A stretch of DNA of 64,000 nucleotides from an uncultured Acidobacteriota bacterium (GTDB lineage Bacteria; Acidobacteriota; Thermoanaerobaculia; UBA5066; DATFVB01), in assembly GCA_963714035.1 (NCBI GenBank), contig OY970224.1:1093240-1157239 (forward strand). Direction: 5' to 3'. Shown in pieces: positions 1 through 64,000 of the stretch; the first letter of the stretch is position 1, and each line of letters opens with the position of its first letter. The position numbers were made by a program, and so were the translations under genes. A model generated the notes under the pieces. The model was not told the origin of the DNA and did not search any database. It worked only from the letters and a program-made list of their open reading frames with translations.

Positions 1-192
1 GGGCAGGAGCAGAGCACCGTCGGAATGTTCGTCCTCGAGCCGGGCGGGAAGTTCGCGTCGCGCGTCCCCGTGAAGCTCGGGCGCGGATCGGTCAACGCGG
101 TCGAAGTGCTCGACGGCCTGAAGGCCGGCGATCAGGCGATTCTCTCGGACATGTCGAGATGGGACGGGTTCAACCGCGTCCGCCTCGAATGA
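1..192 (+). CDS. 3' end of a periplasmic adaptor / membrane-fusion protein (HlyD/MacA family), truncated by the window edge
   Basis: Frame 1 is open from base 1 to the TGA at 190-192. The tail ...GKFASRVPVKLGRGSVNAVEVLDGLKAGDQAILSD... resembles the C-terminus of MacA-type adaptors. It ends 11 nt before a MacB-type ATPase gene. Confidence 0.5.
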   Translation, partial: GQEQSTVGMFVLEPGGKFASRVPVKLGRGSVNAVEVLDGLKAGDQAILSDMSRWDGFNRVRLE

Positions 193-203
193 AAGGAAGG
201 GCG

Positions 204-908
204 ATGACGGCACATCCGGACTCCCTGATTCATATGGAAGGCATCCGCAAGGTCTTCTACACGGACGAAGTGGAGACCCATGCGCTGTCGGAGATCCATC
301 TCGACATCCGCAAGGGTGAGTACGTCGCGATCGCCGGCCCCTCGGGATCGGGAAAGTCGACGCTGCTCGCGATCATGGGGCTCCTCGACACGCCCACGCA
401 CGGGAAGTACGTGTTGAACGCCAAGGCGGTGGAGGACATCGGCCCGTCCGAACGGGCGCGCATCCGCAACCGGGAGATCGGGTTCATCTTCCAGAGCTTC
501 AACCTGATCGGCGACCTGACGGTGTACGAGAACGTCGAGCTGCCCCTGACCTACCGCGGAATGTCGTCGGGGGAACGCAAGCTGCGGGTCCACGAGTCGC
601 TCGAACGGGTCGGAATGAGCCACCGCACGAAGCACTATCCCGCCCAGCTCTCCGGAGGCCAGCAGCAGCGCGTCGCGGTCGCGCGCGCCCTCGCCGGCTC
701 GCCTTCGATCCTGCTGGCCGACGAACCGACGGGAAACCTCGATTCCCGGAACGCCGAATCCGTCATGGAGCTCCTCCGCGAGCTCCACCGCGAGGGCGCC
801 ACGATCTGCACGGTGACGCACGACCCGCGGTTCTCCCGCCACGCCGAACGCACGATCCACGTCTTCGACGGTCGGATCGTGGAAGAAACGCTCGCCGCCG
901 AAGCGTAG
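204..908 (+). CDS. ABC transporter ATP-binding protein, MacB/LolD-type (ATPase 1 of the array)
   Basis: ATG at 204 follows GAAAGGAAGG. Walker A GPSGSGKST, ABC signature LSGGQQQRV, Walker B ILLADEPT and H-loop VTHD are present. The upstream ATG at 159 lies inside the preceding gene. Confidence 0.9.
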   Translation: MTAHPDSLIHMEGIRKVFYTDEVETHALSEIHLDIRKGEYVAIAGPSGSGKSTLLAIMGLLDTPTHGKYVLNAKAVEDIGPSERARIRNREIGFIFQSFNLIGDLTVYENVELPLTYRGMSSGERKLRVHESLERVGMSHRTKHYPAQLSGGQQQRVAVARALAGSPSILLADEPTGNLDSRNAESVMELLRELHREGATICTVTHDPRFSRHAERTIHVFDGRIVEETLAAEA

Positions 909-969
909 AGCCCGGGCCGGAGGAGGATCCGATGACGCACCCCGCTCTTTCCTCGACGCGGAGGTCTCG

Positions 970-3426
970 ATGAACGGATTCCTGACCGACCTTCGGCAGG
1001 CCGCGCGCGCGCTCGTCCGACGCCCCGGATTCACCGCCGCGGCGGTCGCCGCGCTCGCGATCGGGATCGGGGCGACGACGGCCATCTTCTCGGTGGTTTA
1101 CGGCGTTCTTCTCCGGCCTCTTCCCTACCCGGGAGAAGACCGGCTCATCGACGTCGCGGAAGTCAACGCGCGGGGGCGCGCGACACGCGTGTCCGACGCG
1201 AACTTTCTCGATTTCCGCGACCGCAACCGCACGCTCGACGGCCTCGCCGAATACTCGGACGTCTCCTCGACCGCGGTCGCCGTGGGCGCCCGTTCGAGCG
1301 GCGAGGCGCTTCGGACGCCGGTCGCGGTCGTGTCCGCCCGGTTCTTCGACGTCCTCGGCATCGCTCCGTCGCGCGGAAGAACCTTCGTTCCCGACGAGCT
1401 CGTTCCCGGAGGCCGGGCAGCCGCCCTCGTCAGCACGGACTTCTGGCGGACGCATCTGGCCGCCACGGCCGATCCCGCTTCGGCGGTCCTTCGAATCGAC
1501 GGCGCCTCCGTCGCGGTCGTGGGCGTCCTCCCGCCGGGATTCCACTTCCCCGACGGCGCCGAAGTCTGGATTCCGCGGGAGCGTGCGCCGTGGCTCCCCA
1601 GCCGGACGGCGCACAACAACCGGCTCGTCGGCCGGATGAAGGCGGGCGTTCCCGTCGCGGCGGCGCGCGCGGACCTTTCGTCGATCGCCCGCGCCCTCGC
1701 GGCGGAGCTCGGCAAGGACACCGACATGGCGGACGCGGGGGTCACGCCGCTGCGCGAAACGATCGTCGGACGGACGCGTCCCGCCCTCCTCCTCCTGCTC
1801 GCGGCGGCCGCGGCGCTCTTCCTCGTCGGATGCGTCGACGTCGTCGCGCTGCTTCTCGCCCGCGCGGCTTCGCGGCGGCGGGAGATCGCGATCCGCCGCG
1901 CGCTCGGCGCCGGGCGCGCCGACCTGATCCGCACGTTCCTCGCCGAAGCGCTCGCGGTCTCGGTGCCCGGCGGCCTCCTCGGGATCGGGATCGCGGCGGC
2001 TCTCGTCGGCGCCGTCGCCCGTCTCGCCCCGCCGGGGCTCCCCCGGGTCGCGGAGATCGCGGTCGATGCGCCGGCGCTCGCGGCCGGGCTCTTCCTCGCG
2101 CTCGCCGCCGCGGGAGCACTCGCGGTCGCGACCGCGTGGGGGGAGTACGGCAGCCGGCTGGCCGACGTCCTCCGCGGCCACCAGACGACGGCGAACGTGC
2201 GCACGCGCCGCGCGCAGCGCGTCCTCTCCGTCGGGCAGCTGGCGGTCACGGCGGCGCTGCTGGCGGGAGTCTCGCTTCTCGGCCGCAGCCTGACGAAGCT
2301 TCTCGACGTTCCCCTCGGATTCCAGCCGGCACGCGTGCTGACGATGGACCTCGATTTTCCGGATGCGGGATCCGACGCGGATCGCCGGAAGCGGAAGTCG
2401 GAGATCGCGGAAGTTCTCGACCGGGTCGGGAGGCTTCCCGGCGTCGAGAAGGCGGGAGCGACCGATGCGCTGCCGATCGGCAGCGATGCGCCGGACGGCA
2501 TTTTCCTCCTCATGAGCCCCGGACAGGCCCTTCCCGCTCCCGCGGATTTCGAACGACTCTTCAAGGACCCGGCGCGGACGGGTTCGGCCGATTACGCGCT
2601 CGCGACCGGCGGGTATTTTCCGTCGATGGGCATCCCGCTCTTGCGGGGGCGGCTCTTCGACGGCCGCGACGTCGCGGACGCGCCCCACGCGGCGGTCATC
2701 AGCGAGACGCTCGCGAAGACCCGCTTTGCGGAGCGCGATCCGATCGGACAGGTCGTCGAGTTCGGGAACATGGACGGCGACGTCCGCGTGATGACGATCG
2801 TCGGCGTCGTCGGAGACGTCCGGGAGAGCCGGATCGACGCCCCTCCGGAGTCGATCATCTACGGCGATCTCGCCCAGCGGCAGAAGGGGTCGACGGTCAC
2901 GGTGACGATGCGCGTCGCCGGCGATCCGCTGGCGATCGCCGAAAGCGCCCGGCGAGCGGCTCGCGAAGTCGATCCGCAGGTCCCCGCGACGATCCGGACG
3001 ATGGACGACGTCATCGCGGCAGCCGTCGCGCCGCGCCGTGTGGGGATCCTGCTGCTCTCCGTCTTCAGCATCGCCGCCCTGGCCCTCGCCTGCACGGGAC
3101 TCGCCGGGATCACGGCGTATTCGATCGCGCAGCGACAGCGGGAAATGGGCATTCGCGCGGCTCTCGGCGCCCGGCCGGCCGGGCTCCTCGCGCTGCTCCT
3201 GTCCGAGCAGTCCCGCCTCGTCGGCGCCGGTGTGGCGGCCGGCATGGCGATCGCGGTCTTCCTCGGCGCCCTCGCGCGCGCCCTGCTCTTCGGCGTCACC
3301 GCGGCCGATCCGCTCTCGCTCGCCTCCGCCGCCGCCGTTCTCGCCGCCGCCGCGACCGTCGCGGTCCTGATCCCCTCGCTCCGGCTGCTTCGGCTCCCCG
3401 CGGCGGAAGCCCTCCGGCAGGAATGA
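970..3426 (+). CDS. ADOP-family permease 1 (duplicated MacB-periplasmic-domain + FtsX modules)
   Basis: 818 aa. N-terminus is MNGFLTDLRQAARALVRRPGFTAAAVAALAIGIGATTAIFSVV. There are two FtsX-like blocks, each with an R-R-R-E-I-A/G-I-R-x-A-L-GA motif. The C-terminus ends ...AEALRQE. Confidence 0.9.
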   Translation: MNGFLTDLRQAARALVRRPGFTAAAVAALAIGIGATTAIFSVVYGVLLRPLPYPGEDRLIDVAEVNARGRATRVSDANFLDFRDRNRTLDGLAEYSDVSSTAVAVGARSSGEALRTPVAVVSARFFDVLGIAPSRGRTFVPDELVPGGRAAALVSTDFWRTHLAATADPASAVLRIDGASVAVVGVLPPGFHFPDGAEVWIPRERAPWLPSRTAHNNRLVGRMKAGVPVAAARADLSSIARALAAELGKDTDMADAGVTPLRETIVGRTRPALLLLLAAAAALFLVGCVDVVALLLARAASRRREIAIRRALGAGRADLIRTFLAEALAVSVPGGLLGIGIAAALVGAVARLAPPGLPRVAEIAVDAPALAAGLFLALAAAGALAVATAWGEYGSRLADVLRGHQTTANVRTRRAQRVLSVGQLAVTAALLAGVSLLGRSLTKLLDVPLGFQPARVLTMDLDFPDAGSDADRRKRKSEIAEVLDRVGRLPGVEKAGATDALPIGSDAPDGIFLLMSPGQALPAPADFERLFKDPARTGSADYALATGGYFPSMGIPLLRGRLFDGRDVADAPHAAVISETLAKTRFAERDPIGQVVEFGNMDGDVRVMTIVGVVGDVRESRIDAPPESIIYGDLAQRQKGSTVTVTMRVAGDPLAIAESARRAAREVDPQVPATIRTMDDVIAAAVAPRRVGILLLSVFSIAALALACTGLAGITAYSIAQRQREMGIRAALGARPAGLLALLLSEQSRLVGAGVAAGMAIAVFLGALARALLFGVTAADPLSLASAAAVLAAAATVAVLIPSLRLLRLPAAEALRQE

Positions 3427-5849
3427 TGCGAGGACTGCTCCACGATTTGCGGGACGGCCTTCGGGCGATGCGCCGCCTTCCGGGCGCGACGTCGGTGTCG
3501 ATCGCCATTCTCGGCCTCGCGATCGCCGCCAACGCCGTGATCCTGACGGTCGCGCAGACCGTGTTCTTTCGTCCGCTGCCCGTCCCGGCGGCGGATCGGC
3601 TCGCCCGCATCGTGCGATTCGAAGAAGGCCGCGAGAGCGGCGGCTTCTCCTACTCGGAGTACCGCGATGTCCGCGACCGCGCGACCGGATGGGAATCGAT
3701 CGCCGCGCATTACTCGTATGCTCCGCTCGTCGTGGCCACGCCGGGTGGAGCGCGGGAAACCCAGGGAGCGGTCGTCACCGCCAACTATTTCGCGATGCTC
3801 GGGGCCCGTCCGGCGCTCGGCCGCTTTTTCCGGGCGGATGAGGACGCCGTGCCCGGCCGCGACCCGGTCGCCATTCTCGGGGACGGCTTCTGGCGCACGC
3901 GATTCGGCGGCGACCCTTCGATCGTCGGCCGCACCGTGCGCATCAACGACGTTCCGTTCACCGTCGTGGGGATCGCACCCGCCGGGTTCGCCGGAGCGCA
4001 CCCCGAAACGCCCAACGACCTCTGGATACCGACGATGATGCTCCGTGTCGGATACCGCTGGGGCGATGCCCTTGCCGGAACGGCGAGGCCTCTCGAGATC
4101 CTCGGCCGAATCGCGCCCGGCGGCTCGCTCGAATCGGTACGGGCCGGCCTCGCCGCGCTCCCGCCGCCGGGCGGACGCCCGGGCGAACGCCTCTCGATCC
4201 TCGTCGCCGAGCGCGCCCGCGGCGTGGACCCGGCGGAGCGCCGGGCCCTTCTCCCTTCCGTCCGGCTCCTCGGGGCGATCGCCCTGCTCCTTCTGGCGGT
4301 TTCCTGCGCGAACGTCGCCGGGGTCCAGGGCGTCCGGGCCGCGGCCCGCCGGAAGGAGATCGCGATCCGCCGAAGCGTCGGCTGCACACCCGCGCGTCTC
4401 GTTCGCCTTCTCCTCATCGAGAGCCTGCTCACGGCGACGGCCGGGGGAACGCTCGGGGTCCTGCTCTCGGTGCCCGCGCGCGCGGCGATTCTCCCGTTCT
4501 ACACGGCCGATTCCGAAGGCTACGTTCGGACGTTTCCGGTCTCGCTCTCGCCGGCCGTGTGGATCGCCTCGCTCGCCCTCGCGCTCGTCGGCGGTCTGCT
4601 CTGCGGCGCGTTCCCGGCTTTCCAGGCCGCGCGCTCGAGCGTGCTCGACGCCCTGAAGGAGGCGCGCGGGGGCACCGGCCCGGGGGAAATCCGGCACCGG
4701 ACGATCCTGGTCGCGGCGCAGATCGCGCTTTCGTTCACGCTCGTCGCCGCCGCCGGCCTCCTGTCCCGCAGCGCGTCGAGCCTTCACTCCGACCGCTTCG
4801 ATCCGTCGCGCGTCGTCCTGATGCGCCTCCGCCCTCGCCTTGTCGAGGCTTCTCCAGAACGGGCCGAGCGGTACACGCGGGAGGTCCTCCGACGGCTGGA
4901 AGCCACGCCCGGAGTCGAGTCGGCCAGCCTCGTCCGCGGCTCCGGCCTCGCGTGGCGGGAGACGGGGGAAGCGACGATCGCGTCCCCCTCTTCGCCGGGC
5001 GCGCCTGCCCTCCAGGCCGGGTATCACGAGGTCGGGCCCCGGTTTCTGGCCGCCCTCGGGATTCCGCTCCTGCGGGGCCGCGAGTTCAATGCGGGCGATC
5101 GGCCCGGCTCCCCGCCGGTCGCTCTCGTCAGCGACTCCCTGGCGGCGGACATCGCGCCCGGCGGGGAGCCTCTCGGGCGCACGATCCTCGTCGACGGGCA
5201 TCCGTTCTCGGTCGTGGGAGTCTTCCGCGACGCCCAGCTCCGCCCCGCATCCCGTTCCTCCGCCCCCTTCGTCTATCTCGCCTACTGGCAGTTCCCGTTC
5301 GGACATCCCGTCGACTCGCGCCTCGTCGTCCGGACGGACGCCGATCCGAAGACGATGCTTGAGCGTCTGCGAAAGGAGGCGGTCGCCGTCGATCCCGGGA
5401 TTCCGGTGACCGAGCTGATGGCGATGTCGGATCAGGTTTCCTCCTCGCTCTCCGGGGTTTTTCTCGCGGCGCGCGTCGCCCGATGGGCCGGCGCCGTCGC
5501 CGTCCTGCTCGCGGGCCTCGGGGTCTACGGACTGTTCTCGTCCATGCTCCTCCGGCGCCGGCGGGAGTTCGCGGTGCGAATGGCCCTCGGCGCGGCAGGA
5601 TCGGACATTCGGGGGCTCGTCGCCCGCGACGCCTCGCGGCTCTTCGCCGCCGGATCGGCGGCGGGAGCCGCGGCGGCTTTCGCGGGGGCTCCGGCGATGG
5701 GCGCCTTCCTTTTCGCGACCGCCGGCCTCGACCTGCGCGCGGTCGCTTCGGCCGCGGGCATTCTCGGAGGCGCGACTTTCCTGGCGTGCTGGGCGCCCGC
5801 GCGGCGGGCGGCGCGCATCGATCCGGCCGCCGCCCTGCGGGCCGAATGA
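3423..5849 (+). CDS. ADOP-family permease 2
   Basis: The true start is taken as the ATGATG at 3423, which overlaps the upstream TGA (ATGA). N-terminus is MMRGLLHDLRDGLRAMRRLPGATSVSIAILGLAIAANAVILTV. C-terminus is ARRAARIDPAAALRAE. The 1590-3422 part of the track ORF is an out-of-frame overlap with permease 1. Confidence 0.88.
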   Translation: MMRGLLHDLRDGLRAMRRLPGATSVSIAILGLAIAANAVILTVAQTVFFRPLPVPAADRLARIVRFEEGRESGGFSYSEYRDVRDRATGWESIAAHYSYAPLVVATPGGARETQGAVVTANYFAMLGARPALGRFFRADEDAVPGRDPVAILGDGFWRTRFGGDPSIVGRTVRINDVPFTVVGIAPAGFAGAHPETPNDLWIPTMMLRVGYRWGDALAGTARPLEILGRIAPGGSLESVRAGLAALPPPGGRPGERLSILVAERARGVDPAERRALLPSVRLLGAIALLLLAVSCANVAGVQGVRAAARRKEIAIRRSVGCTPARLVRLLLIESLLTATAGGTLGVLLSVPARAAILPFYTADSEGYVRTFPVSLSPAVWIASLALALVGGLLCGAFPAFQAARSSVLDALKEARGGTGPGEIRHRTILVAAQIALSFTLVAAAGLLSRSASSLHSDRFDPSRVVLMRLRPRLVEASPERAERYTREVLRRLEATPGVESASLVRGSGLAWRETGEATIASPSSPGAPALQAGYHEVGPRFLAALGIPLLRGREFNAGDRPGSPPVALVSDSLAADIAPGGEPLGRTILVDGHPFSVVGVFRDAQLRPASRSSAPFVYLAYWQFPFGHPVDSRLVVRTDADPKTMLERLRKEAVAVDPGIPVTELMAMSDQVSSSLSGVFLAARVARWAGAVAVLLAGLGVYGLFSSMLLRRRREFAVRMALGAAGSDIRGLVARDASRLFAAGSAAGAAAAFAGAPAMGAFLFATAGLDLRAVASAAGILGGATFLACWAPARRAARIDPAAALRAE

Positions 5850-5859
5850 GAGGAGCACC

Positions 5860-8322
5860 ATGATCTCCGGCCTGCCGTCCGACATTCGCTACGCGTTCCG
5901 GTCCCTCCGCAAGTCTCCGGGATTCACGGCGGTCGCGATCGCGACTCTCGCCCTCGGGATCGGAGCGAACACGGCGATCTTCTCGGTCGTGCGCGGCGTG
6001 CTGCTGAAACCTTTGCCGTATCCGGACGCCGGTCGGATCGTCGCGCTGCGGACGGCGACCCGCCAGGGACGGCAGATGGGCGCCGCGAGCTTTCCCGACA
6101 TGACCGACTGGCGCTCGCGAAACACGGTCTTCGAAGAAGTCGGGGGCACCTACCCGATGGATCTCGCCGTGAGCGGCGGCACGCGTCCCGAACACGTCGA
6201 CGCCGCGGCCGTCACGGCCGGTCTCCTGCGCGTTCTCGGCGCGCGTCCCGCGGCCGGAAGGATCTTCGAGGAAGCCGACGACCGCGCCGGCGCGCGCGTC
6301 ATCGTCGCCAGCGACGGGTTCTGGAAAACGGTTCTCGGAGGGCGGCGCGACGCCGTCGGTTCGACCGTGAGGCTCAACGGGCGCGCCTTCACCGTGATCG
6401 GCGTCCTTCCGCCGGACTTCCGGATGCCGGTCGCGGGCTCCTCGGCGCAGATCTGGCTCTCCGCCGCGTTCGCCCACGAGTCGAACGACGGCTCCCCGGA
6501 GGCCGAACAGCGCGGCGCGCACTTCATCGACGTGTTCGCGAAACTCAAGCCCGGCGTCACCCTGGCAAGGGCCCAGGGCGAGATGATCGCGATCGGCGCC
6601 CGCCTGCAGAGGGAATACCCCGCCACGAACGCGAACATCGGCGTCCGCGTCGTGCCCGCGGCGGAGCCTCTCGTGAGCCGGGCGCGCCCCGCGCTGACGA
6701 TGCTCCTCGCGGCCGTCGGGCTCGTGCTGCTGATCGCCTGCGCGAACGCGGCGAACCTGGTCCTCGCCCGCGCCACCGCGCGCCGCGGCGAAATCACGAT
6801 CCGCGCCGCGATCGGCGCGAGCCGGGCCCGGATCGTCTCGCAGCTCCTCGCCGAGAGCACGATCCTCGCCGTCGCGGGAGGCGCGGCCGGAATCCTTCTC
6901 GCCGCGTGGGGAGTCCCCGCTCTCGTCGCCGCGTCCGCGGGACGCGTCCCCCGCTCCGCCGGGATCCGGATCGACGCCGGCGTCCTCCTCTTCACGCTCG
7001 CCGTCTCCGTCGCGACCGGGATCGTGTTCGGGCTCGCTCCGGCGCTCGCCTGCGCGCGGCCGAACCTTTCCGACGCGCTGCGGGAGCGCGGATCGGCGGC
7101 CGGCGGCGGCCGGCACCGCCTCCGGTCGGGGCTCGTCGTCGGTGAAGTCGCCGTGGCGTTCGTCCTCCTCGCGGGGGCGGGGCTCCTCCTCCGCAGCCTC
7201 GGACGCCTCGTCCATGCCGACCCCGGATTCGACTCGCGGCGCGTCTTCACGGCCCGTCTCGATCTTCCGGGACTCCGCTATCCCGATGCGGCGCGCGCCG
7301 CGGCGGCCTACGCCTCCGTCGTCGACGAGCTGGGACACGCTCCGGGAATCGTCTCGGCGGGCGCCCTGATGCCCCTCCCCCTCTCGGGATTCGAAGACAT
7401 GATCGGCTTCGCGCTCCCGGACGGGGGCGCGGCACTCCCCCCGCCGGACTCGGTGGGTCGGCCGTTTCCGTGGGAGTCCGCCTTCGCCGCCGCCGAGCCG
7501 GGATCGTTCCGGACGCTCGGCGTGCCGATCCGTTCCGGACGGGAGTTCCGGCGGAGCGACGACCTGCGCGCGGTCCCCGTCGCGATCGTGAACGAGACGC
7601 TCGCCCGGAAGTATTTCCCGGACGGCAAGGCCGTCGGCCGCCGGATCCAGCCGACGGTCTCCCCCGGCAGCGGCCCTCCTCCGATCCGCGAGATCGTCGG
7701 CGTCGCGGGAGACGTCAAGCTCGACGGACTCCGCGAGGAGGCCCGGCCGATGATCTACGTCCCGGAATCGCAGGTCGGCTTCAGCTCCATCTGGCTCGTG
7801 GTGAAGACGACGGGCAGCGACGCGACGGCGCTCGCGTCGATGCGGCGGCTCGTCGATCGGATCGATCCGGAGCTTCCCGTCTACGCGCCCCAGCCGCTCG
7901 CGCAGTACGTGAGCGGATCGTATTCGGCGGAGCGATTCACGTCTCTTCTCGTGACGATCTTCGCCGCCGTCGCGCTCGCGCTCACCGCGATCGGCCTCTT
8001 CGGCGTCGTGTCGTACACCGTCGCGCAGCGAACGCACGAAATCGGCGTGCGCGTGGCGATCGGCGCCCGGCCTGCCGAGGTCTTCCGGATGGTCGTCGGG
8101 TCCGGAATGCGTCTGGTCCTGGCCGGCGCGGCGGCGGGCCTGACCGGCGCGCTCCTCCTCGGCCGCGTCTTCGAAGGGTTCCTCTTCGGCGTCGGGCGTT
8201 CGGATCCGGCCACGCTCGCCTCGGTCGCCGCGCTCCTGGCCGCAATCGGTTTCCTGGCCTGCGCGCTCCCCGCCCGGCGCGCCGTCCGCGTGGATCCCGT
8301 GACGGCGCTGCGGGAGGAGTGA
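5860..8322 (+). CDS. ADOP-family permease 3
   Basis: 820 aa. N-terminus is MISGLPSDIRYAFRSLRKSPGFTAVAIATLALGIGANTAIFSVV. C-terminus is ARRAVRVDPVTALREE. A GAGAGGAG ribosome-binding site (RBS) lies upstream. Confidence 0.9.
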   Translation: MISGLPSDIRYAFRSLRKSPGFTAVAIATLALGIGANTAIFSVVRGVLLKPLPYPDAGRIVALRTATRQGRQMGAASFPDMTDWRSRNTVFEEVGGTYPMDLAVSGGTRPEHVDAAAVTAGLLRVLGARPAAGRIFEEADDRAGARVIVASDGFWKTVLGGRRDAVGSTVRLNGRAFTVIGVLPPDFRMPVAGSSAQIWLSAAFAHESNDGSPEAEQRGAHFIDVFAKLKPGVTLARAQGEMIAIGARLQREYPATNANIGVRVVPAAEPLVSRARPALTMLLAAVGLVLLIACANAANLVLARATARRGEITIRAAIGASRARIVSQLLAESTILAVAGGAAGILLAAWGVPALVAASAGRVPRSAGIRIDAGVLLFTLAVSVATGIVFGLAPALACARPNLSDALRERGSAAGGGRHRLRSGLVVGEVAVAFVLLAGAGLLLRSLGRLVHADPGFDSRRVFTARLDLPGLRYPDAARAAAAYASVVDELGHAPGIVSAGALMPLPLSGFEDMIGFALPDGGAALPPPDSVGRPFPWESAFAAAEPGSFRTLGVPIRSGREFRRSDDLRAVPVAIVNETLARKYFPDGKAVGRRIQPTVSPGSGPPPIREIVGVAGDVKLDGLREEARPMIYVPESQVGFSSIWLVVKTTGSDATALASMRRLVDRIDPELPVYAPQPLAQYVSGSYSAERFTSLLVTIFAAVALALTAIGLFGVVSYTVAQRTHEIGVRVAIGARPAEVFRMVVGSGMRLVLAGAAAGLTGALLLGRVFEGFLFGVGRSDPATLASVAALLAAIGFLACALPARRAVRVDPVTALREE

Positions 8323-8438
8323 GAGGCACCGATGAACAGGATTCGACGGGACTCCCCCCGCGCGCCGCGGGGAATCCGAGGAAATCCGGGCGCTCTCGCC
8401 GCCGCCGCAACCGTTGCCAGCGGAAGGAAGGAGAACTC

Positions 8439-10862
8439 ATGACCGGCCTGCTCCAGGACGTCCGGTTCGCTCTTCGCGGGCTCCGAAACCATCCCGGATT
8501 CACGTCGGTCGCGATCCTGACGCTCGCCCTCGCCGTCGGAAGTACGACCGCCGTGGTCTCGCTGACCCGCGCGGCGCTCGTGAAGTCTCTCCCCTACGCG
8601 GACCCGTCGGAGCTCGTCCATCTCTGGATGACGGACTCGAACGGAAAACACGAGCTCGCGTATCCGGACTATCTCGACCTCCGGCGCGAGACGCACGCCT
8701 TCGCGGACATGGGCGGATACGTCGGCGGACAGAAGGGAATTCTTCAGCTCTCCGGGGAATCCCTTCCGATCCGCGGGGCCGCCGCGTCCGCGAGCTTCTT
8801 TTCCACGCTGGGGATCGTCCCCGCGACCGGGCGAACATTCGAGCCGGCCGACGAGCTGCCGGGCGCGCCCCGATCCGTCGTTCTCGGATACCGCCTGTGG
8901 CGCGAGAGGTTCGCGGCGGATCCCTCGGTCGTGGGACAGGCGATCGTCCTCAACGGAATTCCGCGCCGGGTCGCGGGAGTCCTTCCCGCGGGTTTCAACT
9001 TCGCTCCGGCGCTCGACGCGGACCTCTGGGTGAATCTCCGGGTCGGCGAGCAGCAGATGCGGCGGAACCTCTGGTGGTTCAACGTCGTCGCGCGCCGGCG
9101 TCCGGGGCTCGATCCGAAGAAGGCGGCAGACGACGTCGCTCGCGTCTTCGGAAGCCTCTCCCGGCAATTCCCCGATTCGCACACGGGCACGGGAATCGAT
9201 GCGGTTCCGCTGGACGATCAGATCCTCGGGCCGGTCCGGCACATCCTGTCGGCGCTCCTCGGCGCGGTCGCGGCCGTCCTGCTCATCGCCTGCGCGAACA
9301 TCGCGGGCCTCCTGCTCGGGCGAGCGACGTCTCGCCGGAAGGAGATCGCGATCCGGGCCGCGCTCGGCGCTTCTTCGCGGCGCCTGGTTTCCCAGCTCCT
9401 CGCGGAGAGCTTCCTGCTCGCGGGCATCGGCGGCGCCGCCGGCGTCCTGCTGTCCGTGGCGCTCGTCCGGCTGCTGCTCGCCGGAATCCCGGAGGCCCAG
9501 GCCGCCGCCATGCCGTATCTGACGCACGCCCGGCTCGACGGCGTCGTCCTCCTGGCCGGCCTCGCCGTGACGGCCGCGGCCGGCCTCCTCTTCGGGCTCG
9601 CTCCTTCCCTCCAGATCGCGCGATCCGCGGGCAACGATCCTCTGCGGGAAACCCATTCCTCCGACGGGCGCCCCGCCCAGCGGATGCGCTCCGCGCTCGT
9701 CGTCGGAGAGATCGCCGCCGCCATCGTCCTCCTCGCGTCGGCGGGCGTCATGATCCGCAGCACGATCACGCTCCTCCGCGTCGATCCGGGCTTCGAGACG
9801 AAAAACCTCCTGACCATGCAGGTCGACCTGCCGTCGAATCCGCGGTACGAGGGAAGCGACCGGCTGACCGCATTCCACGCGGAGCTCCTCGCGCGCATTC
9901 GATCCGTCCCGGGCGTGCGGGGCGCCGGAACGGTCAGCGTGCTTCCTCTCTCGGGGGGAGGCGACACCGTGAATTTCGCGATCGAAGGGAGACCCGTCGT
10001 ACCCGGCCACGAGATCGAGGCGAACATCCGGACCATCTCGGCGGGTTACTTCCACGACATGGGAATCCCTCTGGTGGCGGGACGGTCCTTCGGCCCCGGG
10101 GATCGCGACGGCGGGCCGAAGACCGTAATCGTCAACCGCTCACTCGCGAGGCGGTTCTTCGGGACCGCGAGCCCCGTCGGCAGGAGAATCCGGTTCACTT
10201 TCAACGACCGGCAGCCGTACCGCGAGATCGTCGGCGTCGTCGGCGACGAGAACCAGAAGGGCCTCGACGCCGAACCCAACCCCGTCGTCTACGCGAGCTA
10301 CCTCCAGAGCCTCGAAGACTCGATGCGCGTCGTCGTCCGCACCGCCGGGAACCCGGAAGGGCTCGGCCGTTCGGTCAAGGCGGCGATCCAGTCGATCGAT
10401 CCGGCGATCATGATCGTGGACGTGTCCACGATGGGCCGGCTGATTTCCGACGCCCCCTCGACCTTCCTGCGCCGCTTCCCCGCCCTGCTGATCGGAGGCT
10501 TCGCGGCCGTGGCTCTCCTGCTGGCGGCGATCGGCCTCTACGGCATCATGGCGTTCGCCGTGGCGCGCCGCACCCGGGAGATCGGCATTCGGCTGGCGCT
10601 CGGCGCGGGGCGCCGGGACGTCATCGGGATGGTTCTCTCGGCGGGGAGCCGGCTCGTCGCCGGGGGGCTCGCGCTCGGTTTCGCCGGCGCGGTTGCGGCG
10701 ACGCGCGTGCTCTCTTCGATCGTCTTTCGCGTGCGGCCGCTCGATCCGGTCAGCCTGTTCGCCGTGTCGATCCTCCTGGCGGCGGTGGCGCTCCTCGCCT
10801 GCTGGCTTCCCGCGCGGCGGGCGGCGGCCGTCGACCCCATGACCGCGCTGCGCGACGAGTGA
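8439..10862 (+). CDS. ADOP-family permease 4
   Basis: ATG at 8439 follows GGAAGGAAGGAG. N-terminus is MTGLLQDVRFALRGLRNHPGFTSVAILTLALAVGSTTAVVSL. C-terminus is ARRAAAVDPMTALRDE. The upstream part of track ORF 7470-10862 overlaps permease 3 out of frame. Confidence 0.88.
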   Translation: MTGLLQDVRFALRGLRNHPGFTSVAILTLALAVGSTTAVVSLTRAALVKSLPYADPSELVHLWMTDSNGKHELAYPDYLDLRRETHAFADMGGYVGGQKGILQLSGESLPIRGAAASASFFSTLGIVPATGRTFEPADELPGAPRSVVLGYRLWRERFAADPSVVGQAIVLNGIPRRVAGVLPAGFNFAPALDADLWVNLRVGEQQMRRNLWWFNVVARRRPGLDPKKAADDVARVFGSLSRQFPDSHTGTGIDAVPLDDQILGPVRHILSALLGAVAAVLLIACANIAGLLLGRATSRRKEIAIRAALGASSRRLVSQLLAESFLLAGIGGAAGVLLSVALVRLLLAGIPEAQAAAMPYLTHARLDGVVLLAGLAVTAAAGLLFGLAPSLQIARSAGNDPLRETHSSDGRPAQRMRSALVVGEIAAAIVLLASAGVMIRSTITLLRVDPGFETKNLLTMQVDLPSNPRYEGSDRLTAFHAELLARIRSVPGVRGAGTVSVLPLSGGGDTVNFAIEGRPVVPGHEIEANIRTISAGYFHDMGIPLVAGRSFGPGDRDGGPKTVIVNRSLARRFFGTASPVGRRIRFTFNDRQPYREIVGVVGDENQKGLDAEPNPVVYASYLQSLEDSMRVVVRTAGNPEGLGRSVKAAIQSIDPAIMIVDVSTMGRLISDAPSTFLRRFPALLIGGFAAVALLLAAIGLYGIMAFAVARRTREIGIRLALGAGRRDVIGMVLSAGSRLVAGGLALGFAGAVAATRVLSSIVFRVRPLDPVSLFAVSILLAAVALLACWLPARRAAAVDPMTALRDE

Positions 10863-10871
10863 GATGAACCG

Positions 10872-13277
10872 ATGAGCACTCTCTTCCAGGATGTCCGTTA
10901 TGCGCTCCGCGGGCTGCGACGAAGCCCCGGATTCACCACGATCGCGATCCTGATGCTCGCCCTCGGCGTGGGATCGACGACGGCGGTCTTCTCGATCATC
11001 TATTCGCTCCTCTGGAAACCGCTCCCCTACCCGGCTCCCGCGCGGCTCGTGCGGCTCTTCGAGACGCGTCCGGAAAAGGGAATCGACAAGGCGGCGGTCG
11101 CCGACGGGGAATTCGTCGAGTGGCAGGCTCGCGCGGAGTCGTTCGACGGGCTCGCCGCCGTCCTCTATCCCGGGTTCACGCTCGTCTCCGGGGGCGAAGC
11201 TCACCAGATCGAGGGCATCCGCACGAGCCCGGACTTCCTCCAGATCCTCGGCGCTCGGCCGCTCGCGGGCCGGTTCTTCACGCCCGCCGATGGGCGTCCG
11301 GGAGCGCCGCCGGTCGCGGTGCTCGGAGCCACCCTGTGGCGTTCCCGCTTTCAGGGGAATCGATCGATCCTCGGCCGCACGATCTCTCTCGACGGGCGCC
11401 CGACGACGGTCGTCGGAATTCTTCCCGAAGGGTTCGACTGGTACGGCAAGGTCGACGCGGTCGCGCCCCTCGCCTTCGACGCGGCGGACGCGGCCGACTT
11501 CCACCACCACCACCTCGACGTGTTCGGACGGCTGAAGGAGGACGCGCCGCTCGCCCGCGCGCGCGCCGAGATGAACTCCGTCGCCGCCGTCGTCTCGCGC
11601 GACCATTCGGCCTCTCGCGGAGACGGAATCGGCATCGCGCCGCTGCGCGAAGACATGGCGGGGCCGACCGCGAGCTCGTTGCGCCTCGCGCTCGGCGCGA
11701 TCCTGTTCGTCCTCCTCGTCGCCTGCGCGAACCTCGCGAACCTCCTCCTCGCCCGCTCCTCGCGGCGCCGGCGGGAGATCTCGATCCGGCTCGCCGTCGG
11801 CGCGAGCCGCGTCCGGCTCGTGCGTCAGCTCCTGACGGAGAGCATCGTTCTGGCCGCCGGGGGCGCCGCCGCCGGGATCGGCGTCGCCTTCGTGGCGGTC
11901 GAGGGCGCCCGGACCGTCCTCGGAGGAATGTCGCGGGCTCCGGAGATCGGACTTCATCCGGCTTCTCTGCTGTTCGGAGCGGTGCTCGCCGCCGGTACCG
12001 GCCTCGCCTTCGGCCTCGCTCCCGCTCTCCAGCTCGCCGGAGAAGGCGCCCGCTCGCGGAGTCTGTCGGGATCGCTTCCCTCGGCGCAACGATCTTCGAA
12101 GCGGATGCGGCAGGCGTTCGTCGCAGGCGAAGTCGCCCTGTCTCTCATCCTGCTGCTGTCCGGCGGTCTCCTCCTCCGCACCTTCTGGAACCTGGAGCGG
12201 GTGAATCCCGGGTTCGGCCCGGCGAGGCTCGCGGCGGTGTCGGTCGATCTTCCGGAGGCGCGCTACCCGGACCTTCCGGCGGCCGCCGATTTCCTGCAGC
12301 GGACAGCGTCGGATCTCGGGACGATCCCCGGGGCGGATTCGGCCGGAGTCGTCAACATAGTTCCGCTCTCGGGAAACGATTCCGGGTCGGGGCTCCTGCT
12401 CGACGGGAACGACGACCCCGCGGTAGATCCGCCGTCCGTGCAGTACCGCGTCGAGGGCGCCGATTCCTTTCGGGCGCTCGGCATCGCCATGCAGCGCGGG
12501 CGACCCTTCGACTCCCGCGATCGTGCGGATTCCCAGCCGGTCGCCATCGTGAACCGGGCGTTCGCGAGCCGATTCTGGCCCGGGAAGGACGCCGTCGGCC
12601 GACGTCTGAAGATCGGCCGACGATCGCCGCAGACTCCGTGGCGCATCGTCGTCGGAGTCTCCGACGACGTGCGGGAGCAGACTCTCGATCTCCCCTCCGT
12701 TCCGGAAGTGGACGTTCCGCTCGGACAGTGGCCGGTCCGACGGGCGGTCTTCGTCGTCCGTGCGCGCCGCTCGCCGATAGCGATCCTCGGCGCGATCCGC
12801 GCGCGCCTTCGCGTCGCCGATCCGGAGCTCCCGACCGACGACCTCGACGTCTACCCGCACCTCGTTTCCCAGTCGCTCGCGTCGCGCCGGTACCTCGCCC
12901 AGGCCGTGGCGGGCTTCGCGGGAGCGGCATTCCTCCTCGCGGCGATCGGAATCTACGGCGTGATCTCCTACCGCGTCGCCGAGCGGACCCGCGAGATCGG
13001 GATCCGGATCGCCCTCGGGGCGCGCGGCGGCCGCGTGATGCGCCTCGTCGTCGGCGAGGGCGCGCGAGTCGTCGGGGCGGGGCTGCTCGTCGGCCTCGCC
13101 GCCTCGGCCGTCGCCACGCGACTTCTCGCAAGCTTTCTGTTCGGCGTCCGGCCGATCGATCCGGCGACGTTCGCCGCCGTCTCCCTGCTCCTCTTCGTGA
13201 CGGGCGTCGCCGCGGCCTGGTTCCCTGCCCGCCGCGCGGCGCGGATAGACCCGATGAAGGCGCTCAGGGAAGAGTGA
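10872..13277 (+). CDS. ADOP-family permease 5
   Basis: 801 aa. N-terminus is MSTLFQDVRYALRGLRRSPGFTTIAILMLALGVGSTTAVFSII. C-terminus is ARRAARIDPMKALREE. Confidence 0.9.
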   Translation: MSTLFQDVRYALRGLRRSPGFTTIAILMLALGVGSTTAVFSIIYSLLWKPLPYPAPARLVRLFETRPEKGIDKAAVADGEFVEWQARAESFDGLAAVLYPGFTLVSGGEAHQIEGIRTSPDFLQILGARPLAGRFFTPADGRPGAPPVAVLGATLWRSRFQGNRSILGRTISLDGRPTTVVGILPEGFDWYGKVDAVAPLAFDAADAADFHHHHLDVFGRLKEDAPLARARAEMNSVAAVVSRDHSASRGDGIGIAPLREDMAGPTASSLRLALGAILFVLLVACANLANLLLARSSRRRREISIRLAVGASRVRLVRQLLTESIVLAAGGAAAGIGVAFVAVEGARTVLGGMSRAPEIGLHPASLLFGAVLAAGTGLAFGLAPALQLAGEGARSRSLSGSLPSAQRSSKRMRQAFVAGEVALSLILLLSGGLLLRTFWNLERVNPGFGPARLAAVSVDLPEARYPDLPAAADFLQRTASDLGTIPGADSAGVVNIVPLSGNDSGSGLLLDGNDDPAVDPPSVQYRVEGADSFRALGIAMQRGRPFDSRDRADSQPVAIVNRAFASRFWPGKDAVGRRLKIGRRSPQTPWRIVVGVSDDVREQTLDLPSVPEVDVPLGQWPVRRAVFVVRARRSPIAILGAIRARLRVADPELPTDDLDVYPHLVSQSLASRRYLAQAVAGFAGAAFLLAAIGIYGVISYRVAERTREIGIRIALGARGGRVMRLVVGEGARVVGAGLLVGLAASAVATRLLASFLFGVRPIDPATFAAVSLLLFVTGVAAAWFPARRAARIDPMKALREE

Positions 13278-13287
13278 AGGAGAGCCC

Positions 13288-15720
13288 ATGACCGGTCTGC
13301 TCCAGGACGTCCGGTTCGCCCTTCGCGGCTTCCGCCGCACGCCGGGGTTCACCGCGCTCGCGGTCGCGACCCTCGCGCTCGGCCTCGGAGCGAGCGCCGC
13401 GATGTTCGGAATCGTGGATCGCACGATCCTTCGCCCGTTTCCGTATCGCCGCCCCGACGAGCTCGTCCAGGTCATCGAGACCTGGAACGGAACGCGCGGC
13501 TTCGGTCCGCCTTCCTGGGCCGATTTTCTCGACTGGCGCCGCGAGACGCGTTCGTTCGACGGCATCGCGGGATACCTCGCTCAGTCGGGCAACCTCGAAC
13601 GAAAAGGGGAACCGGAGCGCGTCCCGGTCGTCCAGGCAACCGCGAACCTCTTCGACGTGCTGGGCGAGGGCGCTGCGCTCGGCCGGACGTTCTCTCCCGG
13701 CGAGGACGGCGCCGGCGGCCCGTGCGTCGCGGTGCTCGGCGACGCGATCTGGCGAAGCCGTTTCGGAGCGGATCCAAACGCGGCCGGAAGCGTCGTCCGC
13801 CTCGACGGCGCGCCCTGCACGATCATCGGCGTGGCGCCGGCCGGCTTCGAGTTCCCCGCGGGCGTCGCCGACGGGCTCTGGACGACGCTCCATCCCGACG
13901 CTCCGATCTACGCCGACCGCGGCTCGCATTTCCTCGGCACGATCGCGCGTCTCCGCTCCGGCGTCACTCCGCGGGCCGGGAGCGCAGAGATCGACGGGAT
14001 CATGCGCGGGATCGCGCGCGCGTATCCGGAAGCGGCCCCCAACCGCGGCGGCCGGGTCGTTCCGTACCGTCTCTGGGCCTCCGCCGATTACCGGCCGAAA
14101 CTCTTCATCCTTTCCGGCGCGGTCGCGCTCGTTCTCCTCATCGCCTGCGTGAACCTCGCCGGGATGCTGCTCGCGCGCTCCACCGCGCGCCGCCGCGAGC
14201 TCGCGATCCGGGTCGCGCTCGGCGCGGGGCGGCGCCGCCTCGTGCGCCAGATGCTCGTCGAGAGCGGGGTGCTCGCCCTCGCGGGCGCCGCCGCCGGCAT
14301 CGCGGTGGCCGCCGCGGGGTCGAGTCTCTTCGCGCGCGTCGTCACGCCGTACCTTCCCCGCGCCGCGACCTTCGCGCCGGACGGCCGGATGCTGCTCTTC
14401 GGGCTCGCGGCCGCCGCGGCCACCGTCGTCGTGTTCGGGCTCTTCCCGGCGATCCGCGCCGCCCGCGCGGAGGCGACCGCGCTGCGCGGCGAAATGGCGG
14501 GCTCGCCCCGCGGCCTCGATCGCGTCCGCGGCGCGCTCGTCGTCGCCGAGACGGCGCTGTCTCTCGTTCTCCTCGCGGCGGCGGCGCTCCTCGCACGGAC
14601 TCTCGTCGCTCTCGCGCGTCAGGACGGCGGACTCGTCGCCGATCACGCGATCACATTCAAGACGGCGCCGTCGCCGAAGAGCTATCCGGGCCGAAGCCTC
14701 GAGGAGGCGTACTTCGCTCCTCTGCGGCGCCGCATCGGCGAAATCCCGGGCGTGCGGGCGGTCGCGACGATCAATCGTTTTCCGCTCGAGGCGTGGGGAA
14801 TCAACGGCACTTTCCTGATCGAAGGCCGCCCCGTCCCCGTCGACCCCACCGACTGGGACGCCGAAATGCGGGTGATCGGTCCCGGGTATTTCGCGGCCGT
14901 CGGCGCCGGGATGCGGCGGGGCCGCGATTTCGCCGATTCGGACTCGGCCGGCGCGCCGCTCGTCGCGATCGTCAACGACGCCTTCGCCCGGCGCTATCTG
15001 GACGGCGACGATCCGGTCGGCCGTCGTTTCCGGCTCGAGCCCTCGTCGCCTCCGGTCACGATCGTCGGGGAGTACGGAGCCATCCGTCAGACAGGCCTCG
15101 GCCGGGCCGCCGAGCCCGAGATCGACTTTCCGGCGGCCCAGGTCGCGCCGGTCGGAGAGCTCTACGAGTTCGGGCTCGCGCGCGGCGTCACGTTCGTCGT
15201 GCGGTCGGCCGTTCCCCCGGAATCGCTCGTGCCCTCGCTCCGCGAGGCGGTCCGGCGATTCGCTCCGGCGCAGCCGGTCTACGCGTTCCGAACGCTCGGC
15301 GAGATCCGCGACGACTCGATGCAGGGAGACCGGTTCGCCCTCTCGCTCGTCGCCGCTTTCGCGGGGATCGCGCTCCTCCTCTGCATCGCCGGGATCTACG
15401 GCGTCATGAGCTACTTCGTCGCGCAGCGGACGCGCGATATCGGGATCCGGATGGCCCTGGGCGCGAGCCCGCGAAACGTCCTCGGCTTCGTTCTCCGGTC
15501 GGCTCTCCTGCTCGCCGCGATCGGCGTCGCGGCAGGCCTCGCCGGATCGGTCGCCGCGGGAAGCGTCCTCGGGTCGCTGCTCTTCGGTGTCCGGCCGACC
15601 GATCCCGCCACACTCGGGGCCGCGGCGCTCGCGCTCTTCGGAACGGCGGCCGCGGCGGCCTGGGTGCCCGCCCGCCGGGCCTCGAGGGTCGATCCGACGA
15701 CGGCGCTCCGGGCGGAATGA
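13288..15720 (+). CDS. ADOP-family permease 6
   Basis: 810 aa. N-terminus is MTGLLQDVRFALRGFRRTPGFTALAVATLALGLGASAAMFGIV. C-terminus is ARRASRVDPTTALRAE. The first ~35 nt are nearly identical to the 5' end of permease 4. Confidence 0.9.
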   Translation: MTGLLQDVRFALRGFRRTPGFTALAVATLALGLGASAAMFGIVDRTILRPFPYRRPDELVQVIETWNGTRGFGPPSWADFLDWRRETRSFDGIAGYLAQSGNLERKGEPERVPVVQATANLFDVLGEGAALGRTFSPGEDGAGGPCVAVLGDAIWRSRFGADPNAAGSVVRLDGAPCTIIGVAPAGFEFPAGVADGLWTTLHPDAPIYADRGSHFLGTIARLRSGVTPRAGSAEIDGIMRGIARAYPEAAPNRGGRVVPYRLWASADYRPKLFILSGAVALVLLIACVNLAGMLLARSTARRRELAIRVALGAGRRRLVRQMLVESGVLALAGAAAGIAVAAAGSSLFARVVTPYLPRAATFAPDGRMLLFGLAAAAATVVVFGLFPAIRAARAEATALRGEMAGSPRGLDRVRGALVVAETALSLVLLAAAALLARTLVALARQDGGLVADHAITFKTAPSPKSYPGRSLEEAYFAPLRRRIGEIPGVRAVATINRFPLEAWGINGTFLIEGRPVPVDPTDWDAEMRVIGPGYFAAVGAGMRRGRDFADSDSAGAPLVAIVNDAFARRYLDGDDPVGRRFRLEPSSPPVTIVGEYGAIRQTGLGRAAEPEIDFPAAQVAPVGELYEFGLARGVTFVVRSAVPPESLVPSLREAVRRFAPAQPVYAFRTLGEIRDDSMQGDRFALSLVAAFAGIALLLCIAGIYGVMSYFVAQRTRDIGIRMALGASPRNVLGFVLRSALLLAAIGVAAGLAGSVAAGSVLGSLLFGVRPTDPATLGAAALALFGTAAAAAWVPARRASRVDPTTALRAE

Positions 15721-15748
15721 GTGACGACGCCGTGAAAGGAAGCTGGCC

Positions 15749-18169
15749 ATGAAAGGTCTCGTCCAGGACGTCCGGTTCGCGCTGAGGGGTTTCCGCCGAA
15801 CCCCGGCGTTCGTCGCCCTCGCCGTCGCGACCCTCGGGATCGGCATCGGGGCCAATACGGCGATCTTCTCGGTCGCCGAGGCGGTCCTCTTCCGCCCTCT
15901 TCCCTACCGCGATCCCTCCCGCCTCGTCCAGCTCTGGGGGAAGCGCCCGAAACTCGGACAGGAACGGCTCGTGTGGTCGTATCCGGATTTTCGCGACTGC
16001 CGGACGCAGAGCGCGTCCCTTGCCGGAGCGGCGGCATTCGCGGACTATTCCGTCAACCTGACGGGGAATGGCCGCCCCGAGCGCCTGCTCGGCGCGTTCG
16101 TCTCCACCGATTTCCTGCGCGTGCTCGGGATCGCGCCCGTTCTCGGGCGGGACTTCGCTCCCGGGGAAGAAACGCCGGGAGGCGACGCGGTCGTCCTTCT
16201 GACCCGCTCGTTCCTCGTGCGTCGATTCGGAGGAGATCCCTCGATCGTCGGAAGAGTCGTTCATCTCGACGGGAAGCCCTACACGGTCATCGGCGTGGTT
16301 CCCGACGGAATCCGGCTTCCGACGCTCTCTCCCGATACCGCACTCTTCGTTCCGATCTCTCACGGCTTCGGGCTCGACAACCGATCGGGTCACTACCTGA
16401 GCGTGGTCGCGCGCCTGAAACCGGGCCTGACGCTCGCAGCGGTCCGCGCCGAGCTCGCCGGAATCTCCAGGGGGCTCGTCCGTCGTTATCCGGGCTCAGA
16501 AACCGTGTTCGGCATCACGGCCTATCCGCTGTCGACCGAGATCGCCGTCGATGCCCGCCCCGCGGTCCTCGTCCTCCTCGGCGCCGTGGGGCTCGTGCTG
16601 CTGATCTCCCTCGTCAATCTCGCGCACATGCTCCTCGCCCGGACCTCCGCCCGGCAGGCGGAGATCGCGGTCCGCATGGCCATCGGCTCCGGCCGGTGGC
16701 GGCTGGTGCGCCAGCTCCTGACCGAAAGCGTCGTTCTGGCGTTCGCGGGCGGCGCTGCCGGCGTCCTGATCGCGGCGGCCGGTGTCTCGCTTCTCAAGGC
16801 GCTCGGCCCGACCGACATCGCGCGCCTCGACGAGGTGCGCCTCGACACGGTCGCGCTGGCCTACGCCGCCGCGATCTCGTTCGTCGCCGGACTCTTTTTC
16901 GGAATCGCGCCGGCGTGGAAATCCGCGTCTCGCGATCCGTTCGCCGCGCTCAAGCGCGCCGGGCGCGCGTCCCGCGACGAGGGATCCGCCGGGCTCCGCG
17001 AAGCGCTCGTGGTGGCCGAATTCGCGCTTTCGGTCATGCTGCTGATCGGCGCCGGGTTGATGCTCAAGAGCTTCCGGCAGCTCACGCGCGTCGACATCGG
17101 TTTCTCGCCGGAGCGGCTCGTCGCCGCCGAGCTCGATCTGCCGGAATCGAAATACCCGCACGGACGCCAGATCAATGCGTTCCTCGACCGCCTCCTCGAG
17201 CGATCCGCGGCGCTGCCCGGAGTCGCGTCCGCCGCCGCAATCACGGACGTTCCCCTTCGTCAGGCGCGTCCCGAGAATCTTTCCTACCTGGTCGAGGGCC
17301 GCCCCCGGGACGCCTCCAACGTTCTGATCGCGGTCTACAACAGCATCACGCCCGGATACTTCGCCACGGTCGGCCTTCCTGTCGTTTCGGGACGCGTTTT
17401 CGGCCCGGGCGACGGGTCAGGAGCGCCGGCGGTCGTCATCGTCAACGAGACGTTCGCCCGGCACGCATTCCCGGGGCGCGATCCGGTCGGACGGCGCATC
17501 TCCCTCGGCGATGCCCCGAAGGACTCCGACTGGATCAAGATCGTGGGCGTCGTCCGGGACGTCCGCAGCGTCGATCTCCAGACCCCTCCGCGGAGCCAGA
17601 TGTACATGCCCTTCGCGCAGCAGGCGGACTCGGGATTCGCGCTCGTCCTCCGCGTCCGGCCGGGCCGCCGCGATCTCGCACCCGACCTCCGGCGCATCGT
17701 CGCCTCGCTCGATCCGGACCAGCCGGTGTACGGCATCCGCACGATGGATCAGATCGTCTCCGAATCGGTGACCCAGCCTCGGTTCCGCACCACCCTGATC
17801 GTGATCTTCGCGGGGATCGCGGTCGTTCTCGCCATGACGGGCATCTACGGCGTCGTGTCGTATCTCGTCAGCGGGCGAGCGCGCGAAATCGGCATCCGCC
17901 TCGCTCTCGGCGCGACCCCGTCGGACGTGGTTCGTCTGGTCGTCGGGGACGGAATGCGCGGGGCGACGCTCGGCGTCGCCGTGGGGCTCGGAGCCGCCGC
18001 GGCGGCCGCCCGGGTCCTGAGAACCCTCCTGTTCGGAGTGGCGCCGACGGACATCGCGACGTTCGCCGCCGTCGCGGCGATTCTGCTGGGCGTCGGCCTG
18101 CTCGCGTGCGCCCTGCCCGCGCGGAGCGCGGCGCGAACGGACCCGGCAACGACGTTGAGGACCGAATGA
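15749..18169 (+). CDS. ADOP-family permease 7
   Basis: 806 aa. N-terminus is MKGLVQDVRFALRGFRRTPAFVALAVATLGIGIGANTAIFSVA. C-terminus is ARSAARTDPATTLRTE. Confidence 0.9.
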   Translation: MKGLVQDVRFALRGFRRTPAFVALAVATLGIGIGANTAIFSVAEAVLFRPLPYRDPSRLVQLWGKRPKLGQERLVWSYPDFRDCRTQSASLAGAAAFADYSVNLTGNGRPERLLGAFVSTDFLRVLGIAPVLGRDFAPGEETPGGDAVVLLTRSFLVRRFGGDPSIVGRVVHLDGKPYTVIGVVPDGIRLPTLSPDTALFVPISHGFGLDNRSGHYLSVVARLKPGLTLAAVRAELAGISRGLVRRYPGSETVFGITAYPLSTEIAVDARPAVLVLLGAVGLVLLISLVNLAHMLLARTSARQAEIAVRMAIGSGRWRLVRQLLTESVVLAFAGGAAGVLIAAAGVSLLKALGPTDIARLDEVRLDTVALAYAAAISFVAGLFFGIAPAWKSASRDPFAALKRAGRASRDEGSAGLREALVVAEFALSVMLLIGAGLMLKSFRQLTRVDIGFSPERLVAAELDLPESKYPHGRQINAFLDRLLERSAALPGVASAAAITDVPLRQARPENLSYLVEGRPRDASNVLIAVYNSITPGYFATVGLPVVSGRVFGPGDGSGAPAVVIVNETFARHAFPGRDPVGRRISLGDAPKDSDWIKIVGVVRDVRSVDLQTPPRSQMYMPFAQQADSGFALVLRVRPGRRDLAPDLRRIVASLDPDQPVYGIRTMDQIVSESVTQPRFRTTLIVIFAGIAVVLAMTGIYGVVSYLVSGRAREIGIRLALGATPSDVVRLVVGDGMRGATLGVAVGLGAAAAAARVLRTLLFGVAPTDIATFAAVAAILLGVGLLACALPARSAARTDPATTLRTE

Positions 18170-18260
18170 TGGTCCGATTCTCCGTTCGCTCCGCGCCGGC
18201 AGTCCCCCCGTCGTCGCCGAGCCGAGCGGAAAGGAACGGGATGACCGCCAGGAGAAGAGC

Positions 18261-20675
18261 ATGAACTCCGACTTCGTCTTCGACCTTCGATACGCGTGGC
18301 GCGGGCTTCGTCGAAGCCCGTCCTTCACCGCCGTCGCGGTCGCGACCCTCGCGCTCGGCATCGGCGTCAACACGGCCGTCCTCGGCATCGTCAACGGCGT
18401 GCTCCTCCGACCCTTCCCGCTCCCGCGCGCCGACCGGCTCGTGGTGATCCGAGAGGACATGCCCGAGAAGGGGATGTTCGGGATGACCGCTTCCCCGCCG
18501 AACTACCTCGACTGGAAGAGTCAGAATCGCTCGTTCACCGACCTCGCGGCCTACGAACGGAATTCCGATCCCGTGACCGGCGACGGCGAGCCGGAGCAGA
18601 TCGACTACGCGCTGACCACCGAAGGCTTCTTCCGGGTCCTCGGCGTGCGCCCCGAGCTCGGCCGCATCTATGGCGCCGACGACTTCGCCGCCGGCCGCGC
18701 TCACGTGGTGGTCCTGAGCCACGCCTTCTGGCTGCGCCGCTTCGGCGGACGCCCCGACGCGATCGGCTCGGTCCTCCGCATCGGCGGCGAGCCGTACACG
18801 GTGATCGGCGTCGCGCCGCCCGAAGTCGCGCTGCCGACGGGCAGCCATGAGCTCTGGGCGCCGCTCGATTTCGGACCGAACGTCGAGCGGGAGCGCGGCG
18901 CCCACTACATCTCGGTGATCGGGCGACTGAGGGACGGCGTCTCGCTCACCGCCGCGGAGGCCGAGATGAAGGGGATCGCCGCCCGCCTCGCCGCCGCGTA
19001 CCCGGACAAGAACAAGGGGCACACGGTGTCGCTCCGGACCCTGAAGGAGCAGATCGTCGGAAAGGCGAAACCGGCGCTCCTGGTGCTGACCGGCGCCGTC
19101 GCCCTCGTGCTCCTGATCGCCTGCGCGAACGTCGCCAACCTCCTGCTCGCCCGCGGGGCCCGGCGCGAGCGCGAAATCGCCGTACGCCGCGCCCTCGGCG
19201 CGTCGCGGGCGCGCACCGTGCGGCAGCTGCTCACGGAATCGATCCTGCTCGCGGCGGGAGGCACCGCCGCCGGCGTCGCGCTCGCGGCCCTCGCGGACCG
19301 GCTGATCGTCCGTTTCGGCCCGGCGGGCATACCGCGCCTGGCGGAAGCCGGAATCGACGGCACCGTCCTCGCCGCGACCGCGGTGATCGCCGCGGGCACC
19401 GCCGTGCTCTTCGGCCTCGCTCCCGCGCTGCGCGCGACGAGCGCGACTCTCACCGTCTCCCTCCGCGAGACGGCGTCGGGCACGGCGCCGGGCCGGCGGC
19501 AGGCTCGCGACTTCCTCGTCGCGGGAGAAATGGCTCTCGCTCTCCTGCTCCTGGCGGGCGCCGGGCTCCTCGTCAAGAGCTTCGCCAGGCTCGTCCGCGT
19601 CGACCCCGGCTTCCGTCCGGACCATGTCCTGACGTTCGATCTCGGACTGGACGCGAAGTACGGGGATTCCGCGGCCCGGTCGGACTTCTACCGGAGCCTC
19701 CTGGCGGAGCTCGACCGGATCCCCGGAGTCCGGGCGTCGGGCGCCGTGTTCTGCGCGCCGCTTTCGAAGTCGAGCTTCAGCAGCTCCTTCACCGTCGACG
19801 GCGCGCCGGTCGCGAAATCGGACGAGCCGTCGATGAACCTGCGCGTCGTTTCCCCGGATTACTTCTCGACGATGCGGATTCCCCTCGTCGCCGGCCGCCT
19901 GTTCACGGATGCCGACCGGCGAGGCGGGCGACGCGTCCTCCTCGTCACGCAATCCGCCGCCCGGCGTTTCTGGCCCCGGGACGATGCGATCGGGAAATAC
20001 GTCCGGATGGGAGCCCGGCCCGTGAAGGAGGACGTCGAAGGAACGATCGTCGGCATCGTCGGCGACACGCACGACGACGCGCTCTCCGAGCCTCCGGAAC
20101 CGGCGGCCTATTTTCCGCTCGACCAGGTGGGAGTTTCCGGGCTGACGGTCGTCGTCCGGGCGGCACAGCGGCCCGAGTCGGTCGGGAGCGCCGTGCGCGA
20201 AACCGTTCGGCGAATGGATCGCGATCTTCCGGTCGTCGGGATGACGACGATGGAAGACGTGGTCTCGCAATCGGTCTCGGCGCCGCGCTTCTACGCCTTG
20301 CTCCTCGCCATCTTCTCCGCCACCGCGCTCGTCCTCGCCGCGATCGGGATCTACGGCGTCCTCTCGTACGCGGTCGCGGCGCGAACACGCGAGATCGGCG
20401 TCCGGATCGCGATCGGCGCGCGACGCACCCAGGTCGTCGGGATGGTCCTCGCCGGCGCCGCCCGGCTCGCCGCCATCGGCCTCGCGGCCGGTCTCGCGGC
20501 GGCGCTCCTCCTGACGCGGCTCCTCTCCGGATTCCTCTTCGGCGTGAAGCCGTTCGATCCCGCGACGTATGCGGCGGTGTCGGCGATCCTGTTCGGCGTC
20601 GCGCTGCTCGCGGCGCTCGTTCCGGCGCGCCGCGCCTCGTCGGTCGATCCCATGACCGCGCTGCGGCAGGACTGA
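18261..20675 (+). CDS. ADOP-family permease 8
   Basis: 804 aa. An AGGAGAAGAG RBS lies upstream. N-terminus is MNSDFVFDLRYAWRGLRRSPSFTAVAVATLALGIGVNTAVLGIV. C-terminus is ARRASSVDPMTALRQD. Confidence 0.9.
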   Translation: MNSDFVFDLRYAWRGLRRSPSFTAVAVATLALGIGVNTAVLGIVNGVLLRPFPLPRADRLVVIREDMPEKGMFGMTASPPNYLDWKSQNRSFTDLAAYERNSDPVTGDGEPEQIDYALTTEGFFRVLGVRPELGRIYGADDFAAGRAHVVVLSHAFWLRRFGGRPDAIGSVLRIGGEPYTVIGVAPPEVALPTGSHELWAPLDFGPNVERERGAHYISVIGRLRDGVSLTAAEAEMKGIAARLAAAYPDKNKGHTVSLRTLKEQIVGKAKPALLVLTGAVALVLLIACANVANLLLARGARREREIAVRRALGASRARTVRQLLTESILLAAGGTAAGVALAALADRLIVRFGPAGIPRLAEAGIDGTVLAATAVIAAGTAVLFGLAPALRATSATLTVSLRETASGTAPGRRQARDFLVAGEMALALLLLAGAGLLVKSFARLVRVDPGFRPDHVLTFDLGLDAKYGDSAARSDFYRSLLAELDRIPGVRASGAVFCAPLSKSSFSSSFTVDGAPVAKSDEPSMNLRVVSPDYFSTMRIPLVAGRLFTDADRRGGRRVLLVTQSAARRFWPRDDAIGKYVRMGARPVKEDVEGTIVGIVGDTHDDALSEPPEPAAYFPLDQVGVSGLTVVVRAAQRPESVGSAVRETVRRMDRDLPVVGMTTMEDVVSQSVSAPRFYALLLAIFSATALVLAAIGIYGVLSYAVAARTREIGVRIAIGARRTQVVGMVLAGAARLAAIGLAAGLAAALLLTRLLSGFLFGVKPFDPATYAAVSAILFGVALLAALVPARRASSVDPMTALRQD

Positions 20676-20685
20676 GGAGGGGACC

Positions 20686-23196
20686 ATGACGGGATTCGCG
20701 AACGACCTTCGATACGCGCTGCGGTCGCTCGCGCGCCGCCCCGGGCTCGCCGCCGCCGCGATCGCCACACTCGCGCTCGGCATCGGCGCCAACGTCGCGG
20801 TCTTCTCCGTCGTCGACGGGCTGATGCTTCGTCCGCTCCCGGTTCGCGATCCCTCTTCGCTCGCCCTCCTCACCTGGTCGGCGCGCGAGTGGCCGAAGAT
20901 CGTCGAGGATCTCGAAGGAAGCACGCGGAAGGACGAGGCGACGGGAGCGACGTGGACGGCCTCGTTCCCGTACCCGGCGTTCGAGACGTTCACGTCGCAG
21001 AGCCGCGCGTTCTCGAGGATGTTCGCCGTCGCCGGCAACGACATCGACGCGAACGTCCAGGCCGCCGGCCGCGGCGCCTCCGCCACGACGAAGTTCGTTT
21101 CCGGCTCCTTCTTCGACATCCTGGGGGTCCGGCCGGCCCGGGGACGGCCGCTCCTTCCCGCCGACGATCGCCTCGGACGCGCGCCGGTCGCCGTCGTGTC
21201 CGATCGTTTCTGGCGCGGAGCGCTCGGCGGCAATCCTTCGGCCGTCGGACGGCCGATCACGGTCAACGGAAGGAGCGTTCTTCTCGTCGGCGTGCTCCCC
21301 GCCGGGTTCTTCGGACTCGATCCCGGCAGTTCGCCCGACCTCTGGATGCCTCTTCACACCCTTCCCGCGATCTTCCAGGACTGGCCCGACGAGAACGGCC
21401 GGCCTTTCGAGAATTCCCGAATCTGGTGGCTCGAGATCGGCGGATCGGTCGCGCCGGGACGGGATCTGCCGGGCATCCTTCAGGAGACCCGGAGAATCTT
21501 CGATCGTTTTCTCGCTCTTCCCGGCGGAATCGACCCCGGCCGGCCGATCCTCTCCCTTCGCGCGATCGCGCGCGGAGAGGACTGGACGCGGCATCGGCTC
21601 ACGACGCCCCTTCTGATCCTGCTCGGCCTCTCCGCGCTCGTTCTCGCGGTCGCCTGCACGAACGTGGCCGGCCTCCTGCTGGCGAGGGCGACGGCGCGCA
21701 ACCGCGAGATCGCCATCCGCCGGAGTCTGGGCGCGAACACGGCGCGGCTCGTCCGGCAGCTCCTCACCGAGAGCGTCGTGCTCGCGTTTGCGGCGAGCGC
21801 GGCGGCCCTCCTCGTCGCCGACGGCCTGACCTCCGCCGTCTTGTCCGTGCTGGCACGGACCCGGCATCCCCTTCTCATCACCTCTCCGATGAACGCGAGA
21901 GTGCTTCTCTTCGGGCTTGCCGCGGCCGGCGCCACCGGCGTCCTCGCGGGCCTCGTGCCGGCCTGGCGGATCTCTCACTCGGACCTCACGCCCTCGTTGC
22001 GAGAGGCGGCGCCCGTCTCCGGCGGGCGCGGGCGGATGCACGGCTCGCAAATCCTCGTCGCCGCCCAGGTCGCGCTCGGGCTCGTTCTCGTGACCGCCGC
22101 CGGACTTTTCGCGCGGACGCTCGCGAACCTGCGGAGCGTCGATCTCGGGTTCCGGCCCGATCACGTCGCGCTCTTCTCCGTCCGTCCCGGATTGAACGGC
22201 TATGCCGGAGAGCGCCTCGCCGGCTTTTACGACGAGCTCCGCCGGCGCCTCGAAACGATTCCCGGAGTCCGGTCGGCGACCCTCGCCCTTCACGGCGCCG
22301 TCGGCAGCGGAGAATCGACGACGACCATCGACCTCCCCGGCTCGGCGCGGAAGACCAATGCGAACGTCCATCTGGTAGGACCCCGCTATTTCGAGACGCT
22401 TCGCATCCCGGTCCTGGCCGGACGCCCGCTCGGCGAACAGGACCGGTCGCCCGCGGCTCCGACGGCGGTCGTGAACGACGCTCTCGCGCGGCAGCTCTTT
22501 CCGAACCAGAATCCGGTCGGGCGATCGTTCGCCACCGGCCGTCTTCGCCCGCCGGTCACGATCGTGGGAGTGGTCGGAAACGTTCGATACAACCGGCTCC
22601 GGGAGGCGGCGCCGCCGACGTTCTACCTGACCTACCGAGAGCGCCCGACCGCGCCCGACGAAATGATGTTCCACGTGCGTTCCGTCGGCGACACCCGGGC
22701 GACGACCGAGGCGATCCGGGAAATCGTCGCCTCGCTCGACCCGAACCTGCCGGTCGTCGGCCTCCAGACACAGGAGGATGCGATCGAAGACGCGCTCTCG
22801 ATGGAGAGGGTGTTCGCGATCCTCACCGGATCGTTCGCCGTGCTCGCCCTGCTCCTCGCCGCGATCGGTCTCTACGCGGCGCTCGCCTTCTCGGTCGCGC
22901 GCCGGACGCGCGAAATCGGCGTTCGGATCGCCCTCGGCGCGACGCCCGCGCGAATCCGGCGCGGAGTCGTGCGCGACGCCTTGATTCCGACCGCATTCGG
23001 CCTCGGAGCGGGCATCGCCGCATCGGTCGCGTTCACGCGCGTGCTGAAGAGCCAGCTCTTCGGCCTGTCGGCGCTCGACCCCGCCGTGCTGATCGGGGCG
23101 GCGGCGGCGCTTCTCGCGACGGCCGCGCTCGCCGCGTGGCTCCCGGCGCGGCGCGCGTCCTCGGTGGACCCGATGACGGCCCTGCGAACGGAGTGA
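20686..23196 (+). CDS. ADOP-family permease 9
   Basis: 836 aa. N-terminus is MTGFANDLRYALRSLARRPGLAAAAIATLALGIGANVAVFSVV. C-terminus is ARRASSVDPMTALRTE. Confidence 0.9.
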   Translation: MTGFANDLRYALRSLARRPGLAAAAIATLALGIGANVAVFSVVDGLMLRPLPVRDPSSLALLTWSAREWPKIVEDLEGSTRKDEATGATWTASFPYPAFETFTSQSRAFSRMFAVAGNDIDANVQAAGRGASATTKFVSGSFFDILGVRPARGRPLLPADDRLGRAPVAVVSDRFWRGALGGNPSAVGRPITVNGRSVLLVGVLPAGFFGLDPGSSPDLWMPLHTLPAIFQDWPDENGRPFENSRIWWLEIGGSVAPGRDLPGILQETRRIFDRFLALPGGIDPGRPILSLRAIARGEDWTRHRLTTPLLILLGLSALVLAVACTNVAGLLLARATARNREIAIRRSLGANTARLVRQLLTESVVLAFAASAAALLVADGLTSAVLSVLARTRHPLLITSPMNARVLLFGLAAAGATGVLAGLVPAWRISHSDLTPSLREAAPVSGGRGRMHGSQILVAAQVALGLVLVTAAGLFARTLANLRSVDLGFRPDHVALFSVRPGLNGYAGERLAGFYDELRRRLETIPGVRSATLALHGAVGSGESTTTIDLPGSARKTNANVHLVGPRYFETLRIPVLAGRPLGEQDRSPAAPTAVVNDALARQLFPNQNPVGRSFATGRLRPPVTIVGVVGNVRYNRLREAAPPTFYLTYRERPTAPDEMMFHVRSVGDTRATTEAIREIVASLDPNLPVVGLQTQEDAIEDALSMERVFAILTGSFAVLALLLAAIGLYAALAFSVARRTREIGVRIALGATPARIRRGVVRDALIPTAFGLGAGIAASVAFTRVLKSQLFGLSALDPAVLIGAAAALLATAALAAWLPARRASSVDPMTALRTE

Positions 23197-23207
23197 CAGT
23201 GCTCGGG

Positions 23208-25634
23208 ATGCGCGGACTCTTCCGGGACGTCGTCGCGGCCGCCCGTTCGCTCCGCCGGGCTCCCGGAGTGACGCTCCTCGCGGTCGGCATCCTCGCGGTC
23301 GGCATCGGCGCCAACACCGCGATCTTCTCCGTCGTCGACGCCGTCCTGCTGCGCCGCTTGCCGTTTCCGGAAGCCGGCCGGATCGTCCGGATCTGGGCGA
23401 CGGCGCCGGAGCGCGGCCTCGATCTCGCGGAAGTCTCCGACGCGAGGTTCCTCGACGTCGCGTCCCGGAACGGCTCGTTCGCCGCGGTGGGAGCGTTCAC
23501 GCCCGACTCGGTGACGCTGACCGGCCCGGGAGCCGAGCCCGTCCGGATCGAGGCCGCGCGCGTGTCGCCCGGAGTTCTCGATGCCCTCGGCGTTCGGCCG
23601 GCGCTCGGCCGGAATTTCCTTCCCGCCGAGGACCAGCCGGGCGGAGCGGAGGCGGTCCTCCTGGGCGCGCGCCTCTGGCGCCGACGTTTCGACGCGGATC
23701 CGCGGGTCGTCGGTCGATCCCTCGACCTGGACGGCACCCCCCGCACCGTCGTCGGCGTCCTGCCCGAAGGGCTCGGCTTTCCCGACGACGCGACGGAGCT
23801 CTGGATCCCGCGGGTCGACGCGCCGAGCTTCCTGAACCGCGGCAACGTCGAGAGGGGATCGACCTACCTGAGCCTCGTCGCCCGTTTGAAGCCGGGGACG
23901 ACCGACGCGGGGGTCAAGGCCGATCTCGACCGCCTCGCCGGCAGCCAGCCGCGCGCGGGCTATCTGGACGAGGGGCTGCGCTACCGTTTTCTCCCTCTCG
24001 CCGAGGCGGCGACCCGCGACGCCCGTCCTTTGCTCCTCCTCCTGCTGGGCGCCGTCGCTCTCGTCCTCCTCATCGCGTGCGCCAACGTGACCAACCTCCT
24101 TCTCGTCCGGGCGATCGAGCGGCGCCGGGAGGTGGCTGTGCGGAAGGCGCTCGGGGCGAGCCGCGCCCGGCTCGTGCGCCAGTTCCTCGTGGAAGGCGCG
24201 CTCCTCTCGAGCCTCGCCGCCCTCCTCGGCCTCGTCCTCGCCCGCGCCGCGCTTCCACCGCTCGCCGCGCTCGCCGCGCGCCAGAAGCTCCCCCGCGCGG
24301 AAGCGATCGGCCTCGATCTCCGCGTCCTCGCGTTCACTTGCGCCGCGGCGCTGGCGACCGGCATCGTGTTCGGGCTCGTTCCCGCTTTCGAGGGCGCGCG
24401 CACCGACATCCGCGCCGCGCTCGCGGAAACCTCGCGGACCTCCCGGGGAACCGTCCGGAGGCGGCGCGGAAGAGGCTTTCTCGTCGTCGCGGAAGTCGCG
24501 CTCGCCGTCGTCCTGCTGACGGGCGCCGGGCTGCTTCTTCGCACGATCTTTCGCCTCGAGGCGGTCGATCCCGGCTTCCGCCGCGACCACGTGGTCGTCG
24601 CTTCGGTCGATCTGCCGCCGTCGCGATACGGGCGCCCGGAGGAGATCCGGGCGTTCTTCGAGCGGCTTCGGCAGAGCTTCGCCTCGCTCCCCGGCGTCGA
24701 CGCCGTCGGCGCCGCGCAGGCTCTTCCGCTGTCGGCGGATCGTCCCCAGACGCTCGTCGCGGCCGAGGGCGGACCGCTCCCTCCCCTTTCGGAGCGACCC
24801 ATCGTGTCGCTGGACACCGTGGCGTTCGACTACTTCCGCGCCCTCGGAATCCCCCGGGTCGCGGGGCGCACGTTCGGCGACGGCGACGATGCCGCCGCGC
24901 CGCTCCGGATCGTCGTGAACCGGAGCTTCGCGCGGCGGTTCTTCCCCGGCCGGGACGCGTTCGGGCGCCACGTCTTCGTCGGCCGCTCCCCGACCCCGGT
25001 CGAGATCATCGGCGTCGTCGGAGACGTCCGGAGCGACGGTCTCGACGCGGCGCCCCGGGAATCGTTCTACCTCTCGGCGCGCCAGCACACGGTCCCGTCG
25101 CTGCGGTTCGTTCTGCGAAGCGCCGTCCCCCCCTCCGTTCTCGGCCCGCTCGTCCGGGCGCGTCTCCGCGAGCTCGACCCGGACCAGCCCGTCGCCGATC
25201 TCCGATCGATGGACGACATCGTCGCGGATTCGATCGGGCCGAGGCGCCGGATCGGACTCCTTCTCGGCGCCTTCGCCGGGCTCGCTCTCGGCCTCGCGGC
25301 GATCGGGCTCTTCGCGGTGATGGCGTGCTCGGTGCGCCAGCGCTCGGCGGAGATCGGCATCCGGATCGCCCTGGGGGCGGAGCCCGGACGGATTCTCGCG
25401 GCGACCGTCGGGGAAGGCGTTCGGCTCGCGGCGATCGGCCTCGCGGCCGGGCTCGCCGCGGCAGCCGCGCTGAGCCGCTCGATCGCGAGCCTTCTCTTCC
25501 AGACGCGGCCGGTGGATCCCGCCACGGTCGCCGCGATTTCCGTTTTCCTGCTCGTCGTCGCGGCGGCGGCGAGCTGGATCCCCGCGCGTCGCGCCGCGCG
25601 TACCGACCCGATCCGGGTGCTGAGGGAGGAATGA
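23208..25634 (+). CDS. ADOP-family permease 10
   Basis: Start is the ATG at 23208, with an alternative GTG at 23199. N-terminus is MRGLFRDVVAAARSLRRAPGVTLLAVGILAVGIGANTAIFSVV. C-terminus is ARRAARTDPIRVLREE. The upstream part of track ORF 20889-25634 is an out-of-frame overlap with permease 9. Confidence 0.88.
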   Translation: MRGLFRDVVAAARSLRRAPGVTLLAVGILAVGIGANTAIFSVVDAVLLRRLPFPEAGRIVRIWATAPERGLDLAEVSDARFLDVASRNGSFAAVGAFTPDSVTLTGPGAEPVRIEAARVSPGVLDALGVRPALGRNFLPAEDQPGGAEAVLLGARLWRRRFDADPRVVGRSLDLDGTPRTVVGVLPEGLGFPDDATELWIPRVDAPSFLNRGNVERGSTYLSLVARLKPGTTDAGVKADLDRLAGSQPRAGYLDEGLRYRFLPLAEAATRDARPLLLLLLGAVALVLLIACANVTNLLLVRAIERRREVAVRKALGASRARLVRQFLVEGALLSSLAALLGLVLARAALPPLAALAARQKLPRAEAIGLDLRVLAFTCAAALATGIVFGLVPAFEGARTDIRAALAETSRTSRGTVRRRRGRGFLVVAEVALAVVLLTGAGLLLRTIFRLEAVDPGFRRDHVVVASVDLPPSRYGRPEEIRAFFERLRQSFASLPGVDAVGAAQALPLSADRPQTLVAAEGGPLPPLSERPIVSLDTVAFDYFRALGIPRVAGRTFGDGDDAAAPLRIVVNRSFARRFFPGRDAFGRHVFVGRSPTPVEIIGVVGDVRSDGLDAAPRESFYLSARQHTVPSLRFVLRSAVPPSVLGPLVRARLRELDPDQPVADLRSMDDIVADSIGPRRRIGLLLGAFAGLALGLAAIGLFAVMACSVRQRSAEIGIRIALGAEPGRILAATVGEGVRLAAIGLAAGLAAAAALSRSIASLLFQTRPVDPATVAAISVFLLVVAAAASWIPARRAARTDPIRVLREE

Positions 25635-28129
25635 TGTCTTCGACCGTCCAGGATTTCCGTCATGCCGCGCGACTCCTCCGCCGGAGTCCCGGTTTCGCCG
25701 CGGTTTCGATCGCCGTGCTCGCGCTCGGAATCGGAGGGAACGCCGCGATCTTCACCCTGGTGAACCGGGTGATGCTCCGTCCGCTGCCGTATCCGCAGCC
25801 GGAGCGCCTCATGGCGCTGTCTCTCACGGCGACCGGGCGCGGAATGAAGAACCTCGCCGCCGGCGACGAGCTCCCCTGGTCGTTCCCGAAATATCGGACG
25901 TTTCGCGCGATCGACCGCGACTTCGAGCGCGCCGCCGCGTTCGGCGATGACGCCGTCAATCTTTCCGGCGCCGGCGAGCCGGAACGCGTCCGGATCGAAT
26001 ACGCGAGCGGCGATTATTTTCCGATGCTCGGGATCCGTTCGGAGGCCGGCCGGCTCCTGTCGCCGGTGGACGACGCGCCCGGATCCGGTCCCGCCATCGT
26101 CCTCGGCGACGGCCTCGCGCGCCGCCGGTTCGGCTACCCGGCCGCGGCCGTCGGACGGATCGTCTCGCTCAACGGGATCCCGATGACCGTCGCCGGAGTC
26201 GGGCCGCCCGAATTCACGGGACTGACCGGCACGGCGGCGCTCTGGGTCCCGCTCTCGTTCGCCCCGCGCCTCATGTACGACTCGGCCCTCTCCGAGGCCG
26301 GGAATCACTGGCTCCAGGTCGTCGGAAGGCGGCGCACCGGCGTGACCGAGGCGGCGGCCCGCGCCGGTGTCGCGGCCGCCGGACGGCGGATCGCCGAGGC
26401 CTACCCGGTTCCCGCGCAGTTCGACGACGGCAGCGTCTGGGGCGCGAGGGCGGCTTCGCTCTCGGAAGCCCGGAAGGATCCGTGGGTGAGGCGGGCGCTG
26501 ACGGTCCTGCTCGCGGCGATCGGCGCGGTCCTTCTCCTCGCCTGCGGAAACCTTGCCGCTCTCCTGCTGGCTCGCGGCGCCGCCCGCCGCCACGAAATCG
26601 CCGTCCGGCTCTCGCTGGGAGCCACGCCGGGACGCATCCGGCGGCAGCTCCTCGCGGAGAGCATGCTGATCGCCGCCGCGGGAGGCGCGGCCGGGATCGA
26701 GATCGCCGTCTGGGGAGCGAAGGCGATCGTCGCGTTCGCCCCCTCGCGGCCCGGCTCGACCGGGCTCTCCGCCGGAGAGCTCGTCGATCTGTCCCGGGCC
26801 GTCGTCGACTTCCGGGTCGTCCTCTTCACGGCGCTGCTGGCGGCCGCGACCGGCGTCCTCTTCGGCCTCGTCCCGGCGTGGAAGGCTTCCCGCGGAGCGC
26901 CGGCGGAATCGCTTCGCGACTCCTCGGCGCGGGGATCGAGGCGCTTCGGCATGGGACGATCGGCGGTCGTCGCCGCGGAGATCGGCCTCGCGCTGACGCT
27001 CGTTCTCTCCGCGGGGCTCCTCGCGCGAAGCTTCGGGGAGATGTCGCGGGTTCCCCTCGGATTCGATCCGTCGCGCGTCATCGCGTTCTCGGTCAATCCG
27101 CCCGAGGCGGCCGTCCCCGAGACGCGGGTCGCGGCGTTCCATGCCGGGCTCCTCGACCGGATCGGGGCGATTCCCGGCGTTCGCTCGGCGGGGCTCGACC
27201 TCTGCGCGCCGCTCTCGGGAAGCTGCAACCGGACCGGCATCCGGGAGCTCGACGGGGTCCGGCACACGCCGGGAACGCTCCCCCCGATCGGCGTTCATTT
27301 CGTGAGCACGGAATACTTCTCGACCCTTTCGATCCCGATCCGTTCGGGACGGACGTTCACCGCGGCGGACCGCCCGGGCGCCCCGCGCGTCGTCGTCGTC
27401 AACGAGACCGCCGCCCGCCGGCTGTGGCCGGACGGCCGCGCGGTGGGCCGCCGGATCGGCCTCGGGCAGGGCGGCTTAAAGGACGGCGAGCAGGCGGAAG
27501 TCGTCGGCGTCGTGGCGGACGTTCGCTACGCGGGAATCGATGCGCCGGCGACGCTCGACGCCTACATGCCCGATCGGCAGTACGGTTTCGGATTCACGAC
27601 GCTCTTCGTGCGATCTTCCGGAGATCCTCGCGCGGCGATCCCGGCGCTCCGGGCGGCCGTACGCTCCGTCGATCCCACCCTCCCCATCGACGACGTCCGG
27701 ACGCTTTCCGCCCGCGTCGACGACGCCCTCTCTTCCGCGCGATTCGCGGCCGCGCTCCTCGGCGGTTTCGCGCTCTTCGCGATGGCGCTCGCCGCGCTCG
27801 GAATCTACGGGCTGCTGGCCCAGGCCGCCTCCGAGCGGTCGCGTGAAATCGGAATCCGGATCGCGCTCGGAGCGACGCGGCGCGCCGTGCTTTCGATGAT
27901 GCTCCGCTGGTCCGCGGCGATCACGGCCGCGGGGATCGCCGGAGGCGCCGTCCTCTTCGCCCTGGTCTCCCGGTCGCTCGCCGCCCTCCTGTTCGGGGTC
28001 CGCGCGGGCGACCCCGGCGTCGCCGCCGCCGTCGGCGGATTCGTCGCGGTCGTCGCGATCGGCGCGAGCCTCCTTCCCGCCGCGAGGGCGGCGAGAACCG
28101 ACCCCATCCGGGCTCTGAGGGAGGAATGA
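25631..28129 (+). CDS. ADOP-family permease 11
   Basis: The ATGATG at 25631 overlaps the upstream TGA (ATGA). N-terminus is MMSSTVQDFRHAARLLRRSPGFAAVSIAVLALGIGGNAAIFTL. C-terminus is ARAARTDPIRALREE. Confidence 0.88.
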   Translation: MMSSTVQDFRHAARLLRRSPGFAAVSIAVLALGIGGNAAIFTLVNRVMLRPLPYPQPERLMALSLTATGRGMKNLAAGDELPWSFPKYRTFRAIDRDFERAAAFGDDAVNLSGAGEPERVRIEYASGDYFPMLGIRSEAGRLLSPVDDAPGSGPAIVLGDGLARRRFGYPAAAVGRIVSLNGIPMTVAGVGPPEFTGLTGTAALWVPLSFAPRLMYDSALSEAGNHWLQVVGRRRTGVTEAAARAGVAAAGRRIAEAYPVPAQFDDGSVWGARAASLSEARKDPWVRRALTVLLAAIGAVLLLACGNLAALLLARGAARRHEIAVRLSLGATPGRIRRQLLAESMLIAAAGGAAGIEIAVWGAKAIVAFAPSRPGSTGLSAGELVDLSRAVVDFRVVLFTALLAAATGVLFGLVPAWKASRGAPAESLRDSSARGSRRFGMGRSAVVAAEIGLALTLVLSAGLLARSFGEMSRVPLGFDPSRVIAFSVNPPEAAVPETRVAAFHAGLLDRIGAIPGVRSAGLDLCAPLSGSCNRTGIRELDGVRHTPGTLPPIGVHFVSTEYFSTLSIPIRSGRTFTAADRPGAPRVVVVNETAARRLWPDGRAVGRRIGLGQGGLKDGEQAEVVGVVADVRYAGIDAPATLDAYMPDRQYGFGFTTLFVRSSGDPRAAIPALRAAVRSVDPTLPIDDVRTLSARVDDALSSARFAAALLGGFALFAMALAALGIYGLLAQAASERSREIGIRIALGATRRAVLSMMLRWSAAITAAGIAGGAVLFALVSRSLAALLFGVRAGDPGVAAAVGGFVAVVAIGASLLPAARAARTDPIRALREE

Positions 28130-28201
28130 CGGCGGACGGCGTGACGTTCCGGCGGGACCCGCGTATCCGGAATGGCCGGACTCGACGTCCGGTCCAGCAG
28201 G

Positions 28202-28463
28202 TTGCTGAAGAACCCCGCGGATCGCGCGCCAGTGGCTTGTGAACGAGATCAAGGCGCGAGGAGAGGACAGATGCCAGAGCGATCGGACTCGATGAGCAAC
28301 GCCGAGATCGTTCACCATGTACCGGCGCCCCAGCGGTTCGGGCGGCGCCGGGCCGTCTGCTTCGTTGCCGCTCCTCGACGATACTCCGGCATCGCCTGCG
28401 TCGCGGACGCCTTGCATCCGGCTCGGCGGCGCTCCGAACGCGACCCGTGCGGTTTTTCAGCAG
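28202..28463. repeat. Copy A of a two-copy structured element: conserved core closed by a 25-bp imperfect inverted repeat
   Basis: Left arm ttgctgaagaaccccgcggatcgcg (28202-28226) is complementary to right arm cgcgacccgtgcggtttttcagcag (28439-28463): 21 Watson-Crick pairs plus 1-2 wobbles, depending on strand, out of 25. The interior aligns to 47350-47563 at roughly three-quarters identity by eye, with at most a 1-nt length difference near the left end. Confidence 0.6.
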
Positions 28464-28479
28464 CCCGCCAGGAGGCCCG

Positions 28480-30921
28480 ATGAACGCCATTGCCCTCGAC
28501 GTCCGCTTCGCTCTCCGGCTCCTGCGCCGAAGCCCTGGCTTCGCGCTCGGCGTCGTTTCCGTTCTCGGTCTCGGAATCGCCGCCGCGACCGCGCTTTTCT
28601 CGATCGTCGATGCCGCGATCCTGCGGCCGCTCCCCTTTCCCGATCCCGGCCGCATCGTCGCCGTCGTCTCGGAAGATCGGGTCCACCATTCCCGCGCGGC
28701 CTCGTCGCCCCCCGATCTCGTCGATTTCCGGGCCTCCGTCCCGGCGCTTTCCGAAGTCGCGGCGACGACGCCCTGGAGCCCCGCCGCAACCGGTGCGGGA
28801 GAGCCGGAGCGTCTGCGGGGTCTCCTGGTCTCGGCGAACTTCTTCTCGCTGCTCGGCGTCCGCATGGCGCGCGGACGCGCGTTCGATCCCGCCGAGGAGA
28901 CGCCGGGGCGCGACCGCGTCGTCGTGATCGGCGACGCGCTCTGGCGCCGGAGGTTTGGCGCCGATCCCCGTCTCGTCGGCCGCGCGATCCTCTTGAACGG
29001 CGACCCCTACACCGTCGTCGGAATCGCTCCCGCCCGGTTCCGATGGGGACGGGCGTACGGCCGCAACGGCGTCTCCGACCTCTGGGCCCCTTTCGCCCTC
29101 ACGCCGGAGCGCGTCGCCGCGGGCGAGCGCGGAGACGAGTATCTCGACCTGATCGGCAGGCTCCGCCCCGGCGTCTCCTTCGCCGAAGCCCAGGGGCAGG
29201 TGGACGCCCTCGTTCGCCGGTTCCAGCGCGACTACCCCGCCCAGTTTCCTCCGGGAAGCCCGATCCGCACGGCGATCGTCCCCCTGCAGGGCGACCTCGT
29301 CGGCGACACGCGGACGCCTCTCTGGATCCTGTTCGGGGCGGTCGGGTTCCTTCTCCTGATCGCCTGCACGAATGTCGCGGGCCTGCTCCTCGCGCGAGCC
29401 GCGAAGCGGCGGGCCGAGATGGCGATTCGAGTCTCGCTCGGCGCCTCGAGGAGCCGGCTCTTCTCCCAGCTCCTCGCCGAGAGCGCCGTCGTCACGTTCC
29501 TGTCCGCCGCCGTGGGGGCCGTCGGCGGATGGGCCCTCCTCCGGCTCGCGGGAAGCCGCCTCCCGGCGGATTTTCCGGGCGTGTCGGCGCTCGCCGTCGA
29601 CCTTCGGGTCCTGGCGTTCGTCCTCGCGCTGGGCGCCGTGACGGCGATCGCGTTCGGCCTCGTGCCGCTCGTCGGCTCGTCCGTGTTCGACGTCCGCCGG
29701 CGCATCGACGAGGGTCGAACCGCCGGCGGGCGCGGGGAAGGACGGCTGCGCCGCGTTCTCGTCGCCGGCCAGCTCGGCCTCGCGGCGCTGCTCCTCGTCG
29801 GCGCCGCCCTTCTCGCGCTGAGCCTCGTCCGGATCCTGCGCGTCGATCCGGGATTCGACGCGCAGAACGTGATCACCGGCGAGCTGTCGCTTCCCCGGAG
29901 CCGCTATTCCGACCCCTTGCGGCGCGAAGCCTTCCGAAGAGCCGTGCTCGATCGTCTCGAGGCGGCGCCGGGCGTGATCGGGGCCGCCGCCGTCTCGGTC
30001 CTTCCCATGAGCGGCAACGCCAACAGCAGCTCCTTCGACGTCGAAGGGAGACCGGACCTCTCCGGGAACCGGGCGGCCCACGGGGAGAGCTGGGCGGCCA
30101 CGCCCGGATATTTCCCGACGATGCGGATCCCGCTCCGGCGCGGCCGTTTGTTCGCCGATTCCGACGGCCCGTCTTCGCTTCCGGTCGCGATCGTCGACGA
30201 GTCGCTGGCTCGCGCGTATTTCGGCGAGGCGGATCCGATCGGCCGCCGGATCGACTTCGAGGGGGACGCCAACGGCCGGAAGTGGCGGGTCGTCGTCGGC
30301 GTCGTCCGGACCGTCCGGGCGCGTTCGCTCGGCGACGCGCCGCGCCCGTCGTTCTACGTCCCTTTCTCGCAGTCCCACGAACGGGTGATGACGTTCGTCG
30401 CGCGGGTCCGGGGCAACGCCGCCGCGACCGCGTCGGCCCTTCGCGCCGCGGTCGCCGCCGCCGATCCCGACCAGCCCCTCGGCACGGTCGCTCCGCTCGA
30501 GGATCTCGCCTCGGAGTCCGTCTCCCAGCGACGCGTCGCGGCGGCGGCGATCGCCGCCTTCGCGGCCGCCGCGCTTCTCCTCGCGGTCGTCGGACTGTAC
30601 GGGGTCCTCGCGTACTCGGTGGCTCGCCGCAAACGGGAGATCGGGATCCGCATGGCGCTCGGCGCCGTTCCCTCCGCGATCGCCGCTCTCGTTCTGCGGG
30701 AGAGCGGCCGGGTGATCTCGGCCGGTCTCGCGGGCGGGCTGGCCGCCGCGTTTCTCGCGACGCGATTCCTGACGAGCCTCCTCTTCGGCGTGACGCCGCT
30801 CGATCCGCTCGCGTTCGGCGCCGTGGCGGCGATCCTCGCGGGGGCCGGCCTTCTCGCGAGCTTCCTGCCGGCCCGTCGGGCGGCCCGCATCGCTCCGATG
30901 GAGGCGCTGCGCGCGGAATAG
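28480..30921 (+). CDS. ADOP-family permease 12
   Basis: ATG at 28480 lies 5 nt after AGGAGG. N-terminus is MNAIALDVRFALRLLRRSPGFALGVVSVLGLGIAAATALFSIV. C-terminus is ARRAARIAPMEALRAE. The track start at 28447 lies inside the repeat arm. Confidence 0.88.
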   Translation: MNAIALDVRFALRLLRRSPGFALGVVSVLGLGIAAATALFSIVDAAILRPLPFPDPGRIVAVVSEDRVHHSRAASSPPDLVDFRASVPALSEVAATTPWSPAATGAGEPERLRGLLVSANFFSLLGVRMARGRAFDPAEETPGRDRVVVIGDALWRRRFGADPRLVGRAILLNGDPYTVVGIAPARFRWGRAYGRNGVSDLWAPFALTPERVAAGERGDEYLDLIGRLRPGVSFAEAQGQVDALVRRFQRDYPAQFPPGSPIRTAIVPLQGDLVGDTRTPLWILFGAVGFLLLIACTNVAGLLLARAAKRRAEMAIRVSLGASRSRLFSQLLAESAVVTFLSAAVGAVGGWALLRLAGSRLPADFPGVSALAVDLRVLAFVLALGAVTAIAFGLVPLVGSSVFDVRRRIDEGRTAGGRGEGRLRRVLVAGQLGLAALLLVGAALLALSLVRILRVDPGFDAQNVITGELSLPRSRYSDPLRREAFRRAVLDRLEAAPGVIGAAAVSVLPMSGNANSSSFDVEGRPDLSGNRAAHGESWAATPGYFPTMRIPLRRGRLFADSDGPSSLPVAIVDESLARAYFGEADPIGRRIDFEGDANGRKWRVVVGVVRTVRARSLGDAPRPSFYVPFSQSHERVMTFVARVRGNAAATASALRAAVAAADPDQPLGTVAPLEDLASESVSQRRVAAAAIAAFAAAALLLAVVGLYGVLAYSVARRKREIGIRMALGAVPSAIAALVLRESGRVISAGLAGGLAAAFLATRFLTSLLFGVTPLDPLAFGAVAAILAGAGLLASFLPARRAARIAPMEALRAE

Positions 30922-30953
30922 ACTGACTGTCTCGAATCCGTGAAAGGAAAACG

Positions 30954-31616
<663 letters not shown>

Positions 31617-31818
31617 GAGAGGCGCGGACCATACGCGCCGTTATACGAACGGAAAGGGCCGGCCCGCGACCTCAACGTACGCTCCCGGTACGCCTCGGCC
31701 TCGGGCCGAACCTTTCCGCTCCTCTTCCGGCACGTCTGGCCGCGCCCTGCCGCCGCGAATCCTGCGCGCCGCGGCAAACGTCGCCGGCCTCGTTTCCCCG
31801 CTGCTAAGCTAACGCCCG

Positions 31819-33177
31819 ATGCGTCCGTCCGTCCCCGCGCGAATCCTCATCGCCGACGACCAGCCGGACGTGCTGGAAGCGCTCCGACTCCTCCTGAAGA
31901 CCGAGCGCTGCGCGACCGAAACCGCCTCCTCCCCGGCCGCGGTCCTCGACGCGGTCCGCCGGCGCGAGTACGACGCGCTGCTGATGGACCTGAACTACGC
32001 GCGCGACACGACCTCGGGACAGGAAGGGCTCGATCTCCTCACCCGGCTGCGGGAGATCGACGACCACCTTCCGGTGATCGTCATGACGGCGTGGGGGTCG
32101 ATCGACCTCGCCGTCGAGGCGATGCGCCGCGGAGCGCGCGACTTCATCCAGAAGCCGTGGGACAACGCCCGGCTGCTCGCCACGGTCCGCACCCAGGTGG
32201 AGCTCGGCGCCGCGCTGCGGCGGGGTCGGCGGCTCGAGGCGGAGAACCTCGCGCTCCGGGAGATCGTGCCGTCCTTCATCGCGGATTCTCCGGTCATGGC
32301 GCCCGTTCTCCAGATGATCGCCCGCGTCGGGCCGACGGACGCCAACGTCCTCGTGACCGGGGAGAGCGGCACGGGCAAGGGGCTCGTCGCCCAGGCCCTC
32401 CACGCGGCGTCGCCGCGCGCGGGGGGCCCATTCGTCGCGATCAACATGGGCGGCCTTCCGGAGGGCGTCTTCGAAAGCGAGCTCTTCGGCCACGTCCGCG
32501 GCGCGTTCACCGACGCGAAGGCCGATCGCATCGGCCGCTTCGAGCTCGCCTCCGGAGGAACGCTGTTCCAGGACGAAATCGCGAATCTCACGCTCGCGCA
32601 GCAGGCCCGGCTCCTCCGCGTGATCGAGACCGGCGAGTTCGAGGCGGTCGGCTCCTCGCGCACGCGAAGGGTCGACGTTCGGATCGTGTCGGCGACCAAC
32701 GCCGACCTGCGCACCGAAGTCGCGGCCGGCCGGTTCCGGCAGGACCTCCTCTTTCGGCTGAACACCGTGGAGATCCATCTCCCGCCCCTGCGCGAAAGGC
32801 GGGAGGACCTCCCGGCGCTCGCCGAGCACTTCCTCCGGCAGAACGCGGGAAAGCACCGGAAACCGGCCTCGGGTTTCGCGCCCGCCGCCCTCGAAGCGAT
32901 GCGCTCGTACGCGTGGCCCGGCAACGTCCGCGAGCTCGAGCACGTCGTCGAGCGCGCGGTGCTGATGGCCGAGGGAAGGGAGATCCGGGCCGCCGACCTG
33001 GGCCTCTCGGCGGCCGCGCCGGCCACCGCGGTCGAGGAGATGAGCCTGGAGGAGGTCGAGACGCTCCTCATCCGAAAGGCGCTCGCGCGCTTCGACGGGA
33101 ACGTGAGCCGCGCGGCGGAGTTCCTCGGGCTCTCCCGCAGCGCGCTCTACCGCCGCCTGCAGCGGTACGGCCTGTGA
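31819..33177 (+). CDS. Sigma54-dependent response regulator (NtrC family: REC + AAA+ + Fis-type HTH)
   Basis: REC domain ILIADDQPDV...LLMDLNY. AAA+ Walker A GESGTGKG, GAFTDA loop (GAFTGA variant) and Walker B LFQDEI. C-terminal HTH is NVSRAAEFLGLSRSALYRRLQRYGL. Confidence 0.9.
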   Translation: MRPSVPARILIADDQPDVLEALRLLLKTERCATETASSPAAVLDAVRRREYDALLMDLNYARDTTSGQEGLDLLTRLREIDDHLPVIVMTAWGSIDLAVEAMRRGARDFIQKPWDNARLLATVRTQVELGAALRRGRRLEAENLALREIVPSFIADSPVMAPVLQMIARVGPTDANVLVTGESGTGKGLVAQALHAASPRAGGPFVAINMGGLPEGVFESELFGHVRGAFTDAKADRIGRFELASGGTLFQDEIANLTLAQQARLLRVIETGEFEAVGSSRTRRVDVRIVSATNADLRTEVAAGRFRQDLLFRLNTVEIHLPPLRERREDLPALAEHFLRQNAGKHRKPASGFAPAALEAMRSYAWPGNVRELEHVVERAVLMAEGREIRAADLGLSAAAPATAVEEMSLEEVETLLIRKALARFDGNVSRAAEFLGLSRSALYRRLQRYGL

Positions 33178-33196
33178 ACCGGGAGACCGACGGGCC

Positions 33197-34534
33197 GTGA
33201 ACCGCCGCCCGAGCCACGAATCCCACGTCCTGCGGCTCGTCCTCGCCTCCGGCGTCCCGGCGCTCCTCGCCTGCGCGGCTCTCCTCGCGCTCGACCGCGT
33301 GGACGCGCGCCTCTCGGTCCCGCTGCTCGCGATCGTCGTCGCGCTCTGGCTCGGATTCGCCTACGCGGCGCGCGAGCGCGTCGTCCGCTCGCTGCAGACG
33401 ATCGCCAACCTCATCGGGGGCCTGCGCGAGAGCGACTACTCGCTGCGGGGCCGGGAGCTGGGCGGGGACGACGCGATGGGAGATGTCGTCTGGGAGATCA
33501 ACCAGCTCACGCAGATCCTGCAGGAGCAGCGCTTCGGCGCGATCGAATCCGCGGCGCTGCTCAAGGCGGTCATGACGAAGATCGAAATCGCGATCTTCGC
33601 CTTCGACGACGAGGAGCGGGTCCGCCTCGCCAACCGCGCCGGCGAGCGGCTGCTCGGGGCGCCGTTCGACCGGCTGCTCGGCCGCACCGCCTCCGAGCTC
33701 GGCGTCGCGGACTGGCTGATCGGACCGGCGGCGAAGACGATCCAGGGCCCCGTCGCCGGCCGCGCGGGCCGCTGGGCGGTCCGGCGCTCGGTCTTTCGCG
33801 AGAGAGGAAGGCCGCAGCAGCTCGTCGTCGTCGCCGATCTCCAGCAGGCGCTCCGGGAGGAAGAGCGCCAGGCGTGGCAGCGGATCATCCGGGTCCTCGG
33901 CCACGAGCTCAACAACTCTCTCGCGCCGATCCAGTCGATCGCGGAAAGCCTCCAGGGGATCGTCGCCCGCGGAGAGCGCGCGGAAGACTGGGAATCCGAT
34001 CTGCGGCGCGGACTCCAGGTCATCGGCGCGCGCGCCGCGGCGCTCTCCCGCTTCATGGACGGCTATCGGCAGCTCGCCCGGCTTCCGGCTCCGCAGCCGC
34101 GGCGGGTCGGCCTCGACGAGCTCGTCCGGCGCGTCGCCGGCCTGGAAACGCGCGTCCGCGTCGAGGTGCGGAGCGGCCCGCGCGTCACGCTGGAAGTCGA
34201 TGCCGACCAGATCGAGCAGCTCCTCATCAACGTCGTCCGAAACGCCGCCGACGCCGCCCTCGAAACGGGAGGGGGCGTCGCGCTGACCTGGCGCGAGAAA
34301 GCGGAGGAGGTCGAGATCACCGTCGCCGACGAGGGCCCGGGGCTCGCGAACACCGCGAACCTCTTCGTGCCCTTCTTCACCACGAAGCCCGGCGGGTCCG
34401 GCATCGGCCTCTCGCTCTCACGGCAGATCGCGGAGGCGCACGGAGGGTCGCTGTCCCTCGAGAACCGCCGCGACGCGAAGGGTTGCGTCGCCAGGCTCGC
34501 GCTGCCGCTGGCGGATGCCGAACCCGTCAGCTAG
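33197..34534 (+). CDS. Sensor histidine kinase (two TM segments, HAMP-like linker, HisKA, HATPase_c)
   Basis: GTG start 19 nt after the regulator's stop. H-box LGHELNNSLAPI, N-box LLINVVRNAADA, G1 DEGPGL and G2 GSGIGLSL are present. The N-terminus has two hydrophobic helices. Confidence 0.85.
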   Translation: MNRRPSHESHVLRLVLASGVPALLACAALLALDRVDARLSVPLLAIVVALWLGFAYAARERVVRSLQTIANLIGGLRESDYSLRGRELGGDDAMGDVVWEINQLTQILQEQRFGAIESAALLKAVMTKIEIAIFAFDDEERVRLANRAGERLLGAPFDRLLGRTASELGVADWLIGPAAKTIQGPVAGRAGRWAVRRSVFRERGRPQQLVVVADLQQALREEERQAWQRIIRVLGHELNNSLAPIQSIAESLQGIVARGERAEDWESDLRRGLQVIGARAAALSRFMDGYRQLARLPAPQPRRVGLDELVRRVAGLETRVRVEVRSGPRVTLEVDADQIEQLLINVVRNAADAALETGGGVALTWREKAEEVEITVADEGPGLANTANLFVPFFTTKPGGSGIGLSLSRQIAEAHGGSLSLENRRDAKGCVARLALPLADAEPVS

Positions 34535-34602
34535 ATTCGTGTATTATTGGCCGCGGGGCGATATCCTGGCGAGGCCCCCTGAGGCGCGGTGATACGCGCC
34601 TG

Positions 34603-35880
34603 CTAATAATAGGGTTCCCAGATCCAGAATATGAGCTCGCTGATCCGCGCCGTCAGTCCGCGGCGCTGCCAGTGCTCCTTCGTCACCCGCTGGCATCGCT
34701 TCCAGTCGTCCTCGAACATCTCGGTCATCTGCTCCGCGAATCCCCGGTCGTAGAACGCGAGGCTCTCCTCCGCGTTCTTCCCCATCGACCGCTGGTCGAA
34801 GTTGATGGATCCGATCGTCGAGAAGATCCCGTCGACGACGAAGGTCTTGTTGTGCATCATCGTCGGCTGGTATTCGTAGATCTGGATTCCCACGTCGAGG
34901 AGCGGCCCGTAGTGGAGGCGCGACGAGAGACGGACCATCGGCAGATCGATGTGCGTCCCGGGCACCATCACCCGGACCTCCACGCCCCGCTTCCGGGCGC
35001 GGATCAAGGCCTCGCGGGTCTGATCGTCGGGCAGGAAGTAGGCGTTCTGGATCAGGATCGACTTCCGCGCCGCCTGGATCGCCATGTAGTACATCTCTTT
35101 CGGCACCGAGGACTCGTCCCCTCGCGACGCCTTGATCGCCTCGATCTCGATGTCGCCGCGGGTGCCGATTTTCGGGAAGAACTTGTCTCCCCCGATGATC
35201 TCGCCGGTCGTGTAGGTCCAGTCCTCGGCGAAGATCGTCTGCATCTGCGAAACGACCGGTCCCTCCACCCGAACCTGCGTGTCGCGCCACTCCTTCGTGT
35301 TCCGCGCGTTGCCGAGCCATCGCTCGTCGATGCCGAGGCCGCCCGTGTAGCCGACGTCGCCGTCGACGATGAGGAGCTTTCGGTGTGTGCGCTTGCCGAT
35401 CTTGTAGATCGTCAGGACTCGGATGGGTCGATAGATCCGCACCTTGACGCCCGCGTCCTTGAGCGGCTTTTCGAGATCCCCGAGCTTGCTCCCGTAGTCG
35501 TCGATGAGGAACCGGACCTCGACCCCCCGCTTCGCCGCGTCGATCATCGCGGAGGCGAACAGGCGGCCCGCGGCGTCGGGCTGGAAGATGTACGTCTCGA
35601 GGTTGACGCTCGTCTTCGCGTTTCGGATCTCTCCCGTCATCGCCGGAAAGATCTCGTCGCCGTTCTTGAGGATCCGGGCGGAGTTTCCGCCGACGACGAC
35701 GCTGTTCAGCGTGTCGAGCGAACGCCGGAACTGGGGGTCGGAGACGCCGAAGTCGGGGGCGAAGTGATAGATCTCCCGTTTCTCGGACGACGCCTCGTGC
35801 GTGAGCGTGCAGCGCGCCTGGAACATGGCGGCGAGCGCCACGACCGCCGCGAGGAACCGTCGGGGACGACCGCCCTTCAC
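34603..35880 (-). CDS. Phospholipase D / cardiolipin synthase-like protein (two HKD motifs)
   Basis: HKD motifs THRKLLIVDGDVGYTGGLGI and MHNKTFVVDGIFSTIGSINF are present. The start is taken as the GTG at 35880, which overlaps the TGA of the upstream small ORF (GTGA). The N-terminus RRFLAAVVALAAMF is signal-like. The remaining 5' part of track ORF 34603-36405 is Arg/Pro-rich read-through. Confidence 0.75.
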   Translation of the reverse strand: MKGGRPRRFLAAVVALAAMFQARCTLTHEASSEKREIYHFAPDFGVSDPQFRRSLDTLNSVVVGGNSARILKNGDEIFPAMTGEIRNAKTSVNLETYIFQPDAAGRLFASAMIDAAKRGVEVRFLIDDYGSKLGDLEKPLKDAGVKVRIYRPIRVLTIYKIGKRTHRKLLIVDGDVGYTGGLGIDERWLGNARNTKEWRDTQVRVEGPVVSQMQTIFAEDWTYTTGEIIGGDKFFPKIGTRGDIEIEAIKASRGDESSVPKEMYYMAIQAARKSILIQNAYFLPDDQTREALIRARKRGVEVRVMVPGTHIDLPMVRLSSRLHYGPLLDVGIQIYEYQPTMMHNKTFVVDGIFSTIGSINFDQRSMGKNAEESLAFYDRGFAEQMTEMFEDDWKRCQRVTKEHWQRRGLTARISELIFWIWEPYY

Positions 35881-36101
35881 CGGCGGCGGGACACCGCGTC
35901 GGCCGCCGCGACGCCGCCCGGAGGGGCCGATCGCAACGCGTCCGCTTCCCAGAGGAGCGGGCGGTGGACGGTCTCGCGGGCGCCGCGGGCTTCGAGGCGT
36001 GTCGGTCCGGCGCGTCGGGAATCTTTCGGCGGCCCGCCGATCAGCACGGCGAGGCCGGCGACGAGGAAAAAGGCTCCGACGAGCGCACAGAGGGTCTTCA
36101 C
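35877..36101 (-). CDS. Small membrane/secreted protein (74 aa) translationally coupled to the PLD gene
   Basis: GTG at 36101 lies 5 nt after AGGAGA. The N-terminus MKTLCALVGAFFLVAGLAVLIGG is hydrophobic and third codon positions are GC-rich. The stop overlaps the PLD start. Confidence 0.45.
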   Translation of the reverse strand: MKTLCALVGAFFLVAGLAVLIGGPPKDSRRAGPTRLEARGARETVHRPLLWEADALRSAPPGGVAAADAVSRRR

Positions 36102-36179
36102 GGTTGTCTCCTGACGGAATCATCCGGAATGCAGGAACGATGCCACGGGGATTCCGGGGAAATCCGGGAGCGCGAGCCT

Positions 36180-36647
36180 TCAGCGCCGGCGGCGCGGAGG
36201 AAACGGTCCGCGAAACGCGTCGCGAAAGAGCGTCGCTTCGGCGTTTCCGTCGCCGTCGGCGACGATCGCGACGACGTCGAACCGGCAGGGTCGGTCGCGG
36301 AGCCGGTGACGGGCGAGATACCACTCGGCCGCCCGGGCGATGCGCCGCTGTTTCTCGGCGGTGACCGCCTCGGCCGGATGCCCCGCCGCCGCGCCGCGCC
36401 GCCACTTCACTTCCACGAAGCAGAGGAGATCCGCTTCTTCCGCGATCACGTCGAGCTCCCCCACGGGAGTCCGGAAGTTCCGTTCGCGGACCCGGAAGCC
36501 GTTCCGCCGAAGGAAAGAGACGGCGAGCGCCTCTCCGCGGTCTCCCGCCGCCCGGGTCGTGCCCGCATTTCGCTCGCCACGATGGCCGCCCGGGAGACGC
36601 CGGCGAACCGCAGCGATGACCGATGCGAACGCCTCGCGAATCGTCAC
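36180..36647 (-). CDS. yraN: YraN-family (UPF0102) endonuclease-like protein
   Basis: Core is GEALAVSFLRRNGFRVRERNFRTPVGELDVIAEEADLLCFVEVKWRR...AEAVTAEKQRRIARAAEWYL. The only canonical start near the domain is the GTG at 36647. The longer track ORF is Arg-rich read-through. Confidence 0.7.
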   Translation of the reverse strand: MTIREAFASVIAAVRRRLPGGHRGERNAGTTRAAGDRGEALAVSFLRRNGFRVRERNFRTPVGELDVIAEEADLLCFVEVKWRRGAAAGHPAEAVTAEKQRRIARAAEWYLARHRLRDRPCRFDVVAIVADGDGNAEATLFRDAFRGPFPPRRRR

Positions 36648-36703
36648 GGCGCGATTATCCTCCGGGCACTTCCGCGGGCACGTCCGGGGTAAACTGCGCG
36701 CGC

Positions 36704-38761
36704 TTGACGCGTTTCTCTCTCTACGGCGCCTCCCGGCGCGAGCTCGCGGAAGCCGTCTCGCGCGCGGTCGCCGAGGCTTTCGGCGTGCCGGCGCCGCCCG
36801 TCGAGCTCGAACGGCCCGCCAATCCCGCGCACGGCGACTACTCGACCACGGTCGCCTTCGACCTGGCAAAGACCCTGCGGCGGCCGCCGCGCGCGATCGC
36901 ATCGACTCTCGCCGGGGCGATCGCTCTCCCCCCGGGCATCGCCGCGGCGCAGGTCGAGGGAGCGGGCTACGTCAATTTCCGCCTCGACCGCAGTGCGTTC
37001 ATCGCGCGATTCCTCGCCGGGCCGGACGACGTCCCGGAGCCGGTGGCTGCGGAAAAGGTGATCGTCGAGCATACGAACATCAACCCGAACAAGGCCGCGC
37101 ACATCGGCCATCTGCGAAACGCGATCCTCGGCGACACGCTCGTCCGCTGTCTCCGAGCGCTGGGCCATGACGTCGAGGCCCAGAACTACATCGACGACAC
37201 GGGGGTCCAGGTCGCGGACGTGGTCGTGGGTTTCCTCGACGGGAATCCCGGCGAATCCACCGAGGAGGCCCTGGACCGAATCCGCGCCGCGATCGCCGAC
37301 CCGGCGTCTGCCGGACCCGGCTACCGTGCCTTCGGGGACGTCTGCTGGGACGTCTATGCGGAGGTCGGACGAACGTTCGACGCGAGCCCCGAGAAGAAAG
37401 CGGCGGGACGAGGCGAGACGCTCCACGCGATGGAAGTGGGCGGCAACGCGCGCGCCGCTGCCGCCGCGCTGATCTCCGAAGCGGTCGTCCACGAGCACGT
37501 CGCCACGATGGGCCGCCTCGGCGTGACCTACGACCTCCTTCCCCGCGAATCGGACATCCTCGCCCGGCACTTCTGGACCCGGGCGTTCGACCTGTTGAAG
37601 GAAAGCGGCGCGATCGTGCTCGAAACCGAGGGGAAACACGCCGGATGCTGGGTGATGAAGCTCACCCACTCCGAGGAATTCGCCGGCCTCGAAGAACCCG
37701 ACAAGATCCTCGTCCGGAGCAACGGCACCGTCACGTACACCGGGAAGGACATCGCGTACCAGCTCTGGAAATTCGGAAAGCTCGGCCTCGACTTCGACTA
37801 CGCGCCCTTCGCGCCCGACTGGAACGCCGGGCGCAGGGCCGCGAAATCCGTCCCCGCCGAGGTCCGCGCGCACCCGATCTGGCAGACGAAGACCGGCGCG
37901 GCCGGCGACCATCCGCGTTTCGGCGCCGCACATCGCGTCATCAACGTGATCGACCAGCGCCAGTCGTACCCCCAGAAGGTCGTCCGCGAAGGGCTCCTCG
38001 CGCTCGGCCTCGAAGAGGAGGCGCGCCGGTCGATCCACTTCGCCTACGAGATGGTCGCGATGACCCCGAAGTCCGTCGAGCAACTCGCCGAGAAGTTCGG
38101 CGACGAATACCGGCTCTCGGAAGAAGATCGTCAGAAGACCGTCGTGGAAATGTCCGGCCGCAAGGGGCTCGGCGTCAAGGCGAACGACCTGCTCGAGCTG
38201 CTCGTGAACGAAGCGCGGCGGCGGTCGGTCGAAAACGAGCTGGCGGCGCCGTCGGAGGAAACCGGGAACGCCCAGGCGGAAGCGATCGCGGTCGGCGCGC
38301 TTCGCTATTTCATGCTGAAGTTCGGCCGGAACAAGATCATCGCCTTCGATTTCGAAGAGGCGTTGAGCTTCGAGGGCGACAGCGGACCTTACCTGCAGTA
38401 TTCCTCCGTGCGGGTCGAGAACATCCTGCGGAAGCTCCGCGAGAGGGGGCTCGCGACCGAAGCCGATCCCGCCGACTTCGGCGACGACTCGTGGGACGAC
38501 GATCTGTGGGCGATCTTCGTGGAGGTCGGCCGCAGCGACGAAGTCGTGGCGCGCGCCGTCGATTCGCTCGAGATCGCCGCGGTCGCGAGACACGCCTACG
38601 GTCTCGCACAGGCTTTTTCCCGCTTCTACCACCGGCATCCGATCGTGTCGGAAGGCGACGCGCGGGTGAGGAACCGCCGGCTCGCCGCGGCGCTCGCCTT
38701 TCGCGCCGGGCTGGGGCGCCTTTTAACCCTTCTCGGAATCCCGACGCCGGAAAAAATGTGA
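36704..38761 (+). CDS. argS: Arginine--tRNA ligase
   Basis: Class I HIGH motif NPNKAAHIGHLRNAILGD, DDTGVQ block and KMSKS-like MSGRKG are present, plus a C-terminal anticodon-binding-domain pattern. The start is uncertain: TTG at 36704 is preferred over ATG at 36623, which overlaps yraN and has poor third-position GC. Confidence 0.85.
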   Translation: MTRFSLYGASRRELAEAVSRAVAEAFGVPAPPVELERPANPAHGDYSTTVAFDLAKTLRRPPRAIASTLAGAIALPPGIAAAQVEGAGYVNFRLDRSAFIARFLAGPDDVPEPVAAEKVIVEHTNINPNKAAHIGHLRNAILGDTLVRCLRALGHDVEAQNYIDDTGVQVADVVVGFLDGNPGESTEEALDRIRAAIADPASAGPGYRAFGDVCWDVYAEVGRTFDASPEKKAAGRGETLHAMEVGGNARAAAAALISEAVVHEHVATMGRLGVTYDLLPRESDILARHFWTRAFDLLKESGAIVLETEGKHAGCWVMKLTHSEEFAGLEEPDKILVRSNGTVTYTGKDIAYQLWKFGKLGLDFDYAPFAPDWNAGRRAAKSVPAEVRAHPIWQTKTGAAGDHPRFGAAHRVINVIDQRQSYPQKVVREGLLALGLEEEARRSIHFAYEMVAMTPKSVEQLAEKFGDEYRLSEEDRQKTVVEMSGRKGLGVKANDLLELLVNEARRRSVENELAAPSEETGNAQAEAIAVGALRYFMLKFGRNKIIAFDFEEALSFEGDSGPYLQYSSVRVENILRKLRERGLATEADPADFGDDSWDDDLWAIFVEVGRSDEVVARAVDSLEIAAVARHAYGLAQAFSRFYHRHPIVSEGDARVRNRRLAAALAFRAGLGRLLTLLGIPTPEKM

Positions 38762-39049
38762 CAGCACGCCGGATGCGCGGGGGGACGCGTATCGGGCGAC
38801 CATCGGCGCCGTCGCGAGCAGGACTTTCCCGATCTTCCATCCGCTCCGGAGCTTCGTCCAGCGCATCACGACCGCCGCGCCGAGGAGGAAGAGCCCTCCC
38901 CATTTGAGGGTCGCCCCGGCGGTCTCGACTCCGGCGACCGTTTCCGACGAGATGCGGGCCGTGGCGGCCTCGAGCTCCCGCCAGGCGGACCCCAGTCGGG
39001 CACGCTCGCGCTCGCCCGCGGCGGCGAGGTCGTCGAGATCGGGCTTCAC
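38723..39049 (-). CDS. YqjK-like small membrane protein
   Basis: GTG at 39049 overlaps the upstream TGA (GTGA). The 108-aa product has an ERER-containing N-terminus and one hydrophobic segment, WGGLFLLGAAVVM. It is third in a yqjD/E/K-like order. The 3' end overlaps the argS 3' end convergently by 39 nt. Confidence 0.45.
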   Translation of the reverse strand: MKPDLDDLAAAGERERARLGSAWRELEAATARISSETVAGVETAGATLKWGGLFLLGAAVVMRWTKLRSGWKIGKVLLATAPMVARYASPRASGVLSHFFRRRDSEKG

Positions 39050-39468
39050 GGCTCCGGTCCCGTGAAGGAATCGAGATCGCGGCGAAGCCCCTCCGCCGTG
39101 CGGGGAAACGACGGGGCGGCCATTCCGCGCCAGGCGGCCGCGGCAAGGCCGGCCGCCCCGAGCACGCACACCCCGAACACCGCGAAGATCGCGCCGACGA
39201 GAGTCCCCCACCACGCATAGAGCGCGGCGACGAGTCCGGCGACGAGAAGCGCGGACGCGAGCACGGTCAGCGTCAGCGCCACGACGACCATCACGAGGCG
39301 CAGGGCAGCGCCTTTCGCCCAGATTCCCGCTTCGGCCCGGAACATCCCCCAACGGATCGACGCGAGGGAGCGCGCCGAGCGGACGAACGCGGCGGCGGCG
39401 CGTTTCCAGTGCTCCCAGATCCCCGGCGCCGGCTCGGGCTGCGGCTCGTCCACGGAGGCGTCGATCAA
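39046..39468 (-). CDS. YqjE-like / holin-X (DUF1469-type) two-TM membrane protein
   Basis: TTG at 39468 overlaps the upstream TGA (TTGA). It has two long hydrophobic helices, LRLVMVVVALTLTVLASALLVAGLVAAL and LVGAIFAVFGVCVLGAAGLAAAAW. Confidence 0.5.
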   Translation of the reverse strand: MIDASVDEPQPEPAPGIWEHWKRAAAAFVRSARSLASIRWGMFRAEAGIWAKGAALRLVMVVVALTLTVLASALLVAGLVAALYAWWGTLVGAIFAVFGVCVLGAAGLAAAAWRGMAAPSFPRTAEGLRRDLDSFTGPEP

Positions 39469-39773
39469 TCGCGCGAAACGAGGCTCACCGCGATCACCGC
39501 GATCGCGGCCGCGCCGATCACCCATTTCCAGGGGGAGCCCCGGCGGCGCCGCCGCCCGGCGACGAGAGGAACGCCGTATTCCTTCGCGAGGTGCACGCCG
39601 CGCTCGGCGGCGAGAGCGAGGAGAGCCGCGCCATGGCGCTTGGCCTCGTCGAAGAGCTGCTCTCCCCGCGAAACCGCCTCCTCCCGGAGCGCGCCCCACG
39701 AATCGGAGAGATCCTCGTTCCCCTCCCTCAGCGACTTCGATGCTTCGTTCAGAACCGTCTGTAAAACGTTCAT
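39465..39773 (-). CDS. DUF883 / YqjD-ElaB-like tail-anchored membrane protein
   Basis: ATG at 39773 follows a GGAGG RBS. The 102-aa product has a helical charged N-terminus. The C-terminal GSPWKWVIGAAAIAVIAVSLVSRD matches the NPW-x-GxGxAAxxG tail anchor of YqjD/ElaB. Confidence 0.6.
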   Translation of the reverse strand: MNVLQTVLNEASKSLREGNEDLSDSWGALREEAVSRGEQLFDEAKRHGAALLALAAERGVHLAKEYGVPLVAGRRRRRGSPWKWVIGAAAIAVIAVSLVSRD

Positions 39774-39896
39774 GGTTGCCTCCGTGATGGACCGACCGCT
39801 TCGTATCCTACTCCGGGCGCACTCGGAGCAAAAAGAGCGCCACGCCCCATGCGGGCCGGCGGCGGGAAGCGTGCGGCGAAAGGCGGGAAGACCGGC

Positions 39897-40226
39897 TCAG
39901 GAGTCCCGGGCGCTGGAGCCGTCCCCGGCCGATCCGAGGATCGCGTCGAAGGCCGAGATGGACCCCGCGCGGCCGGCGGCCGCCGGGTCGGCCAGATCGA
40001 CGGCGTCGACGGCGAGGGCGACGAAATCCGCTCCGCGGCGAATCGCGACGGCCGCGGCCCGACGGGACGGATCTCCCCCGGCGGGATCGACCAGCGAAAG
40101 CTCTCCGCGAGGCAACACGAGCCGGCCGTCGCGAACTTCCCGGACCGGCGCCACGAAACCGACGCGCTCCGCCGGAACGAAATATTCCGCGCCGTCGATG
40201 CGGACGACGAGCCCGGCGACGCTCAC
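39897..40226 (-). CDS. Short CheW-like domain protein
   Basis: GTG at 40226 overlaps the chemoreceptor TGA (GTGA). LVVRIDGAEYFVPAERVGFV...AVAIRRGADFVALAVDAVD resembles the two conserved CheW strands, but at 109 aa it is shorter than canonical CheW. Confidence 0.4.
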   Translation of the reverse strand: MSVAGLVVRIDGAEYFVPAERVGFVAPVREVRDGRLVLPRGELSLVDPAGGDPSRRAAAVAIRRGADFVALAVDAVDLADPAAAGRAGSISAFDAILGSAGDGSSARDS

Positions 40227-42397
40227 GCGCCCGCCAGCCGGAACCGCGAGATCTCCCGCTCGAGCGCGTCGATTTCCGTCTGGAGCTCTTCGACCGCGGC
40301 GCTGACGGCGGACGCCGTCTGGGTGTTCTCTCCGCTCTGGCGCCGGACTCCGGCGATCAGCTCGACGAGGCGCGCCGACTCCGTCTTCTGGCGTTCCGTC
40401 GAGGAGAGGACTTCGCGGATCCGCCCGAGCGTGCTCTCCGCCGCCTGGGCGATCGAGTCTCCCGCGTTCTTCTGCTCGCGAAGCGCTCCCTTGATCGAGG
40501 CCGAGCGCTCGCGCATCGACGCGACCGCGTTCTCGACGTGCCTCCCTCCCGCTTTCTGCTGGGAGATCGCTGCGGCGATCTGCGCGATCTGTTCCCGGAC
40601 GCGGTCGATCGCGGTGGCCACCCGGTGAGAGCCGTCGCTCTGCTCGGCCGTCGCGCGGGCGATCTCCGCCGCCGACTCGCTCGCCTGCCGCGACCGGTCG
40701 AGGATCTTTCCGAGCCGTTCGCCCGCGCTCTGGGATCGCGCGGAGCCGTCTTCCACCCGCCGGACGAGCTCCCTGGTCGAGTCGGAAAGCGCGCCGACCT
40801 CGTTCTGCATCCCGGAGAGCAGGTCGCCGATTTCCGACGCGCCGGCCGACGCGCGCTCGGAGAGCGCCCGGATCTCGGCGGCCACGACCGCGAAGCCCTT
40901 CCCCTCCTCCCCCGCCTGGGCCGCGAGGATCGCGGCGTTGAGCGCGAGGAGATGCGTTTCTCCCGCGACCTCCTCGATCATCCGGACGATCTTCCCCACC
41001 TCGCGCGACCGCTCGCCGAGGGAATCCATCCGCGCCGAGTCGGCCCGGACGGCGTCGCGCACCGCGGACATCGCGGAGATCGTCTGCAGCACCGCCTCCT
41101 GCCCGCCCTGCGCGTCGTGGGACGCGCCCTCGGAGAGCTGCGCGCTCTTGCGCGCGCTCTCGCGGACCTGCCGGATCGACGCGTCGATCTGCGTCATCGA
41201 CGCCGCCGTTTCCCCGGCGAACGCGCTGAGGCTCTCGACCGACTGGTCGATCGATCCGATCGACTGGGCCATTTCGACGGCCGCGGTCGAGGTCTCCTCG
41301 ATCGAGGCGTGCAGCGCGTCCATGTGCTGCGACACTTCTTCGAGAGAGGCGGCCATCTCGAGGATCGACGAGCCGGTCTCCTCCGCCGACGCCGAGAGGT
41401 CTTCCATCCGCTCGCCGATCACGCGCGTGTCGCCGTCCGATTTCTCGATCGACGCGGAAGCCTGGTCCACGATCTCGTTCTGCGCTTCGGCGCGGACCGC
41501 GACCGCCTGGGAGTCGCGGCGGATTCCTCCCGCGACTTCGCGGACCCGCCGCTGGCCGGAGAGGATCTTCCGCGCGATGCCCGCGATCCCTTCGGCCATG
41601 GTGTTGAAGGAGGCGGCGAGCACTCCGATTTCGTTGCGGTGCGGCGTTTCGATCCTCCTCGTCAGGTCCCCGGAGGCGAGGTGCTCGGCGGAACGGGCGA
41701 TCGACGTGAGCGGCCGGACCATCACCCGCGTGGCGACGACGATGGCCGCGACCCCCACCGCGAGGACCAGGAGCGTGAGGAGAATTCCCCCTCCCCAGAG
41801 CGTGCGCTTCACTTCGTTCCAGTCGTGGGAGTTCAGGACGACCCGAAGCGTGCCGACGATCGCCGTCCGGCGGAAGTTGTCGGCGTCGGCCCGGTCGACA
41901 CCCGCCCCGACGAGCGCGGCCGTCGAGATCCGGGCGAGCTCGTCGCGGCTCGTCACCCCGAGGCGGTCGAGAACGCGAGCGGCCGTCGGCGTGTCGGCGA
42001 CCGGCGCCGAGAACAGGAATTCCCCCTCGGGAAGCCTGCCCGGCCGGAGGAGCGCGGCGGGCCGCCGTGCGGGATCGCTCTGGCCGAGGAGCTTTCCGTC
42101 GGCATCGAGGAACTCCGCGTAGTCGACGGCGGGATTCAGGAGAAGGGATTGCGCGATGTCCCGGAGATTGGCCTCCAGCCGGAAATCGAGGTAGTACCCG
42201 CTTCCGGCCGCGGCCGTCTTGACGAGCGACGTGCCCTCGCGCCGAAGCCGCTCCAGGAACGCGCGGCGCGCGATGAGATTGAAGAAGACGAGATAAGCGA
42301 TCGCGGAAAAGAACAGGAGCGCCGATACTCCCGCAACGAGCTCGGTCGTCATCGACGCCCGGCGGCCGCGGCGCGCGAACGGGTCGATCGGCGTCAC
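40223..42397 (-). CDS. Methyl-accepting chemotaxis protein
   Basis: It has two TM segments, a HAMP domain (LASGDLTRRIE) and the highly conserved signalling hairpin ETHLLALNAAILAAQAGEEGKGFAVVAAEIRALSE. Start is the GTG at 42397 or the ATG at 42352. Confidence 0.85.
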   Translation of the reverse strand: MTPIDPFARRGRRASMTTELVAGVSALLFFSAIAYLVFFNLIARRAFLERLRREGTSLVKTAAAGSGYYLDFRLEANLRDIAQSLLLNPAVDYAEFLDADGKLLGQSDPARRPAALLRPGRLPEGEFLFSAPVADTPTAARVLDRLGVTSRDELARISTAALVGAGVDRADADNFRRTAIVGTLRVVLNSHDWNEVKRTLWGGGILLTLLVLAVGVAAIVVATRVMVRPLTSIARSAEHLASGDLTRRIETPHRNEIGVLAASFNTMAEGIAGIARKILSGQRRVREVAGGIRRDSQAVAVRAEAQNEIVDQASASIEKSDGDTRVIGERMEDLSASAEETGSSILEMAASLEEVSQHMDALHASIEETSTAAVEMAQSIGSIDQSVESLSAFAGETAASMTQIDASIRQVRESARKSAQLSEGASHDAQGGQEAVLQTISAMSAVRDAVRADSARMDSLGERSREVGKIVRMIEEVAGETHLLALNAAILAAQAGEEGKGFAVVAAEIRALSERASAGASEIGDLLSGMQNEVGALSDSTRELVRRVEDGSARSQSAGERLGKILDRSRQASESAAEIARATAEQSDGSHRVATAIDRVREQIAQIAAAISQQKAGGRHVENAVASMRERSASIKGALREQKNAGDSIAQAAESTLGRIREVLSSTERQKTESARLVELIAGVRRQSGENTQTASAVSAAVEELQTEIDALEREISRFRLAGA

Positions 42398-42499
42398 GCG
42401 GCCCGCTTCCGGGCCTCGGAATTCGGCCCGCCGCCTGGCCGCCGGATCGGCGAGAATCGGTTCACGTTCATTTCGCCCGGGCTCTTGAGCGAAAGAATA

Positions 42500-43498
42500 T
42501 CAGAGTTCGACCCGCGTCCCGACGGGATCCGGCGCGGCCGCGAACAACGCGCCGCCGGGAATCGCCGCGAGCGCCGCGGAGATCCGCTCCCGCGCCGACT
42601 CCGGCCCGAGCACGGCCATGACGCCGCCGCCTCCGGCGCCGCAGGCCCTGGCTCCCCACGCTCCGGCCTCGGACGCGCGCCGCGCCGCCTCCTCGAGAAC
42701 CGGCGTCGACACGCGCGGAGAAAGCCGTTTCCGAAACGACCATTCCTTTCCGAGCGCGCGCCCCATGGCCTCGACGTCGCCGGCGTCGAGCGCCGCGGCC
42801 ATCTCCTGGGCGACGTCCCGGATCCCCCCGAGGAGCGACGCCACCTCGCGATCGCCGTCGATCCGGGCCTTGTAGATCTCCCAGTTGTTCAAGCCCGAGG
42901 AATGCGGCCGTCCCGAGTCGAAGAGGACGAGACACCGGGCGAATCCCCCGGCGTCCGCCGGAACCCGGCGGATCGAGCGCGCCCCCGGTCCATGCTCGAT
43001 GACCTGGAACCCGCCGCGGAGCGCGGGGACGTAGTCCTGGGTCCCGGCCGGCTTTCCGAGAACGGTCGCCTCGACGTCGCGACAGAGGCCGATGACCCGG
43101 TCCGGGTCCAGGGACGTGCCGGAGAGCGCCGCGAGCGCGGACACCGCCGCGACGAGAAGCGCGGAGGAGCCCCCGAGCCCCGAACCGAACGGAACGGAGG
43201 ACTCCGTCTCGATCCGCGCTCCGTCGCCGATGCCGAGCGCGATCGCGGCTTCCGCGGCGAGCGCCGCCCCGGCGGAGCCTCGGGCTTCGCGAGCGGAGGA
43301 GAAACGCTCTTCCGTCCCCCGGTCGCGCGCGAAGACCTCGAAGCCGGCCGGGATTCGCGAAACGCGAACGCGCGCCCGTCGGTCGATCGCGAAGTTGACG
43401 GTCACGGCCGGAGCGTGGAAGAGATAGAGCGGCCAGAGATCGAGGGTGCCTCCGGCGAGATCGATGCGCGCGGGGGCGGAAACGCAGACGCTCAGCAT
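42500..43498 (-). CDS. GHMP-family sugar kinase (heptose/fucose-kinase-like)
   Basis: 332 aa. N-terminus is APARIDLAGGTLDLWPLY and GHMP motif II is PFGSGLGGSSALLVA. There is no purine-rich RBS before the ATG; the tandem repeat abuts the start codon. Confidence 0.75.
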   Translation of the reverse strand: MLSVCVSAPARIDLAGGTLDLWPLYLFHAPAVTVNFAIDRRARVRVSRIPAGFEVFARDRGTEERFSSAREARGSAGAALAAEAAIALGIGDGARIETESSVPFGSGLGGSSALLVAAVSALAALSGTSLDPDRVIGLCRDVEATVLGKPAGTQDYVPALRGGFQVIEHGPGARSIRRVPADAGGFARCLVLFDSGRPHSSGLNNWEIYKARIDGDREVASLLGGIRDVAQEMAAALDAGDVEAMGRALGKEWSFRKRLSPRVSTPVLEEAARRASEAGAWGARACGAGGGGVMAVLGPESARERISAALAAIPGGALFAAAPDPVGTRVEL

Positions 43499-43500
43499 TC

Positions 43501-43689
43501 GAATCGAGGGGAAGCATCCCCTCGAGCTCCCCTCGTGAATCGAGGGGAAGCATCCCCTCGAGCTCCCCTCGTGGCGAATCGGGGGGAAGAACCCTCTCGA
43601 GCTTCCATCGTGAAGAATCGAGGAAAAGCATTCCCTCGAGCTCCGTTCACGGAGCCGGGGGAAGAATTCCCTCGAGCTTTCCTCAGCGG
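43501..43689. repeat. Tandem repeat, about five units of 36-42 bp, each containing a hairpin palindrome
   Basis: Units start at 43501, 43537, 43576, 43615 and 43657 (partial). Consensus is gaatcgaggggaagcatcccctcgagctcccctcgt. The first 36 nt of units 1 and 2 are identical. Each unit holds cgagggga/tcccctcg (8-bp stem, agca loop) plus a second tcccctcg that could pair instead. Confidence 0.85.
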
Positions 43690-44267
43690 ATGCTTTCGGC
43701 GGCGACGAGGTGGCTCGAGGGGAAGAACTCGCCGGTCATGGCGACATCCCCCTCCGGGAAGGAGTCCGGGCAGGCTTCGCGATTGAGAAGGATCCAGACC
43801 TGACCGTCCTCGTCCCGGAACGCCGCCAGGTGAGGCGAGCCGCTCGACCGGGGAACGTCGAGCTTCGGCTGGAGGGCGCATCGCAGGCAGAAGAAACGTC
43901 CCCGGACGATGCGCTCAACCGGCTGCTCGGAGAGCATCGGCGTACCGGGAGCGGGCTTCGTCAGCGAATCGGCGACGACCGGAATGACGAGGAGACAGAG
44001 CGCGGTCGCTCCGACCACAGGGCGCCAGACCCGACGCCAGGCCCGGGCCGGGCCTCGTCTCTGGGCGATCCGCTTTCGGAGCTCGACGGGAGCGCAGTCG
44101 CGAGGGCTCCGGTCTTTCAGGAGCGACCGGATTCGCCGAAAGCTCTCGAGCCGCAGGGCGCAGCGCTCGCAACGGGCGAGATGAGCCGCGACCTCGAAGC
44201 GATCGGATTCCGACAGCTCTCCGTCGAGGTAGGCGTTCAGGAAAAATCGGGTTCTCGCGCAGTCCAT
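43683..44267 (-). CDS. Anti-sigma factor (zf-HC2 N-terminus, single TM, periplasmic C-domain)
   Basis: N-terminus is MDCARTRFFLNAYLDGELSESDRFEVAAHLARCERCALRLESF (H-x3-C-x2-C). TM segment is VVGATALCLLVIPVV. It lies downstream of an ECF sigma gene. Confidence 0.8.
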   Translation of the reverse strand: MDCARTRFFLNAYLDGELSESDRFEVAAHLARCERCALRLESFRRIRSLLKDRSPRDCAPVELRKRIAQRRGPARAWRRVWRPVVGATALCLLVIPVVADSLTKPAPGTPMLSEQPVERIVRGRFFCLRCALQPKLDVPRSSGSPHLAAFRDEDGQVWILLNREACPDSFPEGDVAMTGEFFPSSHLVAAESIR

Positions 44268-44321
44268 GATCGATGAGAATCTCGCGGCGCCCGCGTCGCG
44301 CTATTCTCCCTCAAGAACCCG

Positions 44322-44362
44322 GAAAAATGGAGGGGTATTCCGCCGGCGCCGGCGGAATACCC
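44322..44362 (-). terminator. Perfect 15+15 bp palindrome followed by a T-run, between the sigma and anti-sigma genes (attenuator/terminator-like)
   Basis: gggtattccgccggc/gccggcggaataccc spans 44333-44362 and overlaps the sigma gene's TAG. On the minus strand it is followed by ctccatttttcc. Confidence 0.4.
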
Positions 44363-45009
44363 TACTTTCGCGCCTTGAGACGCGTCCGCGCCGGAGCGCC
44401 CCCCCTCATGTATCCGTGGGTTCGCCCATATCTCATGAGGGCTTTCTCGAGGAGCTTCCGGCCGCGGTACAGACGCGACATCACGGTTCCGACGGGGCAC
44501 TCCAGGATCTCGGCGATCTCCTTGTAGGAGAAGTCCTCGAGGTCCGCCAGGATCACGACCATCCGGTAGTCGGCGGGAAGCGCCTCGAGCGCCTTTTTGA
44601 CCCCCTCGTCCATGACGCTCGCCAGATACCGGGATTCCGGATCCAGGGGCTGTTCGTCCGGATCGTGTCGGACGATTTTCTCGAAGGAATCCTCGATATC
44701 GGAGAACTCCACACTCCGGGGCTCCAGCTTCTTCTTCCGGTAGTTGTTGATGAAGGTGTTCTTCAAGATCTTGAAAAGCCACGCCTTGAGGTTCGTTCCC
44801 TCCTCGAACTTGTCGTAATACTTGTAGGCCTTGAAGAAGGTCTCCTGGACGAGGTCCTCGGCGTCCTGCGAGTTGCCGGTCATCCGATAGGCGGTGTTAT
44901 AGAGCGAATCGACGTAGGGCATCGTCTGGGAATCGAAGTCCCAGGCGGTCGTCTCGGACTTCGGAGCGTCGCCCCTGTTCGCGTCGAAAGTTTTCACGAG
45001 ATTCAACAT
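44362..45009 (-). CDS. ECF-type RNA polymerase sigma-70 family factor
   Basis: Region 2 is DAEDLVQETFFKAYKYYDKFEEGTNLKAWLFKILKNTFINNYRKKK. Region 4 is FSYKEIAEILECPVGTVMSRLYRGRKLL. The ATG at 45009 sits 5 nt after GGAGG. The TTG at 45021 in the track is part of that RBS. Confidence 0.88.
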   Translation of the reverse strand: MLNLVKTFDANRGDAPKSETTAWDFDSQTMPYVDSLYNTAYRMTGNSQDAEDLVQETFFKAYKYYDKFEEGTNLKAWLFKILKNTFINNYRKKKLEPRSVEFSDIEDSFEKIVRHDPDEQPLDPESRYLASVMDEGVKKALEALPADYRMVVILADLEDFSYKEIAEILECPVGTVMSRLYRGRKLLEKALMRYGRTHGYMRGGAPARTRLKARK

Positions 45010-45227
45010 GTTTTCCTCCAAAACCCTGCTCGTATCCGGTGCAATCGCCCTGCCGGGTAGCGTGATACCGGGCGACCGCCGCCCTCCTCTTTTTCATCAA
45101 CCATTTAGAGGTTCACGGGGTCGTCACTTGTATTACGAAAAACAGGGAAAAAACGTTTCGCCGAAATTTGCGGCGACAAAAAGTCACCCGCAGGGGACAG
45201 ATCGGCGCCCCCCGGAACCCCTCAGGG

Positions 45228-45255
45228 GAAAGAAATAGCCCCCGCCGAGCGGGGG
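45228..45255 (-). terminator. Intrinsic-terminator-like hairpin downstream of atpE
   Basis: On the minus strand, cccccgc-tcg-gcggggg is followed by ctatttctttcc. It is the last of four GC-rich hairpins between 45239 and 45332, including a 12-bp stem cccgggctcgcc/ggcgagcccggg and a 9-bp stem cccctctcc/ggagagggg. Confidence 0.5.
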
Positions 45256-45347
45256 CGAAGGGTCTTCGCACCACCCTTCCCGGGCTCGCCCGCGGCGAGC
45301 CCGGGAACCCCCCTCTCCAACTGGAGAGGGGGTCGGGGGTCGAGGTT

Positions 45348-45659
45348 TTACTTGCTCTGGACGGTGAACGCGATGACGAGCGCGTAGATGACGAGCGACT
45401 CGATGAGCGCGAGCCCGAGAATCGCCATCGTCCGGATCGCTCCGGCCGCTCCGGGGTTGCGCGCCATTCCCTCGCACGCCGCCGCCGTGGCCTTGCCCTG
45501 GGCGAAGGCGCCCGCCGCGGCCGCGACCGCGATCGCGAAAGCCGCCCCGACGACCCCCCACTTCACCCCACCGGTTCCCGCTTCGGTTCCCTGAGCGAAC
45601 GCGGGCGCCGCGGTGAGCGCCAGAGTGGTCAGGACCCCGTAGAAAGCCCTCTTCGACAT
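45348..45659 (-). CDS. atpE: F0F1 ATP synthase subunit c, with an N-terminal signal-like extension
   Basis: An AAAGGAGA RBS precedes it. The C-terminal 70 aa form a typical c-subunit hairpin, GMARNPGAAGAIRTMAILGLALIESLVIYALVIAF, with the carboxylate Glu. The first ~25 aa, MSKRAFYGVLTTLALTAAPAFAQG, look like a signal peptide. Confidence 0.85.
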   Translation of the reverse strand: MSKRAFYGVLTTLALTAAPAFAQGTEAGTGGVKWGVVGAAFAIAVAAAAGAFAQGKATAAACEGMARNPGAAGAIRTMAILGLALIESLVIYALVIAFTVQSK

Positions 45660-45705
45660 CGAACGAATCTCCTTTCTTTCCCGTTTTCCCCTTGTGGGGG
45701 CGTTT

Positions 45706-46464
45706 TCAATGCTCTTCGTGGGCGACGGCGCCCGCGATGTAGATCGTCGAGAGGATCACGAAGATGAAAGTCTGCAGGATGGCGCCGATCAGCCCCAGCA
45801 GCATCATCGGCCAGGGCACGATGATCGGAACCATCCCGAAGAAGATCCCCGTCGCCAGGTGCTCGCCTCCGATGTTGCCGACCAGGCGCAACGAGAGAGA
45901 GCCGATCCGGACGAAGACGCTGACCATTTCGATGATGAACAGCACCGGGGCGAGAAGGAGGATCGGTCCCATGAAGTGCCTCAGGTACCCCAGGATTCCG
46001 TGCTCGCGAATGCCCTGCGCGTTGAAGTAAACGAAGGAGATCACCGCGAGTGCGAGCGTCGTCTGGAAGGAGCTCGTCGGCGGCGTGAGGAAGAAGAAGA
46101 AACCCATCAGGTTCGAGAGGAGGATGAAATAGGTGAAGGCCCCGAGGAGCGGGAGGTACCGCTCTCCCGCGCCGTGGCCCACGACGTCATCGATGAGGTC
46201 GCGGACGGCGAGGACGATCATCTCGTTCAGATTCTGGAACCAGCCCGGGCTTTTCTTGCGAAACGTCCGGCTCGCGAGCGGCAGGACGACGGCCAGGGCG
46301 GCGAAGAGCAAAAACGCCATGATGACGTTGTCCTGGAGCCAGATCCGGTCCCCGTCCGGAAAGAGGAACGCGCGCCAGCCGGGCGAGAGCTTCGCCGCGG
46401 GCGGGGCGCCGAGGAGCGCCACGAGGAAGCGATTCACCGGCGCGTAGAGAAAAGAATGTTCCAT
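45706..46464 (-). CDS. atpB: F0F1 ATP synthase subunit a
   Basis: 252 aa and polytopic. The conserved stator Arg motif is SLSLRLVGNIGGEHL. It lies immediately upstream of atpE. Confidence 0.85.
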   Translation of the reverse strand: MEHSFLYAPVNRFLVALLGAPPAAKLSPGWRAFLFPDGDRIWLQDNVIMAFLLFAALAVVLPLASRTFRKKSPGWFQNLNEMIVLAVRDLIDDVVGHGAGERYLPLLGAFTYFILLSNLMGFFFFLTPPTSSFQTTLALAVISFVYFNAQGIREHGILGYLRHFMGPILLLAPVLFIIEMVSVFVRIGSLSLRLVGNIGGEHLATGIFFGMVPIIVPWPMMLLGLIGAILQTFIFVILSTIYIAGAVAHEEH

Positions 46465-46488
46465 CAGGCGCGCTCCGCGATCATCGCT

Positions 46489-46875
46489 TTATTTCGAGGT
46501 TCCACTCGCCTCATTCCCCTTCAATCCCCGGATCCCTTCCCAGACGATCGCCAGGACGATCACCGAAAGCCCCGCGAGGCCCGCGAGGATGTCGAATTCC
46601 TTCCATCTCAAGACCAGAGTCAGGAGCAGGAGTATCCCCAGGAACCCCATCGCCGGAACCGCCACGTCCGAAAATCGCATTCCGGTTCTGGGGGTGAGGA
46701 ACCCTCCCATCACCTTTTCCAGAACGAAAAAGTTGAATATAACGATGGCCGCTCCGATCGTCAAGGAGACGCCCGCGCGCGGTCCGAGGACGCCGAATGC
46801 GGCGGCCGCGCCAACGCCCGAGAGAATCAGCGCGGTGCGTTTCACGCGCCGGAGCACCGAGTCGGGCTCCTTCAC
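46489..46875 (-). CDS. atpI: ATP synthase protein I-like membrane protein
   Basis: GTG at 46875 overlaps the upstream TGA (GTGA). The 128-aa product has four hydrophobic segments and sits directly upstream of atpB. The remainder of track ORF 46489-47481 is read-through. Confidence 0.55.
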   Translation of the reverse strand: MKEPDSVLRRVKRTALILSGVGAAAAFGVLGPRAGVSLTIGAAIVIFNFFVLEKVMGGFLTPRTGMRFSDVAVPAMGFLGILLLLTLVLRWKEFDILAGLAGLSVIVLAIVWEGIRGLKGNEASGTSK

Positions 46876-47108
46876 GACCCGCCTCCATCCTCCTCGTCGG
46901 CCTCGCGAGCGATCTTGTACAGGTTCCAGAATCCGGCGGCGATCCCGAGCGCTCCGCCGACGTACGAGCCCCATGGCGAGGAACCGAACAGCCGGTCGGC
47001 GCCCTTGCCGAGGAAATAGCCGACGACGATGCAAGCCGGAAACGCGACGCCGAGCGTGATCGCATCGGCCGCGGCGCGGAAGCGGGGCTTTCTCGCCATC
47101 CGGCGCAT
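46872..47108 (-). CDS. atpZ: AtpZ/AtpR-like small F0F1-associated membrane protein
   Basis: ATG at 47108. The 78-aa product MRRMARKPRFRAAADAITLGVAFPACIVVGYFLGKGADRLFGSSPWGSYVGGALGIAAGFWNLYKIA has the two-helix pattern typical of AtpZ, with an acidic tail. Confidence 0.5.
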   Translation of the reverse strand: MRRMARKPRFRAAADAITLGVAFPACIVVGYFLGKGADRLFGSSPWGSYVGGALGIAAGFWNLYKIAREADEEDGGGS

Positions 47109-47320
47109 TCTGACGCATCCTGGGAGCCTTCGGGGAAACGCGAACAGCGCGAGCCCCCTGCGGAAATCGAGAGCCGCTGACACGGCGGGTTCCCAGCGCC
47201 GTGACGTGACTCTGAGGCCCACTCCCCGCGGCGCTAACGACACCGCGCGTCAGGCGCGAGCGAGAGACGGGATGCGGGCCTGCCCGCCGTGTCCCGAGGC
47301 GTACCGGGGCGTACGTGAGT

Positions 47321-47592
47321 GCCCCGGAACGGGAATAACGGCAGCGGCGCGCCGGCGGCTTGCGGAGGAGCTCAATGTCGCGCGCCGGGAGCAGATGCCG
47401 TTGTGCATCGGGCCCGGGACGCGACGCCGAGATCGTTCGCAATGCGCCAGCGCCCTTCGGGTTCGGGCGGCGCAGGGCCATCGGCGGCGTTGCCGCGGCT
47501 AGACGATCGCAACCGCATCGCCTTCGCCGCGTCGCCTTGCCGCTGACCCTGCGGCGCTCCGAACGCCGCTGTCGCTATTCCCGTTCCGGGGC
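47321..47592. repeat. Copy B of the two-copy structured element: conserved core closed by a 29-bp near-perfect inverted repeat
   Basis: Left arm gccccggaacgggaataacggcagcggcg (47321-47349) pairs with right arm cgccgctgtcgctattcccgttccggggc (47564-47592) at 27 of 29 Watson-Crick positions. A second 16-bp perfect inverted pair, gcgggcctgcccgccg (47274-47289) with cggcgggcaggcccgc (47601-47616), lies outside it. The core aligns to 28227-28438. Confidence 0.6.
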
Positions 47593-47652
47593 ACCGGGCG
47601 CGGCGGGCAGGCCCGCGCCCGTATTCGCTCGATGCATCACGCGCGGTCGGTC

Positions 47653-49089
47653 TTAGAGGCCGCAGCGCTGAATCAGTGCAATAAACGGCTGGGGAGCGAC
47701 GCCAATCACCATCGTCATCACGGCGCACAGCCCCGCGGACCAGGCGACTCCGGGAGACCCCTTGAGCGGCGCGGCTTCTCCGTCGGTCAGGTACATGGCC
47801 ATCACGATCCGGAAGTAATAGAAGAGCGAGACGGCCGAGGCGAGCACGGCGAGAATCGCGAGCCCGGAATAGCCGGCTTTGACGGCGACCGCGAACAGAT
47901 AGTACTTCCCGATGAACCCTCCGGTCGTCGGGATGCCCGCGAGCGACAGGAGGAAGATCAGCATCACTCCCGCCAGGAGCGGGTTGCGCCGCGCGAGCCC
48001 TTTCCAGTCGTCGATCGACTCCCCGGCGTAGCCCCTCGACTCGAGGAAAATGACGAGCGCGAACGCGCCGAAATTCATGAAGGTGTACGCGAGGAGATAG
48101 ATCTGGATCGCGGCGATCCCTCCGTGGTCGAAGCCGAGGACCCCGAGGAGAGCGTAGCCGGCGTTGGCGATCGACGAGTACGCGAGCAGCCGTTTGACGT
48201 TCGTCTGGAGGAGTGCGGCGACGTTTCCGACGACGAGGGTCGCGGCCGCCGAGATCGCGACGACGAGCTTCCAGTCTGCCGCGAAATGCGGAAGCGCGAC
48301 GTAGAAGATCCGCGCGAGGATCGCGTAGGCGCCCGCCTTCGGTCCGACGGAGAGGAAGGCGGTGATCGGCGTCGGAGCGCCCTCGTAGACGTCGGGCGCC
48401 CACACGTGGAACGGCACGGCCGCGATCTTGAAGAGGATCCCGAAGAGCAGCAGGAGAACGCCGATCGTCAGGATCCGGTTCGCCGGCGCCGTCGAGAAGG
48501 CCGTCGCGAGATCCACGAGCGCCATCTTTCCCGAGAACCCGTACAGAAGCGAGATCCCGTAAAGCAGGACGCCCGAGGAGAAGGCGCCGAGAATGAAGTA
48601 TTTCGTCGCCGCCTCGGTCGACTTGACCTGCTCCTTGAAGTAACCGGCGAGGACGTACGAGGAGAGCGCCATCAGCTCGAGGCTCACGTAGATCGACGCG
48701 AGGCTGTCGCCCGACGCCATGAACATCGTCCCCACCGTCGCGAAGAGGACGAGCGCGTAGTACTCCCCGGCCGGATACGGCGCGTCCCCGACGAAGCGGA
48801 CCGACGAGAGGACCGTGAGCGCGCCGGAGAGCAGCACGAGAAGCTTGAAGAAGATCGAGAAATTGTCCGCGACGAACATTCCCCCGAGAATCGGAGCGGA
48901 TCGCGACGGGTCCTTCCAGAGCACGGCCAGAAGCACGACCGAGCCCGCGATCCCGAAGAGCGCCACCGCGGCGAGCGCTTTCTCTCGCGCCTTCGACGTG
49001 AAGACGGCGAGGCAGAGGATCAGCGAGGCGATCGCCGAGAGGAGCAGCTCCGGCGACAGCACCAGCCAGTCGTGGGGACGGATGGTCAT
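47653..49089 (-). CDS. nuoN: NADH-quinone oxidoreductase subunit N
   Basis: ATG at 49089 overlaps the nuoM TGA (ATGA). N-terminus is MTIRPHDWLVLSPELLLSAIASLILCLAVF. It is an antiporter-like polytopic protein of 478 aa. The upstream part of the track ORF overlaps nuoM out of frame. Confidence 0.88.
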   Translation of the reverse strand: MTIRPHDWLVLSPELLLSAIASLILCLAVFTSKAREKALAAVALFGIAGSVVLLAVLWKDPSRSAPILGGMFVADNFSIFFKLLVLLSGALTVLSSVRFVGDAPYPAGEYYALVLFATVGTMFMASGDSLASIYVSLELMALSSYVLAGYFKEQVKSTEAATKYFILGAFSSGVLLYGISLLYGFSGKMALVDLATAFSTAPANRILTIGVLLLLFGILFKIAAVPFHVWAPDVYEGAPTPITAFLSVGPKAGAYAILARIFYVALPHFAADWKLVVAISAAATLVVGNVAALLQTNVKRLLAYSSIANAGYALLGVLGFDHGGIAAIQIYLLAYTFMNFGAFALVIFLESRGYAGESIDDWKGLARRNPLLAGVMLIFLLSLAGIPTTGGFIGKYYLFAVAVKAGYSGLAILAVLASAVSLFYYFRIVMAMYLTDGEAAPLKGSPGVAWSAGLCAVMTMVIGVAPQPFIALIQRCGL

Positions 49090-50732
49090 CGGACCGCGTC
49101 CGGCGCCGCCGCCGGGAACGCTCCCGGCGAGAGGGCCGGAGACGCCGCGGCCGGAGGGATGGCGCGGGACGCCGCGATCGACGCCGCCCGGGCCGGCGGC
49201 TTCGACGCGCCGTCGATGGCCGCGACGATCCGGTCGACGGGCCGGGCGATCACGTCGAAGAACGGCTGCGGGTAGAGACCGATCCAGAACGCGCAGACGA
49301 CGAGCGGAATCAGGGTCCACTGCTCGCGCGCGTTCATGTCCTGGAGCTTCTGGTTCGCCGGGTTCGAGAGCTCTCCGAAAAACACCCGCTGGTACAGCCA
49401 GAGCAGGTACGCGGCCCCGAGGACAACTCCCCAGAGCGCCCAGAAAGCGAACCAGGGATTGCGCAGATACGCGCCGTTCAGGATCGTGAATTCGCCGACG
49501 AAGCCGTTCAAGAGCGGAAGCCCCATCGACGACATCGCCATGACGAGGAAGAAGACCGCGTAGATCGGCATCTGCTTCGCCAGTCCCCCGTATTCCGCGA
49601 TCAGGCGCGTGTGGCGGCGCTCGTAGACGATGCCGACGAGCAGGAAGAGCGCGCCCGTCGAGATGCCGTGGTTGATCATCTGGAGGATCCCGCCGCGGAG
49701 GCCCGCCGGGTTGAGCGCGAAGACGCCGAGCATCACGAAGCCGAGGTGGGACACCGAGGAATAGGCGACGAGCTTCTTCATGTCCTTCTGCACGAGAGAG
49801 ACCATCGCGCCGTAGATGATCCCCACGATCGAGATCGCGATCATCAGGATCGCGACCCAGTGGGTCGTGATCGCACCCGGGAACATCGGGAGCGAGAAGC
49901 GCACGAAACCGTAGGTCCCCATCTTCAGCAGGACGCCCGCGAGGATCACCGAGCCCGCCGTCGGCGCCTCGACGTGCGCATCCGGCAGCCACGTGTGGAA
50001 GGGGAACATCGGCACCTTGATCGCGAACCCGAAGAAGAACGCGAAGAAGAGGAGGATCTGGAAATAGACCGGCATGGACGGCGTGAGCGCGGTCAGCGTC
50101 GGGATGTCGAAGGTCGGCGCGTTGCCGAGCCCCTTCATCCCGAGGACGCCGGTCGTGTTGTAGAAGTAGACCGCGATGATCCCGAGGAGCATCAGGACCG
50201 ATCCCGCGAGCGTGTACAGGAAGAACTTGATCGCGGCGTAGAGCTTCCTCGGGCCGCCCCAGATCCCGATCAGGAAATACATCGGGACCAGCATCACTTC
50301 CCAGAAGACGTAGAACAGGAAGAAATCGAGCGTCATGAACGTCCCGAGCATCCCCGTCTGCAGCAGGAGGAGGAAGACGTAGTACTCCTTCTGCCGCTCG
50401 TGGATCGCCGTGTACGACGAATACACGGAGATGAAGCCGAGAAGCGTCGTCAGCAGGATGAGGAGGAGCGAGATCCCGTCGATCCCGAAGTGGTACTTCA
50501 CGCCGAGCGACGGGATCCAGCTCGCGACCTCCTGGAACTGGAACCCGTCCTTGCCGCGGTCGAACCAGAACCAGAGCGGGAGCGAGATCACGAAGTCGAG
50601 CCCCGCGACGACCGTGGCCCAGAGCCGGATCGCTGCCGCCTTCTCCTTCGGAACCAGGAAGACCATGAGGAGCGCTCCCGCGAGGGGGACGTAGGCGACG
50701 ATCGACAGGATGTGCTGCTGAAAAAATGCCAT
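49086..50732 (-). CDS. nuoM: NADH-quinone oxidoreductase subunit M
   Basis: 548 aa. Mrp-antiporter-like motifs FHTWLPDAHVEAPTAGSVILAGVLLKMGTYG are present, followed by an Ala/Pro-rich C-terminal tail of about 50 aa. Confidence 0.9.
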   Translation of the reverse strand: MAFFQQHILSIVAYVPLAGALLMVFLVPKEKAAAIRLWATVVAGLDFVISLPLWFWFDRGKDGFQFQEVASWIPSLGVKYHFGIDGISLLLILLTTLLGFISVYSSYTAIHERQKEYYVFLLLLQTGMLGTFMTLDFFLFYVFWEVMLVPMYFLIGIWGGPRKLYAAIKFFLYTLAGSVLMLLGIIAVYFYNTTGVLGMKGLGNAPTFDIPTLTALTPSMPVYFQILLFFAFFFGFAIKVPMFPFHTWLPDAHVEAPTAGSVILAGVLLKMGTYGFVRFSLPMFPGAITTHWVAILMIAISIVGIIYGAMVSLVQKDMKKLVAYSSVSHLGFVMLGVFALNPAGLRGGILQMINHGISTGALFLLVGIVYERRHTRLIAEYGGLAKQMPIYAVFFLVMAMSSMGLPLLNGFVGEFTILNGAYLRNPWFAFWALWGVVLGAAYLLWLYQRVFFGELSNPANQKLQDMNAREQWTLIPLVVCAFWIGLYPQPFFDVIARPVDRIVAAIDGASKPPARAASIAASRAIPPAAASPALSPGAFPAAAPDAVR

Positions 50733-50746
50733 GCGTCAGTTCCTTC

Positions 50747-52936
<2,190 letters not shown>

Positions 52937-52940
52937 CGCT

Positions 52941-53246
52941 TCAGCCTTCCATCGTGTCGGCTTCGTCGACGTTCAATGTCTGACGCTGCCGGTAGAGCGA
53001 GATGATGATCGCGAGCCCGATCGCGGCCTCGCCGGCGGCGATCGTGATGACGAAGATCGAGAAGATCTGGCCGGTCAGGTCGGACAGCCTCCGCGAGAAC
53101 GCGATCAGGTTCAGGTTGACGGCGTTCAGCATCAGCTCGATCGACATGAGCACGGTCAGGAAGTTCCGGCGCACGAGGACGCCCACGAATCCGATCGTGA
53201 AGATCAGGAAGGAGAGCGCGAGATAGTCGTTGACCGTGACGTTCAT
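52941..53246 (-). CDS. nuoK: NADH-quinone oxidoreductase subunit K
   Basis: 101 aa with three TM segments. It has the LMLNAVNLNLIAF and GEAAIGLAIIISLYR motifs. Confidence 0.9.
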   Translation of the reverse strand: MNVTVNDYLALSFLIFTIGFVGVLVRRNFLTVLMSIELMLNAVNLNLIAFSRRLSDLTGQIFSIFVITIAAGEAAIGLAIIISLYRQRQTLNVDEADTMEG

Positions 53247-53247
53247 C

Positions 53248-53802
53248 TCAATCCATCTTCTCGACCGACCGGCGGCCGAGCACCACCGCGCCGACGATCG
53301 CGACCAGCAGGAAGAGCGACGCGATCTCGAACGGCAGCAGGTACTCGCGGTAGAGCCCCCAGGCGATCGCCTGGCTGTTGCCGAGCACCCGCCCGGCCAC
53401 GGTCCGGAACGCGTCGGGCGAGAAGGGCGCCCCCGGGCCGATCGGATCGAGGATGAGCTGCGCGTCGAAGAGGACGTTCAGCACGAACCCGAGCACGACC
53501 GCGGCGACGATCTGCTTCTGGTAAGGATCCGTCTGCGGCAGGCGCTGCACGTTGACGAGCATGATCACGAAGAGGAACAGCACCATGATCCCGCCCGCGT
53601 AAACGAGGATCTGGACGGCGCCGACGAACTCGGCGCTCTGGAGGAAGAAGATCCCCGCGACCATGAGGAACGCCGCGAGGAGGAAAAGTGCGGAATGGAT
53701 CGGGTTCCGGGCGAGGACGACCGAAATCGCGCACACGACGGCGATGAGCGCGAAGATCGCGAAGATCCCGCCGGAGAGTCCCGTGAGGAGAGCCTCGCTC
53801 AA
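53248..53802 (-). CDS. nuoJ: NADH-quinone oxidoreductase subunit J
   Basis: TTG at 53802 overlaps the nuoI TGA (TTGA). The motif is ARNPIHSALFLLAAFLMVAGIFFLQSAEFVGAVQILVYAGGIMVLFLFVIMLV. Confidence 0.8.
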   Translation of the reverse strand: MSEALLTGLSGGIFAIFALIAVVCAISVVLARNPIHSALFLLAAFLMVAGIFFLQSAEFVGAVQILVYAGGIMVLFLFVIMLVNVQRLPQTDPYQKQIVAAVVLGFVLNVLFDAQLILDPIGPGAPFSPDAFRTVAGRVLGNSQAIAWGLYREYLLPFEIASLFLLVAIVGAVVLGRRSVEKMD

Positions 53803-54275
53803 CCCTGCTCCGTGATCGTGAAGGGCTTGACGTTCTCGTCCCAGTCGGTCAGCTGGTCGATGCCGAGATAGAGCGCCTGGTTGCGCTCGTAGGTCGCGAG
53901 CTCGTAGGTCTTCGTCGTGAGCCAGATGGACTTCGGCACCGTCGGACAGGCTTCCTCGCAGAGCTGGCAGAACATGCAGCGCTTCAAGTCGACGTCGAAC
54001 CGGTCGAGCACCTTCACCGACTTCCCGGCCTCGTTCTTCTCGTTGTGGAAGTCGATGTAGATGATGTTGATCGGGCACTCGATCGCGCAGAGCGTGCACT
54101 TGATGCACCGCTCCTCGTCCAGCCGGAACATCCCCCGGAACCGGTCGGACGGTTCCTTCTTCTCCTCGGGGTACTGGATCGTCGTCTTCTTCTTGACGAG
54201 ATGCCGCCCCGTGACGCCGAGCCCGTCGAAGAGGTCGAGGAGGGTCAGTCGATCGAGCCATTTCTTGAGCTTCAC
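53799..54275 (-). CDS. nuoI: NADH-quinone oxidoreductase subunit I (2x[4Fe-4S] ferredoxin)
   Basis: GTG at 54275 follows GGAGG and overlaps the nuoH TGA (GTGA). The two cluster motifs are CIKCTLCAIECP and CMFCQLCEEACP. Confidence 0.85.
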   Translation of the reverse strand: MKLKKWLDRLTLLDLFDGLGVTGRHLVKKKTTIQYPEEKKEPSDRFRGMFRLDEERCIKCTLCAIECPINIIYIDFHNEKNEAGKSVKVLDRFDVDLKRCMFCQLCEEACPTVPKSIWLTTKTYELATYERNQALYLGIDQLTDWDENVKPFTITEQG

Positions 54276-55411
54276 GGGCGGACCTCCGCCACGGCGAGAC
54301 GGCGCCGGAGCCTGGAAAGGAGGAAGAGGAGGACGAAGAACGCGGTGAGCACCCCGCCGAGGATCCGGAGGCCGCGTCCGTGCACGGTGTCGGCGAGGAC
54401 GCATCCCGCGACGATCATGATGTTGGCGAGCGCCATCGGGATCAGCCATTTCCACCCGAGATTCATCAGCTGGTCGAACCGGTAGCGCGGGAACGTCGAC
54501 CGGAACCAGATGTAGCAGAAGATGAAGAACCCGACCTTCAGCAGGAACCACAAGATCCCGGGGACGACCCGCAGCCCGGGAAGCAGGTGCGGGAAAGGCG
54601 GAAGCCACCCGCCGAAGAAGAGCGTGACCGCGACGGACGAGACGACGATCATCGCGGTGTATTCGCCGAGGAAGTAGAAGGCGAACTTGATCCCGGAGTA
54701 CTCGGTGTTGAATCCGGAAACGAGCTCCGACTCGGCCTCGGGGAGGTCGAACGGGTTGCGGTTGGTCTCCGCGATCCCGGAGACGAAATAGAGGAAGAAG
54801 GAGAGGAGGCCGGGAAAGATGAACCAGAGGTGCAGCCGGTCCTGAACGCGCACGATCTCGACGAGCGAGAGCGAACGCGACATCAGGAGCACCGCGACGA
54901 TCGAAAGCCCCATCGGGACTTCGTAGGAGACGAGCTGCGCCGCCGAGCGCAGTCCGCCGAGCAGGGAGAACTTGTTGTTCGACGCCCAACCTCCGAGGAT
55001 GATCCCGTACACGCCGATCGACGTGATGCCGAGGAGAAAGAGCAGCCCGACGTTGACGTCGGCGACGTAGAGCGGCGTTTCGACGCCCGCAATCCGGATG
55101 CTCTCGCCGAACGGAATCAGCGCGAGCGCGGTGAGGGCCGGGATCACGGAGAGCACCGGCCCGAGGAAGTGGCTCACCTTCTCGGCCCGGGTCGGCGTGA
55201 GGTCCTCCTTCGTCACGAGCTTCAGGAGGTCCGCGAGCCCCTGCAGGAGGCCCTGCGGCCCCACGCGGTTGGGCCCGAGCCGTCCCTGCATGAACCCCAT
55301 GATCCGGCGCTCGGCGTAGACGATCACGAACCCGACGATCGCCGGGACGACGAGGACGATCAGGAGGATCTTGACGGCCGTGAGCACCGTCTGGAGCGTG
55401 GCCGGGCTCAC
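54272..55411 (-). CDS. nuoH: NADH-quinone oxidoreductase subunit H
   Basis: GTG at 55411 overlaps the nuoD TGA (GTGA). It has AERRIMGFMQGRLGPNRVGPQGLLQGLADLLKL and FDLPEAESELVSGFNTEYSG motifs. Confidence 0.85.
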   Translation of the reverse strand: MSPATLQTVLTAVKILLIVLVVPAIVGFVIVYAERRIMGFMQGRLGPNRVGPQGLLQGLADLLKLVTKEDLTPTRAEKVSHFLGPVLSVIPALTALALIPFGESIRIAGVETPLYVADVNVGLLFLLGITSIGVYGIILGGWASNNKFSLLGGLRSAAQLVSYEVPMGLSIVAVLLMSRSLSLVEIVRVQDRLHLWFIFPGLLSFFLYFVSGIAETNRNPFDLPEAESELVSGFNTEYSGIKFAFYFLGEYTAMIVVSSVAVTLFFGGWLPPFPHLLPGLRVVPGILWFLLKVGFFIFCYIWFRSTFPRYRFDQLMNLGWKWLIPMALANIMIVAGCVLADTVHGRGLRILGGVLTAFFVLLFLLSRLRRRLAVAEVRP

Positions 55412-56613
55412 CGGTCGACCTCGCCGAGAACGATGTCGACGGTGCCGATGAGGGCGACGAGGTCGGACACCAGGTGACCGCGGGCGAGCCGCGGCAGCGC
55501 CTGGAGGTTGATGAAGGAGGGCGGCCGCACGTGGAGCCGATACGGCTTGCTCGTGCCGTTGGACACGAGGTAGAACCCGATCTCCCCTTTGGGAGACTCG
55601 ACCGACGCGTACACCTCTTCGGCGGTCGGCTTGATGACGCGGGGAACCTTCCCCTTGATCTCGCCCGGCTCGAGCCGGTCGAGGCACTGGCGGACGATCT
55701 TCGCCGACTGGCGCATTTCTTCGATCCGCACGAGGTAGCGATCGTACGTGTCGCCGTTCTTCCCGGTCGGCACGACGAAATCGAGCTCCTCGTAGCATTC
55801 GTACGGCTGCGCTCGCCGGAGATCCCACTCGACGCCGGAGCCCCGGATCACGGGCCCCGTCAGGCCCCATTCGATGCACTCCTCGGCCGAGATCACGCCG
55901 ATTCCCACCGTCCGCTTCTTCCAGATGCGGTTGTCGGTCAGCAGCGTCTCGTAGTCGTCGATCTTCGACGGGAAATCGTCGATGAACGCGCGGACCGCTT
56001 CCGTCCATCCCGGGGTCAGGTCGAACGGCAGCCCCCCGATCCGCATGCAGTTCAACGTCAGCCGCGCGCCGCAGTACTCCTCGAAGAAATCGAGGATCTG
56101 CTCCCGCTCGCGGAAGCAGTACCAGAAGGGCGTCACCGCGCCGAGGTCGATTCCCGAGGTGCCGAGCCAGACCAGATGCGACGAGATCCGCTGGAGCTCG
56201 TCGAGGATCACGCGAATGAGCTGGGCGCGGCGCGGGATCTCGACGCCGAGCAGCTTCTCGACGGTCAGGCAGTACGCGTGGTTGCTCGTCGCCGCGGCGA
56301 TGTAGTCCATCCGGTCCGTGTGCGGGATGGCCATCGGATACGTCTCGGTCTCGAAGAGCTTTTCGGTGCCGCGATGCAGATAGCCGATGTCGGGAATCGC
56401 GTCGACGATCTTCTCGCCGTCGACCTTCAGCACGATCCGGAGCACGCCGTGCGTGGAGGGATGCTGCGGCCCGAAGTTGAGCTCCATCTCCGTGACGTCG
56501 AAGAGGGTCTTCGGCGCCGCGACGGTGCGGGCGGGCGGCTGGTGGAGCGTCGCGGCGGCTTTCGCCCGCGCGGCGAAGTAGTCGGCCTCTTCCTGCTCGG
56601 GGGTGCGGCTCAT
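55408..56613 (-). CDS. nuoD: NADH-quinone oxidoreductase subunit D
   Basis: NFGPQHPSTHGVLRIVLKVDGE and the C-terminal DIVLGEVDR are present. The ATG at 56613 is preferred over the ATG at 56676, whose 21 extra codons have poor third-position GC and lie in a duplicated intergenic motif. Confidence 0.85.
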   Translation of the reverse strand: MSRTPEQEEADYFAARAKAAATLHQPPARTVAAPKTLFDVTEMELNFGPQHPSTHGVLRIVLKVDGEKIVDAIPDIGYLHRGTEKLFETETYPMAIPHTDRMDYIAAATSNHAYCLTVEKLLGVEIPRRAQLIRVILDELQRISSHLVWLGTSGIDLGAVTPFWYCFREREQILDFFEEYCGARLTLNCMRIGGLPFDLTPGWTEAVRAFIDDFPSKIDDYETLLTDNRIWKKRTVGIGVISAEECIEWGLTGPVIRGSGVEWDLRRAQPYECYEELDFVVPTGKNGDTYDRYLVRIEEMRQSAKIVRQCLDRLEPGEIKGKVPRVIKPTAEEVYASVESPKGEIGFYLVSNGTSKPYRLHVRPPSFINLQALPRLARGHLVSDLVALIGTVDIVLGEVDR

Positions 56614-56621
56614 CGGGAAGC

Positions 56622-56718
56622 TTTCGGTTCGGCCGTCTTCACGAGGCTGCCCATTCGCTCGTCGCTCGCGACGCATTTCGGTTCGGCTGTCTTCACGAAG
56701 CTTTCCATTGACTCGTCG
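56622..56718. repeat. Two copies of a 43-bp direct repeat in the nuoC-nuoD spacer
   Basis: tttcggttcggccgtcttcacgaggctgcccattcgctcgtcg (56622-56664) aligns with tttcggttcggctgtcttcacgaagctttccattgactcgtcg (56676-56718). The period is 54 nt. Confidence 0.8.
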
Positions 56719-56721
56719 GGC

Positions 56722-57294
56722 CTACGACAGCACTTTCCGGTTCGGGTCGTCGGACGGGGGGCCTCCGCCGGCCGGCCACTCCTCCGGATAGATCGCCGCG
56801 CCCGTGTCGATCCCTTCGACGGGGAAGTCCTTGCGGAGCGGATATCCCTGGAACCCGTCCCACGTCACGATGCGCCGCAGGTCCGGATGGCCGGAGAACG
56901 CGATCCCGAAGAGGTCCCAGATCTCGCGCTCCGACCAGTTCGCGGCGAGGAACGTCGTCGCGATCGACGGGACGTCCTCTCCTTCGGCGCAGCCGAGCTT
57001 CACGCGGATGCGATCGTTCTTCGAGAACGAATAGAAGTGGTAGACGACCTCGAACCGGGGCTGCCGGTCGCGCCAGTCCACGGCCGTCACGTCGACGCAG
57101 TACTTGAAGTCCTGCGCGTCCTTCAGGTGTCGGGCCACGTCGACGATCTTTTCGCGGGCGACGGTCACCGTCACCTGCCGGGCGAACTCCTTCGCGGCGA
57201 CGACGGCGCCGGGCACCGCGGCGGAAAGCTCCGCGACCCAGGGGTGGCCCGAAGCGTCGGTCGCGGCGGGTTTCGCCGCCGGCTTCTCCGCCAC
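56722..57294 (-). CDS. nuoC: NADH-quinone oxidoreductase subunit C
   Basis: GTG start 1 nt after the nuoB stop. Motif is FEVVYHFYSFSKNDRIRVKL...ANWSEREIWDLFGIAFSGHPDLRRI. It is separate from nuoD, not fused. Confidence 0.88.
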   Translation of the reverse strand: MAEKPAAKPAATDASGHPWVAELSAAVPGAVVAAKEFARQVTVTVAREKIVDVARHLKDAQDFKYCVDVTAVDWRDRQPRFEVVYHFYSFSKNDRIRVKLGCAEGEDVPSIATTFLAANWSEREIWDLFGIAFSGHPDLRRIVTWDGFQGYPLRKDFPVEGIDTGAAIYPEEWPAGGGPPSDDPNRKVLS

Positions 57295-57295
57295 G

Positions 57296-57781
57296 TCAGG
57301 AAGCCTTGCGGATGACCTTCATCCGATCGATCTTCTTCTGCAGCTGGATGATCCCGTACAGGAGCGCCTCGGGCCGCGGCGGACAGCCGGGCACGTAGAC
57401 GTCGACCGGGACGACCCGGTCGACCCCCTGCGTGACGGCGTACGTCCGATAGGGGCCGCCGCAGGTCGCGCACGAACCCATCGCGATCACCCATTTCGGA
57501 TCGGGCATCTGGTCGTAGAGCCGTTTGACGACGGGCGCCATCTTCTCGACGACGGTGCCCGCGACGATCATCAGGTCGGACTGCCGCGGCGTCCCGCGGA
57601 ATACCTCGGCGCCGAAGCGCGCGAGGTCATGGCGGGCGTCCATGACCGCCATCATCTCGATCGCGCAGCACGCGAGGCCGAACTGCATGGGCCAGATCGC
57701 GCTTCGGCGCGCCCAGTTGATGACGGAGTCGACGGTGGTCGTGAGGACGTTTTCTTCGAATCGGTTGGTGAGGATGCTCAT
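57296..57781 (-). CDS. nuoB: NADH-quinone oxidoreductase subunit B
   Basis: N2-cluster ligand motifs [21 protein letters not shown] and VPGCPPRPE are present. Confidence 0.92.
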
Positions 57782-57794
57782 GCGGCGAAATCCC

Positions 57795-58151
57795 TCATGC
57801 CCACTGGAGCGCGCCGCGCTTCCAGGCGTAGAAGTAGCCGACGACGAGGATCGCGAGGAACACGAGCATCTCGACGAAGCCGAAGAGGGCGAGCTTGTCG
57901 AGAAGGATGGCCCAGGGGAAGAGAAAGACGGTCTCGACGTCGAAGACGACGAAAAGCACCGCGATCAGGAAATAGCGGGCGGAAAAGCGGTAGTCGAAGG
58001 CCGTCGTGGGCGACTCGATACCGCACTCGTACGGCTCCCCCTTCGCCGGGTTCGGGATTCCGTGCTGAAGGAGCTTCGCGACGACGATCGTTCCGATCGG
58101 CAGCGCTGCCGCGAGGATCGCGAACACCAGGATGAAAAAATACGATTCCAT
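57795..58151 (-). CDS. nuoA: NADH-quinone oxidoreductase subunit A
   Basis: 118 aa with three TM segments. Motif is GEPYECGIE...[12 protein letters not shown]. Confidence 0.9.
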
Positions 58152-58174
58152 GCGAGCCCCGGGATTCTCTCGAT

Positions 58175-59359
58175 TCAGCTCCGGGATGTCAATGTGAAGG
58201 AATTCACAAGCGGCGCCATCCCCTTCGACTGAACGAGAACCGAGAGATCCTCGCCGATTCCCTCCGGGTCGAAGAGGCGAAACGCTTCCAGGCGTCTGTC
58301 GCGCGCCTTCAGGGCACGGCCGTCGCGTGCCTCCCCGGCACGGCCGTCGCGTGCCTCGCCGTTACGGCTGTCGCGCGCCTCGCCGGCACGGCTGTCAGGC
58401 GCCTCCCCGGCGTCTTCGAAGAGGCCGGCCTTCATCAGGAATTCCGCCTGCCGCATCCGCGCCTCCGTCCCGAACCCCTCCTCTTCGCCCGCGCGCGCCA
58501 GATCGTCCCAGTTGACGTGGGCGGTCAGGTCGACCTCGCCGGGGCGCTCGAGCGGATCCCCGCCGCGGCGTCCCCCCGCGTGTACCGCGAGAGTTCCGTG
58601 CGGGCGGGCACCCGGGTGATACAGCACGCCGGCCCGGTGCCCGTAGTCGAACGCGACGAGGCGCCCTCGGGAAACGAGGCGAGCGAGCGAGCGATGCAGC
58701 GGCGCCGCATCGAGGTTGATCTCGGCCTCCTGCCCCTCCGCGAGCTCGATGGCGAACCGCGAGAGATATTCGTGCAGCGGCGCGGGGGCCGGCGCGGCCG
58801 ACCAGCCGAAGCCGCCTCCCTCTTCCGTCACCCGCAGCTCGAGAAGGCGACCGCCGGAGACGGTGACGCGGTGGACCGGCAGAGCGTCGTAGAGCTCGTT
58901 GGAGAAGACCCACCCCTCGAAAGGCTCGTCGATCCACTCCGCGGGATCGTCGGCAACCGCGTCCGCGAGGCCCGCCCGGGCGATCGCCGCTCTCCCCGGA
59001 GCCGAGCGTTCGACGGCGCGCAGCCGGGTCCGCCGCGACACGTCGGGAGCGAGGTCTTCGAGGGCCGCTCGGAAGTCCCTCAGCAGCCCCCCGACGCCCG
59101 CCGCGGCTTCGCAGAAGACGATCTCCGACGCGAATTCGGCCGCATCCGCCGCGAAGACCCGCGCGACGGCGCGGGCGAAGAGAGGCGAGATCGTCGGCGA
59201 CGTCACGAAGTCCCCTCCCTCGCCGATCGCGGCGCGCCCCGCGTAGTAGCCGTCCGCGGCGTCGTAGAGCGCGGCTTCCATGAAATCGCGGAAGGAGATC
59301 GGGCCCTCCCGCCCGATGCGCTCCCGCAGCCGCCGGACGAGCCGGGAGTCGCCGCTCAA
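58175..59359 (-). CDS. MidA/NDUFAF7-family (DUF185) SAM-dependent methyltransferase
   Basis: TTG start 4 nt after the upstream stop. Motif is ISFRDFMEAALYDAADGYYAGRAAIGEGGDFVTSPTISPLFARAVA, and the family architecture continues to the C-terminus, which carries an octapeptide repeat insertion. Confidence 0.75.
   Translation of the reverse strand: MSGDSRLVRRLRERIGREGPISFRDFMEAALYDAADGYYAGRAAIGEGGDFVTSPTISPLFARAVARVFAADAAEFASEIVFCEAAAGVGGLLRDFRAALEDLAPDVSRRTRLRAVERSAPGRAAIARAGLADAVADDPAEWIDEPFEGWVFSNELYDALPVHRVTVSGGRLLELRVTEEGGGFGWSAAPAPAPLHEYLSRFAIELAEGQEAEINLDAAPLHRSLARLVSRGRLVAFDYGHRAGVLYHPGARPHGTLAVHAGGRRGGDPLERPGEVDLTAHVNWDDLARAGEEEGFGTEARMRQAEFLMKAGLFEDAGEAPDSRAGEARDSRNGEARDGRAGEARDGRALKARDRRLEAFRLFDPEGIGEDLSVLVQSKGMAPLVNSFTLTSRS
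58292..58411. repeat. In-frame 24-bp tandem repeat (5 units) inside the MidA-like gene
   Basis: It encodes AGEAPDSR-AGEARDSR-NGEARDGR-AGEARDGR-ALKARDRR on the minus strand. The nucleotide units are gcg(t/c)gcctc(g/c)ccg(g/t)(c/t)acggc(c/t)gtc-like. Confidence 0.85.
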
Positions 59360-59363
59360 CCGT

Positions 59364-60485
59364 TCAGGGCGCCGGCGCGCGGGGAGCCGGCGCGGCTTCC
59401 CCTCTCGAAGGCACCAGGCCCTCGACCTTCGACCGCGGCAAGCCCTCCACTCCGTACACGAGCCCGATCCCCGGCGTGCCTTTTACGGCGAGGGCATCCC
59501 GCTCCGCGAGCGCCTCCTCGCGGGTCCCGTATTCGCCGAGCATCACGCGGAACCAGAGGCCCGGTTTCGCGCCGAGATTGACGGCGACCACGTGGAGCGG
59601 GCGCCCCAGGACCTTCGCGAGACGCGCGGCGTCCCTTTCGGCGTTCTCCTTCTTCTGGAAAGAGGAGAAGTGGATCATCCAGACGGGCGCCCCTGTCCAG
59701 TCGGGCGACAGCATCGTCGAGCCGTGCGACTCGGGAATTGCGGGAGGAGGCGGGGCGGACGGCGCCACGCTCGCGACGGCCGGCGCGGAGGGCGGGCCGA
59801 CGACGTGAAGCGGGGCGCCGGTCGGCGGCGCGATCGGCCCGGGGGCTGCCGTGGCCGCCGATCGGTCGGCTGAGGCGGCGGCGTCGAACGGCGAAACGGG
59901 AGAAACGCGCCGGGTCTTCGCGAAAAACCAGACTCCGCCCCCGATGGCGACGACGAGCAGAAAGACCGCGAGCTTCCCGCCGCGGGGCCGGGGCCGATCG
60001 ACCGTGTCGAACTCGATTTCCTCGGGGATGTCGTCCTCTTCTTCGGGATCCGGAGCCTCGCCCTCGGCGGCGGTCTCGGAGACGAAGGCGAACGGCTCGG
60101 GAGCGGGTCGTTCGACCATGGGTCGTCCGACGGCGCCGAAGACGTCCGATTCGTCGCCGAAAGACTCGCCGTCGGGATTCGCCGCGAGTCTCTCCTCGAT
60201 CGGCTCTTCCGGGAATGGCGCGTCCTCGTTCCACCCGCCGAGGCCGATCCGTTCTCCACCGAGGTCCGACGGAAGGAGCCGCACCGCGCGCTCGGCGAGC
60301 TCGGAAAGCGCCGCGGCCGAAAAACCCGTCCGCGTCAGCCGCAGCTCTTCCGCGCACACCTGCTGTGCCGCCCGGAAAACCTCCGCGCGGCGCTCGGGCG
60401 GGATCCCGAGGCTTCGGACGACCGCCTCGACGACTTCCGTCACCCCCGGCACCCGGGGCCGTTCCCGCGGACCGTGCTCCGGCAA
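59364..60485 (-). CDS. Bitopic SPOR-domain protein (acidic cytoplasmic N-domain, one TM, Pro/Ala linker, C-terminal SPOR)
   Basis: TTG at 60485 lies 5 nt after GGGAGG and 15 nt after the upstream stop. TM segment is LAVFLLVVAIGGGVWFFA. The SPOR-like part is WMIHFSSFQKKENAERDAARLAKVLGRPLHVVAVNLGAKPGLWFRVMLGEYGTREEALAERDAL. The start is uncertain; GTG at 60452 or 60443 are alternatives. Confidence 0.7.
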   Translation of the reverse strand: MPEHGPRERPRVPGVTEVVEAVVRSLGIPPERRAEVFRAAQQVCAEELRLTRTGFSAAALSELAERAVRLLPSDLGGERIGLGGWNEDAPFPEEPIEERLAANPDGESFGDESDVFGAVGRPMVERPAPEPFAFVSETAAEGEAPDPEEEDDIPEEIEFDTVDRPRPRGGKLAVFLLVVAIGGGVWFFAKTRRVSPVSPFDAAASADRSAATAAPGPIAPPTGAPLHVVGPPSAPAVASVAPSAPPPPAIPESHGSTMLSPDWTGAPVWMIHFSSFQKKENAERDAARLAKVLGRPLHVVAVNLGAKPGLWFRVMLGEYGTREEALAERDALAVKGTPGIGLVYGVEGLPRSKVEGLVPSRGEAAPAPRAPAP

Positions 60486-60499
60486 GACGCCCTCCCGGC

Positions 60500-61522
60500 T
60501 CAATCCGAGAGGCTCTCCCAGTCGGTCTCCGGCGCGTCGAGCGCGATCGCCAGGCCGCCGTTCGAACCGGCGAAGACGGGGTCCTCGACGGCGCGGACGC
60601 GTCCGCCACCCATCTCGCCGAGGGTCTTCTCGAGCGCCGCCGCGAGGCCCGGGATCTGCGACCCTCCGCCGGCGAGAATGACGTTCCGGCGGACGTCCTC
60701 CTGGTATTCCGGCTCGACCCGGGAGATCAGGTCGAGCATCGTCTCGGAGATCGGGCCGAGCAGGCTCTCGCACGCGCGCCGCATCTCCGCCGTGATGTCG
60801 AGATCCGTGGGCTTCCCGTGGACGGGCACCTTCACGACGACCGGCGCCTTCGGCTCGCCGACGAAGCTCCCCTTTTCCTTCCAGTCGCGGACCATGTAGA
60901 TCGAGAAGCGCCCGTCCGGCATCTTGTTGCGGACGAGTGTGGCGAGCTGCTCGTCGACCGCGTCGCCCGCGTTCGTGAGCGTCCGCTGGTCGTCTTCGGT
61001 CGGGTAGCGGCCGTTCATCACGCAGAAATCGGTCGTGCCGGCGCCGATGTCGATGATCATCGTGTGGAGGAGCGAGTCCATCCCGTACGCGACCGCGAAC
61101 GGCTCGGACACGATCATCAGCGAGTCGGCCATCCCGGCGACCGCGTTCCGAAGGTGCTGCCGGGAAACGCGGAGCGCCTCGGCGGGCACGCCGACGACCG
61201 CGAAGACCCTCTGGCTCTCCTTCGCGCCCGCGAGCGAGATCAGATGTCCCAGGAGCTCCCGTACGGCCTGCTCGTCCTTCTGCGAGCCTTCCTTGATGAG
61301 CCCCCGTTCGAGGGGACGATGCAGATCGAGCATCGGGCGGTTGTCGAGCGCCTCTTTTCCGAAGAGCACCGCTTTCTTGACGACCTTGCGGGCGACCATG
61401 TCGACCGGCCAGCCGACGTAGCTGTCGACGACCTCGCGGGCGCCGTTCGAAGCGGAGATCGAGCTTCGGGAGGTGCCGAGGTCGATCCCGACCTGCAGCA
61501 CATCGTTCTTCGATTTCGTCAT
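60500..61522 (-). CDS. Actin-like ATPase of the MreB/MamK superfamily, closest by eye to MamK-like proteins
   Basis: ATG at 61522 overlaps the amidase TGA (ATGA). The 340-aa product has phosphate-1 VGIDLGTSRS, phosphate-2 MIIDIGAGTTDFCV and adenosine motif VILAGGGSQIPGLAAAL. Blocks YVGWPVDMV, IVSEPFAVAYGMD, VEPEYQEDV and AVEDPVFAGSNGGL parallel the MamK sequence as I recall it. Confidence 0.75.
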   Translation of the reverse strand: MTKSKNDVLQVGIDLGTSRSSISASNGAREVVDSYVGWPVDMVARKVVKKAVLFGKEALDNRPMLDLHRPLERGLIKEGSQKDEQAVRELLGHLISLAGAKESQRVFAVVGVPAEALRVSRQHLRNAVAGMADSLMIVSEPFAVAYGMDSLLHTMIIDIGAGTTDFCVMNGRYPTEDDQRTLTNAGDAVDEQLATLVRNKMPDGRFSIYMVRDWKEKGSFVGEPKAPVVVKVPVHGKPTDLDITAEMRRACESLLGPISETMLDLISRVEPEYQEDVRRNVILAGGGSQIPGLAAALEKTLGEMGGGRVRAVEDPVFAGSNGGLAIALDAPETDWESLSD

Positions 61523-62532
61523 GAAACCCCTTTCCCCGCGGGCATCGCGGCGCGCGCGACCCCTTCGGCGGACGTTTCCGGGTCGAGGATGCGGCGGATC
61601 CCGGCATGGAGCGCGCGCGCGAGCTCGGAGCGGTATTCCGGCGTCGCGAGCCTCCGGGCTTCCTCCGCGTTGGAGATGCAGGAAATTTCGGCCAGCACGG
61701 CGGGCATCCGCGTCCCGACCAGGACGACGAGCGGCGCGGTCTTCACGCCGCGGTTCTGGAGCCGGTCGTTCACGGAGCGGAGGGCGTCGAAATACGCCGC
61801 CTGAAGCGTCGCGGCGAACCGCCGGGACTCGTCCTGCCGCACGCCGGCGTAGACGCCTTCGAGAAGCGTTCGGAAGTCGGCGAGCGAATAGCCCGACCCC
61901 GTGTTCTCGCCGCGCGCGAACCGGGTCGTTTCGGGATCGCTCGTGGCGCCGAGGTAGAACGTCTCGATCCCGACGCGGTCGGGAACGGGCATCGAGTTGA
62001 TGTGGATCGAGAGGAAGAGATCCGCGTTCTCGGAGTTCGCGATCTCGACGCGGCGCTCGAGGGAGAGCGCCCGGTCGTCCGTCCGGGTGAGCACGACGGA
62101 GATCGGCTCGTCCTTCAGCAGCGCGCGCAGCCGCTCCGCGACGTCGAGCGTGATCGCCTTCTCCTCGAGCCCCTGCCGGGTCATCGCGCCCGGATCGCTC
62201 CCCCCGTGGCCCGGATCGATCACGAGCTTGCGGACGGCGAGCCGGAAGAGCGAAGGATCGATGGCCCGCGGCGCGGGAAGCGCCACCGGCCGCGGAATCG
62301 CCGGGGGCGGAAGATCGGCCGCCGCGCGGCGCCCCGGACGCGACGCCCGGGCGCCCGGCGGGGCGATCGCGCCGGAGAACGCGACGAGAAGCGTCGCGCC
62401 GAGCCCGCCGATGAGCCATCCGCTGATCGTCCGGCGGCGGCGCAGGCCCGGCGGCCGTTCCCCGCGGGCCGTCGCGAGGTTCTCGCGGACGAGGGCGCGG
62501 ATCATCTGCTGCTTGAGGCGATCTTTTCCCAT
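61519..62532 (-). CDS. N-acetylmuramoyl-L-alanine amidase (Amidase_3 / AmiC-like) with an N-terminal membrane anchor
   Basis: ATG at 62532. Motifs are KLVIDPGHGGSDPGA, ADLFLSIHINS and APLVVLVGTRMPAVLAEISCISN. The N-terminal hydrophobic segment is ISGWLIGGLGATLLVAF. Confidence 0.85.
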   Translation of the reverse strand: MGKDRLKQQMIRALVRENLATARGERPPGLRRRRTISGWLIGGLGATLLVAFSGAIAPPGARASRPGRRAAADLPPPAIPRPVALPAPRAIDPSLFRLAVRKLVIDPGHGGSDPGAMTRQGLEEKAITLDVAERLRALLKDEPISVVLTRTDDRALSLERRVEIANSENADLFLSIHINSMPVPDRVGIETFYLGATSDPETTRFARGENTGSGYSLADFRTLLEGVYAGVRQDESRRFAATLQAAYFDALRSVNDRLQNRGVKTAPLVVLVGTRMPAVLAEISCISNAEEARRLATPEYRSELARALHAGIRRILDPETSAEGVARAAMPAGKGVS

Positions 62533-62625
62533 GGGCGCTGATCGCGAAGTGTAGCAGGGTGCTCCCTCTCCACCCCCGGGGAGCCGTTCCTGCATGCCCG
62601 CGGAGGGCGACCGAAATCCGCAACC

Positions 62626-62631
62626 TATAAT
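62626..62631 (+). promoter_or_regulatory. Possible -10 box (exact TATAAT) for the divergent AAA+ ATPase gene
   Basis: An exact TATAAT hexamer sits in an otherwise GC-rich divergent spacer, 28 nt upstream of the ATG at 62660 and ahead of a GGGGAGGG RBS. No convincing -35 box is present. Confidence 0.25.
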
Positions 62632-62659
62632 GGCCCCGGGCCGGGGAGGGACCGCGGCC

Positions 62660-64000
62660 ATGACGGCGGCCGACTCGGCAGGGGGGCGCGTGAAACCTCG
62701 GACTCTCGGAGAACTGAAGACCAGCGGTTACCGCGCGAGAAGCGTCAAGGACGAACTCCGCGAGAACCTGATCGCGGTCCTCCGCAAGGGCGAAGACCCC
62801 TTCCCGGGGATCTTCGGATACCGCCACACGGTCCTCCCGATGCTCCACAACGCGATCCTCGCGCGCCACGACATCATCCTCCTCGGGCTGCGCGGACAGG
62901 CGAAGACCCGTCTGCTGCGCTCCCTCGTCAATCTCCTCGACGAAGGGCTCCCCGCGATCGCGGGAAGCGAGGTCAACGAGAGCCCCTTCGAGCCGATCAC
63001 CGGGTTCGGCCGGCGGACCGTGGCGGAGCGCGGCGACGAGACCCCGATCGTCTGGATCCCGAGAAGCGAGCGGTACCGGGAGAAGCTCGCGACCCCCGAC
63101 GTCACGATCGCGGACCTGATCGGCGACATCGACCCGATCAAGGCGGCGACCCAGAAGCGGACGTACTCCGACGAGGAGATCATCCATTACGGCATCGTTC
63201 CCCGCACGAACCGCGGGATCTTCGCGATCAACGAGCTCCCGGACCTCCAGCCGCGGATCCAGGTCGGCCTGCTCAACATCCTCGAGGAGCGCGATCTCCA
63301 GATCCGCGGGTTTCCGGTGAGGATCCCGCTCGACATCCTCCTCGTCTTTTCCGCGAACCCCGAGGACTACACGAACCGAGGGAACATCATCACGCCGCTC
63401 AAGGACCGGATCTCGTCGCAGATCCTCACCCACTACCCGGACGACGTGAAGACGGCGCGCGCGATCACGGACCAGGAAGCGTGGACGGAACGGCCCGGCG
63501 GCGTCGAGGCCGACGTGCCCGAGTACTTCAAGGAGCTCGTCGAGAAGATCGCGTTCGCGGCGCGTCAGTCCGAGTTCGTGGACCAGTCTTCGGGCGTCTC
63601 CGCGCGCATGCCGATCTCGGCCCTCGAGATCCTCTATTCGAACCTCGAACGCCGCGGGATCCTGCGCGGCGAGGAGCGCGTCTTCCCGCGGCTCTGCGAC
63701 CTCCTCGCCTGCCTCCCCGCGATCACGGGGAAAGTCGAGGTCGTTTACGAGGGCGAGCAGCAGGGGACGGAAGTCATCGCGAAGAAGCTCATCTCGGGCC
63801 CCGTCGCCGATCTTTTCAAGGAAAAGTTCCCCCCCGTCGATTCGGGAAGGCGAACCGAGCGCTCGCGCACCCCGCCGCCCGAAGACCCCGAAGAGCCGCA
63901 GCCGCGCTCCCGGGCGCGTTTCCCGACCGAAGAGCCGGACAAGTTGAATCCCGTGTACCGCGAGATCGTCGACTGGTTCGCCGCGGGAAACCGCATCGAC
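62660..64000 (+). CDS. AAA+ ATPase of the Mg-chelatase ChlI/BchI-like (sigma54-interaction-like) type; 3' end beyond the window
   Basis: It is not in the supplied track because it has no stop in the window. The frame is open for 447 codons from ATG 62660 with GC-rich third positions. It has a degenerate P-loop LLGLRGQAKTRLL, Walker B/sensor region GIFAINELPDLQPRIQVGLLNILEERD, and VFSANPEDYTNRGNIITPLKDRI. Confidence 0.7.
   Translation, partial: MTAADSAGGRVKPRTLGELKTSGYRARSVKDELRENLIAVLRKGEDPFPGIFGYRHTVLPMLHNAILARHDIILLGLRGQAKTRLLRSLVNLLDEGLPAIAGSEVNESPFEPITGFGRRTVAERGDETPIVWIPRSERYREKLATPDVTIADLIGDIDPIKAATQKRTYSDEEIIHYGIVPRTNRGIFAINELPDLQPRIQVGLLNILEERDLQIRGFPVRIPLDILLVFSANPEDYTNRGNIITPLKDRISSQILTHYPDDVKTARAITDQEAWTERPGGVEADVPEYFKELVEKIAFAARQSEFVDQSSGVSARMPISALEILYSNLERRGILRGEERVFPRLCDLLACLPAITGKVEVVYEGEQQGTEVIAKKLISGPVADLFKEKFPPVDSGRRTERSRTPPPEDPEEPQPRSRARFPTEEPDKLNPVYREIVDWFAAGNRID

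Follow-up and report, generated by a model that had tools for sequence, protein, structure and literature searches.

The window analysed here, a stretch of 64,000 nucleotides from an uncultured Acidobacteriota bacterium (GCA_963714035.1, OY970224.1:1093240-1157239), contains a head-to-tail array of twelve permease genes of the ADOP (Acidobacterial duplicated orphan permease) family. This array is genuine and under selection, yet it is a variant of a multi-permease efflux-pump locus type already found in related soil bacteria. It is preceded by the 3′ end of an adaptor gene and by the gene of a first ABC ATPase (ATPase-1), and it is followed by the genes of a second ATPase (ATPase-2), of an NtrC-type sigma-54 activator and of a histidine kinase with two transmembrane (TM) helices. 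We consider it probable that the locus encodes a MacAB-TolC-like pump of the type VII ABC class, controlled by sigma-54 and a two-component system, in which alternative fused-dimer permeases share one adaptor and two ATPases. The features of the locus are as follows (bits of the ADOP proteins refer to TIGR03434, percentages to amino acid identity).

1..192, plus strand: 3′ end of the gene of a HlyD/MacA-type periplasmic adaptor (membrane fusion protein), 63 codons and stop
204..908, plus strand: ABC ATPase-1, MacB/LolD/DarD-like, 234 aa; PF00005 116 bits
970..3426, plus strand: ADOP G01, 818 aa; 685 bits; C-terminus most divergent of the twelve; orthologues 88% (L086), 77% (L085), 73% (L001) and 71% (L087)
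3423..5849, plus strand: ADOP G02, 808 aa; 649 bits; start overlaps the G01 stop (ATGA); orthologues 81% (L086) and 74% (L087)
5860..8322, plus strand: ADOP G03, 820 aa; 901 bits; orthologues 72-79%
8439..10862, plus strand: ADOP G04, 807 aa; 886 bits; 116-nt gap 5′ of the gene; orthologues 79% (L086) and about 68% (L001)
10872..13277, plus strand: ADOP G05, 801 aa; 842 bits; orthologues 71-80%
13288..15720, plus strand: ADOP G06, 810 aa; 852 bits; single orthologue 65% (L081/L085)
15749..18169, plus strand: ADOP G07, 806 aa; 928 bits; closest relatives just 53-55%
18261..20675, plus strand: ADOP G08, 804 aa; 958 bits; 91-nt gap 5′ of the gene; orthologues 69-85%
20686..23196, plus strand: ADOP G09, 836 aa; 823 bits; orthologues 72-75%
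23208..25634, plus strand: ADOP G10, 808 aa; 876 bits; single orthologue 70% (L083)
25631..28129, plus strand: ADOP G11, 832 aa; 809 bits; start overlaps the G10 stop; single orthologue 58% (L081)
28480..30921, plus strand: ADOP G12, 813 aa; 880 bits; 350-nt gap 5′ of the gene; single orthologue 59% (L084)
30954..31616, plus strand: ABC ATPase-2, 220 aa; PF00005 108 bits; DarD 246 bits
31819..33177, plus strand: NtrC-type response regulator / sigma-54 enhancer-binding protein with REC, AAA+ (Sigma54_activat) and HTH_8 domains
33197..34534, plus strand: histidine kinase (PF02518, PAS_4/PAS_8); two N-terminal TM helices, then PAS, H-box and HATPase_c

Integrity and family membership of the array

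An initial annotation, made from the sequence alone, had described twelve intact ADOP genes in this region. Exactly twelve consecutive plus-strand ORFs of 801-836 aa without internal stops were found, and an HMM trained on the twelve recovered the same 12 ORFs in the 64 kb window and no extras. The reading frame of G04 ends at 10862 and not at 10867. All twelve proteins score above the curated cut-off of TIGR03434 (622.3 bits) with 649-958 bits, their alignments extending from profile positions 1-3 to 803 of 803, and each of them contains two MacB_PCD (PF12704) and two FtsX (PF02687) domains, which bears out the assignment to the ADOP family. The sequence motifs on which that assignment had been based were recovered as well: D-[VLIF]-R-x-[AG]-x-R-x-L-R-R-x-P-G at the N-terminus of 11 of the 12 proteins (searched as a regular expression; G09 carries a near variant), R-x-x-E-I-A-[IV]-R in the N-terminal half, R-T-R-E-I-G-[IV]-R in the C-terminal half, and the C-terminal PARRAxRxDPxxALRxE, again in 11 of 12 and divergent in G01.

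The spacing of the genes ranges from -4 to 28 nt, with three exceptions of 91 nt (5′ of G08), 116 nt (5′ of G04) and 350 nt (5′ of G12). The longest of these gaps is a repeated element. When it was searched for a relic gene, nothing credible was found of an ADOP, ATPase or kinase, and the best match in tblastn (E 3e-4) lies on the opposite strand. No Rfam family was matched in a scan of the whole window at gathering threshold.

Given that they share 30-43% pairwise identity over their full length, the twelve copies are paralogues of old origin and do not represent repeats that were collapsed or expanded. Long tandem arrays of paralogues are classic sites of assembly errors, and in the nearest long-read MAG (L001) several ADOPs are split by frameshifts. 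However, it is hardly credible that an assembly error produced the array or that it is a pile of functionally redundant genes in decay. The frameshifts are confined to the L001 assembly, copies of such low identity are not mis-joined repeats, and all twelve match the family HMM in full length. Independent assemblies of related Thermoanaerobaculia from other samples contain arrays of at least 10, 12 and 14 ADOPs, with a common orthologous backbone (57-88% identity) in the same relative order and lineage-specific members interspersed. The orthologues of G09 in L081 and L083 are found immediately 3′ of the G08 orthologue, and that of G12 lies immediately 5′ of the ATPase-2 orthologue in L084. For 17 orthologue pairs, dN/dS values of 0.08-0.29 were obtained by the NG86 method, which is coarse here, with dS of 0.5-1.2 being near saturation. 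Divergence, intact HMM matches, independent arrays and dN/dS together effectively refute the artefact and pseudogene readings, and the earlier statement that the array holds no pseudogenes stands.

Predicted fold of the permeases

The AF2 model of G08 (pLDDT 86.9, pTM 0.79) comprises 8 TM helices, in line with the 8 hydrophobic segments of the sequence, and two periplasmic domains. Each half of the protein contributes 4 TM helices and one periplasmic domain, and the halves are connected by a short cytoplasmic linker of low confidence (residues about 395-410). The helices of the first half are H20-49, H270-301, H303-311 (short, cytoplasmic), H316-352 and H367-394, and this pattern is repeated in the second half, placing a short helix after TM2 and after TM6. 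The AF2 model shows the fold that characterises type VII ABC transporters: four TM helices of the FtsX kind, a large periplasmic domain inserted after TM1 and a coupling helix that links TM2 with TM3. In a Foldseek comparison with the PDB, the best fold match to the model was YbbP (9ge6), aligned over the full length with E 1e-20. Further matches were MacB (half-length alignments), Spr0694-0695, LolC/E, YtrF, BceB and HrtB, and the isolated periplasmic domain of MacB (3ftj) was also matched (TMt 0.69). A phmmer comparison with MacB (5lil) gave an E value of 5e-21.

Conservation and selection

Mean pairwise identity among the twelve paralogues amounts to 0.58-0.59 at TM2 and the coupling loop, to 0.46-0.53 at TM6 and its loop and to about 0.5 at the N- and C-termini, and it falls to 0.19-0.40 over most of the periplasmic domains. 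Extracytoplasmic domains are less conserved in many transporter families, and this pattern is no specific sign of substrate diversification.

The initial annotation had seen in the array an argument for selection on diversity and had proposed to compare dN/dS of the periplasmic domains with that of the TM/FtsX modules. Support for this idea is only partial. Among the paralogues, conservation is lowest in the periplasmic domains, but their dN/dS exceeds that of the membrane and cytoplasmic core only modestly, and all values indicate purifying selection. Positive selection on the periplasmic domains was considered and is not supported by the coarse NG86 estimates, which gave no signal at the level of domains.

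Adaptor and ATPase genes

A MacA-like adaptor upstream of the array had been proposed and is confirmed, being represented in the window by its last 63 codons. The window begins inside this gene, and the remaining adaptor sequence as well as the operon promoter are located further upstream. In frame 1 the fragment translates to GQEQSTVGMF...SRWDGFNRVRLE*, which differs in one residue from the C-terminus of a 415-aa HlyD-family protein (L086:3890-5137) and is also close to a protein matching Pfam HlyD_3 and HlyD_D23 (L001:7995-9242). The full adaptor gene was found in L001, L085, L086 and L087 and in 11 further loci.

Both ATPase genes that were said to bracket the array are real (159/204-908 and 30954-31616), and the catalytic motifs are intact in the two proteins (for ATPase-1: Walker A, Q-loop, LSGGQ, Walker B and H-loop). 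An alternative ATG at 159 would extend ATPase-1 to 249 aa; its orthologues are called at 234 aa and follow the adaptor gene after a gap of 11 nt. Its best NCBIfam matches are DarD (254 bits) and the MacB NBD (233 bits), both under their cut-offs. ATPase-2 belongs to a separate lineage and is 42% identical to ATPase-1. Wherever a locus encodes two ATPases, each lineage occurs once: the gene of ATPase-1 precedes the permease genes, and that of ATPase-2 closes the array and adjoins the regulator pair. In these loci the ATPases are 70-97% (ATPase-1) and 62-76% (ATPase-2) identical to those of the window, in contrast to just 41-48% for the G01-like ADOP (73% in L001). Conservation of the permeases is far lower than that of the two ATPase lineages (62-97%).

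Loci of this architecture are found throughout Acidobacteriota, where the arrangement of adaptor, ATPase, ADOPs and ATPase is conserved; in relatives with the full layout, a Lon gene on the minus strand is followed by the HlyD adaptor, ATPase-1 and the ADOPs. The claim that the permeases of this array are not orphans is thereby supported by context, with the adaptor fragment and ATPase-1 on the upstream side, ATPase-2 on the downstream side and the same arrangement in many other Acidobacteriota loci. To our knowledge, the TIGRFAMs text describes ADOP genes as essentially never adjacent to ATPase genes. This trait is not part of the HMM definition and does not apply to an array bracketed by two ATPase genes. 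The ADOP observation itself is said to go back to Ward et al. 2009. Among 80 loci with G01-like ADOPs that were surveyed, an ATPase gene within 10 kb was present in 18 and absent in 62, and ADOPs can evidently exist without an adjoining ATPase. According to TIGRFAMs, singleton ADOPs are associated with a PadR-type regulator upstream; in the surveyed loci, a crude ORF search found an obvious PadR-like ORF 5′ of a singleton only in L024.

No outer-membrane factor (TolC/OEP) gene was detected at the window locus, whereas L003, L008 and L013 contain a TolC-type OEP gene (PF02321) between array and regulator. An alternative reading is that ADOPs are type VII ABC machines of another kind, which do not expel solutes via a duct of adaptor and TolC. 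The top full-length fold match, YbbP, extracts hydrophobic compounds for a periplasmic hydrolase, LolC/E is found among the other matches, and many ADOPs elsewhere have neither ATPase nor adaptor nearby; all this, like the missing TolC-type gene in the window locus, would suit such a function. We nevertheless attach a low probability to it: the first gene of the operon encodes a HlyD-family adaptor in the relatives of the window and in 11 other loci, the TolC-type genes of the three loci lie within the syntenic region, and none of the annotated locus genes encodes a TesA-, LolA- or EnvC-like partner. Efflux by a MacAB-TolC-like pump is the reading we prefer, and the adaptor gene points to such an activity.

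Regulation of the locus

The regulator contains the sigma-54 activation domain (PF00158, 210 bits) together with PF00072 and PF02954. Its loop reads GAFTDA in place of the canonical GAFTGA, and this variant is kept in the orthologue of each of 9 loci (61-68% identity). Orthologues of the kinase are encoded 3′ of the regulator gene in 9 loci.

Because the operon head and its promoter lie outside the window, sigma-54 control in this genome is deduced from relatives with 71-88% identical orthologues, and it should be read with this in mind. Of 9 operon heads of relatives, 8 have a GG-N8-TTGC element within the 70 nt that precede the start codon of the adaptor gene (2.2% expected by chance; binomial P about 5e-13), with the -24/-12 promoter positioned 20-45 bp upstream of that gene. 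In the three Thermoanaerobaculia-like heads, which are those of the closest relatives, the sequence is TGGCAC-N5-TTG[T/A], so the -12 element is TTGT or TTGA and not TTGC. Farther away from the start codon, at a distance of about 130-150 nt on its upstream side, 10 of 11 heads contain a dyad, TGTCC-N6-GGAC/GGGA.

Within the window, the sigma-54 consensus was found 17 times with up to 2 mismatches, compared with 24.5 expected, and never in the intergenic gaps of the array; internal sigma-54 promoters are therefore not indicated. A consensus scan of positions 1-32000 revealed no sigma-70 promoter-like sites. In a scan of the same region for intrinsic terminators, none was found in the intergenic gaps, and terminator-like sites appeared inside coding sequence only, at chance frequency. 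Since the gaps are tiny or the genes overlap, and no terminator-like or sigma-70-like site lies between them, transcription of the array as a single unit is plausible. The gaps of 91, 116 and 350 nt could hold internal promoters.

Hydropathy peaks of the kinase at residues about 10-33 and 37-58 leave a loop of about 8 residues, a topology known from intramembrane sensing. The permeases might accordingly serve mainly as sensors or co-sensors for the adjoining two-component system, as in Bce-type flux sensing. A kinase lacking an extracytoplasmic sensor of its own would then read ADOP activity, and the array would broaden the range of signals or toxic compounds detected, with detoxification maybe still as the output. 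Such a role would agree with the strict synteny of the regulator-kinase pair and the ADOP/ATPase array in 9 other loci and with BceB among the structural matches, for which BceAB-BceS complexes have been solved (8g3a, 8s5g). We judge it improbable, as the cytoplasmic PAS domain of the kinase could sense independently and the regulator, a sigma-54 activator, is not of the OmpR type to which BceR belongs. The ADOPs moreover have 8 TM helices and two periplasmic domains compared with 10 and one in BceB, and the adaptor and, in relatives, the TolC-type gene argue for export as the primary activity.

Proposed mechanism and relevance

In our preferred model of an efflux pump, the twelve genes would encode alternative inner-membrane permease subunits of one MacAB-TolC-like envelope pump locus (type VII ABC, mechanotransmission). 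Each ADOP is a covalently fused pseudo-dimer, in which two MacB-type modules (4 TM helices and a periplasmic domain) are joined directly to give 8 TM helices. Two nucleotide-binding subunits should associate with each permease, as they do in LolCDE and YbbA2P. As the locus supplies only one adaptor and two conserved ATPase lineages, the permeases most likely share these parts. The common ATPases would dock on the N-terminal helix, the coupling helices after TM2 and TM6 and the C-terminal helix, and the divergent periplasmic domains would confer a different substrate or partner on each paralogue. In relatives, the sigma-54 (-24/-12) promoter that precedes the adaptor gene would drive transcription of the unit. 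Its activation presumably depends on the two proteins encoded at the 3′ end of the unit, the NtrC-type regulator and the histidine kinase with two TM helices.

A bolder extension of this model, which we regard as speculative and rather unlikely, is a combinatorial envelope machine. It would consist of one adaptor, an ATPase heterodimer matching the two non-identical permease halves and 12-14 interchangeable permeases subject to gene birth and death; these would be expressed from one sigma-54 promoter, the kinase would sense via the permeases, and the hub ATPases would also energise the scattered ATPase-less ADOPs of Acidobacteriota. The latter would explain the orphan appearance of the family.

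In Acidobacteriota, an abundant group of soil bacteria, the ADOP permeases rank with the largest families of paralogues, and most of them have no ATPase gene nearby. The locus type described here unites up to 14 ADOPs with all remaining components of a MacAB-TolC-like pump and with a regulator of its own. It gives rise to testable ideas, namely shared hub ATPases, one adaptor for many permeases and induction by sigma-54 and a two-component system. If the sharing model is true, it would represent an unusual modular design for an efflux system, with a bearing on the ways in which soil bacteria withstand antibiotics of diverse chemistry or compounds that act on the envelope.

Comparison with known systems

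The initial annotation was not aware of a functional description of such an array. A comparable cluster has been reported for Psychroflexus torquis, where genomic island 43 carries a highly translated 42-kb cluster in which 8-10 ADOP paralogues and ATP-binding transporter genes occur together (PMC3914696). This lowers the novelty of the present array and qualifies that statement. The curated HMM assigns both sets to one family, each protein having two MacB_PCD and two FtsX domains, and this family tends towards large sets of paralogues. However, the array described here has twelve copies (at least 14 in relatives) that are strictly head to tail, and it occupies a conserved chromosomal site, with Lon upstream and the regulator pair downstream, whereas the P. 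torquis genes reside on an island that also carries transposases. Further distinctions of our array are the accompanying HlyD adaptor, the sigma-54 two-component system and the two ATPase lineages, both of which are conserved.

The BceAB-BceRS systems (7tcg, 8g3a) likewise combine an FtsX-family permease and a separate ATPase with a two-component system, and BceS, like the kinase found here, has two TM helices with almost no external loop. In contrast, BceB has 10 TM helices and one extracellular domain, and BceR is OmpR-type and acts with sigma-70 promoters, while our locus encodes a sigma-54 activator and a kinase with a PAS domain. The likeness to Bce is thus limited to the kinase topology.

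In the darobactin exporter DarBCD, DarC is the adaptor. DarD (NF038007) is the top NCBIfam model for both ATPases (254 and 246 bits), and several ADOPs weakly match DarB (NF038008), a permease model of about 777 positions. All these matches are far under the curated cut-offs of 375 and 700 bits, and no RiPP or other biosynthetic genes were seen within the window.

Like the ADOPs, the permease of E. coli YbbAP(-TesA) (9ge6-9ge8) is a pseudo-symmetric single chain of about 800 aa that carries two periplasmic domains, and its ATPase is a separate protein. Its structure contains two YbbA per YbbP, with coupling helices after TM2 and TM8 (PMC12646458). YbbP differs by its 10 TM helices, including a linker pair (TM5/6), from the 8 of the ADOP model, identity is 13%, and YbbAP is a single-gene system with a TesA hydrolase partner and without adaptor or TolC, in contrast to the array presented here.

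MacAB-TolC (5nik, 5lil, 5gko) has in common with our locus the 4-TM FtsX-type module, whose Porter/Sabre periplasmic domain separates TM1 from TM2, as well as a HlyD-family adaptor gene, a MacB/LolD-like ATPase and, in some syntenic loci, a TolC-type gene. MacB is a homodimer with an NBD fused to each 4-TM half and constitutes the one permease of its system, whereas in the ADOPs both halves form one chain, separate genes encode the NBDs and twelve alternative permeases are available.

Integrity of the permease array

At a G+C content of about 70%, the window contains many long spurious ORFs; for gene calling within the array, the frames with the conserved N-terminal motif were taken. The twelve intact, consecutive plus-strand genes claimed in the initial annotation (G01 to G12) were confirmed, with no internal stop codon and with products of 801-836 aa, and a motif search recovered the sequence motifs listed there. 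For G04, a frame ending at 10867 was rejected as an overlapping ORF; the right frame ends at 10862.

Genes of the array and its flanks (window positions, strand, feature; each ADOP permease gene is the frame with the N-terminal motif; L086 is an array locus of a relative)
1-192, +, 3' end of the adaptor gene (last 63 residues), one residue different from the C-terminus of the L086 adaptor
204-908, +, ATPase-1, ABC ATPase at the array head (alternative upstream ATG at 159)
970-3426, +, G01, ADOP permease
3423-5849, +, G02, ADOP permease
5860-8322, +, G03, ADOP permease
8439-10862, +, G04, ADOP permease
10872-13277, +, G05, ADOP permease
13288-15720, +, G06, ADOP permease
15749-18169, +, G07, ADOP permease
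18261-20675, +, G08, ADOP permease
20686-23196, +, G09, ADOP permease
23208-25634, +, G10, ADOP permease
25631-28129, +, G11, ADOP permease
28480-30921, +, G12, ADOP permease
30954-31616, +, ATPase-2, ABC ATPase after G12
31819-33177, +, NtrC-type response regulator with a strong Sigma54_activat domain
33197-34534, +, histidine kinase (two TM helices, then PAS, H-box and HATPase_c)

The intergenic gaps in the array range from -4 to 28 nt, with the exceptions of 116 nt before G04, 91 nt before G08 and 350 nt before G12. In an all-vs-all comparison the twelve proteins are 30-43% identical over their full length; they are therefore old paralogues, and a collapse or expansion of repeats is impossible. 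An HMM of the twelve matched the same twelve ORFs and no further ORF in the 64-kb window. The explanation of the array as an artefact or a decaying gene pile is effectively excluded.

The gap before G12, the only long one of the array, holds a repeated element (28224-28441). A second copy lies 19 kb away at 47347-47566 (74% identity over a 221-nt stretch), and a core of about 96 nt shares 78% identity with positions 2716-2810 of L021, a locus from an unrelated Acidobacteria MAG. The RNA fold z-score of the 350-nt gap is -2.2, and an Rfam scan of the window found no family for the element. It may act as a small RNA or as a regulatory repeat, or it may be MITE-like. The second copy is situated in the 46.5-49 kb region, which contains long ORFs without a Pfam or NCBIfam match. 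Four such ORFs were noted in the window, at 42468-43631 (-), 39409-40305 (+), 46489-47481 (-) and 47632-49275 (+); given the high G+C content, some of them may not be genes.

Family and fold of the permeases

The assignment to the ADOP family was borne out for 12/12 proteins by profile matches. TIGR03434 ('ADOP family duplicated permease') scores 649-958 bits at a curated cut-off of 622.3 and aligns from profile positions 1-3 to 803 of a profile length of 803, and each protein contains two MacB_PCD (PF12704) and two FtsX (PF02687) stretches. The nearest solved structures by sequence are MacB proteins (5lil, E 5e-21).

An AlphaFold2 model of G08, calculated from an input alignment of 81 sequences (pLDDT 86.9, pTM 0.79), has eight TM helices in two repeats of one TM helix, a periplasmic α/β domain and three TM helices. 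TM2 and TM6 are each followed by a short helix in the cytoplasm, and the halves are connected by a short cytoplasmic linker of low confidence. The top Foldseek match of this model in the PDB was E. coli YbbP (9ge6; full-length alignment, E 1e-20), followed by half-length matches to MacB, Spr0694-0695, LolC/E, YtrF, BceB and HrtB; isolated MacB periplasmic domains were matched as well. The single-chain type VII permease YbbP is pseudo-symmetric and binds two YbbA ATPases via coupling helices behind TM2 and TM8; an additional pair bridging the halves brings its TM helices to ten (PMC12646458). The ADOPs differ from YbbP in lacking this pair. With YbbP and LolC/E among the matches, a type VII role without efflux was considered as a rival reading, namely YbbAP/LolCDE-like extraction or FtsEX-like activation.

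Two ATPase lineages and conserved permease faces

ATPase-1 and ATPase-2 are 42% identical, and in both the Walker A, Q-loop, LSGGQ, Walker B and H-loop motifs are intact. Their top models are DarD, MacB-NBD and LolD, all with scores below the equivalog cut-offs. Every ATPase of the loci collected from other Acidobacteriota belongs either to the ATPase-1 lineage (70-97% identity to that of the window) or to the ATPase-2 lineage (62-76%). Where a locus has two ATPases, there is always one per lineage, with ATPase-1 upstream and ATPase-2 adjoining the regulator; the G01-like ADOP of these loci is 41-48% identical to G01, except in L001 (73%). In relatives, ATPase-1 orthologues were called with a length of 234 aa and lie 11 nt behind the adaptor gene, as in the window.

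Among G01 to G12, the mean pairwise identity is about 0.5 in the N-terminal helix and TM1, 0.58-0.59 in TM2 and the following cytoplasmic loop, 0.46-0.53 in TM6 and its loop, and mostly 0.19-0.40 in the periplasmic domains; the C-terminus is also among the best-conserved stretches. Behind TM2 the motif reads R-x-x-E-I-A-[IV]-R throughout, and behind TM6 it reads R-T-R-E-I-G-[IV]-R; the cytoplasmic faces of the two halves therefore differ, yet each is conserved. This pattern would fit many permeases docking onto common ATPases, and it allows, without showing it, an ATPase-1/ATPase-2 heterodimer matched to the permease halves. Judged from sequence, the two ATPases appear to behave as conserved hubs.

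Flanking genes and related loci

The adaptor fragment differs in one residue from the C-terminus of the 415-aa HlyD-family adaptor of L086 and is also close to the L001 adaptor, which matches Pfam HlyD_3 and HlyD_D23. The N-terminal TM helices of the kinase are only about 8 residues apart. Bce-like sensing, with the permeases sensing for this two-TM kinase, was considered as another rival reading, and BceB is among the half-length structural matches. The other genes of the window are housekeeping or unrelated (PLD, ArgS, MCP, ECF sigma factor, ATP synthase subunit a, nuo, amidase). In the ArgS gene (36623-38761, 712 aa), the matches to arginine-tRNA ligase models fall into several discrete stretches and are interrupted around residues 481-508, which may reflect an insertion relative to these models.

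Among named homologues, the closest carry the annotation 'Thermoanaerobaculia bacterium' (Acidobacteriota). With G01 as query, a genome scan delivered 80 loci in Acidobacteriota, each spanning about 22 kb. At least four full ADOPs were found in 16 of them, and L045 consists of nine ADOPs from one end to the other. A MacB/LolD-type ATPase is present within 10 kb in 18/80 loci and absent within 10 kb in 62/80. The tail of the window (ATPase or ADOP, then sigma-54 regulator, then kinase) recurs in nine loci, and an orthologous adaptor (50-57% identity) in eleven further loci. In L003, L008 and L013 a TolC-type OEP gene (PF02321) lies between array and regulator. In L007 (12369-13508) and L018 (12465-13484), this position behind the last ADOP and ahead of the regulator is taken instead by a DUF4097 ('toastrack') gene.

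Arrays equally long or longer exist in close relatives from independent samples. On JGI contig Ga0618256_0146757 (L085 and L081), adaptor and ATPase-1 precede an unbroken run of 14 or more ADOPs. NCBI DASTIQ010000303.1 (L087 and L083) reads Lon(-), adaptor, ATPase-1 and then 12 or more ADOPs until the contig ends. In L084, an ATPase-2 orthologue comes after a series of 10 or more ADOPs. In L086, Lon(-), adaptor and ATPase-1 are succeeded by the orthologues of G01 to G04 in unchanged order and then by a member that is not orthologous. In L001 (9971-22228; MFD05513.bin.1.255, the nearest species-representative genome), frameshifts break up several ADOP genes as well as the Lon gene that lies upstream. 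Other assemblies have intact orthologues of these genes, and the frameshifts look like sequencing or assembly errors of that MAG rather than pseudogenisation.

Regulation

No sigma-54-like site was found in the intergenic gaps of the window, which starts inside the adaptor gene and so covers the operon only from there on. In adaptor-headed loci, a -24/-12 element precedes the start codon by 20-45 nt, with a perfect match in L003 (TGGCACGACGCTTGC) and variants retaining GG-N8-TTGC in L008, L013, L011, L023, L036, L060 and L068. GG-N8-TTGC thus occurs in 8/9 heads at 2.2% expected per head (binomial P ~5e-13; ~3e-8 with related loci grouped). Three Thermoanaerobaculia-like heads have TGGCAC-N5-TTGT (L086, L087) or -TTGA (L001). 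The matching promoters of the closest relatives show TTGT or TTGA at -12, not TTGC. In 10/11 heads, the start codon is preceded at a distance of about 130-150 nt by a dyad, TGTCC-N6-GGAC/GGGA, often with GCGGACA about 30 nt downstream (background 0.45 half-sites per 300 nt). At this position the binding of an enhancer-binding protein would be expected. The regulator (31819-33177) has the loop GAFTDA, not the canonical sigma-54-contact loop GAFTGA, and its orthologues in nine loci keep it (L002, L003, L005, L007, L008, L009, L013, L018, L030). In the consensus scans, all intergenic gaps were free of terminator-like and sigma-70-like sites, which hints at a possible single long transcription unit.

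Turnover and selection

Orthologues of G01-G06 and G08-G12 are found in relatives at 57-88% identity with mostly preserved relative order, interleaved with members lacking a window counterpart (35-44%). For G07, the relatives reach only 53-55%. This amounts to a birth-and-death pattern over a conserved backbone. For 17 orthologue pairs (NG86), dN/dS is 0.08-0.29, with no value near 1 and with dS of 0.5-1.2 close to saturation; in most pairs it is slightly higher in the periplasmic domains than in the membrane/cytoplasmic core (0.17 vs 0.08 for G01).

Comparison with known systems

The best-supported reading of the locus is a MacAB-TolC-like type VII ABC system under sigma-54/two-component control, in which twelve fused-dimer permeases share the adaptor and two ATPases; the loci of relatives hold 10-14 or more ADOPs. 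In the searchable literature we found neither the conserved operon layout (sigma-54 promoter, adaptor, ATPase-1, n ADOPs, ATPase-2, regulator with GAFTDA and kinase of the intramembrane type, plus the OEP gene of some loci), nor a description of two hub-like ATPase lineages or of a backbone-plus-turnover evolution of an ADOP array. The ADOP family itself is already known, and one orthologue is named 'ADOP family duplicated permease' at NCBI. In Psychroflexus torquis, a 42-kb cluster of 8-10 ADOP paralogues and ATP-binding transporter genes is highly translated (PMC3914696), and large ADOP copy numbers were reported for Dyadobacter (PMC11573002).

Follow-up and report, generated by a model that had tools for sequence, protein, structure and literature searches.

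Two look-alike segments of an Acidobacteriota genome as very probable copies of a MITE family with IS5-type ends and a conserved Y-shaped fold

Two look-alike segments in the stretch of Acidobacteriota DNA analysed here (64 kb in full length, 69.6% G+C, hereafter the window) are very probably copies of a non-autonomous DNA transposon of about 270 bp, a MITE, that has no transposase of its own and is mobilised by a transposase of the IS5 type. It is the combination of multiple and dispersed copies, terminal inverted repeats, a CTAG-like duplication and IS5-type ends which leads us to regard the element as a MITE. In line with this, it is small, encodes no transposase and carries terminal inverted repeats of about 16 nt that extend into a stem of about 30 bp, while a target duplication is seen throughout the family and at the first window copy (copy A, CCAG/CCAG) but not at the second (copy B), and repeats shared with an autonomous insertion sequence (IS) are found for the class to which copy A belongs. 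The family, which is undescribed but abundant in Acidobacteriota and, more specifically, in soil and peat Acidobacteriota metagenomes, represents a MITE whose interior is more constrained than its terminal repeats and whose hairpin is shuffled among repeat classes. Literature searches by topic and by sequence found no description of it and no paper containing its diagnostic sequences.

A previous sequence-only reading of this DNA had picked out two look-alike segments with borders nearly those given in Table 1, and had seen a common core enclosed in both by a long inverted repeat at matching positions. We can confirm this. With boundaries of copy A placed from its terminal repeats and flanks, the inverted repeats pair 28197-28226 with 28439-28468 in copy A (30 nt, 80% complementary) and 47319-47349 with 47564-47594 in copy B (31 nt, 94% complementary). 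Between them lies a core of about 218 nt, common to both copies and 72-74% identical: aligning the window with itself pairs 28224-28441 with 47347-47566 (221 columns, 73.8% identity, E = 6e-36). This alignment contains several 1-nt indels and so departs from the earlier view that the cores differ in length by 1 nt at most. While the cores of A and B are 72% identical, their arms share 31%. The arms had hence been called copy-specific, which is right for A against B but has to be recast as class-specific, since the arm sequence of copy B (TGCCCCGGAACGGGAATAACGG...) recurs in loci L007, L011 and L016 and that of copy A in L103, the closest relative of copy A among the matches listed (arms 89%, core 86% identical). 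Similarly, the label of a two-copy element holds within the 64-kb window, where neither sensitive blastn nor an nhmmer family profile found a third copy, but not for the family, which has at least 19 copies in one genome (CAWCDE01) and at least 120 metagenome loci. As for a coding role, there is no conserved reading frame: indels between A and B break the frame, substitutions follow no periodic pattern and six-frame translations of the two copies are only patchily similar and interrupted by frame shifts, on which grounds we rejected a protein-coding reading.

Table 1. Coordinates of both MITE copies and of associated features in the window
Feature	Position	Strand	Basis
Copy A, complete 270-nt MITE, type I core, 'CAGGYTGCTGAA' repeat class	28198..28467	+	nhmmer E = 2.5e-56 vs family profile
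Left copy of 4-bp target-site duplication CCAG (variant of the family's CTAG), copy A	28194..28197	.	read from sequence
Left terminal inverted repeat CAGGTTGCTGAAGAA, copy A	28198..28212	+	2 mismatches to IS5-family IS repeat CAGGCTGCTGAAAAA
P1 5' strand, copy A, pairs with 28440-28467	28198..28225	+	inverted repeat, predicted fold, covariation
Left hairpin P2, copy A, GA-rich internal section GCGAGGAG.../...GATGAGCAAC	28226..28328	+	predicted fold, covariation
Right hairpin P3 (GGTTCGGGCGGCGC ... GCGGCGCTCCGAAC), copy A, module of whole superfamily	28336..28439	+	predicted fold, covariation
P1 3' strand, copy A	28440..28467	+	inverted repeat
Right terminal inverted repeat, copy A (reverse complement CGGGCTGCTGAAAAA)	28453..28467	-	1 mismatch to IS repeat
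Right copy of duplication CCAG, copy A; overlaps AGGAGG RBS 28470-28475	28468..28471	.	sequence and flank tabulation
Left half of outer palindromic repeat X, host of nested copy B	47242..47319	.	outer inverted repeats
Copy B, complete 274-nt MITE, type I core, 'TGCCCCGGAACGGGAA' repeat class	47320..47593	+	nhmmer E = 5.3e-73
Left terminal repeat and P1 5' strand, copy B, pairs with 47565-47593	47320..47348	+	inverted repeat, predicted fold
Left hairpin P2, copy B	47349..47453	+	predicted fold, covariation
Right hairpin P3, copy B	47461..47564	+	predicted fold, covariation
Right terminal repeat and P1 3' strand, copy B	47565..47593	+	inverted repeat
Right half of outer repeat X	47594..47647	.	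outer inverted repeats

How large the family is became apparent from a scan of one genome per species with the pattern GAGATCGTTC-N(18-24)-GGTTCGGGCGG, which returned 23 loci, about 17 of them from a single Acidobacteriota MAG, CAWCDE01; pattern matches in other phyla showed no homology outside the pattern. A profile search of the 23 loci gave 19 full-length copies plus 2 partial ones, and CAWCDE01 harbours at least 19 full copies on 5 contigs. Members of the M class are near-identical, have unrelated flanks and are all bounded as CTAG-TGTCCCGTCCCGGAAATAAC...GTTATTTCCGGGACGGGACA-CTAG; near-identical copies at unrelated sites imply recent movement. A fourth repeat class (TGCCCTGTAACGGGG) was found in L020. 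A scan of metagenome contigs with the right-hairpin base (GGTTSSGGCGGCGC-N(72-102)-GCGCTCSSAAC) yielded at least 120 loci or contigs and, among the matches listed, nearly all have the hairpin, then the element end about 30 nt on and then CTAG. Among these listed matches, 84 complete elements could be delimited through the reverse complement of the right-end 16-mer upstream (up to 4 mismatches); they measure 173-332 nt with lengths mostly clustered at 257-290 nt, and are flanked by CTAG on both sides in 42 cases, the others having mostly one-base variants, with G adjoining the element on the left in 81/84 and C on the right in 84/84. The outer 15 nt of copy A recur in many elements. There are at least 8 terminal-repeat classes (including CAGGCTGCTGAAAAA, TGTCCCGTCCCGGAAA, TGCCCCGGAACGGGAA, GAGCCYGTCCGAGAAT, CAGCCCGTGGTGGAAG, TGCACCAAGTCTGAGG and CAGCCCGTTGAGAAAC) that, judged from their sequences, look like diverged versions of one theme, and two left halves, type I in both window copies and type II in most CAGGCTGCTG elements. 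The right hairpin P3 is present in all elements recovered by a scan that itself selected for the P3 stem base. Viral contigs gave 0 matches to the family and a plasmid collection no DNA match.

These data bear on the origin of the arms. If the core had been inserted into the loops of pre-existing palindromes such as terminators or REP-like hairpins, the arms would be target DNA, as one might suspect from arms that differ between the window copies, a right arm of copy A that ends in a T run and a copy B that sits inside a larger palindrome. However, the same arms go with the core at numerous sites of unrelated sequence (in 13 copies of the M class, 4 of the B class and more than 20 of the CAGGCTGCTG class), and copies cease to be similar precisely where the arms end and CTAG begins. 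Since the arms thus travel with the core, we consider target palindromes refuted and give them virtually no chance.

In support of a MITE moved in trans, the outermost 15 nt on each side of copy A match the repeat of an IS found in L022 and L017 with the 2 (left) and 1 (right) mismatches listed in Table 1, against a chance expectation of 0.25 for such repeat matches in the window. The L022 copy is intact (2379-3669, 1.29 kb), has the repeats CAGG[T/C]TGCTGAAAAA with CTAG on both sides and encodes a 366-aa protein with DUF772 and DDE_Tnp_1 (Pfam). With 241.7 bits, this protein lies above the cut-off of 140 set for NCBIfam NF033581, 'IS5 family transposase'; it is this transposase score together with the short repeats and CTAG at both ends that assigns the IS to the IS5 family. 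A second copy of the IS starts at L017 6833, and several copies of the M class have CAGGCTGCTGAAAAA next to them, with one CTAG serving both. MITE and IS have no more than their terminal 15-21 nt or so in common, the MITE interior being unrelated to the IS ends. An IS5-family IS from a Microvirga plasmid, 54% identical, has repeats CAGGCYGTTGAAAAAGT and a TTAG/TTAG direct repeat, which lends support to this group of ISs duplicating 4 bp at targets of YTAR type. Among all loci analysed, no intact IS was found with repeats of the classes of copy B, M, GAGCC, CAGCCCGTGG or TGCACC. IS5-family ISs ending in TGTCCCGTCCCGG, TGCCCCGGAACGG, GAGCCYGTCCGAG, CAGCCCGTGGTG or TGCACCAAGTC would, if found, complete the partner assignment for copy B; were complete Acidobacteriota genomes to hold no such partner, this would be a real anomaly.

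The sequence-only reading had come to a different view on this point. It saw no transposon link, took conserved pairing as something that sets the element apart from a simple sequence remnant and named a match to an IS end as a finding that would tell against it. Such a match is what the outer arms of copy A provide, as they correspond to the ends of an intact, CTAG-flanked IS5-family IS, and the pairing arms are the terminal inverted repeats of a transposon. Nor does the lack of a nearby transposase, which it had noted, inform on an element that is mobilised in trans. In the mechanism we envisage, an IS5-family DDE transposase supplied in trans would bind both terminal repeats and would cut and paste the element into YTAR/CTAG targets, and the arms may covary between classes at least partly since one and the same transposase has to fit either end.

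Copy A occupies a spacer of 350 nt that separates two plus-strand genes for permeases of about 810 aa (MacB_PCD+FtsX), with its right end 12 nt from the ATG (28480) of the downstream gene. Here (28468-28482) the right-flank CCAG runs directly into AGGAGG, followed by the permease ATG, and this contiguity places the insertion immediately upstream of the permease translation start signals. The surrounding region (970-30921, plus strand) is a tandem array of about ten ORFs of some 800-820 aa with very short spacers, two of which were tested and represent MacB_PCD+FtsX duplicated permeases; the only long spacer is the site of copy A, and an ABC ATPase gene (30954-31616) comes after the array. Copy B is bordered by the nuoN (Proton_antipo_M) stop on one side and by the leading gene of an atp operon (ATPase_gene1) on the other, both genes being on the minus strand, so that copies A and B are oppositely oriented relative to their neighbours. 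Insertion into operon spacers, by a permease RBS for copy A and between the nuo and atp operons for copy B, suggests that the element may affect expression and marks recent genome rearrangement.

In contrast to copy A, copy B has lost an intact duplication (flanks TGAG / CCGG) and is nested in a second repeat family, X, an imperfect palindrome of about 130 nt with GGGATGCGGGC... and GCGCCCGTAKTCGCTCGATGCATC, whose outer inverted repeats surround the copy (47274-47294/47596-47616 and 47242-47255/47634-47647). X flanks are also seen around the B-class copies L007 5190-5484 and L011 3589-3883, while X is uninterrupted in L019 (about 7560-7680). The left TGAG is common to all three, and these X::B copies probably go back to a single old insertion that was duplicated later together with X. 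Without a recognisable duplication and with flanks that it shares with two other copies, copy B may thus be passively copied inside a larger repeat. The sole empty-site comparison is with the paralogous X in L019, and its junction is not clean.

Both window copies adopt one predicted shape, a Y in which the closing stem P1 (about 30 bp) bears two hairpins of about 105 nt each, P2 and P3. On the plus strand, the fold is more stable than that of dinucleotide shuffles (z = -4.3 for A and -10.2 for B, with 0/200 shuffles as stable), and the minus strand folds equally well in both copies. For an alignment (A3) of 29 diverse type I elements, RNAalifold predicts 91 pairs, and compensatory double changes occur in 68 of these. 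Observed pairing amounts to 95.3% of cells, compared to 75.2% in column shuffles (0/500 as high) and 33-43% when partners are slid by 1-3 columns; the covariation score is 0.518, as opposed to 0.149 (column shuffles) and about 0.07 (slid partners). Pairing is therefore kept while sequence changes, just as the sequence-only reading had proposed, and compensatory substitutions preserve the Y shape in no fewer than 8 terminal-repeat classes. The internal pairing gttcgg/ccgaac, which that reading had named for a covariation test, does covary: the motif is the base of the right hairpin, with CG/GC swaps in 12 of the 29 sequences. By stem, covarying pairs number 28/28 in P1, 16/22 in P2 and 8/18 at the P3 base plus most of the apical pairs. 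Covariation in P1 alone could reflect a need for two matching transposase sites. P2 and P3, which are not transposase sites, covary too, and no transposase requirement explains this interior pairing.

In most classes, the middle of P2 is a section of GGA/GAC repeats in which G-C pairs can alternate with tandem G·A pairs; a Watson-Crick helix takes its place in classes M, B and D. In L114 (A3 columns 63-72 and 102-114), the GA-rich P2 strands are swapped as a unit (GACGACGA 5' and GAGGAGGAG 3'), the reverse of the strand order in all other members of the class; such an exchange is what a conserved non-canonical helix would allow. CGAGGAG and CUCCUCG motifs are complementary in most classes. A pseudoknot between the P2 loop and the P3 tip built from them was discarded when inspection of the alignment showed the M, B, L075 and L114 variants to be out of register. 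The junction loop varies (UUC, AAA, UCC, GGA, UUU and others) and tip loops differ in sequence and length; UUCG/GNRA tetraloops, present at only some tips, are in this light a weak signature of RNA and were set aside as such.

Might the fold be a mutational by-product? Template-switch mutagenesis at quasi-palindromes is an established mechanism in bacteria, and if hairpins in single-stranded DNA were mended by template switching or mismatch repair, with one arm copied to the other, both strands would be expected to fold equally well, as they do. The same holds for wobble pairs, among which the excess of G-U over A-C is only twofold, a mild bias toward the plus strand (94 vs 47 overall), and for orientation, which is not biased. 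What such correction pushes toward, however, is a perfect palindrome, whereas internal loops, bulges and the GA-rich section (GGA/GAC) persist here across classes. Moreover, L114 swaps both GA-rich strands as a unit, one strand of a stem can hold invariant blocks while its partner strand changes, and the core is more constrained than the arms, so we judge quasi-palindrome correction to be an unlikely source of the fold.

Another explanation is that of a free-standing gene family for a structured non-coding RNA, in which a discrete plus-strand transcript of about 270 nt would be closed by the arms as helix P1 and the transposon traits would be incidental. Very strong covariation that includes internal helices no transposase needs, a core better conserved than the arms and some plus-strand tips of GNRA or UUCG type would all suit it, and so would fixed wobbles that favour G-U on the plus strand, above all in P2 (28 vs 6; overall, eleven sites have at least 3 G-U and three sites at least 3 A-C). 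Against this, the outer arms are ends of an IS5-family IS with the same CTAG flanks, near-identical copies have unrelated flanks, insertions abut or nest at shared CTAG sites and the tip loops vary in sequence and length. Orientation is neutral as well: relative to neighbour genes (a crude GC3-based ORF call), we counted 14 same-sense and 12 antisense elements in co-directional gene pairs next to 15 in convergent and 9 in divergent ones, and by this crude caller there is no preference. Neither promoter-like nor terminator-like consensus sequences were seen in or beside either window copy, and the window has no tRNA or tmRNA. That the earlier reading could not match the element to any RNA family known to it agrees with Rfam, which gave 0 matches for the whole window at gathering thresholds and, at E <= 10, nothing relevant for either locus (best malK-III, 25.3 bits vs a threshold of 50). 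Altogether, we hold a free-standing RNA gene family to be very unlikely, while a MITE that also yields a functional RNA is possible.

Returning to the MITE moved in trans, its simple form leaves the fold unexplained, because a core conserved better than the terminal repeats (for L037 vs L111, 90% in the core and 60% in the arms) runs contrary to the expectation for a MITE that is simply a deletion derivative. We weakly favour that the fold is selected in a single-stranded form, be it as a transcript or as single-stranded DNA when the element is replicated or transposed. Such selection probably helps the element to propagate or to be tolerated, rather than each copy serving its neighbour genes. 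A step further would be that the Y-shaped core, and P3 in particular, is a functional single-stranded module, either RNA or folded DNA for IS5 transposition or a host sRNA family spread by the MITE. This would explain why the core is conserved better than the transposase-binding ends, and P3 is indeed found together with two kinds of left half and with at least 8 classes of terminal repeats; still, we rate it as rather unlikely. A function in IS5 transposition would, if true, be needed in cis or be regulatory. The family thus lends itself to the question of what selects for structure within selfish DNA, with RNA, single-stranded DNA and mutational correction as candidates. With its excellent covariation it is also prone to be flagged as a 'novel structured RNA' in annotation unless it is known as a transposon.

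According to Delihas (2011, PMC3184786), bacterial MITEs combine terminal inverted repeats with flanking direct repeats, lack a transposase and fold stably. Like MITEs derived from or mobilised by IS5 elements, the family here is small, lacks a transposase, is dispersed over many intergenic sites, is predicted to fold stably, shares the repeats of the copy A class with an intact IS5-family IS and makes a 4-bp duplication of YTAR/CTAG type. Unlike the usual IS5 MITEs, it joins one core (or P3) to at least 8 repeat classes, with the core conserved better than the repeats. By analogy, the closest counterpart in architecture and evolutionary behaviour is bcr1 of the Bacillus cereus group, a MITE-like repeat with short direct repeats and a 'cruciform-like' fold with two independent stem-loops (PMC3184786) that is transcribed and whose fold is maintained by compensatory base-pair changes (Delihas 2011, PMC3184786). 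Here, too, a closing stem carries two stem-loops, with 68/91 pairs covarying, and we take this as likeness in shape and function, not as homology: bcr1 is about 155 bp with 5-bp direct repeats and comes from Firmicutes, whereas our family is about 270 bp with a 4-bp duplication of CTAG type and comes from Acidobacteriota. Correia/NEMIS (Neisseria) and ERIC/IRU (enterobacteria) resemble it as intergenic MITE-type elements with terminal inverted repeats and a TA-containing target that form long hairpins when transcribed. They are, however, single hairpins of 100-160 bp with documented RNase III processing, IHF sites or promoters (general knowledge and PMC3184786), as opposed to a three-way junction with two arms of about 105 nt. 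The T- or Y-shaped hairpins of parvoviruses (AAV inverted terminal repeat) have the same topology and can form in single-stranded DNA. This is an analogy of shape only, as our family has no Rep/HUH gene, no matches among viral contigs, twice the size, transposon ends and a target duplication. Two further candidates were dismissed: retron msr/msd, given neighbours (MacB_PCD/FtsX permeases, nuoN and an atp gene) that include no reverse transcriptase and multi-copy transposon ends that speak against it, and IS200/IS605 PATE or omega-RNA ends, given true terminal inverted repeats, a 4-bp duplication and a DDE transposase of the IS5 family as the only one linked.

Modules of the family are mosaic, as seen from a CCCCGCGAAAGCGGGG stem that the P3 tip may or may not carry and that is found in the M as well as the B class. 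This 15-nt stem-loop (GGTCCCCGCGAAAGCGGGG, GAAA loop; A3 columns ~195-210) is present in L007, L011, L002-L004 and others and absent from L001, L014, L020 and the window copies, a patchy distribution within M and B classes that points to recombination between classes or to recurrent gain and loss. Solo M-like ends without the usual core were seen at L004 6317-6350 and, just downstream of MITE ends, in L039 and L053 (CTAGTGTCCCGTCACCGAAATGAC; TGTCCTGTCCCAGAAATAGC), the one in L039 being followed by a different short repeat that contains GTCATCCCGAGGAGCGCCGCGACGAGGGATC; no transposase was found beside any of the three. In L010 (1296-1866), L020 (5646-6201) and L022 (2375-3963), elements belonging to distinct classes, as well as the full IS, stand back to back with a single CTAG between them, which suggests repeated insertion at a CTAG made or kept at the end of an existing element. 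In L136 (32-1857), a pair of long-range repeats was considered as an autonomous IS and rejected, as it is a CAGGGTGCTGAAAAA-class MITE whose right arm is split by an insertion of about 1.55 kb. The latter encodes a 375-aa IS110-family transposase (DEDD_Tnp_IS110 + Transposase_20), so that an element of IS110 type has targeted the closing stem of the MITE.

What the first reader, a model, noticed from the sequence alone, without database searches (positions are those of the whole stretch)
59364..62532. Amidase, MamK-like actin and acidic bitopic SPOR protein form a candidate cytoskeleton-to-peptidoglycan module
Three genes are chained by an ATGA overlap and a 14-nt gap. The first is a membrane-anchored Amidase_3 cell-wall hydrolase. 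The second is an actin-fold ATPase whose conserved blocks resemble MamK more than canonical MreB, by my recollection of MamK. The third has a strongly acidic cytoplasmic domain (EGEAPDPEEEDDIPEEIEFD), one TM segment, a Pro/Ala linker and a periplasmic SPOR domain, which binds denuded glycan strands. There is no sign of magnetosome genes. The layout suggests a filament on the cytoplasmic side tethered through the bitopic protein to amidase-processed peptidoglycan. The acidic adaptor would play a role analogous to MamJ with MamK. This would be a morphogenesis or division device distinct from MreBCD and FtsZ-FtsN, and I do not know of a described equivalent.
Basis: partly seen in the sequence, partly recalled or inferred. 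Interest (0 to 1): 0.7.

Follow-up and report, generated by a model that had tools for sequence, protein, structure and literature searches.

The report
Actin-like filament gene paired with wall amidase
A MamK-type bacterial actin gene is locked in an operon with a membrane-anchored cell-wall amidase in at least 80 uncultured soil and sediment species from several phyla (plus a SPOR wall-binding protein in one acidobacterial group), which points to an undescribed cytoskeleton-to-cell-wall device whose function nobody has tested.

Summary
On the minus strand lie three genes. The first is an AmiA-type Amidase_3 gene (61519-62532). The second is a MamK-family actin gene (60500-61522, ATGA overlap). 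The third encodes a bitopic SPOR protein (59364-60485, 14-nt gap).

The actin is not MreB. NCBIfam scores are MamK 380 bits, BeeR 227 and MreB 67. The best solved structure is MamK (E 1e-72).

The pairing is not chance. In 79 of 80 species-level loci the same amidase sits directly upstream of the actin, while the other flanking genes differ. These loci carry Acidobacteriota, Methylomirabilota/Rokubacteria, Binatia, Eisenbacteria and 'delta' labels.

The conserved core is two genes. The amidase has its own conserved cytoplasmic N-terminal helix (RLKxxhLRxAVxEN) before its membrane segment. The SPOR protein is an add-on in one acidobacterial subgroup (40 loci). Its conserved features are a cytoplasmic three-helix domain and the SPOR domain. 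The strong acidic patch is not conserved.

No magnetosome genes, mreCD, phage genes or defence genes accompany the module, and I found no paper describing it.

My best reading is that cytoplasmic filaments hold the tails of the amidase and the SPOR protein and so position peptidoglycan splitting, much like the FtsA-FtsN-amidase loop. The protein contacts and the localisation are inferred, not shown.

The parts
61519..62532 (-). Gene 1: bitopic AmiA-type N-acetylmuramoyl-L-alanine amidase (337 aa)
   Evidence: Pfam Amidase_3 at 1.4e-48. Best PDB sequence and best fold match are both E. coli AmiA 8c2o. Found upstream of the actin in 79 of 80 loci.
62458..62526 (-). Conserved cytoplasmic N-terminal helix of the amidase (aa 3-25, KDRLKQQMIRALVRENLATARGE; consensus RLKxxhLRxAVxENhxxhxG). 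Candidate actin-binding tail.
   Evidence: Detected in 73 of 80 loci with a local HMM. Six of the seven misses are cut by contig ends. N18 is invariant and G24 nearly invariant. AF2 predicts a helix at aa 2-22. Also present in the sister-clade amidase in L081.
62365..62427 (-). Hydrophobic segment of the amidase (aa 36-56), preceded by RRRR. Predicted N-in signal anchor.
   Evidence: Read from the sequence, the alignment and the AF2 helix at aa 39-50, which has low confidence. Cleavage has not been excluded.
61588..62232 (-). Periplasmic Amidase_3 catalytic domain (aa 101-315)
   Evidence: The Zn and catalytic residues H109, E124, H177 and E282 are invariant in 37 homologues.
61816..61950 (-). 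Insertion at the position of the AmiA/B/C regulatory (autoinhibitory) helices (aa 195-239)
   Evidence: It aligns continuously with AmiA and AmiC. It is skipped in short amidases such as 5emi and CwlV. It is highly conserved (E209, N210, S213, G214, Y215, L217, D219) yet modelled with low pLDDT.
60500..61522 (-). Gene 2: MamK-family actin-like ATPase (340 aa)
   Evidence: NCBIfam MamK 380 bits (cutoff 400), BeeR 227, MreB 67. PDB MamK at 1e-72. 38% identical to MamK of AMB-1 and 24% to MreB. Forms a clade with 100/100 bootstrap support.
59364..60485 (-). Gene 3: bitopic SPOR protein (373 aa), an add-on specific to one acidobacterial lineage
   Evidence: It lies directly downstream of the actin in 40 loci, and carries SPOR in the same ORF in all 32 of those with enough sequence.
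60270..60455 (-). Conserved cytoplasmic three-helix N-domain of the SPOR protein (aa 11-72)
   Evidence: Alignment A1. AF2 pLDDT above 90, with helices at aa 15-26, 30-52 and 60-70. No PDB fold relative (best E 0.7).
60201..60233 (-). Short linear motif W-x-E/D-D/E-A-P-F-P-E-E-P in the disordered cytoplasmic linker
   Evidence: Alignment A1, with P92, P95 and F109 nearly invariant. Related 'EDPF/APF' motifs are seen in more distant homologues.
60006..60065 (-). Juxtamembrane acidic cluster (aa 141-160)
   Evidence: Present in the window and its close relatives (the last 40 aa before the TM have net charge -8 to -11). Absent in more distant homologues (net -3 to +2).
59919..59975 (-). Single transmembrane segment of the SPOR protein (aa 171-189)
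   Evidence: Hydropathy maximum of 2.13. One such segment is present in all full-length homologues.
59478..59681 (-). Periplasmic SPOR domain (aa 269-336)
   Evidence: Pfam PF05036 at 7.3e-9, 36.3 bits against a cutoff of 21. PF05036 is precomputed for 25 of the 26 listed matches; the exception is P0144, an ORF fused to the neighbouring methyltransferase.

Best explanation
This is a conserved module in which a MamK-family actin is dedicated to a membrane-anchored peptidoglycan amidase.

Proposed mechanism:
- The actin polymerises in the cytoplasm.
- The amidase spans the membrane once. Its conserved N-terminal amphipathic helix stays in the cytoplasm and attaches to the filament. Its AmiA-type catalytic domain, which carries the regulatory insertion, faces the wall.
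- The filament therefore decides where stem peptides are cut from the glycan strands. The most likely site is the division or cell-separation site.
- In one acidobacterial lineage a third protein joins. Its SPOR domain reads the denuded glycans that the amidase produces. Its cytoplasmic three-helix domain and linear motifs connect back to the filament or to the amidase tail. This would give a self-reinforcing loop like FtsA-FtsN-AmiABC.

Shown: gene order, domain identities, the clade-specific and cross-phylum synteny, and the conserved cytoplasmic elements.

Inferred: topology, filament formation, every protein-protein contact, the site of action, and the direction of information flow.
For: - Identity of the parts.
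- Tight coupling: the ATGA overlap and the 14-nt gap in the window. In other loci there are 0-40 nt between the amidase and the actin, and in about two dozen loci the actin stop and the SPOR-gene start overlap by 4 nt.
- Synteny: the amidase lies directly upstream on the same strand in 79 of 80 species-level loci, with actin identity of 66-84%. No other neighbour is shared across lineages.
- The linkage also holds in the sister clade (P0149, 53% identical), which includes a Nitrospira MAG protein. It does not hold in the next MamK-like clades. The pairing is therefore a clade-defining trait.
- The amidase-linked clade has 100/100 NJ bootstrap support and is separate from true MamK.
- The amidase carries a conserved cytoplasmic helix with an invariant Asn in all phyla. 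Such conservation is hard to explain for a mere signal-peptide n-region.
- The catalytic residues are invariant, so the enzyme is probably active.
- The SPOR protein has a confidently folded, conserved cytoplasmic domain, and it always co-occurs with the pair where it is present.
- From established knowledge: SPOR domains bind amidase-denuded glycans; FtsN links them to the actin homologue FtsA; RodZ and ParR show that bitopic or helical adaptors bind bacterial actins.
Against: - No interaction, localisation or phenotype data exist.
- No multimer prediction could be run.
- The amidase's hydrophobic segment is modelled with low confidence and could be a cleaved signal peptide, which would release the N-terminal helix.
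- The three-helix N-domain has no structural relative that would indicate actin binding.
- No division (dcw) genes or LytM activator genes are linked.
- Whether these genomes also carry FtsA, MreB and other amidases could not be checked.
- All source genomes are MAGs, and their taxonomic labels are taken from the record titles.
Confidence: 0.5

Rival explanations
1. Co-regulated but physically independent. The actin positions some cytoplasmic cargo (DNA, an inclusion or a non-magnetic organelle), as MamK and ParM do. The amidase and SPOR genes merely share its operon and cell-cycle timing.
For: Other MamK-family clades have unrelated partners: a coiled-coil protein, a parAB/bactofilin neighbourhood, and unknown giant proteins. 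The family is therefore versatile. No contact has been shown here.
Against: The pairing survives complete turnover of the flanking genes across several phyla. The amidase carries a conserved cytoplasmic helix that has no obvious role if nothing cytoplasmic binds it. No candidate cargo gene is conserved nearby.
Confidence: 0.2
2. Divisome variant. The MamK-like protein acts as an FtsA-like membrane-proximal partner of FtsZ. The SPOR protein is the lineage's FtsN or DamX, and the amidase is the septal AmiA/C equivalent.
For: The parts list (actin, bitopic SPOR protein, AmiA-type regulated amidase) mirrors FtsA-FtsN-AmiABC. JGI names two homologues 'FtsN'. An FtsZ-MamK-family fusion protein exists elsewhere in the family (P0227).
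Against: No ftsZ, ftsQ or ftsA or other dcw genes were found in the window genes tested or in the conserved neighbours. No NCBIfam family, FtsN included, matches the SPOR protein. Its cytoplasmic part is 170 aa with a folded domain, unlike FtsN's short tail. The actin has no terminal amphipathic membrane helix like FtsA's (sequence). P0227 groups with true MamK, not with this clade.
Confidence: 0.15
3. A mobile lysis, defence or phage-derived cassette: an endolysin-like signal-anchored amidase together with a phage or plasmid actin.
For: Signal-anchored amidases and actin homologues both occur on mobile elements. The genomic context differs between phyla. Rokubacteria actins are 77-78% identical to acidobacterial ones, which hints at some horizontal transfer.
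Against: There is no significant PADLOC hit; the only match is a marginal 24.7-bit hit of the actin. No phage, integrase or plasmid genes lie in the flanks. The context is stable within lineages, for example about ten Rokubacteria species share the same flanks. The amidase is of the regulated AmiA type and not the short endolysin type.
Confidence: 0.05
4. An ordinary housekeeping MreB paralogue, or a genuine magnetosome MamK, misread by the first reader.
For: Public annotation calls these proteins 'rod shape-determining protein MreB'. The MamK model is the top hit.
Against: MreB models score 54-67 bits against cutoffs of 293-366. Identity to E. coli MreB is 24%. No mreCD is adjacent. No magnetosome genes were found in the window or in 80 loci. 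The clade is separate from MamK of AMB-1, with 100/100 bootstrap support for its own monophyly.
Confidence: 0.03

Closest known systems
MamK (magnetosome actin of magnetotactic bacteria; PDB 5LJW, 5JYG, 5LJV)
   Same: It is the closest characterised and closest solved homologue (E 1e-72, 38% identity). The two proteins align end to end, and the nucleotide-binding motifs and the SEP catalytic Glu are conserved.
   Different: The window protein scores just under NCBI's family cutoff (380 against 400). It forms a separate, tightly conserved clade. No magnetosome genes are present. Its partner genes are an amidase and a SPOR protein, not MamJ, MamY or McaAB.
FtsA-FtsN-AmiA/B/C septal peptidoglycan loop (E. 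coli; from established knowledge)
   Same: The same three kinds of parts are present: an actin-fold protein in the cytoplasm, a bitopic protein whose cytoplasmic N-terminus would contact it and whose periplasmic SPOR domain reads denuded glycans, and a regulated Amidase_3 that makes those glycans.
   Different: The actin is of MamK type and not FtsA. The amidase is itself membrane-anchored with a conserved cytoplasmic helix and lacks an AMIN domain. The SPOR protein has a 170-aa cytoplasmic part with a folded domain and matches no FtsN model. The genes form one operon away from any dcw genes.
MreB-RodZ, and MreBH-LytE of Bacillus subtilis (from established knowledge)
   Same: RodZ has the same layout as gene 3: a cytoplasmic helical domain that binds an actin, a linker, one TM segment and a periplasmic domain. 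MreBH-LytE is a precedent for an actin homologue directing a wall hydrolase.
   Different: The N-domain shows no detectable fold similarity to RodZ's HTH or to anything else in the PDB. The actin is not MreB. LytE is secreted and is not encoded next to mreBH.
BeeR (Verrucomicrobiota; PMC11929497) and saltatorellin (Saltatorellota; bioRxiv 10.1101/817700)
   Same: Both are MamK-related actins in non-magnetotactic bacteria that form filaments and whose cellular roles are unknown or only hypothesised.
   Different: The BeeR model scores 227 bits against a cutoff of 530. The window protein has no long disordered N-terminal domain. Neither paper mentions an amidase or SPOR partner.
LytH-ActH (S. 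aureus) and CwlD-GerS: membrane-anchored Amidase_3 enzymes with dedicated partners (PDB 7tj4, 7rag)
   Same: They are single-pass membrane-anchored Amidase_3 enzymes whose activity or place of action depends on a partner protein. They are fold matches at E about 1e-15 to 1e-16.
   Different: Their partners are membrane proteins or lipoproteins, not a cytoskeletal filament. They lack the AmiA-type regulatory insertion and the conserved cytoplasmic helix.
DamX and DedD (bitopic SPOR division proteins of E. coli; from established knowledge)
   Same: Same layout of cytoplasmic region, one TM segment, periplasmic linker and C-terminal SPOR. DamX also has a sizeable cytoplasmic part.
   Different: There is no sequence match outside the SPOR domain (one search gives no family). 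This protein has a conserved three-helix N-domain and is encoded directly after an actin gene.

Membership tests
MamK family (NCBIfam NF040964) | Score at or above the curated family cutoff | tested here: not met
   380 bits against a cutoff of 400 (E 9e-114), covering the full length. It is still the best family by more than 150 bits. The sister-clade protein is named 'MamK family' by NCBI.
MamK family (NCBIfam NF040964) | Actin-fold ATPase motifs (phosphate 1 and 2, adenosine, catalytic Glu of SEP) | tested here: met
   The alignment to MamK 5LJW/5JYG shows GIDLGTS, VSEPF, DIGAGTTD and AGGGS conserved.
MamK family (NCBIfam NF040964) | Encoded with magnetosome genes and organises magnetosome chains | tested here: not met
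   No magnetosome-type genes were found among the window neighbours tested or among the conserved neighbours of 80 loci. Only 64 kb of the genome was visible.
MamK family (NCBIfam NF040964) | ATP-dependent two-stranded filament formation | not testable with these tools
   Requires biochemistry or EM.
MreB | Match to MreB profiles at curated cutoff | tested here: not met
   NF010539 scores 66.7 against 293, and TIGR00904 scores 54.3 against 366. PDB MreB matches at E 1e-11. Identity to E. coli MreB is 24%.
MreB | Adjacent mreC and mreD | tested here: not met
   The neighbours are an amidase and a SPOR protein. No other neighbour family is conserved across lineages.
BeeR | Match to NF053558 at cutoff | tested here: not met
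   226.7 bits against a cutoff of 530. PDB 8r2n matches at E 2e-46.
Amidase_3 / AmiA-B-C type cell-separation amidases | Amidase_3 domain with Zn ligands and catalytic Glu | tested here: met
   PF01520 scores 165.7 bits. H109, E124, H177 and E282 are invariant in 37 homologues. Best fold match is AmiA 8c2o at 1e-18.
Amidase_3 / AmiA-B-C type cell-separation amidases | Regulatory (autoinhibitory) helix insertion in the catalytic domain | tested here: met
   Query residues 195-255 align continuously with AmiA and AmiC and are skipped by short amidases. Whether the insertion occludes the active site cannot be judged, because pLDDT is below 50 there.
Amidase_3 / AmiA-B-C type cell-separation amidases | Orthology to AmiA, AmiB or AmiC by NCBI equivalog cutoffs; AMIN targeting domain (AmiB/C) | tested here: not met
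   AmiA 119 against 400, AmiC 94 against 700, AmiB 90 against 532. No AMIN or other Pfam domain lies N-terminal of the catalytic domain.
SPOR-domain proteins | PF05036 above the gathering score | tested here: met
   36.3 bits against 21, at aa 269-336. PF05036 is precomputed for 25 of the 26 listed matches; the exception, P0144, is an ORF fused to the neighbouring methyltransferase.
FtsN | Family-level sequence match, short cytoplasmic FtsA-binding tail, periplasmic essential helix | tested here: not met
   No NCBIfam family matches at E up to 0.01. The cytoplasmic part is 170 aa with a folded three-helix domain. No FtsN-like essential motif was seen by eye between the TM segment and SPOR.
MamJ-like acidic adaptor | Conserved acidic (repetitive) region that links cargo to MamK | tested here: not met
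   The dense acidic cluster is limited to close relatives. More distant homologues have a juxtamembrane net charge of -3 to +2. Binding to the actin cannot be tested here, and no MamJ sequence was compared.

The most novel reading that the evidence does not exclude
This would be a third actin-based cell-wall machine in bacteria, alongside the MreB elongasome and the FtsA divisome. A cytomotive MamK-type filament would directly hold, and perhaps move by treadmilling, a transmembrane amidase through its cytoplasmic helix, so that peptidoglycan hydrolysis rather than synthesis is what the cytoskeleton patterns. In one acidobacterial lineage a SPOR 'reader' of the amidase's product would feed back to the filament.
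Probability: 0.35. Interest if true: 0.85.

Novelty: new variant of a known kind. Interest (0 to 1): 0.68.

Why it matters
MamK is known only as the magnetosome-chain actin. Its many relatives in non-magnetotactic bacteria have no established function. BeeR and saltatorellin have structures or filaments but no known role.

This clade comes with an explicit, conserved partner of known biochemistry, a peptidoglycan amidase. That makes the question 'what do non-magnetosome MamK-like actins do?' directly testable. If the filament positions a hydrolase, it would add a new principle to bacterial morphogenesis, namely cytoskeleton-guided wall cutting by a dedicated actin.

The carriers are abundant but poorly studied soil and sediment phyla (Acidobacteriota, Methylomirabilota, Binatia, possibly Nitrospirota). 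It also matters for annotation, because these proteins are currently labelled 'rod shape-determining protein MreB'.

Tried and rejected
- Foldseek of the SPOR protein's N-domain against the PDB gave no match better than E 0.7. A RodZ-like or other known actin-binding fold therefore cannot be claimed.
- The PADLOC scan gave no credible defence family.
- Five literature searches and four papers read turned up nothing that links a MamK-like actin with an amidase or a SPOR protein. FcmB of cyanobacteria is ParM-related and irrelevant here.
- A Rosetta-stone search for natural fusions of the amidase tail or the SPOR N-domain to actins found only P0155 and P0220. These join an actin fragment to the N-domain and look like frameshift or gene-call artefacts.
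- A search for paralogous amidases in the loci, to serve as motif-free controls, found none.
- A look-up of the FtsZ-actin fusion P0227 found nothing on record.
- The promoter and terminator scan was uninformative in this 70% GC DNA. The only promoter-like site lies downstream, before nuoA, and the terminator-like hits lie inside coding sequence.
- My first GC3-based gene filter missed the actin and SPOR genes because they sit inside longer spurious ORFs. I used tblastn and HMM mapping instead.

Full report
**What is in the sequence**

The window is about 70% G+C. The proteins it encodes are closest to those of Thermoanaerobaculia (Acidobacteriota) MAGs, and the source contig is 3.84 Mb. Three genes lie head to tail on the minus strand.

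- Gene 1 (61519-62532) ends in ATGA, which also starts gene 2 (60500-61522).
- Gene 3 (59364-60485) starts at a TTG 14 nt after the stop of gene 2.
- Homologues that begin at the same place, one of them with ATG, support the gene 3 start.
- The alignment of 64 orthologues supports the ATG at 62532 for gene 1, not the longer ORF.

Pfam gives Amidase_3 (1.4e-48) for gene 1. For gene 2 it gives only a weak MreB_Mbl match (72 bits). For gene 3 it gives SPOR (36 bits against a cutoff of 21) at aa 269-336. The observation as written is therefore correct.

**The actin**

NCBIfam ranks the MamK family first at 380 bits (E 9e-114, full length). This is just under its cutoff of 400. BeeR scores 227 bits, and the MreB models score 54-67 bits against cutoffs of about 300.

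Against all PDB sequences the three MamK entries score about 1e-72, BeeR 2e-46 and MreB 1e-11. The alignment shows the nucleotide-binding motifs and the catalytic SEP glutamate intact. Identity is 38% to MamK of AMB-1 and 24% to E. coli MreB. Public annotation as 'rod shape-determining protein MreB' is misleading.

**Synteny**

A scan of one genome per GTDB species found 312 stretches encoding a relative. The best 80 were kept (66-84% identity). By their record titles they come from Thermoanaerobaculia/Holophagales and other Acidobacteriota, Rokubacteria/Methylomirabilota, Binatia, Eisenbacteria and 'delta' MAGs.

- In 79 of the 80 loci an orthologue of the amidase (37-64% identity) lies directly upstream on the same strand. 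The single exception starts at a contig edge.
- Spacing is tight: 0-40 nt between the amidase stop and the start of the actin match.
- None of the window's other neighbours is shared by more than one or two loci. These neighbours are an AAA_5 ATPase gene upstream, and a MidA-type methyltransferase and the nuo genes downstream.
- All-against-all clustering of the flanks finds only lineage-specific neighbours.

The amidase-actin pair therefore travels as a unit through different genomic contexts. This is strong evidence for a functional link.

**Phylogenetic placement**

An exhaustive HMMER search of 1.84 billion cluster representatives gave 197 clusters at E up to 1e-30. These form a broad MamK superfamily.

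- In an NJ tree rooted on MreB, the window protein, the loci and P0147 form one clade with 100/100 bootstrap support.
- MamK of AMB-1 sits elsewhere with its own relatives (97/100).
- The nearest outside cluster, P0149 (53% identity), also has an Amidase_3 gene overlapping its start, with the same kind of N-terminal motif. Its sister position has 51/100 support. One member of that cluster is an NCBI 'MamK family actin-like protein [Nitrospira sp.]'.
- The next clades have other partners: a coiled-coil protein, a parAB-bactofilin neighbourhood, and a run of unknown genes.

The amidase link is thus a trait of this subfamily and not of MamK relatives in general.

**The amidase**

Its best PDB sequence and best fold match are both E. 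coli AmiA (8c2o). The alignment runs straight through query residues 195-255. This is the position of the regulatory (blocking and interaction) helices of AmiA/B/C, and short amidases such as CwlV or the Nostoc AmiC2 catalytic domain lack it.

- The Zn and catalytic residues H109, E124, H177 and E282 are invariant in 37 homologues. Many residues of the insertion are invariant as well.
- There is no AMIN domain and no clear Tat motif.
- Instead the protein begins with a conserved 23-residue helix, consensus RLKxxhLRxAVxENhxxhxG. The Asn is invariant in 65 of 65 sequences. A basic cluster and one hydrophobic segment follow.
- A local HMM finds this motif in 73 of 80 loci. Six of the seven misses are cut by contig ends.
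- AF2 models the motif as a helix at aa 2-22.

It matters because it gives the universal partner its own conserved cytoplasmic element.

**The SPOR protein**

Homologues are few: 26 at E up to 1e-5, 25 of them with PF05036 (the exception is an ORF fused to the neighbouring methyltransferase), and JGI names two of them 'FtsN'.

- Local HMMs find its N-domain immediately after the actin stop in 40 of 80 loci, all labelled Acidobacteriota.
- In all 32 of those loci with enough downstream sequence, the SPOR domain is in the same ORF.
- Thirty-five loci with room lack the gene. These include all Rokubacteria/Methylomirabilota and Binatia loci and some Acidobacteriota. Rokubacteria have a NUDIX-like gene in that position instead.

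The conserved features are these:
- a three-helix bundle at aa 11-72 (pLDDT above 90) with no PDB fold relative;
- short W..APFPEEP / DPF motifs;
- a Pro-rich cytoplasmic linker of very variable length (cytoplasmic part 138-392 aa);
- one TM segment;
- a Pro/Ala periplasmic linker;
- the SPOR domain.

The cytoplasmic part is usually net acidic (-5 to -36). The MamJ analogy therefore rests on little.

**How it most likely works**

I commit to a filament-tethered amidase model, with confidence about 0.5.

- The actin polymerises in the cytoplasm.
- The amidase tail, and in the acidobacterial subgroup the SPOR protein's N-domain and motifs, bind the filament.
- The periplasmic, probably autoinhibited, AmiA-type domain is thereby concentrated at a defined site.
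- The SPOR domain binds the denuded glycans made there and stabilises the assembly.

This is the logic of the FtsA-FtsN-AmiABC loop and of MreB-RodZ, rebuilt around a MamK-type actin.

A division or cell-separation role is the most economical guess, because regulated Amidase_3 enzymes and SPOR proteins act at septa in the organisms where they have been studied (established knowledge). Nothing here shows the site of action.

Rival readings are scored in the report sections:
- mere co-regulation, with the actin serving another cargo (0.2);
- a true divisome replacement of FtsA (0.15);
- a mobile lysis or defence cassette (0.05; no PADLOC, phage or integrase signal);
- plain MreB or true MamK (0.03).

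**Novelty and limits**

I found no paper linking a MamK relative to an amidase or a SPOR protein. The described non-magnetotactic relatives are BeeR (PMC11929497) and saltatorellin (bioRxiv 10.1101/817700). Neither has such partners.

I rate this a new variant of a known kind. Actin plus membrane adaptor directing wall enzymes is a known principle, but a dedicated MamK-family actin paired with an amidase has not been described.

Limits:
- All evidence is comparative.
- Topology, polymerisation and contacts are predicted.
- The rest of the genome (ftsA, mreB, other amidases) could not be inspected.
- All carriers seen are MAGs.

Noticed in passing
window 800-31000 (+ strand): A long tandem array of paralogous ORFs of about 800-870 aa. 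The two that were tested (817-3426 and 10863-13277) are MacB_PCD plus FtsX permeases. This resembles the 'duplicated orphan permease' arrays typical of Acidobacteria.
   Followed up: partly
P0227 (protein from the representatives search; no contig on record): A 768-aa protein that fuses a complete FtsZ (Tubulin plus FtsZ_C) to a MamK-family actin domain. It groups near true MamK in the NJ tree. A tubulin-actin fusion is unusual and worth a separate look.
   Followed up: partly
P0159-P0183 (representatives search): A clade of MamK-family actins with N-terminal extensions of 200-900 aa and no Pfam domain. They share a coiled-coil-like motif (…QKKDRFREWTKSLGES…) near the N-terminus.
   Followed up: partly
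L088:1-13056 and L086:6001-11327: Other MamK-like clades have their own distinct contexts. P0188 sits in a run of unannotated genes that includes a protein of more than 2100 aa. P0157 lies near bactofilin, parB, parA and gidB.
   Followed up: no
window 58175-59359 (-) and 53248-58151 (-): A Methyltransf_28 (MidA/NDUFAF7-like) gene starts 4 nt after the SPOR gene's stop and is followed by what look like the nuo genes. By eye these read as nuoA, B, C, D, H, I and J, with no nuoEFG between D and H. A complex-I assembly-type methyltransferase next to nuo genes is a neat pairing.
   Followed up: partly
window 58298-58411: A 24-nt tandem repeat (4.8 copies, 84% matches) inside the 3' part of the methyltransferase gene. 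It encodes GEARD(S/G)R(A/N) peptide repeats.
   Followed up: partly
L017, L021, L023, L024, L028, L029, L033, L034, L038, L048, L050 (about 1 kb downstream of the actin): In Rokubacteria/Methylomirabilota loci the position of the SPOR gene is taken by a conserved 265-aa NUDIX-like protein (motif GGKVD…REVFEETG).
   Followed up: no
window 62594-64000 (+): The divergently oriented upstream gene encodes an AAA_5 (dynein-related/MoxR-like) ATPase that runs off the window end. It is not conserved next to the module in other loci.
   Followed up: partly
P0155, P0220: Database ORFs that join an actin fragment to the SPOR protein's N-domain. They are probably frameshift or gene-calling artefacts at the overlapping stop/start and not real fusions.
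   Followed up: no
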